From Lepidodermella squamata (taxonomy: Eukaryota > Animalia > Gastrotricha): a stretch of DNA of 64,000 nucleotides. Positions within the stretch are counted from its first letter, which is position 1. Every line of letters starts with the position of its first letter. The position numbers and the translations under genes are program-made. Shown in pieces: positions 1-64,000 of this stretch. The stretch is from the NCBI GenBank assembly GCA_047495785.1, contig JBLDXI010000019.1, positions 3,286,001 to 3,350,000 of the forward strand. Direction: 5' to 3'. The notes beneath the pieces were generated by a model. That model was given only the letters and a program-made list of their open reading frames with translations. It made no database searches and was not told the DNA's origin.

Positions 1-66
1 TATTAGCGAAAGTTGGTTATACACATGTACAAAAGAGTCTAGTTTTAACGGGGGATTGAAGATCTT

Positions 67-804
67 TTACGCAGGACTTGGAGAAGCTGTCTTATGCCTG
101 CTCCATTTGAATGCTTGCTTGAATTTCCCCCAAAGATTACCGAAGAACCCCGGCTTCAAACATCGAACCGCCGGCTCGATACTCGCCTCAATCATGTAGA
201 CGAGTGCCGCAGCTTGAAAAAAGTCGGCTGTTATTAATTTCGGGCCGAGATCTTCAAAAAAAATCTGGAAGATGAAGACAAACAACAATGGCATCCGAAC
301 TACCAAATAGATAGCCATTGACACGGCAGTCTGCTTAGCAAAGAAAAGTTCGCGGGCTTGCCACTTATTATGCATGTTGCGAAGGGTGCAAGCTGCAGTT
401 TCGACGCTAGTCGCATCGGCATTCGAGCTACCACTGAAACGGAGCTTAAGGGATCGAAATTTTTTGAAAATTATCCTGCAAATAACAATGATCTTTTTAG
501 ACCACTTTTCGCAACCTGGAATTGCAATTTTGCTCACCAGTTATTTTTTGCGATGAAGTATCCCGGCATAGCCATCGTGGTAGTGAAGTAGACGAGATTA
601 AGCACGGTTGTGTCGTAATTACCCAGTCTATAACCAAAGCTAGAACATAGCGCTAGACTCGATCCATTGCTGACCCGGCAGCCGGGACTCGATCGTCGTG
701 CGTCCAAGATCGGTATACCAGCCGATGAAATAAGGCCTAGGCTTATCATCGCCATTGCTAGAAAAGTTTGCCAATATCCACGATTGACTCAAAGAACTAC
801 TCAT
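67..804 (-). pseudogene. Class A (rhodopsin-like) orphan GPCR pseudogene with ~500-bp internal deletion
   Basis: Close paralog of gene 3783-5014. ATG at 804 (MSSSLSQSWILANFSSNGDDKPRPYFIGWYTDLGRTT) is fused at ~675 directly, out of frame, to mid-exon-2 sequence (VSNGSSLALCSSFGYRLGNYD). Exon 3 (TM6-7) is retained. Confidence 0.85.
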
Positions 805-970
805 TTCTCATGACTTCAATTCTCTATTATATTTGCATTCATAAGCCTTTTGAGTGATAAAGTAACTGATGATCTCGCTTGAATGGCAGCAATTAGTCTA
901 TGTTATCTGAGATGTTGTCAATTATTGCTAAGACTCGAAACTATAATAGCTGAACTAATCGAAGCATGTA

Positions 971-1908
971 GGGTAAAGTGACCTAATGTGTCATAATTTC
1001 GCTACCTTTTTTTCGAGGCCCGATATCTACTCACCTGAGGGGTCCCGGCCCGATTTTTGTTGACAGGGACCTCAGTTAGGGTCTTGGCTTCGATAATCCG
1101 TCGAAAAAGTTCGACCCCGATGCCTATTGTGAGTGAGGCAGCTGGTGTTGTGACGCAAGAGACCGATTATGACAAATTAGGAGCCGGCGCCTATTTCGTC
1201 ATAATTTTTCGACCAACGGTCCTAATTGTCATAATGGGGTCTAGAGTTATTTTTTTGACCTGCCGTTATAGGATTAGGTAAATGCTCTATATTGTTTTTA
1301 ATCTAAATTTTATTGCTTTTTCGCTGTCAGAAGCACAATTTTTAGGAAATTTCTTCCAATTCGTAGTGATGTGATGACCCTTCAACTAAAATGCTCTGGT
1401 TAGAGTGCAATTTCTGTTTAGCTGTCATGAAAATAGGCTCCTATGCATGCTGTACATGCCGAATGGCCTTGGCCTAGTTTCCTAACACTAAATAAGGCTA
1501 AATAGGTCATCTAATATGCCTTATTTCGTTCTCGAACAGCTTAATTCGGTATCAGGAATTCTTTGGGGCATCCCTGGCTAGCAGAGGCCGACCATGTCAA
1601 ATTGGTATTGTTCGGAAATGACCCTATGGCGCTATCTCGAAACTAGTGAAACTGCAAATAAAACTGTACCTACCGAGTGCACTAAGATCCAAAGTTTTCG
1701 ATTCTGCCTCGATCTTAACGTAAATTTTGATGACGGATGGCATCAGCTTACCATGGTAGAGGAGCCAACCAATAGGATTTGGCATAATTTCCGTAGACTT
1801 GTCGATTATACTCAGACGAACTAAAACCCATTTAGGACCCCTCAGGTGAGTAGATATCGGCCTCGAAAAAAAGTAAGCGAAATTATGACACATTAGGTCA
1901 CTTTACCC
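971..1908. mobile_element. Non-autonomous TIR element (MITE), TA target duplication (Tc1/mariner-type)
   Basis: ~75-bp TIR GGGTAAAGTGACCTAATGTGTCATAATTTCGC... at 971 and its reverse complement ending 1908. TA at 969-970 and 1909-1910. Absent from the paralogous upstream region near 5180-5230. Confidence 0.9.
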
Positions 1909-3139
1909 TAGGCAAAGATGATTATCACCACTACTCATCAACTTCTCTCTCAAGCATTTCGTTGCGTTTGAAAGGCGCCGCTTTCGAAATGATCTATCCA
2001 ATGATCGGCTGAGCGCGGGCCATCAGATAAAGAAAAAACGGCATTTAATTAGCTGATTCCCATTGCGAGCGCAACGGTTTGCGAGAATAGCAATAATGGA
2101 AATACTGTCACCTGGTAGCGATAATATAAATAATATATGGGTATTGTAAAAAGGAACTTGGAAAAAACGGGATGGAATAGAAATAAGGTGCTATTACTCA
2201 TTGAACAAATTTACGACTGCGTGCTAATGGCTAAAGCTAGGTTCACGGACTCAGCGACAAGTGTCGCGTGATAACGCGGGTGTATCGCTCGAAAAAAGCG
2301 ACGCGACACACACAGATAGTCGCGCAGATAGTGTCGCGCGACAAAGTATAGTTGCGGCTCAATTCCGGATTCCGAGTTTAATATTGTAGTTCCGTCCGTC
2401 CGGTGTTTGATCTTGAGCGGGCGGGCGGTTTACTATTACATATATCATATATTAGCTTTCTTGCCTCCAACTTGCCCTAAAACAGGCGATTTTCAATTTC
2501 GCGACGCGACACGCGACAAAATCCATTGTTCTTTTTTTTGCCCGCTGTTGCGCAACGGCCGGCCAGCACAAGAGATTTTTCACTCTTTTCCTGAATAATT
2601 ATCCTCTATCGTAAAAATATTTCCTTTCGCCTTTATAAAAATATATAAACCAGCTGCCCTCTTCTGGGCGAAATGGCTTCTTAAATAAATAAATAAATAA
2701 ATAAATAGCGGGTGGCCCCTGGGCACTCAAACCAGTGGCGGCCCCTTTTTTCTTTAAAAACTTAAAAACACAAGAATCACAAGTTTTTACTAGTATGATC
2801 ACATAACAGAGCGAGTCACAGACGTCAGAAACGCTTTTTGCGGAATTTCAGCTGGACGAAGGTGTCGATGATGTTATTAATGTCAGGAGCTTTTAGTATA
2901 TCTGATTCTAATGCCAGCAGCATGAGGTTAATAAGTTTAGTTTGACCTGTCGCGATGAACGGAGGTCTCCAGACAAGCATTTTGGGACAAGATGAGACAA
3001 CTCTCACCTATGGGGCATGACGAACTTTCTCTCTTCAAGCATGACGTCCCATCTGTAAGGAGCGTCGGAAAGAAATATATAAATCGGCTTCTGTGCAACA
3101 CCCCGCTGAATTTTCACCAGAGAGATTGAGCGTTCGATA

Positions 3140-3632
3140 TCTGTTAGCAGCTCCGATGCTGAGCTCGTCAGACGCACAATGCTCATCGTTTAGGACGAAG
3201 GACCCATGATGAGTCGGTGCACTATGAAAGCTGTAAACAGAACACTCCAAGACATCCGGAAGAACGACGTCCTTTTTAGTGGTAAGGTTACTTCCAACTC
3301 ATTTCTCCTTTAATAATACGTTGCTCACCGGGATTACGACGGTTATCGGCGGCAGTGCTTGCCTGTTTTACCAAAAGGCGATCGTCATAAAATCGTCGGG
3401 CAGTCTCTTTCCCGATCAGTTTTCTGGCATCGTGTGAAACAACTTACGCTGAGTCGAAACATGCGCGTCGTTACCGACACTGCCGTTGCCTCTTTCGCAC
3501 CGTGGTTGCTGACGGTTGGTGACAGTGTCGCTAAGAGACCTGATCAACAGCATCCTGATACCATTTCCCTCCCGGATCCGATTAAGTCTGTCGACAGGCT
3601 GTCGGACCTGATTATCTCCATTTATGGTGATG
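3140..3632 (+). mobile_element. Degenerate Helitron Pif1-like helicase fragment
   Basis: Translates to LIV*DEGPMMSRCTMKAVNRTLQDIRKNDVLFSGK ... RQCLPVLPKG...SLSRSVFWHRVKQLTLSRNMR...FAPWLLTVGD, matching Pif1/Helitron motifs (IWDEAPM, FGGK, GDFRQ.LPV, L..NMR, WLL.IGDG). In-frame stop present. Confidence 0.8.
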
Positions 3633-3782
3633 AGAAAAGTGGTACCGGAAAGCCTTTTGAAACGATTATTACTGATATATCCAATAAACAAGTACACCTC
3701 AATTCCTTTATTGGCAAACTTTGGTCATATAATAGTACAAAAGACTTTATTTTTATTTTTGATTTATGTATTAGAATTTTTT

Positions 3783-5014
3783 TTACGCAGGACTTTGAAT
3801 TGTCTGATGCCTGCTCAATCCAAATGCTTTCTTGAATTTCCCGCAAAGATTATCGTAGAATCCTGGCTTCACACATCGAACCGCTGGCTCGATACTCGCC
3901 TCAATCATGTAGACGAGTATTGAAGCCTGAACAACGTCGGCTGTTATCAATTTCGGGCCGAGATCTTCGAATAAAATCAGGAAGATGAAAACACAAAACA
4001 TTGGCATCCTAACTACCAAATAGATAGCTAATGACACGACAGTCTGCTTAGCAAAAAAGAGTTCGCGGGCTTGCCAGTTATCATGCATGTTACGAAGGGT
4101 GCTAGCTGCAGTTTCGACGCTAGCCGTATCAGCATTTGGGCTAACACTAAAGCGGCGTTTGAGGGATCGAAATTTTTTGAAAATCATCCTTCAAATAAAA
4201 ATAACTTTCTTTACTGCTTTTCGAAATCGGCAATTTCAACTGCTTACCAATTATTTTTTGCGATAACGTATCCCGGCACTGCCATCGTGGTAGAGTAGTA
4301 GGCGAGATTAAGAAAAGTAGTGTCGTAATTCCCCAGTCTATAACCAAAGCTAGAGCACAGCGCTATACTCGATCCATTGCTGACTCCAGGAATTGCGACA
4401 TTCTCCAGGCTGAAGACCTTCATCGGGTAGAAAAATATTGTTGACCAAAGCAGGCTGCTTAAAAAGAGTCCGCATACGGCGAGAAGGGCTACCTGCTTTG
4501 TTATTATGATTAGGAAATTTATCATATGAAATATGGAATTTCTTACGCGTTTTGAATTTGCTGAAGACGCGCGTCCATCTGACATGAGACACAGCCGCCT
4601 TTCATAGGTGATTAGCATGAACAGCCAGGGCGCATTGGAGCCGATGAGATACATGAGAAATTGCAAAACTAAGCAAGTTTCAGCGCTTCCATCTTGCCAA
4701 GAACCTGACTTCAGGTTAAGTCCGATTAATATTGTGTAAATAACTGCATTTATAGAACTTGCGCCTCCGAGGAGAGAAATCAAGATCAAGAAATCGCGAC
4801 GGACTCCTCTTTGGTAGTAGACAACGGAGTTCCATACGCTGGCGACAATTGCGAGTAAAGACGCTATTGCAAAGGCCAGGAAAAACGGCAGCCGGAACTC
4901 GATGGTCGTGCGTCCAAGATCGGTATACCAGCCGATGAAATAAGGCCTTGGCTTATCATCGCCATTGCTGGTAAAGTTTGCCAGAATCCACGATTTACTC
5001 CAAGAGATATTCAT
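3783..5014 (-). CDS. Class A orphan 7TM GPCR, 372 aa, 3 exons (5014-4547, 4492-4248, 4188-3783)
   Basis: Seven hydrophobic segments, TM3 Cys and YERRLC (DRY-equivalent), ECL2 Cys, TM7 SIEP. GT-AG introns restore an open frame of 1119 nt. Confidence 0.9.
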
Positions 5015-5439
5015 CTCTTATGGCAGTACTTATTCTTTATTTTATTGAATGATGAAGTAGTTGTAAGATCTCGCTCAAATATTAAAAAGTAGTTCATGAC
5101 GTTATCTGAGATGTTGAAAATCAATGCAACGTGTCGGAACGCTACTAACTAACTAACTATGTTTACTAACTTTACTGAACTTCGAAGCATTGGTAAGCTT
5201 ATAATCATCACCGCTCACTACTCATCTTTTCCTCTTCCATGCATTTCCATACCCTTGGAAATCAATACTTATTCGGCTAAGACAAAGATGAGATAGCTAA
5301 TGAGCTCATGGAAAGAGAAGTTTCGAACTGCGACTTGCTAGCCAAATTTCTAGGATATGAAAGCAGGGAACTTGGGGAATTAAGAATTAGGGCACACTAA
5401 GTTGGTTTTTTTTTAGAGTTGAAAGTTCGGATGAATGTT

Positions 5440-6686
5440 TCAGTGCAGGACTGTTAAGCAGATGGATTCTGCCTTTTCCGTTTGAATATAGCCAATAATC
5501 TGCCGATTTTTTACCTTGATGAAGCCATCGAAAGTTTCCTGGCTCAAGCAGCGAAGGGCAGGACTAATGCTACACTCGAGCGTGTACACCAGTGCCAAAG
5601 ACTGATAAACATCTGCTGTTATCAGCTGTGGCCCGAGGTCATTGAAAAATATTCCCAGTACCAGCATGACGATAACAGGAAAACGGGCTGTGAAATACAA
5701 AGCCAGCGAAATCAAAGTTTGCTTTAGAAAGAACAGCTCGCGGACTTTCCAAGCCTCATGAATGGCTGCGGTGGTACCACCCGATGAGCTGGAAGAACCA
5801 ACATCGGAAATACGGGGACCAAGCCTACCCCAGCTAGTAGTTCTCCGCTTTAATGATCTGAAAATGAGCCTGAAATGGGGCGTTAAGACTGAGAGTAAGA
5901 AAAAAGCACGCTTTTACCAGTTATTGTAGAATATGAAGTAACCAGGGACTCCAACGACCACAGTGTAGTATGCAACAAGTAATAGACTTGTATCATAATC
6001 TCCCAGACGGATTCCAAAGACGCTGCACAATCCTATGGCTGAGTCGTTGTTCAACCCTGATACAACGATATATCGCAATGAATAAGCCTGGAATGGGTAA
6101 AAGTACAGCGTTGACCAAATTAGAACATACATGACCACACAGCAATGGTAGCAAGCACAATCTGCATTAAATAAAACATTTTAACACTTTTAAAAGGAAA
6201 GGAGTTTACTCTTTTCGAATTCACTGATCGAGCATGTCCATCAGATGACAGGCAGAGTCTTCTTTCGTAGCTTATAAGCATATACAGCCATGGGGTCATC
6301 GAACCAGTGAAAACGATGCTAAACTGAAGAAAAGAACAAGCGACGTAGCCGGCCTCCCAAAATCCAGTATTAAGGTCGAGACCAAACAAAATCGCATAGA
6401 CTACGGCTAGCAGCGAATTCGATGCTCCCAAAGCCGAAATTAAGACAAGGAAGTCCCGGCGAACTCCTCGCTTGTAATAAACCACCGAGTTCCCTATGCT
6501 TGCGGCAGATGCTAGAATAGTTGCGCTGATGAACAGAATTAACATCGGCATTCGAGATTCCGCGCTCCTTCGGCCGAGGTTGTGATACCATCCAATGAAG
6601 TAAGGCCTCGGCCTCACGTCACCATTCTCTGTTATGTTCGCTAAGACCCACGAGCGCCCGATGCTGTGTAAACCTGAATAATTCAT
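5440..6686 (-). pseudogene. Class A orphan GPCR, probable pseudogene (1-nt deletion early in exon 2)
   Basis: Exons 6686-6210, 6161-5918, 5869-5440. Exon 2 is 244 nt versus 245 in the intact paralogs, giving IVLATIAVWSCMF*. Could also be a sequencing error. Confidence 0.75.
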
Positions 6687-7624
6687 CACGTTCGGACTTT
6701 TTATTTTGATTAAAACCTTCACTTTTCGCTCTAGTATCTTTGACACAAATTAGACACGTTTCCAATTAGGTTTCGAGATCGCAGTGCTGCACAGATGTGG
6801 CGCCTACAGGCATTTCCCAGACAGGCAATGTGTGTTGAAAAGATAAAATGTCCTTTGGTATCATTTACGTTAGGTGAAAAAATAAAGCTTTATATTTAAT
6901 TAATATACCGTATCTTCTCGAAGAGCATCGAAGCAGCGAAGACAAAACATAACTCATATTTCATTCATTCTTTCATATATCGCATAATATATATCGATCA
7001 ACGTGTGCGAATGTAAAAGCTTTTCGTAATGAACCTCTACAACTTATAGTTTGATGTAAACCCTTCTACATTTCCACACGAAGCGATTGAACTGTTAGGG
7101 ATGATCCCCACCGTCCCTAGCGATATTTCGCTCTCCAAGCTCAACGATCTCAGCTCAGAGAAAGACACAAGCCTGACTTTACTAAAACCAAACTAAACCC
7201 TGCTGGAATTACCGATGACTTTATTACTAGGTATTATTATTTTTTTGATCAATTCAAGACAATCATATAGCATTTCTACATAGCTTCCATCATCTTTTGT
7301 TATAAACGTTGAGCTTTAATCTTAGCATCATACAGAATGGTTCATTGCCAAAACTACAAGAAGGAGGGGTTATAAGCTCGACCTTATAAGCTTAGAACAG
7401 AATTAGTGATTCGCAGAAATGTTTTTCTGTGTTGTCGCAAATTTTTCCGCTTCTGTGCAGCTGCATCTCTTTTATCTAGCCATCATTCAAGATTCAGGAT
7501 GCGATTGGATGACGCTATATTATGATGGATCTTTATTCCTGAGATCCTATATTTACCCCCTGATATTCAATGAAGTTCAAAAAAATCGGTCATCAGTAAT
7601 AAGAGGCTACCAGGCTTTTCAAAT

Positions 7625-8871
7625 TCAAACTGCCACAGTCTGACTGATCCGTTTACATACGAAAAACCATCTGCCAATTTTTAACTTGAATAAATCTCTG
7701 AAAAACCCAGGCCTCAGGCTACGAAGGGCTGGGCTGATGCTGCACTCCAACGTGTAAACCAGCACTAAAGACTGGTAAACGTCGGCTCTGATAAACTTCG
7801 GCCCAATGTCGTCGAAAAACATCGCCAATACTAGAACAATGACAACAGGAAAACGGGCTGTGAAGTACAGTGCTAGAGAAATCAGAGTTTGTTTCACAAA
7901 GAACAGCTCCCGTGTCTGCCATCTAGTTCGAATTTGACCAGCTGAAGATTTGGAAGGGTCCGCAGGAGATACTCTGCTTCTCAGCCTACGCGATCGGCGT
8001 GAGCTTCGCATCATATATCGAAACTTTCTTAATATGAGCCTGCAACATAACAGAGGTTAAGGCGGCTTAATTTCAGTTAAATAATAACTCCACACCAGTT
8101 ATTGTAGATTGCGAGACAACCGGGAACACAAACGACGATGGCGTAGTAAACAAGGAGTAAACTATTTGTATCATAGTTTCCGAGACGATGGCCAAATACA
8201 CTACACAATGGAACAGCCGTGCCGTTGTTCAACCCGGGAACAAAGACTTCTCTCATGGAAAACGTTTGAAACGGATAGAAGAACAAAGTTGACCACATTA
8301 ATACATAAAGAAGCATCCCCACAATGGCAGCAATTACAATCTGTGATTCGGAACGAATTTAGACCTTATTCAGGACGGGAAAAAAGGATCTTACTCTTTT
8401 GGAATGTTTTGCAGAACCATACTCACCGGAGAACAAGCAAAGTCGCCTCTCGTAGCTTATCAGCATATAAAGCCACAAACCAAATGATCCAGTTGAAATC
8501 ATGCAAAACTGCAATGCCGTACACGCTGCATTTCCAGCATCCCAAAATCCAGTCTTAACAGTGAGCCCAATCAAAGCTGTGAAAAGGGCGGCTAGCAATG
8601 AGTTTGCAGCGCCTAAAATCGAAATCAGCACGAGCAAGTCCCGGCGAACACCTCGCTTGTAATAAACCACTGAGTTCCATAGGCTTGCGGCAGTTACCAG
8701 AATTGTTGCGATGACGAACAGAACAAACATTGGCATTCGAGATTCAAGACTCGTCAGTCCGAGATTGTGGTACCATCCAACGAAGTATGGTCTGGGCTTC
8801 TCATCGCCGTTTTCTGTCAGGTTTGCAAGAACCCATGATCGTCCAATGCTATCTAGAAAAGAAAGATTCAT
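7625..8871 (-). CDS. Class A orphan 7TM GPCR, 378 aa, 3 exons (8871-8395, 8340-8096, 8039-7625)
   Basis: Same motifs (PRPYFVGWY, GVRRD, YERRLCL, LGNYD, WQTRELFF, SISP) and intron positions as the paralogs. Open frame of 1137 nt. Confidence 0.9.
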
Positions 8872-9709
8872 CGCATGCCTTTTGATCGCATGACTGGGAT
8901 GATTTCAGCACCTTATTGTAATAACACTCGAAGTCCAGCCCTCTGCGAGGGAATAAGTCACTTTTTCAATCAGCAACTCGTCAGCTGACTATTCATTAGT
9001 ATTGCTCTTAATACATATTTTATACTTATTTTTTGGATTTACACAATTTTCCCTAAAATGTATTGCCCGCGATCAATTAAGTTCCGCGTAACGATAATTT
9101 TCTTTCAGTACGATATTGCATTTTAGATGGTATCGTCATTAATGAGAAGCGACAGCGAACAACGTTGCTTCAGTTTGTTATAAGGTACAGAGAGAATTCG
9201 GCTAAAATGCCGGGGCAAGAATCATTGCATGTTTTCGAAAATGCCACTGCCAGTAATAAACCCTTGTCTCTAATAATTATACTTAAAAACAATAGGGCTT
9301 AGAGAAATGGGTTATTTATATTTTTATTCATAATTGATCACAGATCACAGTAAAAAATGGTTTTCGCATCAAAGTACCTATGGAAAGCTCCTAATGCATA
9401 CCTGGGCTTTTTAATTGTTGACAAGTAGATCAACTTTGACGAAAAGCTTTGCACTCGCTTAATAAGATCTGTCATCTTCGAGGCAGCATTCCATCTCAAT
9501 TTCGCAATTTCGTCCAGTTTACACGCGCACCTTTACCTAATGATTCAGAACAGTATATCCTCATTGCTACGATTTGTTGACGAACAGTTTCCGATAATGC
9601 TCAACACATTCTCTAGACAAAGGAAATCAGAGGTGCACCAAATTCACTGAACTCGAATTATTTATTCATATCAGTTTCACGTAATAGCAGCCTTGTTACG
9701 CAATACTTT

Positions 9710-10949
9710 TCACGCTTGAGTGACAGCATTCCGTTTAAAAGGCAATTTCATCCTATCTATAAATTTGCCAAAAAAACCGGGCTTCAAACTTCGAACCGCT
9801 GGTTCAATACTCGCCTCGATCATGTATATCAGCACAGCAGCTTGATATACATCAGCAGTTACCAATTTCGGGCCAAGATCTTCGAAAAACACGAGGAGAA
9901 CGAAAACAACCAACAGCGGCATGCGAACTGTCGAATAAATCAGCAAAGACAGGAGCGTTTGCTTAGCGAAAAACAATTCGCGGGTTTGCCAGCTTTCCTG
10001 CATCACATTCCGCATTGTGCTCGTTGTTTGAGCAGTATCCACGCTTGTCGCATCTAACTTTGAAGCATTTGCGAACCGTAGTTTAATGGATCGAAATTTC
10101 ATAAAAATAACCCTGTCAACGTTGGGCGTTGGGTTAATTTGACTGACTCGTTTAAAAAAAAATCTTACCAATTATTCCTAGCAATAGCGTATCCTGGCAA
10201 GCCGATGGCTACTGTGTAGTAAATCAAGTTCAGCAATGTCGTATCGTAGTTTCCCAACCTATAGCCGAAGGTAGAGCACAGCGGTACACTCGATCTGTTG
10301 TTTGATCCTGGAATAACGACTAGCTGCAGGCTAAAGGCTTGTATCGGATAGAAGAATATAGTTGTCCATAGCAGCGAGCAAAATAGCAGACCTACGATTG
10401 CAAGTATAGCGACCTGAGTGTAAAATTTAGATTTTGAAAAATATGCCTCAGCTTTACCTCAAGAAGAAGTTATGTTCTCACCCTTTTCGAATTAGCAGTA
10501 GAAGCAAGTCCATCAGACATGAGACACATGCGCCTTTCGTAACTGATCAGCATGAAAAGCCACGGTGTGTATGAGCCACAGAGATACATGAAAAATTGCA
10601 ACAAGAGACAAGTTTGCTGATCAGCTTTCCAATAGCCCAATTCAACGTTGAGGCCCATTATAATTGCGTAAATAACTGCTACTATAGAACTTGCGCCACC
10701 AAGCAGTGAAATCAGGATCAAGAAGTCGCGACGGACTGCCCTTTTGTAGTAGAGGACGGAGTTACAAATGCTAGCGACGACAGCAAGCAGGGAAGCAATG
10801 ACGTAGACGATGAAAATCTCGAGCCGCGACTCGACCGTGTCACGGCCGAAGTCATTATACCAGCCGATGAAATAGTTTCTGGTCCTATCGTCGCCATTGC
10901 TCGAAAAGTTCGCAAGAATCCATGACGTGCCTAATGAATGGTTCGGCAT
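9710..10949 (-). CDS. Class A orphan 7TM GPCR, 371 aa, 3 exons (10949-10482, 10413-10169, 10112-9710)
   Basis: Paralog motifs, GT-AG introns, open frame of 1116 nt. Confidence 0.9.
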
Positions 10950-11637
10950 GCTTGTATCTCTCTCAATTTTCAGAAATGCATGCCTTTCTGACGGAATCTT
11001 CTATAGGGCGAGAAAGTTAGTTTGTCCATGCTGTTCTCGATGTAATTTGAGCTGAAGTGGGATTGATCAATGCATTCGACTTGATAACTTTGTAATATAA
11101 GCGGGAAAATTTATACTCTTCTATTGCATCAAGCCGATGTCGAAAGATGTGTCATGGCAAAGTTTCTACGTCAGAACAGGCTCCGCGTTTTAGGTGAAGA
11201 AACTAATTTGCTACGAAAATTAATCACGGTACTAAGAAGATGCATGGAATTCTTGAGATATGAAACCCCTACTTTCAAATCATTTGTCACAAAATCGTCA
11301 TCGTCTCACAGCACTCCTCGCATGATCGGTCAAAGGCAATCACGAGCTGTTAACTGTTAACGTGAAACCTCCCTCACAAACTGGCAATAGTCTTACATAC
11401 ACTATAAACTGAGAAAATAATGACAAGAGCTCCAGTTAGATGAATGGGACAGAATCTTCCTTTTGCCCTCACTGCACAGTACACCACTATAGAAAATTCG
11501 AACAGAAAATAATCTGCTACGCTATCTGCGATCCGCGCGTTATTCCAGGGCTTAAGGTCTGCCAAACCCGATAACCAACATTCACCAATCTAGATTGCCC
11601 TTGAAATGGGTCGACTTTACATATTAAGCTACTGAAT

Positions 11638-12958
11638 TTACACAACAAAGCGTCTCTTGAAGATTACGCCGACGATTCGACTCATTTTCCAGTTATCGAA
11701 ATATCCTGGTCTCATACTTCGTATCAGCGGGCTGATGCTGGCTTCGATCAAATAGATTAGCACTGATATTTTATGAATTTCAGCTGTTACCAGCTCGGGC
11801 CCGATTCCGTCGAAGAAGATCTCGAAAATGAACACGAACATCAGTGGAACGCGAGCTGTTACATAGACAGCAAGCGACAACAGCGACTGCCTTGCGAAAA
11901 ATAGCTCGCGATTCTGCCAGTTCACTCGGATTCGTCGCATTGAGCCAGATTTAGAGTTCGCGGTATCAAGCGAGCTATTCGTGAAGAAAGTCGCGCTTAT
12001 GAACCTAAATCTTTTGAAGATCACCCTGTAAACAGACATGGACAATTTTCGAAGTTCTGATTTGCAAGAAAACTGACCAATTATTCCTTGCGATCATAGC
12101 ACATGGGATGCTCATGGCCAAGGAGTAGTAAACGAGCATGAGTATGTTAGTATCGTAGTTGCCTAGAGGAAAGCCAAAGCCTCCGCAGAGCATGACAGCT
12201 GAAGCGTTGTTCAACGCTGGAACAAGGATTCGATGAGCGCTGAACATCGTGAATGGATAAAAAGCAAGGGTGGACCACATTGCAGCGCAGATCAGCGGGC
12301 CGATCAGGGCCATCAGTACCAACTGCAAGATCAAAAATCAAACGCTGGTTACCAAGTTATTCACACTTTTTATCGCGATTGTTTTTATCTGATAGCTTCA
12401 TGCTTCTTGAGAAACGAATTGCACTCTAAATCTTCCGGTTTTGATGATCTTCCGATCTAGGTTATTTGCTAGATTTCAAATTACCCGTTTCTTGCTGTAA
12501 GCTGAGTTTATCCCATCAGACATCAAACAAAGCCGTCGCTCAAAGCTGATCAACATGTAGAACCATGGCGTCGAGGATCCGCTTACAATCATAACCCATT
12601 GAATTATTCCACAGCTCAAGGTATCACCAGGCCATAATCCTGTCCTCAGGTGTTGGCCAACCATCGTCGTGTAGAGTATCGCTGAGACTGAATTTGAGCC
12701 TCCTAGAAACCTATCTAGAACAAGAAAATCCCGGCGAATCCCTCGTTTGTAGCTAACAATGGCGTTCCAGATATCAGCGACGAGAGAAAGGACGGACGCG
12801 ATTACAAATGCGAGAAATAGTGGCAGTCTGCTTTCAACGCTTGACTTGCTTAGGTCATTGTACCATCCGAGGAAGTAAGGCCTTGGCTGTTGGTCACCGT
12901 GTTCGGGTAACTGGGCCATAACCCAGGATGAACCAATTGATTCGGTCAAGTTAATCAT
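11638..12958 (-). CDS. Class A orphan 7TM GPCR, 368 aa, 3 exons (12958-12485, 12322-12078, 12025-11638)
   Basis: Paralog motifs (FERRLCL), GT-AG introns, open frame of 1107 nt. Confidence 0.9.
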
Positions 12959-13467
12959 TCAAACCAGAAGCGTCTACAGTATGCAAAACACAATGATTGA
13001 TTCGAATTGAAATGTTAAATAACATTCCATACCACTGTATTCCACGATAAGAACGCCTTTAGTACTAGCGAAAATCCTAGCATTCCTAGTTGGTCAGGCT
13101 GCCGAGTATCCACATTTTCATAACTTATAGTTTCAAAGAGGATAATTTGACCTCTATTACCACAGATGATCTTAATAGCGAAATTCGAAGGAATATTTAT
13201 TATTGAATCGGAGGAACTTGAACATGCTAAGATGTCTGTGGCGATCGCATTGTCTTTTTGGCCTAGTGCCTGCTAATTGATTTTAGTGCTGCTTGGTTTT
13301 AACGAACACTCGTGACTTGCAAAACACATACTTGCGGTGGCGTAAGCGTGTTTTAATTAGTAGGATCGAAGCATAACTTTAGGTCGCGCACACGAAGCTC
13401 GAATTTTAGAAATAATTCGATTATAAGGGTCTTATAGAACGGTATAGAACGAACTGGAATCGAAGTA

Positions 13468-13570
13468 AGTGGTTCCGGCGTTGGAACGGGTTCCTAACAC
13501 AAAACTACGAATCGCGAACCAACCTTGCTGAGGGCTTCTGTTTAGAACCGGTTCCAGCGCCGGAACCACT
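13468..13570. mobile_element. Tiny (~103 bp) TA-flanked MITE
   Basis: AGTGGTTCCGGCGTTGGAACGGGTTC ... GAACCGGTTCCAGCGCCGGAACCACT imperfect inverted termini, TA on both sides. Only the right half survives in copy B (~49037-49064). Confidence 0.7.
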
Positions 13571-13649
13571 TAGTCAGTTGACTCGCTTCTGCCGACTTCG
13601 GAACTATGATCGCCCAGCACCATCCCAGCATTCAGCCATTCAACACCTA

Positions 13650-16582
13650 CAGGGTGTTTCAGAACTTGCGCATCAGAATAACCTGCGGCAAATGGTTGCC
13701 TTGGTATCCAGAGTAAACGTGCGCGCGCTGTGCATACATTCCGCGCACATATGTTTATATTCTTGCACAGCATATTATAAAGCGCGGCTAGCGCAAACGG
13801 TTATGCGTGTAATGCGCACATGCTATGTAGTTGGCGTTATACGCCGAAACGGCGTACAAGCGGTATGCGCGCATTATAAAATGCGCAAATCGAACGCGTA
13901 TATACCGTAACGCTGCTGCAGTAATGGGGATACCGCTAAGAAATAAGACTTGCTCTTGCAAAATATCTGGAAATTTGCCGATTTCCCAATGAAGAATTCT
14001 CCAATAGGACAGATCCTTAATGCGGCTATGAATACATTTCGAGTTTTAAGTACAAATATAATAAAATTTATTCCAGATGATGTGATTTTTACGTCGTTGC
14101 TGTTGTTTCATTCCATGAATTTGATTTCACGTTCATTCACTCTTGAAAAAGCAGTAAAAATTGAGAAGAACTGAAAAAGGTAAAATGTTGCAACACTCTG
14201 ATTGAGTTTAAAACTTTCTGCGAGCTAACATTTGTGAGCAAAAACTTGGTCGCTTCCACAGGAAAACGTCGTTTACCTTTTGCATAAGAATAAACGAAAA
14301 AACATTGACGTTACCTTAAACAGCCTCTCTACGACGAATTTTGCGACACTTGATATGCGATTCCATGCAAAACCCGTGGGTAGACGTTTTGCGCGACCCG
14401 CCAGCCAGGTAGAACAGCTCTTGGGCTTTCTAGCGATATCAAGAAATCAAAAATTCATCCACGGGTTCTCGAACGGGAGGGAGGTAAGGATGACCCGTTT
14501 GCGGCTCAAAACGGCCCAACTACGACGATTTTTGTGACATTTGACCCGCGTCTCCTTGCGAATCCTGTGGATAGACTTTTTGCGCGACCCGTCAGCCTTG
14601 TAGACCTGCTCTTCAGCTATCTAACGATGTCAAGAAATCAAAAATTCATCCACGGGTTCTCGAACGGGAGGGAGGTAAGGATGACCCGTTTGCGGCTCAA
14701 AACGGCCCAACTACGACGATTTTTGTGACATTTGACCCGCGTCTCCTTGCGAATCCTGTGGATAGACGTTTTGCGCGACCCGCCAGCCTTGTAGACCTGC
14801 TCTTCAGCTATCTAACGATGTCAAGAAATCAAAAATTCATCCACGGGTTCTCGAACGGGAGGGAGGTAAGGATGACCCGTTTGCGGCTCAAAACGGCCCA
14901 ACTACGACGATTTTTGTGACATTTGACCCGCGTCTCCTTGCGAATCCTGTGGATAGACGTTTTGCGCGACCCGCCAGCCTTGTAGACCTGCTCTTCAGCT
15001 ATCTAACGATGTCAAGAAATCAAAAATTCATCCACGGGTTCTCGAACGGGAGGGAGGTAAGGATGACCCGTTTGCGGCTCAAAACGGCCCAACTACGACG
15101 ATTTTTGTGACATTTGACCCGCGTCTCCTTGCGAAGCCTGTGGATAGACTTTTTGCGCGACCCGTCAGCCTTGTAGACCTGCTCTTCAGCTATCTAACGA
15201 TGTCAAGAAATCAAAAATTCATCCACGGGTTCTCGAACGGGAGGGAGGTAAGGATGACCCGTTTGCGGCTCAAAACGGCCCAACTACGACGATTTTTGTG
15301 ACATTTGACCCGCGTCTCCTTGCGAATCCTGTGGATAGACGTTTTGCGCGACCCGCCAGCCTTGTAGACCTGCTCTTCAGCTATCTAACGATGTCAAGAA
15401 ATCAAAAATTCATCCACGGGTTCTCGAACGGGAGGGAGGTAAGGATGACCCGTTTGCGGCTCAAAACGGCCCAACTACGACGATTTTTGTGACATTTGAC
15501 CCGCGTCTCCTTGCGAACCATGTGGATAGACTTTTGGCGCGACCAACCAGCCTTGTAGACCGGGTACTTAGCTATCTAGCGATACCAAGAAATCGAAAAT
15601 TCATCCACGGGTTCTCGAACTGGAGGGTCGCAAAGATGACCCGTTTGCGGCCGAAAACGGCCCAACTACGACGATTTTCGTGACATTTGACATGCGATTC
15701 CTTGCGAACCCTGTGGATAGAATTTCAGCGCGACCAAACAGCCATGTAGAGGACATCTTTGGCTTTCTTGTGATATGAAAAAATGCAATTGTCACCCTCG
15801 GTCTTTCGGAGATGCAGTAGCTTAAAGTCTGGAAAACATCAATTTTTCACTTTCTCTTGGGTTTTCGGGAGATCATGAAAATTCTAGCCATGAGTATTTT
15901 GGTCTTTACCGTACATCATTTTCTCCTAATGTTCTTGGTTGTTATTTTGTGACAATTTTGATTAGTTATCCACGAAATGGAATCGCTGCGTTTATTCGAC
16001 GTAATGAACTGGAAATCTTGATTTTCGTTCTTTACTCGATGTAGAACTCAAGCCAGTGGTTCAAACTACGTCATTTTTTCTAAACTTGTGCAGTCGGAGT
16101 CTTGTATTCACGCAACGTGAAAATAATAATGATGCAAAGGCAGGAAACTAATCAATCATCAATTTTTCGACGAATTTAAAATCAAGTAAAATCAGAATTT
16201 TCTCAGAAATCATCAGTTTCTGAAATATCTAGCCACGGAAATTGAGAAATTGTTTCGAAACCTCTTGCTTCAGAGTCCAATCAATCAGCATGTTTCAGAA
16301 AACCATGACATCATCCTCGAAATAAAAAAGATATTTAATGAAACTCAGTTCAAATTTATCGAGGCTCGAACGTTCCCGCCAGAAAATAGCTCGGCAGTGC
16401 TATTATGTATGCTGTACATTTGTGTTTTACGCATATTTTATATGCTTATTACAGTAGTGCGTAGTACTTTTATAGGTAAAGTAGTATACGCGTATAACTC
16501 TATAGGCGCATAACAATGCATAACAATGCGCGCGCATTTGCCGCATGCGATTCGTATAGTGCGCGAGTTCTGAAACACCCTG
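13650..16582. mobile_element. Non-autonomous Tc1/mariner-type TIR element with internal satellite
   Basis: 23-bp TIR CAGGGTGTTTCAGAACT(T/C)GCGCA. TA duplicated at 13648-49 and 16583-84. Empty site (single TA at 49142-43) visible in duplication copy B. No transposase ORF seen. Confidence 0.92.
14330..15790 (+). repeat. 191-bp tandem repeat, ~7.5 copies
   Basis: Unit recurs at 14534, 14725, 14916, 15107, 15298, 15489, 15680. Central copies are near-identical and edge copies diverged. Confidence 0.95.
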
Positions 16583-16893
16583 TACAAAATCCTTAAAAAT
16601 GCACAAATGTTTTTTTTATTTTGAGAAAAGCCTTACAAAACAATTTAGGTAAAGCCAAAATTTTTCAATCATGTAAGACTAGTCATGGGAAAATTGAAGT
16701 CGTGTGATCATTTGAGCGTTCTAATTGTTTTTCTCCGATCAAATCGCATGTAATTTTTTTCAAATGATCACACGATGATCTACAAAAGGTATTTTCGATG
16801 TTGTCTTTCTAATACAAGTATCAAACCGATCTGTGGTTGCGATTTCCTAAACGGTAAAAGCATTGAGAACCAAGCTCCCAAAATTATCAAGAT

Positions 16894-16985
16894 TCATCGG
16901 CTTCCTGAAGCGTGCTGTTGCAGGCTCGGAATGACGACTGACAGGGAGGCCAAAAGTGAAACAACCAAACAGGAGTAACCGAGCG
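16894..16985 (-). pseudogene. 3'-terminal remnant of a GABA-B-like class C GPCR, truncated at the YR element
   Basis: Near-identical to 49447-49538. Homology stops at 16985, 5 bp from the left TIR of the YR element. Confidence 0.85.
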
Positions 16986-17010
16986 AAATATTCTATATAT
17001 TCCAGCACTG

Positions 17011-17170
17011 GTGCTGGGTAGTGCTGGGTAGTGCTGGATAGTGCTGGGTAGTGCTGGACAGAGTGTGCTGGACAAATAAAGCTCCATCCAGCACCGATCT
17101 GACATTTATATTCAGCACCATGTGGAGAAAATATCTTTTCATCCAGCACGCGTCCAGCTCCCCTCCAGCA
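17011..17170 (+). repeat. Left subterminal GTGCTGG array (10-bp period), followed by inverted CCAGC(AC) copies
   Basis: GTGCTGG at 17011, 17021, 17031, 17041, 17051 and ~17066. Inverted copies at ~17088-17170. Confidence 0.9.
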
Positions 17171-17591
17171 AATTTGTGGTTTAGCAGCGATGATTAGAGA
17201 TGGAGCTTCTTTGTGTGCTCGCGCGCTCGCCAATGTCATTTCGCTGCCGCAATATTGGACTCACAAGAAATTAAAAAAATTCGAGATTTTAATCTTTTTT
17301 ATAATTTATTCTGAAAATTCAAATTTATATAATTCGCGCTAAATTTTCACCCCGATCTTTGCCGGGCTATCTTGCTCGCGGCCCTCTTGCACTATCTCGC
17401 ACCATGAAGTTGAAATGAAGTTCATGACTCCTGAATTCTGAGGTTTTCTGCCATGTTTACTGAAACTATTTGAGCTTTTATATTCCCCTGTCAGTTATTT
17501 GCATCTCAGCATGAAGATTAATAACTATGTTTAATGAAAGTATCCATTACTAGGTGTTTAGCATTCGAAGCATAGCTCATCGCGTATCAGA

Positions 17592-18674
17592 ATGTTTGCT
17601 ATCGTTAAAAATGATGTGAACAGTGAATCCTGATATTTCCAATTCCCGGATCAAGCTGACAAATTGACTTACAAATCCTTTCAGAGCGCGTTACAAGCCT
17701 TTCTTCATATTTCCGCCCCGATTGAAATTTTTCAAAAGATATTTGATCTCGAAGTAAAAATTGCATGCGACTCAGACGTAAAGACGATGTTCCTAATGCA
17801 GCAATCGTTGCCCAATCGGTCTTTTGTTCTTGAAGTCAAATGCATCTCGACGAGTTCTTTGAAAAGGAAACGCGAGGGTGATGGGATCGAAACTAAACCC
17901 GGGCCAACGAAGAAGCCCAAAAATGTTTTGCTGCATTTCTCGGATGAAGAAGGCGTTAGTCAATCTAGCGAGTCGGAAGTGTAAGCTGAAATTGTCAAAT
18001 TCCGAGTCTTGGCAATTTTTTATCTCTTTCGTAGGGAAGAGGCTCCATCGCCTATGGAAATACCACCAGGTCCTCTGGAAAGAATTCGCCTTAGAGCACG
18101 AAGATCCTCTGAGCTTAAAGAAAATACTTCGAGTGGTTTTGCTAAAAAATAGTAAGTCCTAACTTGAATGCTGTATTTGAGATCATATAAGAATGTATGG
18201 TTGCAGCCAGTCCTCCCTTACTTCAAAGTATCCTGTGCTCAACGACATAACAAACTTCAGCGCTCAAGAACAATATTTTCCCACTTATGCTGGCCTTTCC
18301 AGTGCCCCGTGTCGTGCTCCAGTTTCAAAAGATGGATATGAGCTGCTCAGTCAATCCTGCAGATTGGATCCCATCCAGTGAGTAGCGTTATTTTTCGTTT
18401 TGTTCAAAAGTTAAGTGTTTCGCCTAGGATGATTGTGGCTGCATCAAAGGCTTCCCGTAACCGAAAATGCCGCAAAGGTACTGAATACAGCCCTGAAGAG
18501 TTGAGTGCACTTCAAATGATCTCATGGTACCTGTTCAAAAACAAACTGGCTTTATCCGTCACCAATATCGAAGATGCGATAATAAAAATTGGCATTGACA
18601 AGGAAGACGTTTTTGGAGACCGGACGACTGTTAACCTCATGGACAAAATCACGAAATTGGGCTCCCAGCGCTAA
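17592..18674 (+). pseudogene. Element gene A: PB1-like N-terminus, bipartite NLS, C-terminal telobox-like Myb/SANT domain; 4 exons, one premature stop
   Basis: GT-AG introns 17981-18034, 18152-18206 and 18378-18427 join four ORF pieces in phase. Single TGA at 17631. C-terminus YSPEELSAL...VFGDRTTVNLMDKITKL resembles telobox Myb F..RT.VNLKDKWRN. AATAAA near 18816. Confidence 0.65.
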
Positions 18675-19998
18675 CTGAATGCATCGTGAAAACTAATCAG
18701 AGTAACTTATTGACGAACGGCTTCTTCAATCATAGGCTTTCTAATGCGACTTGTTATTTTTCTATTTCTGCATTTCTTCATTCTTTAAAATTTGTTGAAT
18801 CATTTTTTCAGTGAAAATAAAGACATTAAACTTGCAGCCATTTTTAATTGGAGTTTGTTGTTCAATAGATGGAGACGCGCGTATTTATCGACATACCTAC
18901 TAATCATATTCAAGCCGTTGATTCATCTTTATTACTATTAGATGAAATCTGCAAACGAAGTGGCATCGAGACAGCCCAAGTGATCGGCTCTCAAGTTCTT
19001 CTCATCGGCAGTCCTAGTAGCGTGAAGAATTGACGCCGAATTGACGCTGGGCATTAAGTTTTCTACTCTGGGACGATCTGACAATGTGGTGACCAAGGAG
19101 TTGATTGAATGCCCTTGTTCTGTCGACGATGATCTTCAAAATGAGATCGGCAAGCTTATCAGTGGTTCCAACATGACTTTCACTGTTTCTAAGCGCGGCA
19201 TCGAACTTTGCGGTCCGCGTATGGCTCTGAGGGATGTCAGGGAAAGCGTGAGTTTTCTTGTTGAGAATTGGGTTCGAGACTTGCAGCCGGTTATGCGTCT
19301 ACCACCGACTCCTGTGGAGAAGCCCGGGCCTGTGAAGCCGCGCAACAAACTAGGTCGATTTATTTCCAGCAGTGAGACTAGAGCTGAGAAAAAACGCTAT
19401 CATTACGTGTGCGACTTTTGCAATAAAGAGAGAAGCAGCCGTGATTTTCGCGCTCACGTCGTGAACCATTGTAAGGTTGCTCGAATCAAACTTCCAAATC
19501 TGGAAGACAGAATTGCTAATGTTCGCCTAAAAGCGGAAAGCCGCGACACTGTCGAATCGAAGGTTGTCGTCCCTATTCCATATTTTATATTTGATTTAAG
19601 ATTCTGATTATTGCAGGCTGATCTGGAACATCATTACGGCGCTAGAAAAAATTGCGATTGCTGCCGATTTGACCACGATTCATGAACTAATCGACAAGAA
19701 CCAAATGGAGCGTATCATGCAAACGATTGACGGATTTAAAGTTACCGAAAGCACTCGCTACCGATTTGTTCTCTCTATTGTCGAATTTCTGCGTTACTGC
19801 TCAACCGAAGAATTCAGCGAGAGCGAGTATCCGATGATCGCAAAAGCTATAGCACGTTGGGAACAAGCCCGTTCTAGTGTTCAGGAAGGCCTCGTAAAAG
19901 AGCGTGTCGTCAAGAAGAAAAAAGACCTTGATTCATATGAGCGCGGCGAGTTCCCCAGCGTTGCTGAAGTGGTCGCTTTCCCTGAATTTCTCCTCGAT

Positions 19999-20000
<2 letters not shown>

Positions 20001-20031
<31 letters not shown>

Positions 20032-23000
20032 TTTTTATTTTTCCTCTTCGGGACTGAGCGTCGTGTACCGTTTCCGGTTTTGAAGAGGGCGAAGGCAGGC
20101 GAAGAATGATCCTCACCCACCCCCACAGTCGAGGATTCTGCTTTTTGTATAGAATTCGTAATTTTCAATCGAGTTTACAACCATGCACCATCCATCTTTT
20201 TCGAAAGTGACCGATTCCGCTAGTTGGATATCGGGAATAATTTGTATCTCAAAATCCTTTTCGCCGGCATTTTTATTATTTTCTCGTTTCTTAGTGGTTT
20301 TATTTTTCTTATATTTAACCTTATTTTTATCATTGGTTTTCTTTTTCCGGCGAATTTCCTTAGTAAGTCCTATTTTTATTAGGCTTCTATGCATCCATCC
20401 GTTGATCCATCTGGTTCGAGGTCTCCCTCTGGGTGCAAACCACCCAAGCGGAGGCGTCCAAATATTATATATTTTGTGTATTAGTCCTTCTGCGTCATAG
20501 TCACTTGACCTAATTATGTGACCTAGATATCTTAGCCTTTGTTTTTCAACTATGCGGCTCACTTCAATGAGACCTCCGCATAACGCAAGTCGAATGTCTA
20601 TATTAGGAATATAGTGCATCAGGTGGACGCCTACTATTGATCGGAGCCAACGATATTCTATAGTATTTAATCTATTTTCTTGGGCTACCGATATGTTCCA
20701 CGATTCGCAGGCGTAAATGATAATGGTAATATAACACATGTCGGCACTTTAAGTTTTGTAGCTATGGAAACCTGATTTTTGTTGCACATGAATTTATTCA
20801 TGGCGCGGAAAACACTACCTGCCTTAGAAATTCTGTAGTTGAGTTCCTCATCGATTTTGCCGTCACTAGTAATAATACTACCTAAATATTTAAAGATGAA
20901 AAAGGTCTAATAAATAAAATTTATACCTGGATGCCCCCGTTCGGGTGGTTTGCACCCAGAGGAAGACCCCGGGCCAGGTGGATCAACAGAGTGCATAGGA
21001 GTTTGATTAAAGTAGGACTCACTAAGGAAATACGCCGGAAAAAGAAATCTAACACTACGAAAGGCAAAAAGAATAAGGGTACTAAGAAAAAAGGTGATAA
21101 GAAAAAACCCGGCGAAAATAAATTTGAAACCAAAATTATTCCTGATTTACAATTAGCTGAACTCGCATCCTTTGAAAAAGATGAATGGCGCATGATTGTT
21201 AACTCAATTGATAATTATGAATTTTTCGGAAAAAGCAGAATCTTCAACTGTGGGGGTGGGTAAGGATCAATTTTCAATCTTTGCCTGCCTCCGCCCTCTT
21301 CAAAACCGGAAACGGTATAATGACGTGCAGTCTAGGAGAGGCTAAATAAAACTATTATTATTATTATTATTATAAATATTTAAATTTGGTCACTTTTTCT
21401 AGCTTTTCCCCGTTCAATTCCAATTCGTAGTTTTGAGCCGCTGACTCGTCTCTAGAAATGATCATGTATTGAGTTTTCGCCGCGTTGATTTTCAGATCCA
21501 ATTCGGTGCAAGCTAAATTGAAAATGTGAAGTAGTCGTGAAATTTCGTCGTGGTTCATGCCTAAAAGTGTTCCGTCGTCAGCAAACGCTAGTAAATTTAG
21601 GAAATCAGTCTCGCTCATACCGGTCTCACTGTTTGCTGTCTCGCTAATAGGAAAGCCTAATTTTTCAGCAGATATTTTTTCGCAAATTTTGTTGAAGGTC
21701 GCTATGAATAGCAAAGGAGACAACGGGCAACCCTGTCTTAGTCCCCTGGTAACATAGAAGAAATCTGAGAGTTCAGAATCGACTCTAGCAGCAACTTTAT
21801 TTACTTTATTTAACTTTGAATAGCTTCAATTAAGCTGGGTTCTACACCCATATTTTGAAGGGCGGCCCATACTTTTTCCCTGTCCACCAGATCATAGGCT
21901 TTTTCGAGATCGATGAAGACTAGGTGGAGTTCCTTCTTAAAGAATATAATTTTCTCAATAATTTGTCGGAGAACGTAAATGCAGTCTCTGGTGCCCTTGA
22001 GGGGTTGAAAACCAAATTGCAGTTTAGAAATTTTTGACCCAATTAATGCTCTCAATTTTCGTTCGAGAATAATGGCATGGAGTTCTCCTACAACACTTAA
22101 GAGGCTGATGCCTCTGTAATTTTGGCATTTTGATTTCTCACCTTTATTTTTATAAATTGGGGTAATTATAGCCGTTGACCATTCTTCTGGGACCCTCTTA
22201 TCTACCCAAACTCGATTCAAAATTTCCCTGAGCCATTCAATACTGGCCTCGCTCAGAGCTTTGATCATTTCGGGTCTTACTTCATCTATACCCGGGGCAT
22301 TACCGTTTTTCATGTGGTCGATGGCATTTTTAATTTCGGTGAGAGTAATTTCAGTTAAATTTGGATTTTTATCTAATAGAATTTCATCTTCGGGGTTATT
22401 GGGTTCCTTTTCAAGTCCTTGTAAATACGTTTTCATTACTTCTAATATTTCGTCAATTCCGCTGGTAAGTGAGCCGTCTTCTTTTTCAAGAGGATTGGGT
22501 TCGCTTTTCTCTCTAGTCTCTCCCCTCAATTTTCAAATTTCCAGCCAGAATTTGTTGATATTATCATAATCAGTCGGATTTTCAAGTAATTTGTCCAATT
22601 CAGAAAATTCAGTTTGATCCTTAATAATGTTCAAATGTTCAAGGGCCTGATTTTTCTCATTTCTAGCTATTGTATAATTCTCTCGGTCTATGCGGCCCTT
22701 GGTGTAGTTTTTAAAATGTTCTTTACCTTTTTGGATGATTTTGTTGGCTAATGGTGTCCACCAGAGCGGTTTTTCGCTAATTTTGCCTACTTTTCGTTCA
22801 CCGCAGGAGGATATCTGGCAGCATCCAGTAGGTTAGATTTAGTGTTCACCCACTTCTCTTCTATTGAGACAGGGTTTTCGCTTTCGTTTGCGATGTTGCT
22901 AGCTAAAATTTCATTAAACTTGGAACTGTGTTCCTCATTCCTAAGCAAATGATGTTTAATTGTTTCTTAATTTCAACCTTTTTCTGTTGAAAATTTGGGC

Positions 23001-23350
23001 ACTTAATAACACCACGAACCAGCCTATGATCTGATTCGAGTATGGGTTCTTCCTGAACGTCGCAAACATCAAATTTATCTTTTTCGCTTTTATCGACCAA
23101 GATGTAGTCTAAGAAGGATCTACGAAGGGTTTTTGCCATGTATAGGTTGCCCCTTTGCCCCTGAAGGGTTGCCCCTTTGCCATGTATAGCCAGTGTCGGG
23201 GAAACATGTGTTTATGAAACATAGATTGTTGCTGTTTGCAAATTCAATCCATAAATCTCCTTTATCATTTCTAATGTTATCACCATAAGGGCCTACAGTT
23301 TTTGATTTTTGTGCACTCATAATCCGGCCGTACAAATCTCCCATTTGTTA
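20001..23350 (-). mobile_element. 5'-truncated, decayed RTE-like LINE (APE endonuclease + reverse transcriptase)
   Basis: APE motifs (MGDL, LDYILV, SDHRLV) and RT motifs (NYRGISLL, QFGF, FIDLEKAYD, RQGCPLSP, FADD, FKYLGS, RYLGH, PRGRP). (ATT)n tail at 20001-20030. 7-bp TSD TCGATTT at 19994-20000 and 23351-23357. Frameshifts present. Confidence 0.92.
20895..21372 (+). mobile_element. Nested 5'-truncated copy of a related LINE, inserted in opposite orientation
   Basis: Encodes the same C-terminus (PPFGWFAPRGRPRARW...IFNCGGG) with a (TAT)n tail. 12-bp TSD TAAATATTTAAA at 20883-20894 and 21373-21384 splits the host FKYLGS motif. Confidence 0.9.
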
Positions 23351-24707
23351 TCGATTTGTTCAATTCAAAGCTATCTGATTGCGAAATTCTACCAAGCCGT
23401 ACGTTGTATGAATTGTTTATCGCCATGACTGCTGCAGCACTTGTTAAGTCGACGATAATTCGCCCAAGCTCATTTTGGAAAATGACCCTCAAAGAATTTT
23501 CTGGTGCTGTACAAAGAGAGCTGAATGGGGGTGAAATTTTATATATTGTCCGTGTTTTCGGCAAGTTTCATAGATTTTGCATGCCAACTGTGAGCTTATT
23601 TTCGATTCTCAAGACTGCAAGGACACCAATTCGAATGCTGGATTTGTTATTTTCCCAGCCCTCATTCACGATAATACCAAGAAGTACATCAGACATTGGA
23701 GAAACAGGATTGCGAGTAAGAAAGTTCCTGAATTGTTTGTTGATCACCTCGGCCGACCTTGGTCAAGCGACAAACTCGACAAAATGGTCAGCGGACTTTG
23801 GAATAAATGGCGTTCCGATTCCGAGTTGCCTCAAAAGAAATTTGGGTTTACCCTCATTCGAAAAAGTGCGCACACCGAACACGCCACCGCTTCTGGATAC
23901 GGCGACAACAACTTCGCACAAGGAGCAGGTCATACGTAAGACTTAGTGAGAAAAGCGCTGGAATAGGGAATCGAAATTTATTTTTGCTCCTAGGCGCTCC
24001 ACAGCTATCAGGCACTATGAGCTTATGACTTATGACGGGGTCAGATGACGGGGTAAGATGACGTCCCTTCACCGGAAAGCCCAATCATCAAGGTCTGTGA
24101 AAATTTTGAATTTGGAATAATCATTGGATGATTCGTAACTATTAACTATTTAATTTATAGGTCTCCGATTGTCACTCCCAAAACAAAAGTGCTGCAAAAA
24201 TTTCGACTGAGTCATCCGTATTTTTGTCGCGTTTCTCGATTCAATTTGCCAACATTTTTCTTTAATTAGGTTGACACCGGTAATTCGATTGGTGAAATCA
24301 GACTTCGACCTGACCAAAAACCCGAGAAAAAAGGCTGCAGAAATCTCAAACAATGAGTATGCAATTGCGCACCATTTTTTTACCAACAATGACCGATTAT
24401 ACATGTTTTCACAGGCCCCGTGAAACTCTGAAACGCCGGCGTAAATAACTGGATATGAAAAATGGAACACATTTGAGCTAATTTATTTGAATGATGTTTG
24501 CTTGATGTTTAAATTTGAAATTTCATTGATTGCTTTAGGTTGGATTTGATTTTTTCACGCTCTGAACTGGATTTGAAAAATCATCTAGAACGATGATTTA
24601 TCGGGTTTCATTTCAACAGGTTAATTCAATTTCAATTCGATTTTCAATTCAGATGATGCAACAATTTGGATTCTGAAAATGCATTCAATCTTAATTCTTT
24701 CGCATGA

Positions 24708-25335
24708 ACCAGAAATCGGACACTTTTCGAGTCACCGGAGTCATTCGCTGAAATGTATACCGCACTCATGAGAGAGTTTCGCATTATAAAAGCCAATATT
24801 TTCTTCAAGTTTCGCAATTTGAAAATCAGCCTGAAGAGCGATTGTGACATGAAATCTATGATTCTCGTTCATTCGCGTTTCGAACATGAGTCATCCCCGT
24901 TGATATTATGGGCTGATGTTACATTACTTCCAGGTAGTAACTTACGAAACTTGCGAAAAGTAACTTTTGCTATCGATATCATTTTTCAGAAGCCAAAAAT
25001 CTGAACGAAGTAATCGACTCCGGTTCTAAGGACTCAGAAGCGTCCCAGCCTGTGTCGTTGAAGCGGCAAGCCGTCAGTGTCAGTGAACAAACCAGCAATA
25101 CGAAGCGCTTGAAATTTGGGTAAATTTTCTCCAATAATAAATGTCCCTTAATGCTTGATGTTTCTTCAGATCCACATCGGTTTGCGACTCGTCGAATGAA
25201 ACAAGGAAAAGCTGTCTGGATAAAAAGCTCATTCAAGAGTTGGAACTTTTCGAAAAATACCCTGATAAACCATCTGAAAATCAAAGCTGTAAAAAAAGTA
25301 AAAATGATACAACGTTAGCAATTTTCAAAGAATAA
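24708..25335 (+). CDS. Element gene C: spliced paralog of gene A (PB1-like domain + bipartite NLS); start unresolved, possibly decayed
   Basis: EMYTALMREFRIIKANIFFKFRNLKISLKSDCDMKSMIL aligns by eye with gene A SFQSALQAFLHISAPIEIFQKIFDLEVKIACDSDVKTMFL. Introns 24934-24989 and ~25120-25170 keep the frame through SLKR..KRLK to TAA at 25333-25335. Confidence 0.5.
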
Positions 25336-25479
25336 AATGTGTGTGAGACGAATTTATTTCTGAAATAAACATGAGAATGCTGGTGAATTTCAAGCTGACT
25401 TTTTGGCTAGTTTTATTCGCTTCCTGTGAAACGAGGCGGAATTCCATATGCATTTGAAACATAACTCTCAGGTTAATGG

Positions 25480-25630
25480 CGCTGGATCGTGCTGGAATCA
25501 ACGCTGGACGAGTGCTGGATGAGTGCCGGAGGAGTGCTGGAAAAAAATAAAGGCGAGAATTTTCAGGTGCTGGACAAGTGCCGGTGTAGTGCTGGATAAA
25601 AGTGCTGGATGAGTGCTGGAAAATATAGAA
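25480..25630 (+). repeat. Right subterminal GTGCTGG array (~11 copies) and right TIR
   Basis: Repeated (G/A)(T/C)GC(T/C)GG, mostly at ~11-bp spacing, ending in AGTGCTGGAAAATATAGAA. Confidence 0.9.
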
Positions 25631-26069
25631 ATCCCTAAACCTGGCCGGCTTTGAAGGTCTTAAAAGTGTACGCCGATTAAATATACCCCACCCCTTTCCT
25701 CAACGGTTTCAATACGGATTAATCTATTGTGTCTGTCGCTGAGCGTGGTCTAGTGAGCAAAAATCGAAACACTGGTATAAAGGCTGTCCTTCTCTTGGAG
25801 AGTTTGACCGGTGACAGCTCAATCAACGAATAAATTGCCGGCTGTAAAACCAAAAAAACCCAGCCAAAATTAAACCGGTGACTTTATTAGTGGTTATTAT
25901 TTGCTCAATCACAGACGCCTTAGAATTTCTAGGTAAAATCCCTTATTTGGCTACTCAAGTTGAAAGATTTTAGGTGTCAAGGATAAAGGATAGACATTGA
26001 CGATGGGAACATGATGTCAATAATCGCCATTTAGTCATTATTAAGTTCACACCTTCGGTCGCTCTCAAC

Positions 26070-26346
26070 TCACGGCCAGGCAGCCGAAGAAATGCAGCTG
26101 CAGCCATTGCTGAAACAAGCTTTAACTTTACCAGAGGGGCACGACTTGCCTCTGCCTGCCTCTTCCTGCGCTTGTTCAGCATTTCGGCTGCTTGGCTGCG
26201 CCACGGGTCCATCGCCACTGAACTCCGCTTCAGCGATTACGACAGATGAAACCTGCAAACCCGATATCATCATTCATAACCAAAATCCGGAGAAAAAGGG
26301 CTGCGTAACCTACCAGAAGAGCGATGATCGCAAATAATTTCAGCAT
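26070..26346 (-). CDS. Secreted cysteine-rich prepropeptide (toxin/defence-peptide-like), 71 aa, copy 1; exons 26346-26314 and 26252-26070
   Basis: A 61-bp GTAGGT...TTGCAG intron joins MLKLFAIIALL to VSSVVIAEAEFSGDGPVAQPSSRNAEQAQEEAGR-GKSCPSGKVKACFSNGCSCISSAAWP*. AATAAA on the minus strand at 25883-25888. Confidence 0.8.
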
Positions 26347-27561
26347 TGTACGAAGTCGTAAGGGAAAGAAACTCTCGAATTTCTCAAAAGAAAAAAAGCA
26401 ATAATGACGGCGGCTCATATGCTTCTTTCGATGAGCAGTTTTGCTCTCAGAGTATGCGTAGTATAACTAAGCGCCTTCAATAACAAAATATATAATATAA
26501 TAAAAGAAATGCCTCGAAATTTTGAAATAGTTTGTTCAGCTTCTGTTTTGTTATGTTGGAACCAGCTCGCTAGCGCGGACGACAAAACTGCCGATCGAAA
26601 GGAGCATATTACAGTGCTCCCTCGTTAAAGACACTCTTTTTAAAAGACCGTTTTCTTATTGAGGGCGTTTACGATAGGGAGAGGATCAGCGCCCCAGATG
26701 ATGCCTATGTTTTTGCATTCTCATAATAAATGAAATTCGCATAGCTAGTAAATACGCGATTGAAAAATCACAGGTCTTATTTCCCAAAGCGTAAAGCCTG
26801 AAGTCTTCGATTCTGTTCTAGTTCTTTTATATTACTTAAATCAGGGAAACGGGAAACTAACAACTTTGCATTATCTTTTTCGATGGTTCGGCGATTCGTC
26901 TCTAAAAATGCAAAAATCAGCATCTCGAAGCTGGGTTTTTCACTAAAAAGGATGGAATTTTAGGCCTTCTTCTAACTTCTTTCCGGAAAGATTCCAGATT
27001 GTTGAGAATTCGGTCTAATGAGCAAGTAAACTGTTGGCTTGAGAGAATAGAAAATATAAGAAAAAGAGTTATAAAATTATTTGTTATAAAAGCACGAAAC
27101 TTGCTAATTTTCGATCCAAGAAATCCCTAAACCTGGCCGGCTTTGAAGGTCTTAAAAGTGTACGCCGATTAAATATACCCCACCCCTTTCCTCAACGGTT
27201 TCAATACGGATTAATCTATTGTGTCTGTCGCTGAGCGTGGTCTAGTGAGCAAAAATCGAAACACTGGTATAAAGGCTGTCCTTCTCTTGGAGAGTTTGAC
27301 CGGTGACAGCTCAATCAACGAATAAATTGCCGGCTGTAAAACCAAAAAAACCCAGCCAAAATTAAACCGGTGACTTTATTAGTGGTTATTATTTGCTCAA
27401 TCACAGACGCCTTAGAATTTCTAGGTAAAATCCCTTATTTGGCTACTCAAGTTGAAAGATTTTAGGTGTCAAGGATAAAGGATAGACATTGACGATGGGA
27501 ACATGATGTCAATAATCGCCATTTAGTCATTATTAAGTTCACACCTTCGGTCGCTCTCAAC

Positions 27562-27838
27562 TCACGGCCAGGCAGCCGAAGAAATGCAGCTGCAGCCATT
27601 GCTGAAACAAGCTTTAACTTTACCAGAGGGGCACGACTTGCCTCTGCCTGCCTCTTCCTGCGCTTGTTCAGCATTTCGGCTGCTTGGCTGCGCCACGGGT
27701 CCATCGCCACTGAACTCCGCTTCAGCGATTACGACAGATGAAACCTGCAAACCTGATATCATCATTCATAACCAAAATCCGGAGAAAAAGGGCTGCGTAA
27801 CCTACCAGAAGAGCGATGATCGCAAATAATTTCAGCAT
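27562..27838 (-). CDS. Secreted Cys-rich prepropeptide, copy 2
   Basis: Same coding sequence as copy 1; intron SNP at 27754. Confidence 0.8.
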
Positions 27839-29053
27839 TGTACGAAGTCGTAAGGGAAAGAAACTCTCGAATTTCTCAAAAGAAAAAAAGCAATAATGAC
27901 GGCGGCTCATATGCTTCTTTCGATGAGCAGTTTTGCTCTCAGAGTATGCGTAGTATAACTAAGCGCCTTCAATAACAAAATATATAATATAATAAAAGAA
28001 ATGCCTCGAAATTTTGAAATAGTTTGTTCAGCTTCTGTTTTGTTATGTTGGAACCAGCTCGCTAGCGCGGACGACAAAACTGCCGATCGAAAGGAGCATA
28101 TTACAGTGCTCCCTCGTTAAAGACACTCTTTTTAAAAGACCGTTTTCTTATTGAGGGCGTTTACGATAGGGAGAGGATCAGCGCCCCAGATGATGCCTAT
28201 GTTTTTGCATTCTCATAATAAATGAAATTCGCATAGCTAGTAAATACGCGATTGAAAAATCACAGGTCTTATTTCCCAAAGCGTAAAGCCTGAAGTCTTC
28301 GATTCTGTTCTAGTTCTTTTATATTACTTAAATCAGGGAAACGGGAAACTAACAACTTTGCATTATCTTTTTCGATGGTTCGGCGATTCGTCTCTAAAAA
28401 TGCAAAAATCAGCATCTCGAAGCTGGGTTTTTCACTAAAAAGGATGGAATTTTAGGCCTTCTTCTAACTTCTTTCCGGAAAGATTCCAGATTGTTGAGAA
28501 TTCGGTCTAATGAGCAAGTAAACTGTTGGCTTGAGAGAATAGAAAATATAAGAAAAAGAGTTATAAAATTATTTGTTATAAAAGCACGAAACTTGCTAAT
28601 TTTCGATCCAAGAAATCCCTAAACCTGGCCGGCTTTGAAGGTCTTAAAAGTGTACGCCGATTAAATATACCCCACCCCTTTCCTCAACGGTTTCAATACG
28701 GATTAATCTATTGTGTCTGTCGCTGAGCGTGGTCTAGTGAGCAAAAATCGAAACACTGGTATAAAGGCTGTCCTTCTCTTGGAGAGTTTGACCGGTGACA
28801 GCTCAATCAACGAATAAATTGCCGGCTGTAAAACCAAAAAAACCCAGCCAAAATTAAACCGGTGACTTTATTAGTGGTTATTATTTGCTCAATCACAGAC
28901 GCCTTAGAATTTCTAGGTAAAATCCCTTATTTGGCTACTCAAGTTGAAAGATTTTAGGTGTCAAGGATAAAGGATAGACATTGACGATGGGAACATGATG
29001 TCAATAATCGCCATTTAGTCATTATTAAGTTCACACCTTCGGTCGCTCTCAAC

Positions 29054-29330
29054 TCACGGCCAGGCAGCCGAAGAAATGCAGCTGCAGCCATTGCTGAAAC
29101 AAGCTTTAACTTTACCAGAGGGGCACGACTTGCCTCTGCCTGCCTCTTCCTGCGCTTGTTCAGCATTTCGGCTGCTTGGCTGCGCCACGGGTCCATCGCC
29201 ACTGAACTCCGCTTCAGCGATTACGACAGATGAAACCTGCAAACCCGATATCATCATTCATAACCAAAATCCGGAGAAAAAGGGCTGCGTAACCTACCAG
29301 AAGAGCGATGATCGCAAATAATTTCAGCAT
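29054..29330 (-). CDS. Secreted Cys-rich prepropeptide, copy 3
   Basis: Same as copy 1 (+2984 bp). Confidence 0.8.
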
Positions 29331-30545
29331 TGTACGAAGTCGTAAGGGAAAGAAACTCTCGAATTTCTCAAAAGAAAAAAAGCAATAATGACGGCGGCTC
29401 ATATGCTTCTTTCGATGAGCAGTTTTGCTCTCAGAGTATGCGTAGTATAACTAAGCGCCTTCAATAACAAAATATATAATATAATAAAAGAAATGCCTCG
29501 AAATTTTGAAATAGTTTGTTCAGCTTCTGTTTTGTTATGTTGGAACCAGCTCGCTAGCGCGGACGACAAAACTGCCGATCGAAAGGAGCATATTACAGTG
29601 CTCCCTCGTTAAAGACACTCTTTTTAAAAGACCGTTTTCTTATTGAGGGCGTTTACGATAGGGAGAGGATCAGCGCCCCAGATGATGCCTATGTTTTTGC
29701 ATTCTCATAATAAATGAAATTCGCATAGCTAGTAAATACGCGATTGAAAAATCACAGGTCTTATTTCCCAAAGCGTAAAGCCTGAAGTCTTCGATTCTGT
29801 TCTAGTTCTTTTATATTACTGAAATCAGGGAAACGGGAAACTAACAACTTTGCATTATCTTTTTCGATGGTTCGGCGATTCGTCTCTAAAAATGCAAAAA
29901 TCAGCATCTCGAAGCTGGGTTTTTCACTAAAAAGGATGGAATTTTAGGCCTTCTTCTAACTTCTTTCCGGAAAGATTCCAGATTGTTGAGAATTCGGTCT
30001 AATGAGCAAGTAAACTGTTGGCTTGAGAGAATAGAAAATATAAGAAAAAGAGTTATAAAATTATTTGTTATAAAAGCACGAAACTTGCTAATTTTCGATC
30101 CAAGAAATCCCTAAACCTGGCCGGCTTTGAAGGTCTTAAAAGTGTACGCCGATTAAATATACCCCACCCCTTTCCTCAACGGTTTCAATACGGATTAATC
30201 TATTGTGTCTGTCGCTGAGCGTGGTCTAGTGAGCAAAAATCGAAACACTGGTATAAAGGCTGTCCTTCTCTTGGAGAGTTTGACCGGTGACAGCTCAATC
30301 AACGAATAAATTGCCGGCTGTAAAACCAAAAAAACCCAGCCAAAATTAAACCGGTGACTTTATTAGTGGTTATTATTTGCTCAATCACAGACGCCTTAGA
30401 ATTTCTAGGTAAAATCCCTTATTTGGCTACTCAAGTTGAAAGATTTTAGGTGTCAAGGATAAAGGATAGACATTGACGATGGGAACATGATGTCAATAAT
30501 CGCCATTTAGTCATTATTAAGTTCACACCTTCGGTCGCTCTCAAC

Positions 30546-30822
30546 TCACGGCCAGGCAGCCGAAGAAATGCAGCTGCAGCCATTGCTGAAACAAGCTTTA
30601 ACTTTACCAGAGGGGCACGACTTGCCTCTGCCTGCCTCTTCCTGCGCTTGTTCAGCATTTCGGCTGCTTGGCTGCGCCACGGGTCCATCGCCACTGAACT
30701 CCGCTTCAGCGATTACGACAGATGAAACCTGCAAACCCGATATCATCATTCATAACCAAAATCCGGAGAAAAAGGGCTGCGTAACCTACCAGAAGAGCGA
30801 TGATCGCAAATAATTTCAGCAT
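30546..30822 (-). CDS. Secreted Cys-rich prepropeptide, copy 4
   Basis: Same as copy 1. Confidence 0.8.
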
Positions 30823-32037
30823 TGTACGAAGTCGTAAGGGAAAGAAACTCTCGAATTTCTCAAAAGAAAAAAAGCAATAATGACGGCGGCTCATATGCTT
30901 CTTTCGATGAGCAGTTTTGCTCTCAGAGTATGCGTAGTATAACTAAGCGCCTTCAATAACAAAATATATAATATAATAAAAGAAATGCCTCGAAATTTTG
31001 AAATAGTTTGTTCAGCTTCTGTTTTGTTATGTTGGAACCAGCTCGCTAGCGCGGACGACAAAACTGCCGATCGAAAGGAGCATATTACAGTGCTCCCTCG
31101 TTAAAGACACTCTTTTTAAAAGACCGTTTTCTTATTGAGGGCGTTTACGATAGGGAGAGGATCAGCGCCCCAGATGATGCCTATGTTTTTGCATTCTCAT
31201 AATAAATGAAATTCGCATAGCTAGTAAATACGCGATTGAAAAATCACAGGTCTTATTTCCCAAAGCGTAAAGCCTGAAGTCTTCGATTCTGTTCTAGTTC
31301 TTTTATATTACTTAAATCAGGGAAACGGGAAACTAACAACTTTGCATTATCTTTTTCGATGGTTCGGCGATTCGTCTCTAAAAATGCAAAAATCAGCATC
31401 TCGAAGCTGGGTTTTTCACTAAAAAGGATGGAATTTTAGGCCTTCTTCTAACTTCTTTCCGGAAAGATTCCAGATTGTTGAGAATTCGGTCTAATGAGCA
31501 AGTAAACTGTTGGCTTGAGAGAATAGAAAATATAAGAAAAAGAGTTATAAAATTATTTGTTATAAAAGCACGAAACTTGCTAATTTTCGATCCAAGAAAT
31601 CCCTAAACCTGGCCGGCTTTGAAGGTCTTAAAAGTGTACGCCGATTAAATATACCCCACCCCTTTCCTCAACGGTTTCAATACGGATTAATCTATTGTGT
31701 CTGTCGCTGAGCGTGGTCTAGTGAGCAAAAATCGAAACACTGGTATAAAGGCTGTCCTTCTCTTGGAGAGTTTGACCGGTGACAGCTCAATCAACGAATA
31801 AATTGCCGGCTGTAAAACCAAAAAAACCCAGCCAAAATTAAACCGGTGACTTTATTAGTGGTTATTATTTGCTCAATCACAGACGCCTTAGAATTTCTAG
31901 GTAAAATCCCTTATTTGGCTACTCAAGTTGAAAGATTTTAGGTGTCAAGGATAAAGGATAGACATTGACGATGGGAACATGATGTCAATAATCGCCATTT
32001 AGTCATTATTAAGTTCACACCTTCGGTCGCTCTCAAC

Positions 32038-32314
32038 TCACGGCCAGGCAGCCGAAGAAATGCAGCTGCAGCCATTGCTGAAACAAGCTTTAACTTTACC
32101 AGAGGGGCACGACTTGCCTCTGCCTGCCTCTTCCTGCGCTTGTTCAGCATTTCGGCTGCTTGGCTGCGCCACGGGTCCATCGCCACTGAACTCCGCTTCA
32201 GCGATTACGACAGATGAAACCTGCAAACCCGATATCATCATTCATAACCAAAATCCGGAGAAAAAGGGCTGCGTAACCTACCAGAAGAGCGATGATCGCA
32301 AATAATTTCAGCAT
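32038..32314 (-). CDS. Secreted Cys-rich prepropeptide, copy 5
   Basis: Same as copy 1. Confidence 0.8.
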
Positions 32315-33529
32315 TGTACGAAGTCGTAAGGGAAAGAAACTCTCGAATTTCTCAAAAGAAAAAAAGCAATAATGACGGCGGCTCATATGCTTCTTTCGAT
32401 GAGCAGTTTTGCTCTCAGAGTATGCGTAGTATAACTAAGCGCCTTCAATAACAAAATATATAATATAATAAAAGAAATGCCTCGAAATTTTGAAATAGTT
32501 TGTTCAGCTTCTGTTTTGTTATGTTGGAACCAGCTCGCTAGCGCGGACGACAAAACTGCCGATCGAAAGGAGCATATTACAGTGCTCCCTCGTTAAAGAC
32601 ACTCTTTTTAAAAGACCGTTTTCTTATTGAGGGCGTTTACGATAGGGAGAGGATCAGCGCCCCAGATGATGCCTATGTTTTTGCATTCTCATAATAAATG
32701 AAATTCGCATAGCTAGTAAATACGCGATTGAAAAATCACAGGTCTTATTTCCCAAAGCGTAAAGCCTGAAGTCTTCGATTCTGTTCTAGTTCTTTTATAT
32801 TACTTAAATCAGGGAAACGGGAAACTAACAACTTTGCATTATCTTTTTCGATGGTTCGGCGATTCGTCTCTAAAAATGCAAAAATCAGCATCTCGAAGCT
32901 GGGTTTTTCACTAAAAAGGATGGAATTTTAGGCCTTCTTCTAACTTCTTTCCGGAAAGATTCCAGATTGTTGAGAATTCGGTCTAATGAGCAAGTAAACT
33001 GTTGGCTTGAGAGAATAGAAAATATAAGAAAAAGAGTTATAAAATTATTTGTTATAAAAGCACGAAACTTGCTAATTTTCGATCCAAGAAATCCCTAAAC
33101 CTGGCCGGCTTTGAAGGTCTTAAAAGTGTACGCCGATTAAATATACCCCACCCCTTTCCTCAACGGTTTCAATACGGATTAATCTATTGTGTCTGTCGCT
33201 GAGCGTGGTCTAGTGAGCAAAAATCGAAACACTGGTATAAAGGCTGTCCTTCTCTTGGAGAGTTTGACCGGTGACAGCTCAATCAACGAATAAATTGCCG
33301 GCTGTAAAACCAAAAAAACCCAGCCAAAATTAAACCGGTGACTTTATTAGTGGTTATTATTTGCTCAATCACAGACGCCTTAGAATTTCTAGGTAAAATC
33401 CCTTATTTGGCTACTCAAGTTGAAAGATTTTAGGTGTCAAGGATAAAGGATAGACATTGACGATGGGAACATGATGTCAATAATCGCCATTTAGTCATTA
33501 TTAAGTTCACACCTTCGGTCGCTCTCAAC

Positions 33530-33806
33530 TCACGGCCAGGCAGCCGAAGAAATGCAGCTGCAGCCATTGCTGAAACAAGCTTTAACTTTACCAGAGGGGC
33601 ACGACTTGCCTCTGCCTGCCTCTTCCTGCGCTTGTTCAGCATTTCGGCTGCTTGGCTGCGCCACGGGTCCATCGCCACTGAACTCCGCTTCAGCGATTAC
33701 GACAGATGAAACCTGCAAACCTGATATCATCATTCATAACCAAAATCCGGAGAAAAAGGGCTGCGTAACCTACCAGAAGAGCGATGATCGCAAATAATTT
33801 CAGCAT
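33530..33806 (-). CDS. Secreted Cys-rich prepropeptide, copy 6
   Basis: Same coding sequence; intron SNP at 33722 shared with copy 2. Confidence 0.8.
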
Positions 33807-35021
33807 TGTACGAAGTCGTAAGGGAAAGAAACTCTCGAATTTCTCAAAAGAAAAAAAGCAATAATGACGGCGGCTCATATGCTTCTTTCGATGAGCAGTT
33901 TTGCTCTCAGAGTATGCGTAGTATAACTAAGCGCCTTCAATAACAAAATATATAATATAATAAAAGAAATGCCTCGAAATTTTGAAATAGTTTGTTCAGC
34001 TTCTGTTTTGTTATGTTGGAACCAGCTCGCTAGCGCGGACGACAAAACTGCCGATCGAAAGGAGCATATTACAGTGCTCCCTCGTTAAAGACACTCTTTT
34101 TAAAAGACCGTTTTCTTATTGAGGGCGTTTACGATAGGGAGAGGATCAGCGCCCCAGATGATGCCTATGTTTTTGCATTCTCATAATAAATGAAATTCGC
34201 ATAGCTAGTAAATACGCGATTGAAAAATCACAGGTCTTATTTCCCAAAGCGTAAAGCCTGAAGTCTTCGATTCTGTTCTAGTTCTTTTATATTACTTAAA
34301 TCAGGGAAACGGGAAACTAACAACTTTGCATTATCTTTTTCGATGGTTCGGCGATTCGTCTCTAAAAATGCAAAAATCAGCATCTCGAAGCTGGGTTTTT
34401 CACTAAAAAGGATGGAATTTTAGGCCTTCTTCTAACTTCTTTCCGGAAAGATTCCAGATTGTTGAGAATTCGGTCTAATGAGCAAGTAAACTGTTGGCTT
34501 GAGAGAATAGAAAATATAAGAAAAAGAGTTATAAAATTATTTGTTATAAAAGCACGAAACTTGCTAATTTTCGATCCAAGAAATCCCTAAACCTGGCCGG
34601 CTTTGAAGGTCTTAAAAGTGTACGCCGATTAAATATACCCCACCCCTTTCCTCAACGGTTTCAATACGGATTAATCTATTGTGTCTGTCGCTGAGCGTGG
34701 TCTAGTGAGCAAAAATCGAAACACTGGTATAAAGGCTGTCCTTCTCTTGGAGAGTTTGACCGGTGACAGCTCAATCAACGAATAAATTGCCGGCTGTAAA
34801 ACCAAAAAAACCCAGCCAAAATTAAACCGGTGACTTTATTAGTGGTTATTATTTGCTCAATCACAGACGCCTTAGAATTTCTAGGTAAAATCCCTTATTT
34901 GGCTACTCAAGTTGAAAGATTTTAGGTGTCAAGGATAAAGGATAGACATTGACGATGGGAACATGATGTCAATAATCGCCATTTAGTCATTATTAAGTTC
35001 ACACCTTCGGTCGCTCTCAAC

Positions 35022-35298
35022 TCACGGCCAGGCAGCCGAAGAAATGCAGCTGCAGCCATTGCTGAAACAAGCTTTAACTTTACCAGAGGGGCACGACTTG
35101 CCTCTGCCTGCCTCTTCCTGCGCTTGTTCAGCATTTCGGCTGCTTGGCTGCGCCACGGGTCCATCGCCACTGAACTCCGCTTCAGCGATTACGACAGATG
35201 AAACCTGCAAACCCGATATCATCATTCATAACCAAAATCCGGAGAAAAAGGGCTGCGTAACCTACCAGAAGAGCGATGATCGCAAATAATTTCAGCAT
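35022..35298 (-). CDS. Secreted Cys-rich prepropeptide, copy 7
   Basis: Same as copy 1. Confidence 0.8.
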
Positions 35299-36513
35299 TG
35301 TACGAAGTCGTAAGGGAAAGAAACTCTCGAATTTCTCAAAAGAAAAAAAGCAATAATGACGGCGGCTCATATGCTTCTTTCGATGAGCAGTTTTGCTCTC
35401 AGAGTATGCGTAGTATAACTAAGCGCCTTCAATAACAAAATATATAATATAATAAAAGAAATGCCTCGAAATTTTGAAATAGTTTGTTCAGCTTCTGTTT
35501 TGTTATGTTGGAACCAGCTCGCTAGCGCGGACGACAAAACTGCCGATCGAAAGGAGCATATTACAGTGCTCCCTCGTTAAAGACACTCTTTTTAAAAGAC
35601 CGTTTTCTTATTGAGGGCGTTTACGATAGGGAGAGGATCAGCGCCCCAGATGATGCCTATGTTTTTGCATTCTCATAATAAATGAAATTCGCATAGCTAG
35701 TAAATACGCGATTGAAAAATCACAGGTCTTATTTCCCAAAGCGTAAAGCCTGAAGTCTTCGATTCTGTTCTAGTTCTTTTATATTACTTAAATCAGGGAA
35801 ACGGGAAACTAACAACTTTGCATTATCTTTTTCGATGGTTCGGCGATTCGTCTCTAAAAATGCAAAAATCAGCATCTCGAAGCTGGGTTTTTCACTAAAA
35901 AGGATGGAATTTTAGGCCTTCTTCTAACTTCTTTCCGGAAAGATTCCAGATTGTTGAGAATTCGGTCTAATGAGCAAGTAAACTGTTGGCTTGAGAGAAT
36001 AGAAAATATAAGAAAAAGAGTTATAAAATTATTTGTTATAAAAGCACGAAACTTGCTAATTTTCGATCCAAGAAATCCCTAAACCTGGCCGGCTTTGAAG
36101 GTCTTAAAAGTGTACGCCGATTAAATATACCCCACCCCTTTCCTCAACGGTTTCAATACGGATTAATCTATTGTGTCTGTCGCTGAGCGTGGTCTAGTGA
36201 GCAAAAATCGAAACACTGGTATAAAGGCTGTCCTTCTCTTGGAGAGTTTGACCGGTGACAGCTCAATCAACGAATAAATTGCCGGCTGTAAAACCAAAAA
36301 AACCCAGCCAAAATTAAACCGGTGACTTTATTAGTGGTTATTATTTGCTCAATCACAGACGCCTTAGAATTTCTAGGTAAAATCCCTTATTTGGCTACTC
36401 AAGTTGAAAGATTTTAGGTGTCAAGGATAAAGGATAGACATTGACGATGGGAACATGATGTCAATAATCGCCATTTAGTCATTATTAAGTTCACACCTTC
36501 GGTCGCTCTCAAC

Positions 36514-36790
36514 TCACGGCCAGGCAGCCGAAGAAATGCAGCTGCAGCCATTGCTGAAACAAGCTTTAACTTTACCAGAGGGGCACGACTTGCCTCTGCC
36601 TGCCTCTTCCTGCGCTTGTTCAGCATTTCGGCTGCTTGGCTGCGCCACGGGTCCATCGCCACTGAACTCCGCTTCAGCGATTACGACAGATGAAACCTGC
36701 AAACCCGATATCATCATTCATAACCAAAATCCGGAGAAAAAGGGCTGCGTAACCTACCAGAAGAGCGATGATCGCAAATAATTTCAGCAT
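36514..36790 (-). CDS. Secreted Cys-rich prepropeptide, copy 8
   Basis: Same as copy 1. Confidence 0.8.
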
Positions 36791-38005
36791 TGTACGAAGT
36801 CGTAAGGGAAAGAAACTCTCGAATTTCTCAAAAGAAAAAAAGCAATAATGACGGCGGCTCATATGCTTCTTTCGATGAGCAGTTTTGCTCTCAGAGTATG
36901 CGTAGTATAACTAAGCGCCTTCAATAACAAAATATATAATATAATAAAAGAAATGCCTCGAAATTTTGAAATAGTTTGTTCAGCTTCTGTTTTGTTATGT
37001 TGGAACCAGCTCGCTAGCGCGGACGACAAAACTGCCGATCGAAAGGAGCATATTACAGTGCTCCCTCGTTAAAGACACTCTTTTTAAAAGACCGTTTTCT
37101 TATTGAGGGCGTTTACGATAGGGAGAGGATCAGCGCCCCAGATGATGCCTATGTTTTTGCATTCTCATAATAAATGAAATTCGCATAGCTAGTAAATACG
37201 CGATTGAAAAATCACAGGTCTTATTTCCCAAAGCGTAAAGCCTGAAGTCTTCGATTCTGTTCTAGTTCTTTTATATTACTTAAATCAGGGAAACGGGAAA
37301 CTAACAACTTTGCATTATCTTTTTCGATGGTTCGGCGATTCGTCTCTAAAAATGCAAAAATCAGCATCTCGAAGCTGGGTTTTTCACTAAAAAGGATGGA
37401 ATTTTAGGCCTTCTTCTAACTTCTTTCCGGAAAGATTCCAGATTGTTGAGAATTCGGTCTAATGAGCAAGTAAACTGTTGGCTTGAGAGAATAGAAAATA
37501 TAAGAAAAAGAGTTATAAAATTATTTGTTATAAAAGCACGAAACTTGCTAATTTTCGATCCAAGAAATCCCTAAACCTGGCCGGCTTTGAAGGTCTTAAA
37601 AGTGTACGCCGATTAAATATACCCCACCCCTTTCCTCAACGGTTTCAATACGGATTAATCTATTGTGTCTGTCGCTGAGCGTGGTCTAGTGAGCAAAAAT
37701 CGAAACACTGGTATAAAGGCTGTCCTTCTCTTGGAGAGTTTGACCGGTGACAGCTCAATCAACGAATAAATTGCCGGCTGTAAAACCAAAAAAACCCAGC
37801 CAAAATTAAACCGGTGACTTTATTAGTGGTTATTATTTGCTCAATCACAGACGCCTTAGAATTTCTAGGTAAAATCCCTTATTTGGCTACTCAAGTTGAA
37901 AGATTTTAGGTGTCAAGGATAAAGGATAGACATTGACGATGGGAACATGATGTCAATAATCGCCATTTAGTCATTATTAAGTTCACACCTTCGGTCGCTC
38001 TCAAC

Positions 38006-38282
38006 TCACGGCCAGGCAGCCGAAGAAATGCAGCTGCAGCCATTGCTGAAACAAGCTTTAACTTTACCAGAGGGGCACGACTTGCCTCTGCCTGCCTCTT
38101 CCTGCGCTTGTTCAGCATTTCGGCTGCTTGGCTGCGCCACGGGTCCATCGCCACTGAACTCCGCTTCAGCGATTACGACAGATGAAACCTGCAAACCCGA
38201 TATCATCATTCATAACCAAAATCCGGAGAAAAAGGGCTGCGTAACCTACCAGAAGAGCGATGATCGCAAATAATTTCAGCAT
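38006..38282 (-). CDS. Secreted Cys-rich prepropeptide, copy 9
   Basis: Same as copy 1. Confidence 0.8.
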
Positions 38283-39497
38283 TGTACGAAGTCGTAAGGG
38301 AAAGAAACTCTCGAATTTCTCAAAAGAAAAAAAGCAATAATGACGGCGGCTCATATGCTTCTTTCGATGAGCAGTTTTGCTCTCAGAGTATGCGTAGTAT
38401 AACTAAGCGCCTTCAATAACAAAATATATAATATAATAAAAGAAATGCCTCGAAATTTTGAAATAGTTTGTTCAGCTTCTGTTTTGTTATGTTGGAACCA
38501 GCTCGCTAGCGCGGACGACAAAACTGCCGATCGAAAGGAGCATATTACAGTGCTCCCTCGTTAAAGACACTCTTTTTAAAAGACCGTTTTCTTATTGAGG
38601 GCGTTTACGATAGGGAGAGGATCAGCGCCCCAGATGATGCCTATGTTTTTGCATTCTCATAATAAATGAAATTCGCATAGCTAGTAAATACGCGATTGAA
38701 AAATCACAGGTCTTATTTCCCAAAGCGTAAAGCCTGAAGTCTTCGATTCTGTTCTAGTTCTTTTATATTACTTAAATCAGGGAAACGGGAAACTAACAAC
38801 TTTGCATTATCTTTTTCGATGGTTCGGCGATTCGTCTCTAAAAATGCAAAAATCAGCATCTCGAAGCTGGGTTTTTCACTAAAAAGGATGGAATTTTAGG
38901 CCTTCTTCTAACTTCTTTCCGGAAAGATTCCAGATTGTTGAGAATTCGGTCTAATGAGCAAGTAAACTGTTGGCTTGAGAGAATAGAAAATATAAGAAAA
39001 AGAGTTATAAAATTATTTGTTATAAAAGCACGAAACTTGCTAATTTTCGATCCAAGAAATCCCTAAACCTGGCCGGCTTTGAAGGTCTTAAAAGTGTACG
39101 CCGATTAAATATACCCCACCCCTTTCCTCAACGGTTTCAATACGGATTAATCTATTGTGTCTGTCGCTGAGCGTGGTCTAGTGAGCAAAAATCGAAACAC
39201 TGGTATAAAGGCTGTCCTTCTCTTGGAGAGTTTGACCGGTGACAGCTCAATCAACGAATAAATTGCCGGCTGTAAAACCAAAAAAACCCAGCCAAAATTA
39301 AACCGGTGACTTTATTAGTGGTTATTATTTGCTCAATCACAGACGCCTTAGAATTTCTAGGTAAAATCCCTTATTTGGCTACTCAAGTTGAAAGATTTTA
39401 GGTGTCAAGGATAAAGGATAGACATTGACGATGGGAACATGATGTCAATAATCGCCATTTAGTCATTATTAAGTTCACACCTTCGGTCGCTCTCAAC

Positions 39498-39774
39498 TCA
39501 CGGCCAGGCAGCCGAAGAAATGCAGCTGCAGCCATTGCTGAAACAAGCTTTAACTTTACCAGAGGGGCACGACTTGCCTCTGCCTGCCTCTTCCTGCGCT
39601 TGTTCAGCATTTCGGCTGCTTGGCTGCGCCACGGGTCCATCGCCACTGAACTCCGCTTCAGCGATTACGACAGATGAAACCTGCAAACCCGATATCATCA
39701 TTCATAACCAAAATCCGGAGAAAAAGGGCTGCGTAACCTACCAGAAGAGCGATGATCGCAAATAATTTCAGCAT
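39498..39774 (-). CDS. Secreted Cys-rich prepropeptide, copy 10
   Basis: Same as copy 1. Confidence 0.8.
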
Positions 39775-40989
39775 TGTACGAAGTCGTAAGGGAAAGAAAC
39801 TCTCGAATTTCTCAAAAGAAAAAAAGCAATAATGACGGCGGCTCATATGCTTCTTTCGATGAGCAGTTTTGCTCTCAGAGTATGCGTAGTATAACTAAGC
39901 GCCTTCAATAACAAAATATATAATATAATAAAAGAAATGCCTCGAAATTTTGAAATAGTTTGTTCAGCTTCTGTTTTGTTATGTTGGAACCAGCTCGCTA
40001 GCGCGGACGACAAAACTGCCGATCGAAAGGAGCATATTACAGTGCTCCCTCGTTAAAGACACTCTTTTTAAAAGACCGTTTTCTTATTGAGGGCGTTTAC
40101 GATAGGGAGAGGATCAGCGCCCCAGATGATGCCTATGTTTTTGCATTCTCATAATAAATGAAATTCGCATAGCTAGTAAATACGCGATTGAAAAATCACA
40201 GGTCTTATTTCCCAAAGCGTAAAGCCTGAAGTCTTCGATTCTGTTCTAGTTCTTTTATATTACTTAAATCAGGGAAACGGGAAACTAACAACTTTGCATT
40301 ATCTTTTTCGATGGTTCGGCGATTCGTCTCTAAAAATGCAAAAATCAGCATCTCGAAGCTGGGTTTTTCACTAAAAAGGATGGAATTTTAGGCCTTCTTC
40401 TAACTTCTTTCCGGAAAGATTCCAGATTGTTGAGAATTCGGTCTAATGAGCAAGTAAACTGTTGGCTTGAGAGAATAGAAAATATAAGAAAAAGAGTTAT
40501 AAAATTATTTGTTATAAAAGCACGAAACTTGCTAATTTTCGATCCAAGAAATCCCTAAACCTGGCCGGCTTTGAAGGTCTTAAAAGTGTACGCCGATTAA
40601 ATATACCCCACCCCTTTCCTCAACGGTTTCAATACGGATTAATCTATTGTGTCTGTCGCTGAGCGTGGTCTAGTGAGCAAAAATCGAAACACTGGTATAA
40701 AGGCTGTCCTTCTCTTGGAGAGTTTGACCGGTGACAGCTCAATCAACGAATAAATTGCCGGCTGTAAAACCAAAAAAACCCAGCCAAAATTAAACCGGTG
40801 ACTTTATTAGTGGTTATTATTTGCTCAATCACAGACGCCTTAGAATTTCTAGGTAAAATCCCTTATTTGGCTACTCAAGTTGAAAGATTTTAGGTGTCAA
40901 GGATAAAGGATAGACATTGACGATGGGAACATGATGTCAATAATCGCCATTTAGTCATTATTAAGTTCACACCTTCGGTCGCTCTCAAC

Positions 40990-41266
40990 TCACGGCCAGG
41001 CAGCCGAAGAAATGCAGCTGCAGCCATTGCTGAAACAAGCTTTAACTTTACCAGAGGGGCACGACTTGCCTCTGCCTGCCTCTTCCTGCGCTTGTTCAGC
41101 ATTTCGGCTGCTTGGCTGCGCCACGGGTCCATCGCCACTGAACTCCGCTTCAGCGATTACGACAGATGAAACCTGCAAACCCGATATCATCATTCATAAC
41201 CAAAATCCGGAGAAAAAGGGCTGCGTAACCTACCAGAAGAGCGATGATCGCAAATAATTTCAGCAT
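40990..41266 (-). CDS. Secreted Cys-rich prepropeptide, copy 11
   Basis: Same as copy 1. Confidence 0.8.
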
Positions 41267-42481
41267 TGTACGAAGTCGTAAGGGAAAGAAACTCTCGAAT
41301 TTCTCAAAAGAAAAAAAGCAATAATGACGGCGGCTCATATGCTTCTTTCGATGAGCAGTTTTGCTCTCAGAGTATGCGTAGTATAACTAAGCGCCTTCAA
41401 TAACAAAATATATAATATAATAAAAGAAATGCCTCGAAATTTTGAAATAGTTTGTTCAGCTTCTGTTTTGTTATGTTGGAACCAGCTCGCTAGCGCGGAC
41501 GACAAAACTGCCGATCGAAAGGAGCATATTACAGTGCTCCCTCGTTAAAGACACTCTTTTTAAAAGACCGTTTTCTTATTGAGGGCGTTTACGATAGGGA
41601 GAGGATCAGCGCCCCAGATGATGCCTATGTTTTTGCATTCTCATAATAAATGAAATTCGCATAGCTAGTAAATACGCGATTGAAAAATCACAGGTCTTAT
41701 TTCCCAAAGCGTAAAGCCTGAAGTCTTCGATTCTGTTCTAGTTCTTTTATATTACTTAAATCAGGGAAACGGGAAACTAACAACTTTGCATTATCTTTTT
41801 CGATGGTTCGGCGATTCGTCTCTAAAAATGCAAAAATCAGCATCTCGAAGCTGGGTTTTTCACTAAAAAGGATGGAATTTTAGGCCTTCTTCTAACTTCT
41901 TTCCGGAAAGATTCCAGATTGTTGAGAATTCGGTCTAATGAGCAAGTAAACTGTTGGCTTGAGAGAATAGAAAATATAAGAAAAAGAGTTATAAAATTAT
42001 TTGTTATAAAAGCACGAAACTTGCTAATTTTCGATCCAAGAAATCCCTAAACCTGGCCGGCTTTGAAGGTCTTAAAAGTGTACGCCGATTAAATATACCC
42101 CACCCCTTTCCTCAACGGTTTCAATACGGATTAATCTATTGTGTCTGTCGCTGAGCGTGGTCTAGTGAGCAAAAATCGAAACACTGGTATAAAGGCTGTC
42201 CTTCTCTTGGAGAGTTTGACCGGTGACAGCTCAATCAACGAATAAATTGCCGGCTGTAAAACCAAAAAAACCCAGCCAAAATTAAACCGGTGACTTTATT
42301 AGTGGTTATTATTTGCTCAATCACAGACGCCTTAGAATTTCTAGGTAAAATCCCTTATTTGGCTACTCAAGTTGAAAGATTTTAGGTGTCAAGGATAAAG
42401 GATAGACATTGACGATGGGAACATGATGTCAATAATCGCCATTTAGTCATTATTAAGTTCACACCTTCGGTCGCTCTCAAC

Positions 42482-42758
42482 TCACGGCCAGGCAGCCGAA
42501 GAAATGCAGCTGCAGCCATTGCTGAAACAAGCTTTAACTTTACCAGAGGGGCACGACTTGCCTCTGCCTGCCTCTTCCTGCGCTTGTTCAGCATTTCGGC
42601 TGCTTGGCTGCGCCACGGGTCCATCGCCACTGAACTCCGCTTCAGCGATTACGACAGATGAAACCTGCAAACCCGATATCATCATTCATAACCAAAATCC
42701 GGAGAAAAAGGGCTGCGTAACCTACCAGAAGAGCGATGATCGCAAATAATTTCAGCAT
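42482..42758 (-). CDS. Secreted Cys-rich prepropeptide, copy 12
   Basis: Same as copy 1. Confidence 0.8.
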
Positions 42759-43973
42759 TGTACGAAGTCGTAAGGGAAAGAAACTCTCGAATTTCTCAAA
42801 AGAAAAAAAGCAATAATGACGGCGGCTCATATGCTTCTTTCGATGAGCAGTTTTGCTCTCAGAGTATGCGTAGTATAACTAAGCGCCTTCAATAACAAAA
42901 TATATAATATAATAAAAGAAATGCCTCGAAATTTTGAAATAGTTTGTTCAGCTTCTGTTTTGTTATGTTGGAACCAGCTCGCTAGCGCGGACGACAAAAC
43001 TGCCGATCGAAAGGAGCATATTACAGTGCTCCCTCGTTAAAGACACTCTTTTTAAAAGACCGTTTTCTTATTGAGGGCGTTTACGATAGGGAGAGGATCA
43101 GCGCCCCAGATGATGCCTATGTTTTTGCATTCTCATAATAAATGAAATTCGCATAGCTAGTAAATACGCGATTGAAAAATCACAGGTCTTATTTCCCAAA
43201 GCGTAAAGCCTGAAGTCTTCGATTCTGTTCTAGTTCTTTTATATTACTTAAATCAGGGAAACGGGAAACTAACAACTTTGCATTATCTTTTTCGATGGTT
43301 CGGCGATTCGTCTCTAAAAATGCAAAAATCAGCATCTCGAAGCTGGGTTTTTCACTAAAAAGGATGGAATTTTAGGCCTTCTTCTAACTTCTTTCCGGAA
43401 AGATTCCAGATTGTTGAGAATTCGGTCTAATGAGCAAGTAAACTGTTGGCTTGAGAGAATAGAAAATATAAGAAAAAGAGTTATAAAATTATTTGTTATA
43501 AAAGCACGAAACTTGCTAATTTTCGATCCAAGAAATCCCTAAACCTGGCCGGCTTTGAAGGTCTTAAAAGTGTACGCCGATTAAATATACCCCACCCCTT
43601 TCCTCAACGGTTTCAATACGGATTAATCTATTGTGTCTGTCGCTGAGCGTGGTCTAGTGAGCAAAAATCGAAACACTGGTATAAAGACTGTCCTTCTCTT
43701 GGAGAGTTTGACCGGTGACAGCTCAATCAACGAATAAATTGCCGGCTGTAAAACCAAAAAAACCCAGCCAAAATTAAACCGGTGACTTTATTAGTGGTTA
43801 TTATTTGCTCAATCACAGACGCCTTAGAATTTCTAGGTAAAATCCCTTATTTGGCTACTCAAGTTGAAAGATTTTAGGTGTCAAGGATAAAGGATAGACA
43901 TTGACGATGGGAACATGATGTCAATAATCGCCATTTAGTCATTATTAAGTTCACACCTTCGGTCGCTCTCAAC

Positions 43974-44250
43974 TCACGGCCAGGCAGCCGAAGAAATGCA
44001 GCTGCAGCCATTGCTGAAACAAGCTTTAACTTTACCAGAGGGGCACGACTTGCCTCTGCCTGCCTCTTCCTGCGCTTGTTCAGCATTTCGGCTGCTTGGC
44101 TGCGCCACGGGTCCATCGCCACTGAACTCCGCTTCAGCGATTACGACAGATGAAACCTGCAAACCCGATATCATCATTCATAACCAAAATCCGGAGAAAA
44201 AGGGCTGCGTAACCTACCAGAAGAGCGATGATCGCAAATAATTTCAGCAT
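43974..44250 (-). CDS. Secreted Cys-rich prepropeptide, copy 13
   Basis: Same coding sequence; flanking SNPs at 43687 and 44741. Confidence 0.8.
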
Positions 44251-45465
44251 TGTACGAAGTCGTAAGGGAAAGAAACTCTCGAATTTCTCAAAAGAAAAAA
44301 AGCAATAATGACGGCGGCTCATATGCTTCTTTCGATGAGCAGTTTTGCTCTCAGAGTATGCGTAGTATAACTAAGCGCCTTCAATAACAAAATATATAAT
44401 ATAATAAAAGAAATGCCTCGAAATTTTGAAATAGTTTGTTCAGCTTCTGTTTTGTTATGTTGGAACCAGCTCGCTAGCGCGGACGACAAAACTGCCGATC
44501 GAAAGGAGCATATTACAGTGCTCCCTCGTTAAAGACACTCTTTTTAAAAGACCGTTTTCTTATTGAGGGCGTTTACGATAGGGAGAGGATCAGCGCCCCA
44601 GATGATGCCTATGTTTTTGCATTCTCATAATAAATGAAATTCGCATAGCTAGTAAATACGCGATTGAAAAATCACAGGTCTTATTTCCCAAAGCGTAAAG
44701 CCTGAAGTCTTCGATTCTGTTCTAGTTCTTTTATATTACTGAAATCAGGGAAACGGGAAACTAACAACTTTGCATTATCTTTTTCGATGGTTCGGCGATT
44801 CGTCTCTAAAAATGCAAAAATCAGCATCTCGAAGCTGGGTTTTTCACTAAAAAGGATGGAATTTTAGGCCTTCTTCTAACTTCTTTCCGGAAAGATTCCA
44901 GATTGTTGAGAATTCGGTCTAATGAGCAAGTAAACTGTTGGCTTGAGAGAATAGAAAATATAAGAAAAAGAGTTATAAAATTATTTGTTATAAAAGCACG
45001 AAACTTGCTAATTTTCGATCCAAGAAATCCCTAAACCTGGCCGGCTTTGAAGGTCTTAAAAGTGTACGCCGATTAAATATACCCCACCCCTTTCCTCAAC
45101 GGTTTCAATACGGATTAATCTATTGTGTCTGTCGCTGAGCGTGGTCTAGTGAGCAAAAATCGAAACACTGGTATAAAGGCTGTCCTTCTCTTGGAGAGTT
45201 TGACCGGTGACAGCTCAATCAACGAATAAATTGCCGGCTGTAAAACCAAAAAAACCCAGCCAAAATTAAACCGGTGACTTTATTAGTGGTTATTATTTGC
45301 TCAATCACAGACGCCTTAGAATTTCTAGGTAAAATCCCTTATTTGGCTACTCAAGTTGAAAGATTTTAGGTGTCAAGGATAAAGGATAGACATTGACGAT
45401 GGGAACATGATGTCAATAATCGCCATTTAGTCATTATTAAGTTCACACCTTCGGTCGCTCTCAAC

Positions 45466-45742
45466 TCACGGCCAGGCAGCCGAAGAAATGCAGCTGCAGC
45501 CATTGCTGAAACAAGCTTTAACTTTACCAGAGGGGCACGACTTGCCTCTGCCTGCCTCTTCCTGCGCTTGTTCAGCATTTCGGCTGCTTGGCTGCGCCAC
45601 GGGTCCATCGCCACTGAACTCCGCTTCAGCGATTACGACAGATGAAACCTGCAAACCCGATATCATCATTCATAACCAAAATCCGGAGAAAAAGGGCTGC
45701 GTAACCTACCAGAAGAGCGATGATCGCAAATAATTTCAGCAT
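45466..45742 (-). CDS. Secreted Cys-rich prepropeptide, copy 14
   Basis: Same as copy 1. Confidence 0.8.
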
Positions 45743-46957
45743 TGTACGAAGTCGTAAGGGAAAGAAACTCTCGAATTTCTCAAAAGAAAAAAAGCAATAA
45801 TGACGGCGGCTCATATGCTTCTTTCGATGAGCAGTTTTGCTCTCAGAGTATGCGTAGTATAACTAAGCGCCTTCAATAACAAAATATATAATATAATAAA
45901 AGAAATGCCTCGAAATTTTGAAATAGTTTGTTCAGCTTCTGTTTTGTTATGTTGGAACCAGCTCGCTAGCGCGGACGACAAAACTGCCGATCGAAAGGAG
46001 CATATTACAGTGCTCCCTCGTTAAAGACACTCTTTTTAAAAGACCGTTTTCTTATTGAGGGCGTTTACGATAGGGAGAGGATCAGCGCCCCAGATGATGC
46101 CTATGTTTTTGCATTCTCATAATAAATGAAATTCGCATAGCTAGTAAATACGCGATTGAAAAATCACAGGTCTTATTTCCCAAAGCGTAAAGCCTGAAGT
46201 CTTCGATTCTGTTCTAGTTCTTTTATATTACTTAAATCAGGGAAACGGGAAACTAACAACTTTGCATTATCTTTTTCGATGGTTCGGCGATTCGTCTCTA
46301 AAAATGCAAAAATCAGCATCTCGAAGCTGGGTTTTTCACTAAAAAGGATGGAATTTTAGGCCTTCTTCTAACTTCTTTCCGGAAAGATTCCAGATTGTTG
46401 AGAATTCGGTCTAATGAGCAAGTAAACTGTTGGCTTGAGAGAATAGAAAATATAAGAAAAAGAGTTATAAAATTATTTGTTATAAAAGCACGAAACTTGC
46501 TAATTTTCGATCCAAGAAATCCCTAAACCTGGCCGGCTTTGAAGGTCTTAAAAGTGTACGCCGATTAAATATACCCCACCCCTTTCCTCAACGGTTTCAA
46601 TACGGATTAATCTATTGTGTCTGTCGCTGAGCGTGGTCTAGTGAGCAAAAATCGAAACACTGGTATAAAGGCTGTCCTTCTCTTGGAGAGTTTGACCGGT
46701 GACAGCTCAATCAACGAATAAATTGCCGGCTGTAAAACCAAAAAAACCCAGCCAAAATTAAACCGGTGACTTTATTAGTGGTTATTATTTGCTCAATCAC
46801 AGACGCCTTAGAATTTCTAGGTAAAATCCCTTATTTGGCTACTCAAGTTGAAAGATTTTAGGTGTCAAGGATAAAGGATAGACATTGACGATGGGAACAT
46901 GATGTCAATAATCGCCATTTAGTCATTATTAAGTTCACACCTTCGGTCGCTCTCAAC

Positions 46958-47234
46958 TCACGGCCAGGCAGCCGAAGAAATGCAGCTGCAGCCATTGCTG
47001 AAACAAGCTTTAACTTTACCAGAGGGGCACGACTTGCCTCTGCCTGCCTCTTCCTGCGCTTGTTCAGCATTTCGGCTGCTTGGCTGCGCCACGGGTCCAT
47101 CGCCACTGAACTCCGCTTCAGCGATTACGACAGATGAAACCTGCAAACCCGATATCATCATTCATAACCAAAATCCGGAGAAAAAGGGCTGCGTAACCTA
47201 CCAGAAGAGCGATGATCGCAAATAATTTCAGCAT
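46958..47234 (-). CDS. Secreted Cys-rich prepropeptide, copy 15
   Basis: Same as copy 1. Confidence 0.8.
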
Positions 47235-48322
47235 TGTACGAAGTCGTAAGGGAAAGAAACTCTCGAATTTCTCAAAAGAAAAAAAGCAATAATGACGGCG
47301 GCTCATATGCTTCTTTCGATGAGCAGTTTTGCTCTCAGAGTATGCGTAGTATAACTAAGCGCCTTCAATAACAAAATATATAATATAATAAAAGAAATGC
47401 CTCGAAATTTTGAAATAGTTTGTTCAGCTTCTGTTTTGTTATGTTGGAACCAGCTCGCTAGCGCGGACGACAAAACTGCCGATCGAAAGGAGCATATTAC
47501 AGTGCTCCCTCGTTAAAGACACTCTTTTTAAAAGACCGTTTTCTTATTGAGGGCGTTTACGATAGGGAGAGGATCAGCGCCCCAGATGATGCCTATGTTT
47601 TTGCATTCTCATAATAAATGAAATTCGCATAGCTAGTAAATACGCGATTGAAAAATCACAGGTCTTATTTCCCAAAGCGTAAAGCCTGAAGTCTTCGATT
47701 CTGTTCTAGTTCTTTTATATTACTTAAATCAGGGAAACGGGAAACTAACAACTTTGCATTATCTTTTTCGATGGTTCGGCGATTCGTCTCTAAAAATGCA
47801 AAAATCAGCATCTCGAAGCTGGGTTTTTCACTAAAAAGGATGGAATTTTAGGCCTTCTTCTAACTTCTTTCCGGAAAGATTCCAGATTGTTGAGAATTCG
47901 GTCTAATGAGCAAGTAAACTGTTGGCTTGAGAGAATAGAAAATATAAGAAAAAGAGTTATAAAATTATTTGTTATAAAAGCACGAAACTTGCTAATTTTC
48001 GATCCAAGAAATCCCTAAACCTGGCCGGCTTTGAAGGTCTTAAAAGTGTACGCCGATTAAATATACCCCACCCCTTTCCTCAACGGTTTCAATACGGATT
48101 AATCTATTGTGTCTGTCGCTGAGCGTGGTCTAGTGAGCAAAAATCGAAACACTGGTATAAAGGCTGTCCTTCTCTTGGAGAGTTTGACCGGTGACAGCTC
48201 AATCAACGAATAAATTGCCGGCTGTAAAACCAAAAAAACCCAGCCAAAATTAAACCGGTGACTTTATTAGTGGTTATTATTTGCTCAATCACAGACGCCT
48301 TAGAATTTCTAGGTAAAATCCC

Positions 48323-49538
48323 TGCTTAGGTCATTGTACCATCCGAGGAAGTAAGGCCTTGGCTGTTGGTCACCGTGTTCGGGTAACTGGGCCATAACCC
48401 AGGATGAACCAATTGAACTGCCTGTGATAATGTTCAATTTATAACTGCTACGAGCCCTAGATAGCATGGGGGCAATATATATTCATGCTCTAATGTCATT
48501 CATATGTGCCTATAGCGCCGGCCGGCGGAGGGCCTATATAAATAAAACTACGACATGCTAACCAATTGATTCGGTCAAGTTAATCATTCAAAGCCAGAAG
48601 CGTCTACAGTATGCAAAACACAATGATTGATTCGAATTGAAATGTTAAATAACATTCCATACCACTGTATTCCACGATAAGAACGCCTTTAGTACTAGCG
48701 AAAATCCTAGCATTCCTAGTTGGTCAGGCTGCCGAGTATCCACATTTTCATAACTTATAGTTTCAAAGAGGATAATTTGACCTCTATTACCACAGATGAT
48801 TTTATAGCGAAATTCGAAGGAATATTTATTATTGAATCGGAGGGACTTGAACATGCTAAGAATGTCTGTGGCGATCGCATTGTCTTATTGGCCTAGTGCC
48901 TGCTAATTTATTTTAGTGCTGCTTGGTTTTAACGAACACTCGAGACTTGCAAAACACATACTTGCGGTGGCGTAAGCGTGTTTTAATTAGTAGGATCGAA
49001 GCATAACTTTAGGCCGCGCACACGAAGCTCGAATTTTAGAACCGGTTCCAGCGCCGGAACCACTTGGTCAGTTGACTCGCTTCTGCCGACTTCGGAACTA
49101 TGATCGCCCAGCACCATCCCAGCATTCAGCCATTCAACACCTACAAAATCCTTAAAAATGCAAATATGTTTTTATTATGAGAAAAGCCTTACAAAACAAT
49201 TTAGGTAAAGCCATAATTTTTCAATCATGTAAGACTAGTCATGGGAAAATTGAAGTCGTGTGATCATTTGAGCGTTCTAATTGTTTTTCTCCGATCAAAT
49301 CGCATGTAATTTTTTTCAAACGATCACACGATGATCTACAAAAGGTATTTTCGATGTTGTCTTTCTAATACAAGTATCAAACCGATCGGTTGCGATTTCC
49401 TAAACGGTAAAAGCATTGAGAACCAAGCTCCCAAAATTATCAAGATTCATCGGCTTCCTGAAGCGTGCTGTTGCAGGCTCGGAATGACGACTGACAGGGA
49501 GGCCAAAACTGAAACAACCAAACAGGAGTAACCGAGCG
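48323..49538 (+). repeat. Segmental duplication copy B, including a 5' fragment of the 11638-12958 GPCR
   Basis: Matches 12847-13649 plus 16585-16985. Lacks the 2.9-kb TIR element and carries its own 143-bp insertion. Confidence 0.9.
48417..48559 (+). mobile_element. 143-bp insertion with 10-bp target duplication
   Basis: AACCAATTGA at 48407-48416 and 48560-48569. Single copy of this 10-mer at the empty site (~12931-12940). Confidence 0.85.
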
Positions 49539-51729
49539 CTATTTGCTGAGCTATCGGACTGCTCTGGAGCGTTAGTTGGATAAGAATTCCAGCAGGTAAC
49601 AAAGTCGCCCCGCTGATTACACCCACCGTCATCGGTAAAAATTCCGGAATTACCAGATGTTTCCGTTGTTTCACCTGATAACACAGCAAAAGGGCAAAGA
49701 GAAGTAGAATCTCCGCGAACCCTCCAATTATCCCCAAAATAGCCAAACCGACGTACGAAGCAGAAGAGCTGTCCATGCATTGAACGAAGAATGCGACTAA
49801 TACCGTGTCAGAAGCGTCATCATACGCGGGTGCTGTGGCGAGTGCTTCCACGCATTTCGTGTCTCGGGTGAAAATCCACCCAATTATGAGGATAAACGTA
49901 GCTGCAACTGATGGAGCGGAATATTTCAGTGCTGACCTTTCAGCATTAATTGATTCAACAAAAACAGGATTCTGCTCGAAGTACGTAAGACGTTTCGCAT
50001 TGAAGGTGCTCTTACGGCGAAGTCTAGCATGGTCTGTAACATTTTTGGCTTGAAAATAAATCGCAATAACACGATAGGCTGCAACGTTAAGAGCGATAGC
50101 ACCGCCTAAGGACAATAGAACATATGAACTGTTAGCTATTACAGAGCTAGTCGAATCTCGATTTAGAGAAAGCGTCACCGCGGCTGCGCATAAAATCAAA
50201 CTACCAGACAAGCTGAGGACTTTCAAGGCTCTCAGGTATCGACTATATGAATTGCCGAATGCTACCGCTATTGCACCAGTCGTAATGAAAAGAGCTGTTA
50301 AGGAGACTAGGATCCAAATAACTATAGAGCTGCTAAGGGGGTAATTCAGAACTATCTGTTTTACCAGCGGAGAATCTCTCGGTGGAGAACCAGTTTTCCA
50401 AAAAATTGGCGTGGTTTCATCCTTCCTGAAATTCTCTAATTCCTCAGCATCGCTTGTTTTAGTAAGTAGCCGTTTGATAATCATACGCGTGGATAGGCCA
50501 GTTTGTGGTGACCATTGAGCGATGAGCCCAGCATCGCCAACCAGTTGCCCATCCGTGTCATAGAACGTCTTGCCAACTCTAACTCCGGTAAATTCATTTG
50601 AGGCGAGAGATCCTCGAGCCAATTCGCCCACTAACTTCGGATTACGAGCATAGTCCCTGAGCGATAGATTGAACTTGGCTTGTAGAATGCTCTCAGTTCT
50701 GTTCAGGGTGATCAGGGCTGTGGTCAATGTGTCTCTCATTGTGTAAGCCTGGAATAGGTCGTCGCCGGGTGAATGGCCTTTACTCATCAAATATCGATCA
50801 AACTCAGCTCCTGTATCTCCTAGATCAGTGATTTTCGTCGGATACAAAGGTCTAGTAACCAGACCATAGAAAAATGTCAACCTATACTGAGCAGCCAGAA
50901 TATCTGATGTACATCCAGGCACATTCAAACTAACGTAAGCTGTCGTAGGAACAAGGTAGACAAACCTAGAGCCAGTCAAACCCATTCTGAAAGCTTGGCA
51001 CAGCAGTTGCGGAGTCAGGATAGGATTCGCAATTGAAACATAAATTATTCGAACACCAGATGCTTTCAATGGAGCCAGAGAGTCCTCAGTGGCCTCTGAT
51101 AACAAATCGAAATAAGGGACATCGAAGCCTTTCTCTGTGGCGAGTTCATGCAGCAACTGAGCTTGGGATAAGTCAAACGCAGATGCTGAAGTTGCGATAA
51201 TGCCGAATCGTCTCCACCCACCGATTAGTCTCATGAAGTTGAACATCGTAACCGCCGTATTTTTTGCATGACCGACAGTGAGATAAAGATTGGGGTACAG
51301 CTTTCGATCGGTTAGGAAATAGGCGGCACACAGTGGGCTGATAGCAGTCGAGTCGAAGTGTTGAATAATTTGTCCGATCGATTTGCAGCCAGTTGAAAAT
51401 GTCGATCCGATAATGATCGGTGATTGTAATCCTGACTCTCGTCTGTGGTCGATAAAATGCTTCACGGCGTACGAGCCTCTATATTCATCACGCTTGTCCA
51501 GCTCGATGGTGTAGTCGGGCAACAGGTCGCTTCGAGCATTCGCTTTTTCAATGACGTAGTCAATAGCGCTAGCCGAAGCCTGGGCTTGTTTTGGGTCCAT
51601 ACCCCAGACGGCTGTGAGGAAAAGCAGTCGCAGTGTAGTGTTTTTCTTGCTTGGCGATTCCAAAGCCACGCTGGTACTATGAATTGCGAAGACAATGCAG
51701 GCAAGATGATACAATAATTTCATTTTCAT
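49447..51729 (-). CDS. Intronless GABA-B-like class C GPCR (signal peptide, Venus flytrap/ANF-receptor domain, 7TM), 760 aa
   Basis: NARSDLLPDYTIEL, IIIGSTFSTGC, LTDRKLYPNLY, GWRRFGII and F.GV.G motifs. No cysteine-rich linker. Seven TMs with GABA-B-like LLSLG..AYRVIAIYF, LLLFALLLCYQVK and VIP. Confidence 0.9.
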   Translation of the reverse strand: MKMKLLYHLACIVFAIHSTSVALESPSKKNTTLRLLFLTAVWGMDPKQAQASASAIDYVIEKANARSDLLPDYTIELDKRDEYRGSYAVKHFIDHRRESGLQSPIIIGSTFSTGCKSIGQIIQHFDSTAISPLCAAYFLTDRKLYPNLYLTVGHAKNTAVTMFNFMRLIGGWRRFGIIATSASAFDLSQAQLLHELATEKGFDVPYFDLLSEATEDSLAPLKASGVRIIYVSIANPILTPQLLCQAFRMGLTGSRFVYLVPTTAYVSLNVPGCTSDILAAQYRLTFFYGLVTRPLYPTKITDLGDTGAEFDRYLMSKGHSPGDDLFQAYTMRDTLTTALITLNRTESILQAKFNLSLRDYARNPKLVGELARGSLASNEFTGVRVGKTFYDTDGQLVGDAGLIAQWSPQTGLSTRMIIKRLLTKTSDAEELENFRKDETTPIFWKTGSPPRDSPLVKQIVLNYPLSSSIVIWILVSLTALFITTGAIAVAFGNSYSRYLRALKVLSLSGSLILCAAAVTLSLNRDSTSSVIANSSYVLLSLGGAIALNVAAYRVIAIYFQAKNVTDHARLRRKSTFNAKRLTYFEQNPVFVESINAERSALKYSAPSVAATFILIIGWIFTRDTKCVEALATAPAYDDASDTVLVAFFVQCMDSSSASYVGLAILGIIGGFAEILLLFALLLCYQVKQRKHLVIPEFLPMTVGVISGATLLPAGILIQLTLQSSPIAQQIALGYSCLVVSVLASLSVVIPSLQQHASGSR

Positions 51730-52976
51730 AATGTGTCAAAAATACATGATGTGATTTCGCGCTTAACTCTCACCTTGAATGTCGAAAAATTTGCCTTAAT
51801 TAGCATGATCATCGCTACCCTCACTTTTTACGATCCGTCGTTTTTACATCAGGTATTTAGGCTATATCGTAATTTGCAACATAATCTGAATCAATTTATA
51901 TTGATTTATGTTGTGCTGTTAGACCCTATTACAATGGCGAATCTTATAATAGGTATACCTCCGAGACATAAACGTTGATTTTCCTGTTTCTATTCGTTAT
52001 ACATCCACCGATATCCGAATCAAATCTTCAAGTCACAACCAAAAATTATTACATAAGCTGGGTTAGAGACCTAGAAGGCATTGCGACATTATGATTAGGT
52101 ATGTCACGCATGGCTTTAATTGAAGTTTGGCAACAAGCCATTACTCATTATCCTTGCAGTTTGCAGTACGACGATGGCATGTTAATTTGGATTCACTCGA
52201 GCTTGGTGCCATTCGATATCACTTCATTTATATACCCAGGAATAGTTCCTTCAATTAACAAGACATATTTGCGCTATTAATCTTCGAAGCATGAACTTGA
52301 AAATGTGTATGCAGCTAAAATGAGTAACTCATGGATGATCGTGCTGAGAACCATTATAGCTTAATCATCTCAAACGTTCCCAAGCGTAAGAGAGCTTAAA
52401 GACGACGAAATGACATTCTGCGAACCCAACATGAACTCCTCTTGCAACATGAATGGACGCAAATGCTGCTGTTCACCGGCGATAGGTCGGGCATGAGCAT
52501 GCTATTATTATTTATTATGTCGAAATTCCTCGACCTAAAGTCTGGGGCCGGCCTGTCTGAGAAATGGAATAGCGTTCGTTTCCAAACTTTCGGTCAGTTT
52601 TCGGATGTTAAAAAACTAGGCCTAGATCGTTAACAGATATTTTGAATAAGTGAGGGTCAATAACGTCAGGAAACACGGATCAATTCGTTATACTCGATAC
52701 GTGCGCCGGCATAGGCTGTTACAATGCCAGAATAGAAATTTGTCGTCGCCTTCGCAAATGTACATAATGCTTTTGCTCTGAATCACGCGATTCGCTTGCA
52801 ATGTTAATTAAAAATTCCTGGAAATATTACCGCTAAGCAGAATTGTTAGATATGTTAACTGCTAGAACAAACAGCTTTTCTTGTTTGTCGCTAGCCCTCA
52901 TATGGCACCTGGGTTGTGTTAAAAATTGATAAATTGGGGACACCCCATGCAGACCCAAATTTCGCCCCTTTTCGCT

Positions 52977-53968
52977 CAAGGGAAGGAGGCGAAACTGGAT
53001 TAATGAACAATGGTTTTTAATCCGTGTCCAAGCACACAGAAGCGAGAAAAAGACATCGAAAAGTGTGTTTTACGAAAGTGCAAAAAATTGAAATTGAAAA
53101 AATCACCCTGCATCTTTCCATGCAAAAGTATCGTAGGGGATAACTCATCACGTAGGCCTCCGATTTTCGATTTGAAAATATATTCTTACTCGTCTCAACG
53201 AGTAGACCACGATAGGCTATTTATTTTTGAAAATTACCCTGAAACTTTATTTTGTCAAATTGTCAAAGTTTCCGTTATTTCTTTAAATATTTTTGGCTAT
53301 GGAAAACATTCGTTTTTCATTTCATTTTATGGCTAAATACTAAATATAAAAAGATCGCATGTTTGGACCTCTCGCGACAGAACTCGGGTTAATTTCGAGT
53401 TATTTGCATTTGTTAGTTTTATTTATAGTAGGCCCTCCGCCGAGCGGCGCTATAGGCTCGAGTTATTTGAATGAAAAAGATTGGCTCGTCAAAAGAAGAA
53501 AAATTTGATATTAAATATAATAATTTTGACGAATTTTGATTTTTGTGTCTATTGTTTCAATGTAAAGAGCCTAAATTTGTTGGTTCTTGAGTTTCCCAAT
53601 ATGTAATGCGAAATAAGCTGCGAAATCAGTAACGCCGAGTGAAACGTGTTTTGCATATTACAATGAATCATGCAAAAAAAGATAAACACCTCAGCTTTGT
53701 AGGCTAAATTACCATAAAATTTAAAATTTCGCGCCAAAAAAACATTTGTCAAGCTCGAATTTTCAAAAAATAGCCTATCGTTATGAGAAACACGTGTTTA
53801 GGTAAACTGGAAATTATCAAGTCGTGGAAATTCGTATTTCAATAGTTATCCCCTAATAATCGATCAAGAAAATCGATGAAATTTCGGCACACACTTTTGA
53901 GGTCTTTTTCAAAAAAATTCTGAACGCCAGATGGTGCAAAAATAATCCAGTTTCGCCTCCTTCCCTTG
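52977..53968. mobile_element. Non-autonomous TIR element with 8-bp TSD (P-element-like termini CAAGG...CCTTG)
   Basis: 25-bp TIR CAAGGGAAGGAGGCGAAACTGGATT. TTTTCGCT duplicated at 52969-52976 and 53969-53976. Confidence 0.9.
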
Positions 53969-54378
53969 TTTTCGCTGTCTCGCGCGCATGGTGCAAATTC
54001 AATATTTGAAATAGGTTCCAGCCTAATCCGGGCGGGCATTCTCATTCTCCATTCTCCTGAACACAACGGATTTAAATAAATATTGAGATGTTAGCAAGAT
54101 TAACAACAAAATGACGACTTTCTGCTGCAGACACCTGCAACGGTACGTTATCATAGGAAAATAAAAGAGAACTTGAAACTGAAATCATCAAGGACAATAA
54201 TCTAAATGAAGTCTGAAGCTTGCAATCTGTGTACGGCGCGATCGTAACGGATAGTCATCTGCTAATTGAAAACGTGACTATAACTAATTTGCTTGCAAGA
54301 GATTTTAACATCTTACACCGCAATCGCAAGAAGTACTGTAGCCGTCCCTTTCAGGAGATTAGAAGGTATCAGAATTCG

Positions 54379-55734
54379 ATGAACTATTCTTTTTTGTATA
54401 GCACTGGGCGATCATGGGTTCTCGTAAACCTGACAGAAAATGGCGACGTTAGTCCAAGGCCTTATTTTGTAGGATGGTACCACAATCTCGGCTTGACGAC
54501 TCTCGAATCTCGAATGCCGATTTTCATTCTGTTCGCCATCGCAACAATTCTAGTAACTGCCGCAAGCCTATGGAACTCAGTGGTTTATTACAAGCGAGGA
54601 GTTCGTCGGGACTTTCTCGTTCTAATTTCTGTTTTAGGGGCTACGAACACACGCTAGCTGCTCTGTTCACAGTTAGAACTGGACTTTGGGAGGCTGGAAA
54701 TGCAGGCTGTACATCTCTGCAATTTTGTATGATTTTAACATCGGCGAAACAACATCGTTTTCAAGTCAAACTTCGCTCGCCTGTCAACGCGCATCATCCT
54801 AGAGCAACTGGCCGCGACGCCGAAATATTCTCAAGATTACAAAATATTGTTACAACCTGGAACAACTTACAAATTAACTGCTTCCCTCCGAAATTCGACA
54901 TTCCCTTCTTCAAACAGAAGATGAACGCTCCAGGCCTAAGTCTTTAAATATTAAAAATTGTGATGTGGCCGAACATTCTTGGTAAATAAAAAAAAACCGG
55001 ATCATTCGGTCCATGGCTGTATATGCTGATAAGCAACGAAAGAAGACGTTGCTTGCTCTCGAAAAGAGTGAGGGTCTTTTCACTTCCTGAATACATTCTC
55101 CAATCATTTTTATATCAGATTGTAGTTGCTAACATTGTTGGTGTGTGTCTTTTCCGAGCGTTTTCCATGCAAGAAGTAGTTGTTCCCGAGTTGAACAACG
55201 GCACGGCTGTTCCATTATGCGGCGTATTTGGTTATCGTCTCGGAAACTACGATACCAGCATTCTACTCCTTGTTTACTACGCCATCGTCGTCGGGGTTCC
55301 TGGTTGCCTCATAGCCTACAATCATTGGTAAAGTTGCTTTTTGGAAACTAACCCTTTTCAACCTGTTACGCTACAGGCTCATTTTGAGAAAGTTTCGATC
55401 GATGAACCGACGCACAAGCCGTTGGGGTTGGCTCAGAACCAGACTCTCCCCTGTACACCCTTCGAACTCTTCGAGTGGAACATCGGGCGCTTTTCAAGCT
55501 AGATGGGAAACGCATGAGTTGTTCCTCGCTAAGCAAACTCTAATTTCGCTAGCACTATATATCACAGCTCGCTTTCCGGTCGTCGTAGTTCTGATTTTAG
55601 GGGTATTCATCGACGACCTGGGACCACGGCTGATAACAGCAGAAGTTTACCAGTCCTTGGTGTTGATTTACACGCTCGAGTCCAGCGTCAGCCCAGCCCT
55701 TCGTAGCCTCAGATCGGGATTTTTCCGCGATTGA
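54379..55734 (+). pseudogene. Class A orphan GPCR pseudogene (inverted relative to the array; closest to 7625-8871)
   Basis: MNYSFLYSTGRSWVLVNLTENGDVSPRPYFVGWY... Frameshift near 54650, retro-insertion, deletions at the end of exon 1 and in exon 2, premature stop at 55732-55734. Confidence 0.88.
54740..54995 (+). mobile_element. 5'-truncated non-LTR retrotransposon 3' end (CR1/L2-like) with poly(A)
   Basis: Interrupts TM3 (CMILT/GSFGPWLYMLI). Encodes FSRLQNIVTTWNNL...FFKQKM, like LINE ORF2 C-termini, and ends TAAATAAAAAAAAA. Confidence 0.65.
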
Positions 55735-57764
55735 TTTCAGGCGAAAATCGGCCAATTCATGTGTGCACCCAAATGAGCCAGACTTCAGCTGCAAATCAAA
55801 GGCAATGCGAGATAGATCCAAAACAATATGAAATTGTATGCAGTGACCTTGTTGACAGAGAAGATATTGCGTCCTGCTTAATTGATCTTTGCAAAGCTGC
55901 AGCAAGCTTATAAACTAACGATATTGTTCATACAGTCGAGGAACATCCCATAATATGTTTCGTTAAAGATTTTCGCCAATTCGTGGAACCCGCAACTGCT
56001 TGGAAGAGTACTCTCGCCTGATTTTATGAAGCTACAGCTCATTGTTGTGCGTATGGGAAGTACCAGGTAAGCAACTCATTTTTAAGATCGGAAATGAGAA
56101 CCATTTAAAAAAATCATATCATGGGGTTAGCGTTAGCATCGCGAACCGCTCTAAATGTCCGATTTTATATAAATCCTCGCGGAATCAGGCAAGAGTTCTC
56201 TTTCCAACGGATGCTGGCTCGAGGAATTGGCTCTACGAATTGGCGAAATGGCAAACAAAAAACTTCAAACAAAATTTTGGCACAGACTGTAGGTTCATAA
56301 AGCACTTTTTAAAATGGATATTCCATGTAGAAAACAGGTCCAAGACTTATGAAATCTCTCCGTTTTATCAACTCGAAAGCGGCAAAGATCTGGGGACCAT
56401 CTCATTCGGGGAGTAACAAATTGTCAAAATTAGCAAGATGGTCCATGGATCATATTTTCGATCGTTGCGAATTTATACTACTCATAAAAAAATGTATAAA
56501 ATGACCCCATGGACCGGCCACAAACGGCCGGGAAAAGCGAGTTTGCTCACAACTGCTCCAGGGCTTGAGTTGGGCAGCAGGGCAAATAGGAATGCTGTCA
56601 ACGACATCAAGAAATCGAAAATCCATTTACAGTATTCTTAGAGGGAAGGTTGCAAAGATGACCCGTTCGAAAACGACGGAAAAATGGAATAAAGAAAACT
56701 GACTCTTTATTGAAGAAAATAGGATGAAAAATGAAATTCATTTATATGAAAAATAAAATAATAAAGACATGTCTGTGTTTTATTTTGATTTTAAAATAAA
56801 AAATTGTTGGTGAAAAAGAAACGCCCTCATTGTTGTTAAAATCTTAAGTGTGGTCATCTGTCATCGGTTTCGATTTAACTTAGTAAACTCTAATCAAAAC
56901 TTGATCCGCAAATACATTGATATCAAAAATATCAAATTACACTAATTTTTTCTATCAAGTCTTTGATAATACCCGAATCACTCAGGTGGTATTTAAAATC
57001 AGTTGGACTTGCAATTAAACAATGGCGAGAAATTTTACCAAGTGGGTCAGGAGGGTGTGATTCGATGGTGATCTCGACGAAGAATGCCTTGTTTAAGATT
57101 CAAAAATAATCTTGATTATGTGAACTTACTGCAATACAGCAAAGGAAACTTAATTACTAAAAATAGTATTAAGGCTATATCATGATACATAGCTAATAAT
57201 GGCCCTTCTAGTTCTGTCAATATTAATTTTCGAATAAAATGATGATGACAGGGAGTGCAACGATACTGACATGGTAACTGACAACGATTAGCTAACAGCG
57301 ATTATTTATCGCCAAAATGTCTAGAATCATCGCAAAGCCAATATTCGCTACAAGTTTTTCGCTCGCATCCTTTTAGGACAAAATTTGATGGGATTTTGAC
57401 CGCAGACTAGACCCATCATTCGCTGGAAATCGCTGGAAAAAATTTGCAATACTTTATTGTTCTCGAGTAATCAAAAAAGTTCGGGGAAATGAACGTGCGC
57501 TCTCAGTGCTATTGTTTTGCTTGTACGCGCAGGGCATTTTATTGAAGGTGTGCGGGTCAATAAGTGCGCGCGTGCACGGCTTCAGACTTAAGACAAGCGG
57601 ACGGACCATAGAGATCAGATTAACCTGTAACCTGATCTCTATGAGACGGATAGACATTTCTGACTGTATAGTACCAGGTTTCACCTGGAATTTCGAGAAA
57701 AACCTTACAAAACATAAAATAAGAGATAAAAAATAATATGACTTCTAGTCAGAGAAAAATCGAA

Positions 57765-60035
57765 TCAGCGGCTTTTTGAAACAAATTGTTGCACGCTCGG
57801 AATGACGACTGATAAGGAGGCGAAAACTGAAACTACCAAGCAGGAGTAGCCGAGAGCTATTTGCTGAGCTATCGGACTGCTTTGGAGCGCTAATTGGATG
57901 AGAATTCCAGCAGGTAACAAAGTCGCCCCGCTGATTACACTCACTGTCATCGGCAAAAACTCTGGAATTACCAGATGTTTCCGCCTTTTCACTTGATAAC
58001 ACAGCAAAAGGGCGAAGAGAAGTAGAATCTCCGCGGACCCTCCAATTATCCCCAAAATAGCCAAACCGATGTACGAAGCAAAAGAGCTGTCCTTGCATTG
58101 AACGAAGAATGCGACTAATACCGTGTCAGAAGCGTCATCATAAGCGGGTGCTGAAGCGAGCGCTTCCACGCATTGCGTGTCTCGGGTGAAAATCCAGCCA
58201 ATAATGAGTAGAAATGTCGCCACGACTGATGGAGGAGAACATATCAGCGCAAGTTTTTCACTTGATTCAACAATAACAAGCTTCAGCTTCATCGCCTTGC
58301 GTGAGAGACTTTGACTATTGAATGTGCTCCTGCGGCCAGTCACATTTTTTGACCTAAAATATATCGCAATAACACGAAATGATGTGACGTTAAGAGCAAT
58401 GGAGCCGCCTAAGGACAGTAGAACATAAGAACTGTTAGCTATGACAGAACTAGTCGAATCTCGATTTAGAGAAAGCGTCACCGACGATGCGCACAACAGC
58501 AAACTACCAGACAAGCTGAGGATTTTCAGGGCTCTCAGATATCGACTATATGAATTGCCGAATGCTACCGCTATTGCACCAATCGTAATGAAAAGAGCTG
58601 TTAAGGAGACCAGGATCCAAATAACTATAGAGCTTCTTAGGGGGTAATTCAGAACAGTCTGTTTCACCAGCGGGGAATCTCTCGGTGGAGAACCAGTTGT
58701 CCAAAAAATTGGAGTAATTTCATCCTTCTTGAAATTCTCTGATTCCTCAGCATCGCTAGTTATTTTAGTAAGTAGCCGTTTGATAATCATACGCGTGGAT
58801 AGGCCAGTTTGTGGTGACCATTGAGCGATGAGCTCAGCATCGCCAACCAGCTGTCCATCCGTGTCATAGAATGTTTTGCCAACTCTAACTCCGGTAAATT
58901 CATTTGAGGCGAGAGATCCTCGAGCCAATTCGCCCACTAACTTCGGATGACGAGCATAGTCCCTGAGCGATAGATTGAACTTGGCTTGTAGAAGGCTCTC
59001 AGTTTTGTTCAGGGTGATCAGGGCTGTGGTCAATGCGTCTCTCATAACGTAGGCTTGGAATAGGTCGTCGTCAGGTGAATGGCCTTTACTCATCAAAAAT
59101 CGATCAAACTCAGCTCCTGTATCCCCTAGATCAGTGATTTTCGTCGGATACAAAGGTCTAGTAACCAGGCCATAGAAAACACCCAATCTGTACTGAGTAG
59201 CCAGAATATCCGGTGTGCAACCAGGAACATTCAACCTGGCGTAAGCTGTGGTCGGAATAAGATAGAAATACCTAGAGCCGGTCAAGCCCATTCTGAAAGC
59301 TTGGCACAGCAGTTGCGGGGTCAGGATAGGATCCGTAATCGAAATAAAAATTATTCGAACCCCAGATGCTTTCAATGGGGCCAGAGAGTCTTCAGTGGCC
59401 TCTGATAACAAATCGAAATAAGGGACATCGAAGCCTTTTTCAGTGGCGAGTTCATGCAACAACTGAGCTTGGGATAAGTCAAACGCAGATGCTGAAGTTG
59501 CGATAATGCCGAATCGTCTCCACCCACCGATTAGTCTCATGAAGTTGAACATCGTAACAGCCGTATTCTTCGAATTGGAGACTGTGAGATACAGGTTTGG
59601 GTACAGCTTTCGATCGGTTAGAAAATAGGCGCCACACATTGGGCTGATAGCAGTCGAGTCGAAGTGCTGAATAATTTGCCCGATCGATTTACAACCAGTT
59701 GAAAATGTTGATCCGATAATGATCGGTGATTGCAATCCTGACTCTTGTCTGTGGTCGATAAAATGCTTCACGGCGTACGAGCCTCTATATTCATCACGCC
59801 TTTCCAGCTCGATGGTGTAGTCGGGCAACAGGTCGCTTCGAGCATTCGCTTTTTCAATGACGTATTCGATGGCACTCAGCGAAGCTTGGGCTTGTTTGGG
59901 GTCCGTTCCCCACACGGCTGTGAGGAAAAGCAGCCGGAGTGTAGTGTTTTTCTTGCTTGGCGATTCCAAAGCCACGCTGGTACCATGAATTGCGAAGACA
60001 ATGCAGGCAAGCTGATACAATAATTTCATTTTCAT
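57765..60035 (-). CDS. Intronless GABA-B-like class C GPCR, 756 aa, close paralog of 49447-51729
   Basis: Colinear, highly similar protein. Differences concentrate in intracellular loop 2 and the C-terminus. Confidence 0.9.
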   Translation of the reverse strand: MKMKLLYQLACIVFAIHGTSVALESPSKKNTTLRLLFLTAVWGTDPKQAQASLSAIEYVIEKANARSDLLPDYTIELERRDEYRGSYAVKHFIDHRQESGLQSPIIIGSTFSTGCKSIGQIIQHFDSTAISPMCGAYFLTDRKLYPNLYLTVSNSKNTAVTMFNFMRLIGGWRRFGIIATSASAFDLSQAQLLHELATEKGFDVPYFDLLSEATEDSLAPLKASGVRIIFISITDPILTPQLLCQAFRMGLTGSRYFYLIPTTAYARLNVPGCTPDILATQYRLGVFYGLVTRPLYPTKITDLGDTGAEFDRFLMSKGHSPDDDLFQAYVMRDALTTALITLNKTESLLQAKFNLSLRDYARHPKLVGELARGSLASNEFTGVRVGKTFYDTDGQLVGDAELIAQWSPQTGLSTRMIIKRLLTKITSDAEESENFKKDEITPIFWTTGSPPRDSPLVKQTVLNYPLRSSIVIWILVSLTALFITIGAIAVAFGNSYSRYLRALKILSLSGSLLLCASSVTLSLNRDSTSSVIANSSYVLLSLGGSIALNVTSFRVIAIYFRSKNVTGRRSTFNSQSLSRKAMKLKLVIVESSEKLALICSPPSVVATFLLIIGWIFTRDTQCVEALASAPAYDDASDTVLVAFFVQCKDSSFASYIGLAILGIIGGSAEILLLFALLLCYQVKRRKHLVIPEFLPMTVSVISGATLLPAGILIQLALQSSPIAQQIALGYSCLVVSVFASLSVVIPSVQQFVSKSR

Positions 60036-60243
60036 GCCCTGTCAAAAACCTCCTCAGTCCTTTTGCTCTTGCACATCGCGAATGTCGAAAACAATCGTCT
60101 TGATTAGCATTATCATATAATATTCTACTGTTTTGCAGGTCAACGTTCACGCGTGCCCACGTGATCAAATCGTGTGGTCAAAACACGAAACTTTCAAGTT
60201 TTTGCTAGTGCGATGGTTTGGTTACTTCTCGTCATTTTGTCAT

Positions 60244-60470
60244 CTGACTTCTCTAGCACTATACATCACAGCTCGTTTTCCAGTCGGTTCTGGCGGTATT
60301 CATTCACTACCGTGGGCCAAAGTTCATATCAGCAGACGTTTACCAATCTCTGGTATTGATTTACACGCTTGAGTCTAGCCTCAGCCCAGTTCTTCGCAGC
60401 ATGAGATCGGGATTTTTCCGCGATTTATTCAAGGCTAAAATCGGCCAAATGTTTGTGCATCAAAATGAAC
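60244..60470 (+). pseudogene. Exon-3 remnant of a class A orphan GPCR
   Basis: LTSLALYITARFPV...ADVYQSLVLIYTLESSLSPVLRSMRSGFFRDLFK with frameshifts. Homologous to ~55540-55770. Confidence 0.8.
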
Positions 60471-60991
60471 AAGTCAGAATTTAGCTCCAAATCGTTGACT
60501 ATAGATCAATGCAACGTAGATCACATGTAATTTCGAGAAATGTATCCCTGATGGCCTGGGAATATCTTAGTGATCCAAGTGATGCCTAAACTGTGAAAAC
60601 TGTTTAACATGCCGTGACCACGTTGGCTGAGTCGTATATAGCGCACTGGACTGAACCCGAGGTTTATCTGACTCATTGATCATTATATAGCTCGCTGAGA
60701 AATTATATTGTGTAATTCCTACTCCAAACTTTGTTCAAACGTGATTATTTCAGATTCGACAAAACTTAACCTGACTCGGGGTATTCATTTTAAGAGCGAA
60801 GTTCGTGATGAATACCGCTTTTTCAGTTTATCATGGCGAATCACGGACACTTTGGACACTATTACATTGCCTAACAAACTTCTTATCACTTTAGTTACAA
60901 AACACGTTACCATTAAAAAATCAAACTCAGAAAACTGAGAAAATCGAACAGTATGAAATAGCTGTGAGCGATTTTCACTTCTCCCGAGAGC

Positions 60992-62239
60992 TCATATCCG
61001 GAATATTCTGCGGAAACATCTCAACTTCAATATATCATCATAGAATTCTGGTTTCAAGCTTCGAAAGGCCGGGCTTATGCTGGATTCGAGCATGAAAATC
61101 AGAATGCAAGCTTGATGTACGTCAGCAGTAACCCACTTCGGGCCAATATCTTCAATTAGTGTCTCCATAACAAAAACTGCCAAGAGCGCCACTCGAGCTG
61201 CCAAGTAGAAACCGAGTGAAACGAGTGACTGTTTCGCGAAGAATAACTCCCGAGTCTGCCAGTTACTCAGCATTGTTTCTGACGTAACGAGAGATGGATT
61301 CGGAGAGGGGCACACTTTCAAGCTTGGTACTCCTTTAACTTTCTCCCTCCTCCATTTGCCAAATTGATGTGTTATTGCTCTGAATTTTCTGAATATCAAC
61401 CTGAGGCGAAAAGATGGGCGATACATTAACTACTAGATAGCTTGATCAATCGACTCACCAGTTGTTATAAGCAATTGCAGCACCAGGAGCTCCGACAAGA
61501 AAGCCATAGTAGGCCAGAATTAAAATTGTTGTATCTGTCGCACCGAGGCGGTATCCAAATACACCGCACAGTGGAATCGCGGTTCCATTGTTTACACCAG
61601 GAACGACGAGCCATTTCATATTCATTGCCCTGAATGGGTATAGGAACAACGTGGACCACATGAAAAAATACAATAAGACACCAGCTACGGCTAGAAACGC
61701 AACCTGTAATAGCGAAAATTTGACCTAGAATCAATTTAGACAAAATGACGACTTGCCCGCTTTGAATTAGCAGAATTAGCTGAAACACTTCCATCAGACA
61801 TTAGACATAGCCGGCTTTCATAACTAACCAGCATGTACCACCAAGGTGTTGTTGAACCGATTACAAACATGAAGAAAGGCAGCACGGTACATGTCGTTGG
61901 TCCTCCGCTCCAAACGCCAGATGGTAAGCTGAGCCCTAATAGGATTGTATACATAACGGCGAGTGCGGAATTCGAGCCGCCTAGGAGACAGATCAGAATG
62001 AGAAAATCACGCCGTACCCCTCTTTTATAGTAGACAATCGCGTTCAATGTGCTGGCAACTGATGCCATTAACGCTGCGAATGAGTACAGGAGGAACATTG
62101 GCAACCTCTGTTCGATGGTTGTTTTCCCGAGATCGTGGTACCAGCCGATGAAGTAGGGTCTTGGTGCCGTATCGCCATTTTCACTAAAATTAGCGACAAT
62201 CCATGATTTTCCGATGTTTTCCGAGGCTGAATAATTCAT
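60992..62239 (-). CDS. Class A orphan 7TM GPCR, 378 aa, 3 exons (62239-61757, 61703-61459, 61400-60992); first intron GC-AG
   Basis: Paralog motifs. Donor GCAAGT at the conserved NSKR position, exon 2 of 245 nt, open frame of 1137 nt. Confidence 0.88.
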
Positions 62240-62807
62240 TCCGGTCAAATTAGTTCAAAAATTATTTGTGAGACGTTTCTAGTACTCTTTTTGTGCTACT
62301 TTGAACCAAACTCTTAGAGGACCCCTGTGTCGTTCAAGCCTAAGACAGACCAAGTTCTGAGGGCGGTGGATCTATGACTAAATCAGCGACAGGGCCAGCC
62401 TACAATTAGCTATATCATGCTGTTTCACACGTTACTCAAAAAAGCATGTGAACTTCTAATCAGTGCTGACGATATTTATCTTCTAAATGTATAATTTGTC
62501 CATCCGAGAACTGCGCTGCTATAGCCTGCAAGTTATGTCCTTCTGAATCAGCTATCAGCATTCATTCCAATAACTAATACAACAAAGCCAGATTCGCATT
62601 AATCATCTCATCATTGATTGCCATTCGACCAGGGATGACTGCCAGGGTATCATCCTGCAATGGTGGTTTCAAAGATAACCCTTGATCACGGTTCATTTAT
62701 TCATGAGTATAGCATTATCATAATGCATGCATTATTCATGATTAACCTCAGATAAAACATGTATCAACCGGAGCGTGATAGAACAATCAGAAATCTAACG
62801 GGAATTT

Positions 62808-64000
62808 CTATAATTCAGCTTTCACCGAGCTGGGCGTCGAAGCAACAGGAAGACCATTTATTAGATTACTTGAAGTCGAGAAGGACAAATTACGCGTGCT
62901 TGTACTTGCATGACTGTTGATAGGGCATCGTATGCTGATAATTTTACCGCCTGACGTTGTTCCAAAAGATTTCCCAAGCCCGGCCAGTACGATCATTTGA
63001 CCTTGGTGGAAAGGCGAAATTCGCATTGGTATCACAGTTTTGAGCTGCTCAAATAAGCCAAGCCGAACACTGATTGCGTCATCGGCTTGTAAATGCTGAC
63101 CTTCGGCATCTGCACTATATGATTTATGATTCCGGGGCATGGATTCGCCATGGCCAGCATAAAACTGAGGAATAAAAGTGAAATTAGATTTTGAGATGAT
63201 TGAGTTTTTCTTTGAATTTCGGCAAATATTAATTTGTTGGGAATTTTTGGGAATTTACCTGGATTCGCTGATTTCCGTTATCTGCTACCAGCAAATTTCC
63301 GACGCTATCGAAGCAGATTCCTTGAGGATTTTTGACATATCCTATCCTGTCACCAGAAACAGCCAACGATTGTGTTTTCACAACAGCAGCGCTCATTGCA
63401 GGACCAGGCAGGATTGGCGTGTAGTATTGAAGCGAAAATTTGACCATCTCAGAATTTCTTTTGTCTGTGACTATCAAGCTCGATCTTGCATTGCAGTGAG
63501 GGTCGGGAAGCAGGGCGCATTTGTATGGGACAGAAACGCGATTCACGGGGTTCATCGGGTTGAAAAGTGGCATGGTGATCTGGAGCAGAAGGACAGGATG
63601 ATGAGGGTAAGTCGACCAAACCGTCACGCCATCCTCACAACAGCAAAACAATAGGTACTTTGACGAATCGACTGATAACCCGTTGAAAGTGATCAAACTC
63701 GGGTAATCAAGCCTTGTCACATACGGCTTTATCACAGTGTACTCCTGGTTTCTGCTTCGACTTTCTAGCGACGCTTCGATGTTAGCTAGACGGGTGTAGA
63801 AGATACCTTCAAGCCGAATCGAGAAGAAAAACGTTCTCGTCAAGGTGTTTAAAGCGGCGTGGTTGATATTAGCGGGTACATATGGCAATGCCAGCTTAGG
63901 TTTTGAGAACTTTTCGCAAACAACTGGGCTTGGCGATTGGTTCGAGTTGAGGGAGGAGTAACTCGCCCCAACGTTATTGCCCAATTGATATCGTAAATTA
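62808..64000 (-). CDS. 3' part of an NHL-repeat protein gene (runs off the window)
   Basis: NPQGICFDSVGNLLVADNGNQRIQ is a canonical NHL repeat. Intron 63258-63165 splices in frame to the terminal exon (FYAGHGESMPRNH...). Confidence 0.75.

Follow-up and report, generated by a model that had tools for sequence, protein, structure and literature searches.

Cryptons are described as lacking terminal inverted repeats (TIRs), and the animal ones as lacking any terminal repeat or domain other than the tyrosine recombinase (YR) (PMC3212892, PMC13465315). CryptonS elements have a pentamer common to both termini (PMC13565253), and Chlamydomonas Cryptons target their own terminal motif, one copy having recombined with an independent target (10.1101/2022.05.23.493040). 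CryptonV is named as an animal, target-specific group (PMC8869645). The circle model proposed for Cryptons has had no experimental demonstration, part of the reason being that their ends are hard to define (2026 review, PMC13565253). Starships, also mobilised by a YR, have direct repeats and occasional TIRs, the repeats being attributed to homology between the termini and the target (PMC10104507, PMC11162782). Some Starships combine direct and inverted repeats, and some CryptonF and CryptonS elements carry a second gene (PMC3212892, PMC11162782). Finally, Tec1/2 and MarCry-1_FO combine a YR with a DDE transposase (PMC3212892).

The region 16986-25630 of the window (the whole 64,000-nucleotide stretch of Lepidodermella squamata DNA analyzed here) holds the damaged copy of a YR DNA transposon with several native genes and an intact size of about 5.5 kb (Table 1). 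Our main reading, to which we assign a probability of roughly 80%, is that it represents a now-dead copy of an autonomous YR DNA transposon of small invertebrates that would move in a circle-and-recombine mode.

Table 1. Features of the element and its insertions, in window coordinates.
Feature	Position	Strand	Remarks
Left terminus AAATATT, 7 bp, predicted crossover spacer	16986-16992	+	Not flank-derived; last flank-homologous position is 16985
Left inverted repeat, 19 bp, predicted recombinase core-binding arm	16991-17009	+	
Left subterminal array: 6 GTGCTGG, mostly 10-bp spacing, and 5 reversed copies	17002-17170	.	
Helper gene 1, 4 exons, 307 codons	17592-18674	+	PB1-like N-terminus and conserved ~75-aa helical C-terminal domain
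Tyrosine recombinase gene	18869-24040	+	KH-like region, C2HC zinc finger, core-binding and catalytic domains (predicted)
Tyrosine recombinase gene exons	18869-19562, 19617-19999, 23381-23560, 23614-23935, 23994-beyond 24040	+	
Inserted LINE	20000-23376	-	RT on minus strand, TTA tail; not native to the element
Second LINE 3' end, 5'-truncated	20902-21385	+	Nested in the first LINE, opposite orientation, 76% identical
Helper gene 3, 3 exons	24679-25335	+	Short PB1-like N-terminus
Right subterminal array: 9-10 GTGCTGG/GTGCCGG, one orientation, mostly multiples of 11 bp	25479-25619	+	
Right inverted repeat, 19 bp	25612-25630	-	
Right junction AAATCCC	25629-25635	+	AAAT in common with left spacer; identical to adjoining 1492-bp array

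The preliminary description of this DNA rightly reported TIRs matching at 18 of 19 positions and GTGCTGG arrays at both ends: of the GTGCTGG/CCAGCAC sites in the window, 16 out of 21 lie within ~390 bp at the two ends. Because five shuffles of the 43-kb non-redundant window also yield 19-mer pairs of equal match anywhere (0, 0, 5, 1 and 1), the inverted pair on its own is modest evidence, but inverted pair, arrays and flank break are convincing together. The left-flank homology to 49136-49538 ends at 16985, which moves the left end of the element from the originally proposed 16991 to 16986. The earlier claim of no target-site duplication was too strong, as a 5-bp direct repeat, GAAAT, occurs at 16985-16989 and 25628-25632. 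AAAT stands in direct orientation at both ends, as expected of a Crypton-like crossover core, and its forward form is absent from the left flank at the junction. The AAATCCC of the right junction is probably target-derived, given its identity to the adjoining array. Motif spacings group at multiples of 10.5-11 bp (p ~0.002, stricter null); phased spacing could also come from tandem duplication of a 10-11-bp unit. No Rfam match was obtained.

The flanks, which contain animal-type receptor genes, belong to different loci, so that no empty site is available. On the right, the flank consists of an array of 15 nearly perfect copies, the type of place where assemblies fail. The mismatch of the flanks probably goes back to a subsequent YR crossover that joined the left end to a new site and produced a 1.2-kb tandem duplication. 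The 1492-bp array was also considered as a part of the element and rejected, since two relatives (L007 and L004) stop at the same motif without it.

Three genes lie on the + strand with introns of 50-58 nt, in agreement with the co-oriented spliced genes first reported. With the inserted LINE removed, the element measures 5,269 bp, consistent with the initial ~5.3 kb; the intact element would be nearer 5.5 kb because the YR gene has lost ~77-83 codons near 19630. The insertion is bordered by a 4-bp duplication, GATT (19996-19999 and 23377-23380), and proves to be two nested LINE pieces instead of the single LINE assumed before. RT matches are confined to it and no RT, DDE transposase or polymerase of the element's own was found, as already noted. 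At least six lesions affect this copy: a premature TGA at 17631 in helper gene 1; a frameshift near 19030, a deletion of ~80 codons near 19630, the LINE and a 13-bp duplication (24032-24063) in the YR gene; and a frameshift near 24724 in helper gene 3. The window copy is dead, as had been concluded.

By structural prediction, the central gene encodes a tyrosine recombinase with a core-binding and catalytic YR fold. The model was made for the homolog P0016 (37-45% identical to the window exons; pLDDT 75) from a 14-row alignment and without the tyrosine exon. Its structural matches include XerA, Cre, Tn1549 Int, XerH and lambda Int (Foldseek E 1.6e-5), and the top 13 span Z scores of 13.3-9.9. 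XerA, Cre and Tn1549 integrase reach Z 12-13, which bears out the fold proposed at the outset; a single-sequence fold reached a pLDDT of 38. The catalytic codons are R 23461, K 23619, R 23859, H 23931 and Y 24016. The catalytic series originally read thus stands in its residues, though the spacing is GH-x8-Y and not x7, and the histidine of H-x-x-R is Thr. As this histidine is replaced in all members (Thr or Asn), its absence is not a lesion of the window copy. R, K, R, GH-x8-Y and a phase-2 intron after GH are kept in 10 loci of ~8 families, and metagenome homologs are collinear with the whole YR gene, across the LINE. The exon at 23577-23936 matches Phage_integrase clusters in the Atlas (0.93). 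Bacterial YRs score lower there than the best structural neighbours, which are clusters without names, mostly from chordates (TM 0.66-0.69), and a SET-domain fusion cluster (TM 0.60); large-virus YRs also occur among the neighbours (TM 0.5-0.6). Pfam, PHROGs and PDB sequence searches with the window exons, exon by exon, were blank, and a weak Phage_integrase match of the homolog P0007 is the sole one of its kind in the sequence searches. DUF3504 gave no match at E<=1 (P0002, P0016 and others), and the same profile searches found no DUF3435 captain. GCR1_C did not match P0016, which extends ~60 aa beyond the tyrosine, the spliced tail exons being only partly modelled.

The N-termini of the helpers are supported as PB1-like by profile comparison. 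With profiles built from relatives only, the exons of helper gene 1 top the list of 734 window segments, with E 4e-5 and 3e-12, and helper gene 3 is the second-best match of the PB1-like profile (E 0.003). The Pfam profile PF00564 detects the short gene of L007 above its cut-off (24.6 bits) and the helpers of L135 and L008 below it; the window helpers give no direct match to PF00564 and are linked through the relatives' profile only. Of the PB1-like/Myb accessory proteins suggested earlier, the PB1-like assignment is supported through the relatives, while for Myb the helper C-terminal domain has no match in PDB or Pfam (alignment A4).

The relatives all derive from a small set of related metagenome samples. 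L007, from another organism, is a complete relative of 4.7 kb with the same end motifs, arrays and helper-gene types, which makes the design a family trait. Its inverted ends are imperfect (26 bp), and its termini carry the direct repeat CCAAATAT, compared to GAAAT in the window copy and AAAT shared by all seven ends observed. At 17 nt beyond the first motif, three left ends carry AAATAT(T/A): L007 has AAATATT at the same offset as the window element (7/7; chance ~1e-4) and L005 agrees at 6/7. On the right, AAAT lies 10-12 nt beyond the last motif in four ends. The ends are AT-rich, which makes short matches cheap, and the anchors for the AAAT comparison were picked after the ends were seen. 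Joined ends would read arm-AAATATT-arm in both the window element and L007. Both termini were found around the same genes elsewhere, namely in L007 and L004, on single contigs from other samples. Elements measure 4.6-5.5 kb with the YR as second or third gene, and the end motif varies with YR subfamily (GTGCTG, GTGCC, GCGGAA). A membrane-protein cargo considered in L001 was rejected, being part of a nested DDE element that L004 lacks. The internal tree of the family has no well-supported branch. An 18-mer TIR scan of metagenome contigs returned chance matches only, none with YR homology; L037 and L083, with primate and human gut sample names, were left out there. No relatives were found in viral contigs, no close ones in 185,579 prokaryote genomes, and no chordate protein by sequence search.

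The element probably moves like known Cryptons. The YR would bind the two short inverted arms and join the ends into a circle, whose arm-AAATATT-arm junction would form a lox/att-like site with a 7-bp spacer. Recombination of this junction into a chromosomal target containing AAAT would leave AAAT at each end, in line with the model proposed for Cryptons. With less confidence, the GTGCTGG arrays with their helical spacing may act as accessory arm sites for the helical domain of the helper or the zinc finger of the YR, and the PB1-like domains may assemble these proteins into a direction-setting complex, comparable to the arm sites of the lambda and Tn916 integrases.

The same mechanism could belong to a group that is already catalogued, either a divergent Crypton group present in Repbase/Dfam only (e.g., CryptonV) or the chordate YR families of the Atlas. 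The structural neighbours in chordate clusters, the existence of CryptonV as an animal, target-specific group and the short terminal direct core all agree with this, but with no chordate protein found by sequence, no DUF3504 or GCR1_C match, and no report in the literature searched of a YR element that has PB1 helpers or arm arrays, we consider it unlikely, if a serious contender. DDE elements typically have inverted ends with subterminal arrays, and the Tec1/2 and MarCry-1_FO precedents would allow movement by a DDE transposase acting in trans, the YR being cargo or a resolvase. This is very improbable: the window element, L007 and L004 contain no DDE gene (nor L007 or L004 an RT), the DDE gene of L001 is a separate nested insertion, and the ends are asymmetric with a direct core and a motif that changes with YR subfamily.

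The large-virus YRs among the structural neighbours would fit an origin from an integrated DNA virus or Polinton-like element of which the YR module alone survives. Yet capsid, polymerase and ATPase are absent from all loci, viral contigs hold no relative, and the family consists of complete 4.6-5.3-kb units with both ends and a conserved spliceosomal intron, leaving this origin hardly credible. A chance join or misassembly of ends from different things, to which the mismatched flanks and the 15-copy array could point, is the most improbable of all given that in L007 and L004 the same genes lie between both ends.

The autonomous YR transposon that we favor has sharp ends, and its family predicts an exact circle junction and target core, making the Crypton-type model testable. 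If the conserved helpers act, they would be the first accessory factors found for a eukaryotic YR transposon in the literature searched, and a YR that needs a target of just 4-5 bp might prove useful for integration tools. The window copy, being dead, chiefly adds the three-gene layout and the end rule.

Like Cryptons, the element has a YR as its only transposase and no RT, a similar size, a short direct repeat at both termini as a candidate core and a proposed circle model; the second gene of some F and S elements is a further likeness, and rearrangements with one-sided junctions linked to Cryptons are known. It differs in its 19-23-bp inverted arms and phased arm arrays, the KH-like and zinc-finger regions of its YR, and its one or two PB1-like helper genes. 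CryptonA and CryptonI have a single-domain DUF3504-type YR and no terminal repeats, whereas this family has extra domains and genes and no DUF3504 match; CryptonS has TATGG termini and stramenopile hosts, compared to ends of AAATATT/AAAT here. Unlike Starships, the family has no DUF3435, an animal host, a YR that is not the first gene, a size of ~5 kb instead of tens to hundreds of kb, and conserved helpers instead of variable cargo. Tec1/Tec2 (Euplotes) and MarCry-1_FO likewise have a YR between inverted ends, but the DDE transposase that moves them is absent here. DIRS, Ngaro and VIPER share a YR integrase in eukaryotes, while the window element lacks gag, RNase H, split repeats and a native RT. 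The preliminary view that the element fits none of these groups is borne out for DIRS/Ngaro/VIPER, Starships, Tec and the published descriptions of CryptonA/F/I/S. It apparently represents an undescribed lineage of YR DNA transposons with a probably Crypton-like mode of movement that fails several Crypton features owing to its inverted ends, extra genes and lack of DUF3504; no published description of its design was found. Of the new YR class suggested before, the native multi-gene YR DNA transposon stands, but class-level novelty is unproven; a short direct core, direct plus inverted repeats and second genes are already known in Cryptons or Starships. A separate, phage-like animal YR superfamily at the level of Cryptons and Starships, with a 7-bp-spacer att site, asymmetric phased arm arrays and PB1-type direction-controlling helpers, is a tentative possibility that we hold at somewhat below even odds. 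Tn916/Tn1549 and lambda-type elements have short inverted core arms, a 6-7-bp spacer, asymmetric internal arm-site arrays and accessory proteins. The present family resembles them in these predicted traits and in the YR fold (Tn1549, 6emy, Z 12.2), a likeness that is an analogy, as the family is eukaryotic with spliced genes, has no Xis or conjugation genes and shares 10-16% identity.

The candidate transposon is framed by inverted ends that agree at 18 of 19 bases. Pairs of this quality can arise by chance anywhere in 43 kb (0-5 times per shuffle), but in this element a dense array of the motif GTGCTGG lies next to each inverted arm, and 16 of the 21 exact sites of the non-redundant window are no more than about 200 bp from one end or the other. 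Three genes in the same orientation, with introns of 50-58 nt, occupy the space between. The ends, arrays and intron-containing genes of the preliminary description are thus borne out, as is the inactivation of this copy. A premature stop at 17631 interrupts gene 1; gene 3 has a frameshift near 24724, and the central gene a frameshift near 19030, a loss of 77-83 codons near 19630 compared with three homologs, a LINE and a 13-bp duplication downstream of the catalytic tyrosine. Removal of the LINE leaves 5,269 bp, matching the proposed native size of ~5.3 kb; with the missing codons, the intact element was nearer 5.5 kb.

Positions of the element and neighboring features in the window
Feature	Position	Strand	Remark
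Element	16986-25630		
Inverted ends	16991-17009; 25612-25630		
Gene 1 (helper)	17592-18674	+	
Central gene (tyrosine recombinase, YR)	18869-24040	+	
LINE	20000-23376		Interrupts central gene; GATT 4-bp duplication; second LINE fragment nested within
GC-AG intron	23561-23613		
YR exon	23577-23936		
Gene 3 (helper)	24679-25335	+	
Duplicated segment	12848-16985; 48324-49538		96-99% identity; different insertions
Paralog of left flank	49136-49538		
1492-bp unit array	25627-48323		15.2 copies; units 99.9-100% identical
2.9-kb element	13648-16584		Inverted ends beginning CAGGGTGTTTCAGAAC; internal 191-bp tandem array (14329-15750); missing from duplicate copy
~150-bp insertion	48410-48566; 53403-53457		10-bp duplication AACCAATTGA; GC-rich hairpin-like end recurring elsewhere in window
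Receptor-like gene cluster	1-12960; 49447-62250		Many class A-like paralogs

The central gene encodes a tyrosine recombinase, an identity that sequence-profile searches did not pick up. Language-model features linked the tabulated YR exon to Phage_integrase clusters, and as a query it retrieved seven relatives among 1.8 billion representatives. Three near-complete homologs (P0002, P0016, P0017) are collinear, at 30-46% identity, with all window YR exons, those before the LINE as well as those after it. The YR fold is shown by an AlphaFold model of residues 285-596 of P0016 (pLDDT 75), with the window exons included as alignment rows; its best matches are XerA, Cre, the Tn1549 integrase, XerH and lambda integrase. 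The catalytic series, previously described as full, holds for the lysine and the arginines on either side of it, for GH and for the tyrosine, but lacks one canonical residue, as the HxxR histidine is replaced by Thr or Asn in all YR members compared. At 10 loci, GH is followed by a phase-2 intron, beyond which the coding sequence supplies the tyrosine, eight residues past the histidine. The N-terminal half carries a C2HC zinc finger and a KH-like region, the latter judged by eye with a single weak Pfam match (in the related locus L138). GC-AG introns occur within the YR genes of both organisms, in the window and in the metagenome contig L007 (L007:3511); the window's is missing from P0002 and P0016.

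The design is shared by a family. In L007, whose YR is only distantly related, a complete 4.7-kb element combines three genes, imperfect 26-bp inverted ends and GTGCTG(G/A) arrays that, like those of the window element, are mixed in orientation on the left but uniform on the right. In another contig (L004), arrays at both ends flank a YR and a downstream helper, so that both termini do recur around the same genes; the helper gene is also present in L011, L135 and L137. Array motifs differ in more distant YR subfamilies, and neither gene order nor the number of helpers is constant. Profiles built solely from the helper domains of relatives and tested on 734 window segments ranked gene 1 first and gene 3 second for the N-terminal helper domain, and the last exon of gene 1 first for the C-terminal one. 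Of the two suggested accessory identities, PB1-like is a reasonable label for the N-terminal domain, judging by Pfam PB1 matches in relatives (one above the cut-off, two below), while searches gave no support for Myb. The sequence relatives all derive from a small number of metagenome samples, and none were found among the viruses or prokaryotes searched. Upstream of the YR, L005 and L004 carry short genes that resemble each other in a terminal LEDFI-like motif and make up a third type of helper, which was not found in the window element; L001 carries there a 4.3-kb DDE-type element (~285-4660) with two or three extra reading frames, which L004 lacks.

Since homology between the left flank and its paralog stops at 16985, five further bases belong to the element's left end. 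The left ends read AAATATT (window element, L007) or AAATATA (L005), always at exactly 17 nt outward of the first motif. At the right ends of the window element, L007, L004 and L010, AAAT lies 10-12 nt beyond the last motif and points the same way as on the left, although these ends are AT-rich and the anchors were picked after the ends were seen. Joined, the ends of the window element and of L007 give arm-AAATATT-arm with complementary bases flanking the 7-mer, which looks like a YR att site; a core common to both ends is the pattern of Crypton and Starship (PMC3212892, PMC13565253, PMC10104507). Most simply, therefore, the "TIRs" would be the inverted binding arms of the recombinase. The spacings between motifs concentrate at multiples of 10.5-11 bp. 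Such phasing is compatible with binding on a single face of the helix, but tandem duplication can also yield it. By established YR biology, the recombinase would excise the element as a circle, which would integrate through an exchange of strands over a short spacer. This spacer may measure 7 bp, with AAAT as the preferred target, the GTGCTGG arrays as arm sites and a role for the helpers.

To the left, the element adjoins a copy of a class C receptor-like gene at its 3' end; to the right lies the near-perfect 1492-bp array. The array lacks a long ORF, its first units gave no match in Rfam, and AAATCCCT occurs at both of its ends. The array is either a recent amplification or an assembly artefact. 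Element and array sit at the join of the duplicated segment, a tandem duplication of the stretch between class A-like and class C-like receptor genes that is allele-like in its 1-4% divergence and insertions. The surrounding cluster includes two intronless class C-like genes (756-760 aa, ANF_receptor domain, 88% identical). A single crossover in which the left end of the element recombined with a homolog at a new site has about even odds of having produced this arrangement; in Chlamydomonas, a single Crypton copy recombines with an independent target (10.1101/2022.05.23.493040). Against it, no forward AAAT is present at the left target, and the arrangement may instead be a misassembly. Comparing 16981-16992 with 49534-49545, the left target reads TATTT right after the junction, i.e., AAATA on the minus strand and opposite to the model's direction, possibly by chance.

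Among predicted structures, the nearest neighbors are rows 1, 2 and 6 in the Atlas collection of protein clusters. They comprise chordate clusters with a YR fold and no name, and a cluster of 197 members in which a YR-like domain is fused to a SET domain; we found no paper linking SET domains to YR transposons. A literature search found no YR element of comparable design among published ones, though the family may fall within CryptonV or another group described only in Repbase. That it forms a separate superfamily has a probability of about 0.4. The misfit to known groups noted from the outset holds: DIRS, Ngaro and VIPER have an RT and Starships a DUF3435 domain, whereas the element has neither of its own and is small; it also lacks the DDE of Tec and MarCry. 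It appears to work like a Crypton, yet three published Crypton features (no TIRs, DUF3504, a single-domain YR) fail, and it is therefore not filed as one.

What the first reader, a model, noticed from the sequence alone, without database searches (positions are those of the whole stretch)
25627..48323. Hidden 15-copy tandem array of a toxin-like secreted four-cysteine peptide gene
Seen: the 1492-bp repeat looks like satellite in the ORF track, but splicing a 61-bp GT-AG intron (the size typical of this window) gives MLKLFAIIALLVSSVVIAEA | EFSGDGPVAQPSSRNAEQAQEEAGR | GKSCPSGKVKACFSNGCSCISSAAWP*, with AATAAA ~180 nt after the stop. All 15 coding copies appear identical. Established: signal peptide + acidic propeptide ending in Glu-rich...Arg + short Cys-rich mature peptide is the classic precursor layout of animal venom and antimicrobial peptides, and near-identical tandem amplification for dosage is known for the Nematostella Nv1 toxin locus. 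Inference: the mature product is a 26-aa cationic (+3) peptide with C-X7-C-X4-C-X1-C, probably a two-disulfide beta-hairpin (CFSNGC turn). I do not recognise the family, so it may be a new toxin, antimicrobial or pheromone system.
Basis: partly seen in the sequence, partly recalled or inferred. Interest (0 to 1): 0.9.

Follow-up and report, generated by a model that had tools for sequence, protein, structure and literature searches.

The report
Fifteen-copy array of orphan secreted-peptide gene
A 1.5-kb stretch repeated 15 times almost without a single difference carries, in every copy, a small two-exon gene that probably encodes a secreted four-cysteine peptide with no detectable relatives; it is a plausible but unproven new peptide family, and calling it a toxin is only a guess.

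Summary
Window 25627-48323 is 15 full units of 1492 bp plus a 317-bp partial unit. The units differ by 5 substitutions at 3 sites, none in the proposed coding sequence.

On the minus strand each unit has:
- an 11-codon ATG exon;
- a 61-nt GT-AG intron;
- a 60-codon exon ending in a four-cysteine tail (C-x7-C-x4-C-x1-C);
- an AATAAA 181 nt after the stop.

Support for a real gene:
- The signal-peptide-like start is rare by chance: 0.011 expected per random unit, and none in the other 41 kb.
- The intron fits the 52-59 nt intron shared by neighbouring GPCR paralogs.
- The coding part is a G+C island.
- AlphaFold2 gives a moderately confident beta-hairpin over the cysteine tail.

Against, or neutral:
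- Codon usage gives no support.
- 24 other frame-keeping GT-AG pairs exist.
- An in-frame upstream ATG exists.
- The single-Arg propeptide cleavage site is conjecture.
- No homolog was found in any protein, structure or contig search, and there are no expression data.

The array lies in a rearranging GPCR gene cluster, and its right edge cuts a receptor gene copy. Best reading: a lineage-restricted secreted cysteine-rich peptide gene amplified for dosage, function unknown. The organism was not identified.

The parts
25627..48323 (-). Tandem array: 15 full 1492-bp units plus a 317-bp partial unit at the high-coordinate end. That end is the 5' end in gene orientation.
   Evidence: constant 1492-bp spacing and 5 substitutions in all; variant columns, two of them shared by non-adjacent units.
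25627..27118 (-). First unit, used as reference. Features of unit k lie at these coordinates plus 1492 x (k-1).
26314..26346 (-). Proposed exon 1 (CDS part): ATG plus 10 codons. It reads Met-Leu-Lys and then eight hydrophobic residues. The ATG has A at -3.
   Evidence: translation; the only start of this kind in the unit, none in 41.3 kb of non-array window, 0.011 expected per random unit.
26253..26313 (-). Proposed 61-nt phase-0 intron, GTAGGT...TTTGCAG. Two units carry a substitution in it.
   Evidence: sequence; the intron shared by GPCR paralogs in this window is 52-59 nt with GT-AG; this pair has the best-looking donor and acceptor of 24 arithmetic options. There is no transcript evidence.
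26070..26252 (-). Proposed exon 2 (CDS part), 60 codons plus stop. It encodes the end of the signal peptide (ending Ala-Glu-Ala), an acidic Ala/Gln/Glu-rich spacer, and a four-cysteine C-terminal tail.
   Evidence: translation. G+C is 53-57% here against 33-45% in the rest of the unit; helix in the spacer, hairpin in the tail.
26073..26150 (-).
   Evidence: strands at exon-2 residues 42-47 and 50-55, block pLDDT 85 and 75; no true match among solved structures.
25883..25888 (-). AATAAA polyadenylation-type hexamer, 181 nt after the stop.
   Evidence: It is weak on its own; by my estimate about 0.3 such hexamers are expected by chance in the 440 nt downstream.
26417..26609 (.). Inverted repeat with 27-nt arms (89% complementary) and 139 nt between them. 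It lies just upstream of the CDS, contains the in-frame upstream ATG (26418), and flanks a TATA-like hexamer (26494).
   Evidence: DNA fold z = -2.1; only a far-sub-threshold Rfam hairpin hit..
48007..48323 (-). Partial unit (unit offsets 0-316). It holds only the 3' flank of a gene copy, including the AATAAA.
48324..48437 (-). 5' fragment (about the first 40 codons) of a rhodopsin-like GPCR paralog, cut off exactly at the array edge.
   Evidence: 97% identical to the start of ORF 12476-12958; the junction shows at most 1-2 nt of microhomology.
48324..49446 (.). Right flank. It is a recent segmental duplicate (95-100% identical) of 12848-13651 plus 16574-16893.
25503..25620 (.). Degenerate 11-bp minisatellite abutting the left edge of the array.

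Best explanation
Each 1492-bp unit is a complete small gene. It has a promoter region, an 11-codon first exon, a 61-nt intron, a 60-codon second exon and a polyadenylation signal. It encodes a 71-residue secretory precursor made of:
- a signal peptide of about 20 residues, cleaved after Ala-Glu-Ala;
- an acidic spacer;
- a C-terminal four-cysteine module that folds as a disulfide-braced beta-hairpin.

The gene was amplified very recently, or is kept homogeneous by unequal crossing-over or gene conversion. The 15 identical head-to-tail copies most simply raise the amount of one secreted product.

Shown: the array, the identity of the copies, the reading frames, the splice-site motifs and their fit to local introns, and the rarity of the signal-like start.

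Inferred: splicing, secretion, the disulfides, dosage as the reason for amplification, and the role. My committed guess for the role is an abundantly secreted defence-type peptide (antimicrobial, antifouling or toxin-like) rather than a hormone. I put this at about 0.35.
For: Array and copy identity.
Frames and translations.
Signal-like start: one in the unit, 0 in 41.3 kb of non-array window on both strands, 0.011 expected per simulated unit. It continues hydrophobic in exon 2 and ends with small residues at -3 and -1 (von Heijne rule, established knowledge).
Intron: GT-AG, 61 nt, against 52-59 nt for the position-conserved intron of six GPCR paralogs in the same window.
G+C island over the CDS.
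AATAAA 181 nt after the stop, and A at -3 of the main ATG.
AlphaFold2 single-sequence model: hairpin over the cysteine tail, with the middle two cysteines opposite each other; block pLDDT 85 and 75.
Precedent for near-identical tandem arrays of secreted peptide genes: Nematostella Nv1, 14 of 18 copies 99% alike and 0-17 copies per haplotype (PMC9842752).
Precedent for the layout of signal, leader and C-terminal two-disulfide hairpin core: barrettides (PMC8713285).
Against: No homolog was found anywhere:
- Pfam and PDB sequences.
- The 5.8-billion-protein word search.
- Exhaustive HMMER against 1.84 billion representatives, which gave only two repeat-inflated false hits lacking the cysteines.
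- Metagenome, prokaryote-genome and viral contigs.
- Fold searches.

Other points against:
- The codon-usage log-odds of exon 2 rank 81st of 167 chance ORFs. The training genes were membrane receptors, so the test is weak.
- Twenty-four frame-keeping GT-AG pairs are arithmetically possible.
- An in-frame ATG 72 nt upstream, in a weak context, would add 24 residues if the transcript starts above it.
- ORFs of 60 codons are expected by chance in a unit of this size (and my own estimate).
- All substitutions lie outside the CDS, but only about 0.7 of 5 would be expected inside it, so this says nothing about constraint.
- There are no transcript, peptide or read-depth data.
Confidence: 0.6

Rival explanations
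1. It is a non-coding macrosatellite. A 1.5-kb unit was amplified by unequal crossing-over in an unstable region, and the ORF, the 'signal peptide' and the splice motifs are fortuitous or the relic of a dead gene.
For: - There are no homologs in any search.
- Codon usage is indistinguishable from chance ORFs.
- Chance ORFs of this length are expected.
- Many alternative GT-AG pairings exist.
- The region is visibly rearranging: there are segmental duplicates, truncated receptor genes, another 191-bp tandem array, and retroelement and Helitron-like fragments.
Against: - The strict signal-like ATG start is expected only 0.011 times per unit, yet it sits 94 nt upstream of, and on the same strand as, the cysteine-bearing ORF.
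- A G+C island coincides with the CDS.
- The donor, the acceptor and the intron length all fit local introns.
- AlphaFold2 gives a confident hairpin to the cysteine tail without any alignment.
Confidence: 0.27
2. It is a real secreted peptide that acts as a signal (hormone, pheromone or settlement cue). It may act on receptors of the surrounding GPCR cluster rather than as a defence molecule.
For: The array is embedded among at least eight rhodopsin-like GPCR paralogs and two GABA-B-like class C receptors. The layout of signal, spacer and C-terminal peptide is also that of prohormones (established knowledge).
Against: - The co-location looks accidental: the array edge truncates a receptor copy at a non-homologous junction.
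- There is no dibasic site and no C-terminal Gly for amidation.
- Fifteen identical copies argue for bulk product, which is unusual for a hormone (inference).
Confidence: 0.1
3. The copy number is an assembly artefact: a few real copies were inflated or mis-joined by the assembler.
For: Near-perfect identity of 1.5-kb units is hard to assemble. The right edge of the array coincides with the breakpoint of a 95-100% identical segmental duplicate.
Against: - Three variant sites distinguish units, and two variants recur in non-adjacent units (units 2 and 6; units 3 and 13). This is expected of resolved real copies.
- The period is exactly constant.
- The array-flank junction shares only 1-2 nt with either parent, so it is not a join through a repeat.
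Confidence: 0.05

Closest known systems
Nematostella vectensis Nv1 toxin locus (NaTx family)
   Same: Head-to-tail array of a small intron-containing gene for a secreted cysteine-rich peptide. The copies are nearly identical (14 of 18 copies 99% alike; 0-17 copies per haplotype; PMC9842752). Amplification is read as a dosage device.
   Different: There is no sequence or Pfam relation. This peptide has four cysteines, not six. There is no dibasic propeptide end. No evidence of toxicity or of gland or stinging-cell expression exists. The organism is unknown.
Barrettides of the sponge Geodia barretti (two-disulfide beta-hairpin peptides)
   Same: The precursor has a signal peptide of about 19-20 residues, then a leader, then a C-terminal core of about 30 residues. 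The core has two disulfides in a beta-hairpin. The genes carry short introns and the family is species-restricted (PMC8713285).
   Different: The cysteine spacing is C-x1-C-x10-C-x4-C there and C-x7-C-x4-C-x1-C here. There is no sequence match to the solved barrettide chains in the PDB search. Barrettides are acidic, whereas this tail is basic. No tandem array is reported for them.
Cationic two-disulfide beta-hairpin antimicrobial peptides (tachyplesin, protegrin, gomesin, arenicin type). This comparison rests on my own knowledge; no such protein came back as a named hit.
   Same: Short, basic, disulfide-braced hairpin made from a precursor with a signal peptide and an acidic pro-region.
   Different: Those peptides carry a much higher positive charge and symmetric cysteine ladders. 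Here only the middle cysteine pair faces across the predicted hairpin and the net charge is at most +3. No hit to any of them was found.
ORF-bearing macrosatellites of vertebrates (D4Z4/DUX4, RS447/USP17). This comparison rests on my own knowledge.
   Same: Kilobase-sized tandem units of very high identity, each with one open reading frame, and variable copy number.
   Different: Those units are 3-5 kb, encode known protein families and are intronless retrogene-like. Here the unit is 1.5 kb with a two-exon orphan peptide gene.

Membership tests
Eukaryotic secretory precursor (cleavable signal peptide) | N-terminal n-region with a basic residue, an uninterrupted hydrophobic h-region, and a c-region with small residues at -3 and -1. 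| tested here: met
   Exon 1 has Lys at position 3 followed by 8 hydrophobic residues. Exon 2 starts hydrophobic and reaches Ala-Glu-Ala at its residues 7-9. The rule-based count shows such starts are rare. The exons were judged separately and not joined, and no SignalP-type tool was on hand.
Spliceosomal two-exon gene | GT-AG intron of a size and motif typical of the genome, restoring the frame. | tested here: met
   The intron is 61 nt against 52-59 nt in six paralogous GPCR genes, and the frame is restored. However, 23 other arithmetic pairings exist.
Spliceosomal two-exon gene | Spliced, polyadenylated transcript. | not testable with these tools
   No transcript data. Only an AATAAA 181 nt after the stop.
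Nv1 / NaTx sea-anemone toxin array | Tandem, near-identical gene copies. | tested here: met
Nv1 / NaTx sea-anemone toxin array | Sequence membership in the sea-anemone sodium-channel toxin family (six-cysteine fold). | tested here: not met
   No Pfam family at E up to 10, no PDB sequence match, and only four cysteines.
Nv1 / NaTx sea-anemone toxin array | Propeptide ending in a dibasic processing site. | tested here: not met
   A single Arg preceded by Gly, Ala, Glu, Glu, with no basic residue at -2, -4, -6 or -8.
Barrettides | Cysteine framework C-x1-C-x10-C-x4-C with I-IV, II-III pairing (PMC8713285). | tested here: not met
   The framework here is C-x7-C-x4-C-x1-C.
Barrettides | Sequence similarity to barrettide chains. 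| tested here: not met
   The PDB holds barrettide C (7SAG according to PMC8713285). Neither exon 2 nor the tail alone matched it at E up to 10.
Barrettides | Beta-hairpin braced by two disulfides. | tested here: inconclusive
   The AlphaFold2 single-sequence model shows a hairpin with moderate confidence. Disulfide pairing was not obtainable.
Cationic beta-hairpin antimicrobial peptides | High net positive charge and a symmetric cross-strand cysteine ladder. | tested here: not met
   The tail has three Lys and no acidic residue, so +3 at most, and the cysteine spacing is asymmetric. No named hit was found.
Known non-coding RNA gene arrays (5S, snRNA, spliced-leader type) | Match to an Rfam family within the unit. 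| tested here: not met
   No match at gathering score in the window. There was only one far-sub-threshold hairpin hit at E 0.08 in the unit, and no tRNA.

The most novel reading that the evidence does not exclude
The array encodes the founding member of a lineage-restricted, possibly de novo born, family of secreted two-disulfide hairpin peptides with a cysteine framework not matched in any searched collection. In that case it was amplified to 15 identical copies within a very short evolutionary time (about 0.04% mean pairwise difference between units). It would be a new scaffold for a defence or signalling peptide, and a clean natural example of dosage amplification caught in the act.
Probability: 0.2. 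Interest if true: 0.7.

Novelty: new member of a known kind. Interest (0 to 1): 0.45.

Why it matters
If transcripts and the peptide are found, three things follow:
- It would add a new cysteine framework and family to the short list of animal-encoded disulfide hairpin peptides.
- It would give a second, independent case beside Nematostella Nv1 of a secreted-peptide gene held as an array of identical copies. That is useful for studying how such arrays arise and are homogenised.
- It would show that short two-exon peptide genes are missed when such repeats are written off as satellite.

If not, it is an ordinary macrosatellite in a rearranging receptor-gene cluster.

Tried and rejected
Searches and tests that gave nothing or were set aside:
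- TRF missed the array because its period limit is 500.
- Rfam and tRNA scans gave nothing.
- Exact look-ups of the neighbours and of the unspliced ORF were not in the collection.
- Word-index searches with exon 2, the class C receptor and a GPCR exon were all blank, so the organism could not be named.
- Exhaustive HMMER with exon 2 gave two hits. Both are long internally repetitive proteins whose score is summed over repeats, and they have no aligned cysteines. I rejected them.
- The metagenome scan gave one locus (L001). It was selected by an exact 8-residue pattern in the spacer and has no cysteine tail. I rejected it.
- Prokaryote-genome and viral contig scans gave none. The phage DNA search gave none.
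- PDB matches of the 26-residue tail to designed propeller proteins are repeat-inflated, with each stretch at 3.8 bits or less. I rejected them.
- Foldseek against PDB and BFVD gave nothing below E = 0.5.
- The codon-usage test was uninformative.
- The bacterial promoter and terminator scan is irrelevant for a eukaryote.
- tblastn found no diverged paralog of the peptide elsewhere in the window.
- Other ORFs of the unit have no Pfam family.
Full report
OBSERVATION

The array exists exactly as described. The repeat finder places 16 in-register copies at a constant 1492-bp spacing starting at 25627. A base-by-base comparison shows 15 full units (25627-48006) and a 317-bp partial unit (48007-48323). 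Only 5 substitutions occur across the 15 units. They fall at three unit offsets: first-unit coordinate 26262 (units 2 and 6), 26837 (units 3 and 13) and 25783 (unit 13). None lies in the proposed coding sequence. Only about 0.7 of 5 would be expected there by chance, so this says nothing about selection. Mean pairwise difference between units is about 0.04%. The amplification is therefore very recent, or the units are being actively homogenised. TRF missed the array because of its 500-bp period limit.

THE GENE MODEL

On the minus strand the first unit reads as follows:
- ATG at 26346, with A at -3.
- Eleven codons to 26314: Met-Leu-Lys and then eight hydrophobic residues.
- A 61-nt stretch from GTAGGT to TTTGCAG (26313-26253).
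- Sixty codons and a stop (26252-26070).

Exon 2 begins hydrophobic and reaches Ala-Glu-Ala at residues 7-9, which fits the -3/-1 rule. An acidic Ala/Gln/Glu-rich spacer follows, then a tail with four cysteines spaced C-x7-C-x4-C-x1-C. AATAAA lies 181 nt after the stop.

If the intron is not removed, the first ATG gives only a 38-codon hydrophobic ORF. The cysteine ORF could then start only at an internal ATG, without a signal peptide.

IS IT MORE THAN CHANCE?

An ORF of 60 codons is not rare. One unit has four ORFs of 60 aa or more, all piled over 25970-26418.

Three things are unusual:
1. The signal-like start. I defined it as M, then up to 3 residues containing K or R and no acidic residue, then at least 8 hydrophobic residues. 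It occurs once in the unit and not once in the 41.3 kb of non-array window on either strand. Only 0.011 are expected per simulated unit.
2. G+C. The coding part is a G+C island of 53-57%, against 33-45% in the rest of the unit.
3. The intron size. Neighbouring two-exon GPCR paralogs share a position-conserved GT-AG intron of 52-59 nt.

Against over-reading:
- Twenty-four frame-keeping GT-AG pairs are arithmetically possible from this ATG. The 61-nt one is simply the best-looking.
- A codon-usage log-odds trained on the window's receptor genes ranks exon 2 only 81st of 167 chance ORFs. The test is weak because the training set is membrane proteins.
- An in-frame ATG 72 nt upstream (26418, weak context) would add 24 residues if it is transcribed. 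A TATA-like hexamer lies at 26494.

STRUCTURE

AlphaFold2 without an alignment gave mean pLDDT 66 for exon 2. For the last two blocks of ten residues it gave 85 and 75. The model has a helix in the spacer and two strands, at exon-2 residues 42-47 and 50-55, around a Ser-Asn turn. This puts the second and third cysteines opposite each other. The first cysteine lies outside the hairpin and the fourth lies in the second strand, so their pairing is open. Foldseek found nothing significant in the PDB or BFVD.

RELATIVES

None were found:
- Pfam at E up to 10 and PDB sequences. The only PDB 'hits' are repeat-inflated designed propellers with no aligned cysteines.
- The word-index search of 5.8 billion proteins.
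- The exhaustive HMMER search of 1.84 billion representatives. Its two hits are long repetitive proteins without the cysteines.
- Metagenome contigs. The one locus was selected by an 8-residue pattern in the spacer and is spurious.
- Prokaryote genomes, viral contigs and the rest of the window.

Limits of these searches:
- Short intron-containing peptide genes are rarely annotated.
- None of the collections is a eukaryote genome DNA database.
- A 60-residue query can reach only fairly close relatives.

'Orphan' therefore means orphan in what could be searched. No search or fold was run on the joined exons, and exon 1 (11 residues) is too short for the search tools. I also left out a literature search with typed peptide letters.

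SURROUNDINGS

The window is from a eukaryote with animal-type receptors. The organism could not be named, because exact and homology look-ups of neighbouring proteins were blank.

The array sits in a cluster of two-exon rhodopsin-like GPCR paralogs (weak 7tm_1 hits; mutual similarity 41-86%):
- Minus strand: about 70-804, 3786-5014, 5485-6746, 7628-8871, 9713-10949, 11641-12958 and 60995-62248.
- Plus strand: 54373-55809.

Two intronless class C receptors lie at 49447-51729 and 57765-60035. They are 87% identical and each has a signal peptide, an ANF_receptor domain and seven hydrophobic segments. Their nearest solved relatives are GABA-B subunits.

The right flank of the array (48324-49446) is a 95-100% identical segmental duplicate of 12848-13651 plus 16574-16893. 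It starts with the first 40 or so codons of a GPCR copy that is cut off exactly at the array edge. The junction shares at most 1-2 nt with either parent. That is the mark of a non-homologous rearrangement rather than a join through a repeat. A remnant of a third class C gene (last 31 codons) lies at 16897-16989. The left flank is unique sequence ending in a degenerate 11-bp minisatellite.

The gene-orientation 5' end of the array is thus a truncated unit fused to a truncated receptor gene. The array lies in a region of recent duplication and breakage. Its closeness to receptor genes looks incidental.

HOW IT MOST LIKELY WORKS

I read each unit as a self-contained gene for a 71-residue secretory precursor. 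The array would be a dosage device for one abundant secreted, disulfide-braced hairpin peptide.

The array, frames, motifs and rarity statistics are shown. Splicing, secretion, disulfides and dosage are inferred.

The product may therefore be the whole 51-residue chain (about neutral) rather than a 26-residue +3 peptide.

For function I commit, with low confidence (about 0.35), to a defence-type secreted peptide. A signalling role is the main alternative among coding readings. A non-coding macrosatellite with a fortuitous or dead ORF remains a serious rival (about 0.27).

COMPARISON WITH WHAT IS KNOWN

In organisation it works like the Nematostella Nv1 locus: near-identical tandem copies of a small secreted-peptide gene (PMC9842752). 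It is not a member of that toxin family, because it has four cysteines instead of six, no sequence relation and no dibasic site.

In precursor layout and predicted fold it resembles the sponge barrettides: a 19-residue signal, a leader and a C-terminal two-disulfide hairpin core (PMC8713285). Its cysteine framework differs, it matched none of the PDB chain sequences (which include barrettide C, 7SAG), and its charge is opposite.

Compared with classical cationic hairpin antimicrobial peptides (my own knowledge), it is far less basic and its cysteine spacing is asymmetric.

VERDICT

- The gene model is plausible and better than chance, but unverified.
- The 'toxin-like' label is unsupported.
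- Novelty: a new, apparently orphan member of a known kind, namely tandemly amplified secreted cysteine-rich peptide genes.
- Interest is moderate. It would rise sharply with a spliced transcript or a detected peptide.

No sequence in the window was taken for human.

Noticed in passing
window 70-12958 (-), 54373-55809 (+), 60995-62248 (-): There is a cluster of at least eight two-exon rhodopsin-like GPCR paralogs, 41-86% identical to each other. They share one position-conserved GT-AG intron of 52-59 nt. They gave no hit in the word-index protein search or among the PDB chain sequences, which suggests a lineage-specific expansion.
   Followed up: partly
window 49447-51729 (-) and 57765-60035 (-); remnant 16897-16989 (-): There are two intronless class C GPCR genes, 87% identical. 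Each has a signal peptide, an ANF_receptor domain and 7 hydrophobic segments, and their nearest solved relatives are GABA-B subunits. The last 31 codons of a third copy also survive.
   Followed up: partly
window 48324-49446 versus 12848-13651 and 16574-16893: This is a recent segmental duplication, 95-100% identical. One breakpoint coincides with the array edge. The copy at 48417-48559 carries an extra 143 nt or so that the other lacks.
   Followed up: partly
window 14329-15750: There is a second, unrelated tandem array: a 191-bp unit, 7.4 copies, 94% matches. It lies inside the interval that is missing from the duplicated copy next to the peptide array.
   Followed up: no
window 26417-26443 and 26583-26609 (every unit): A 27-nt inverted repeat (89% complementary) encloses 139 nt just upstream of the CDS. 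It is MITE-like or a promoter hairpin. The DNA fold z-score is -2.1, and there is only a far-sub-threshold Rfam microRNA-precursor hit.
   Followed up: partly
window 21370-22529 (-): Two separate ORF pieces match reverse transcriptase (RVT_1). This is a fragmentary retroelement about 3 kb from the left edge of the array. It was not analysed further and its breaks were not counted.
   Followed up: no
window 3359-3835 (+): An ORF with a PIF1-like helicase fragment lies antisense within a GPCR gene. It is probably a Helitron-type remnant.
   Followed up: no
window 63229-63984 (-): An ORF with an NHL repeat lies at the window end. It is part of a gene that runs off the window.
   Followed up: no
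window 25845-25901 versus 7183-7238; 48508-48561 versus 53403-53457: There are two short dispersed matches. One is 58 nt at 79% identity between the unit's polyadenylation-signal region and the 3' side of a GPCR gene. The other is a 55-nt inverted match at 87% identity near the array's right flank. They may be small mobile or 3'-end elements.
   Followed up: no
window 25503-25620: A degenerate 11-bp minisatellite directly abuts the left edge of the array.
   Followed up: no
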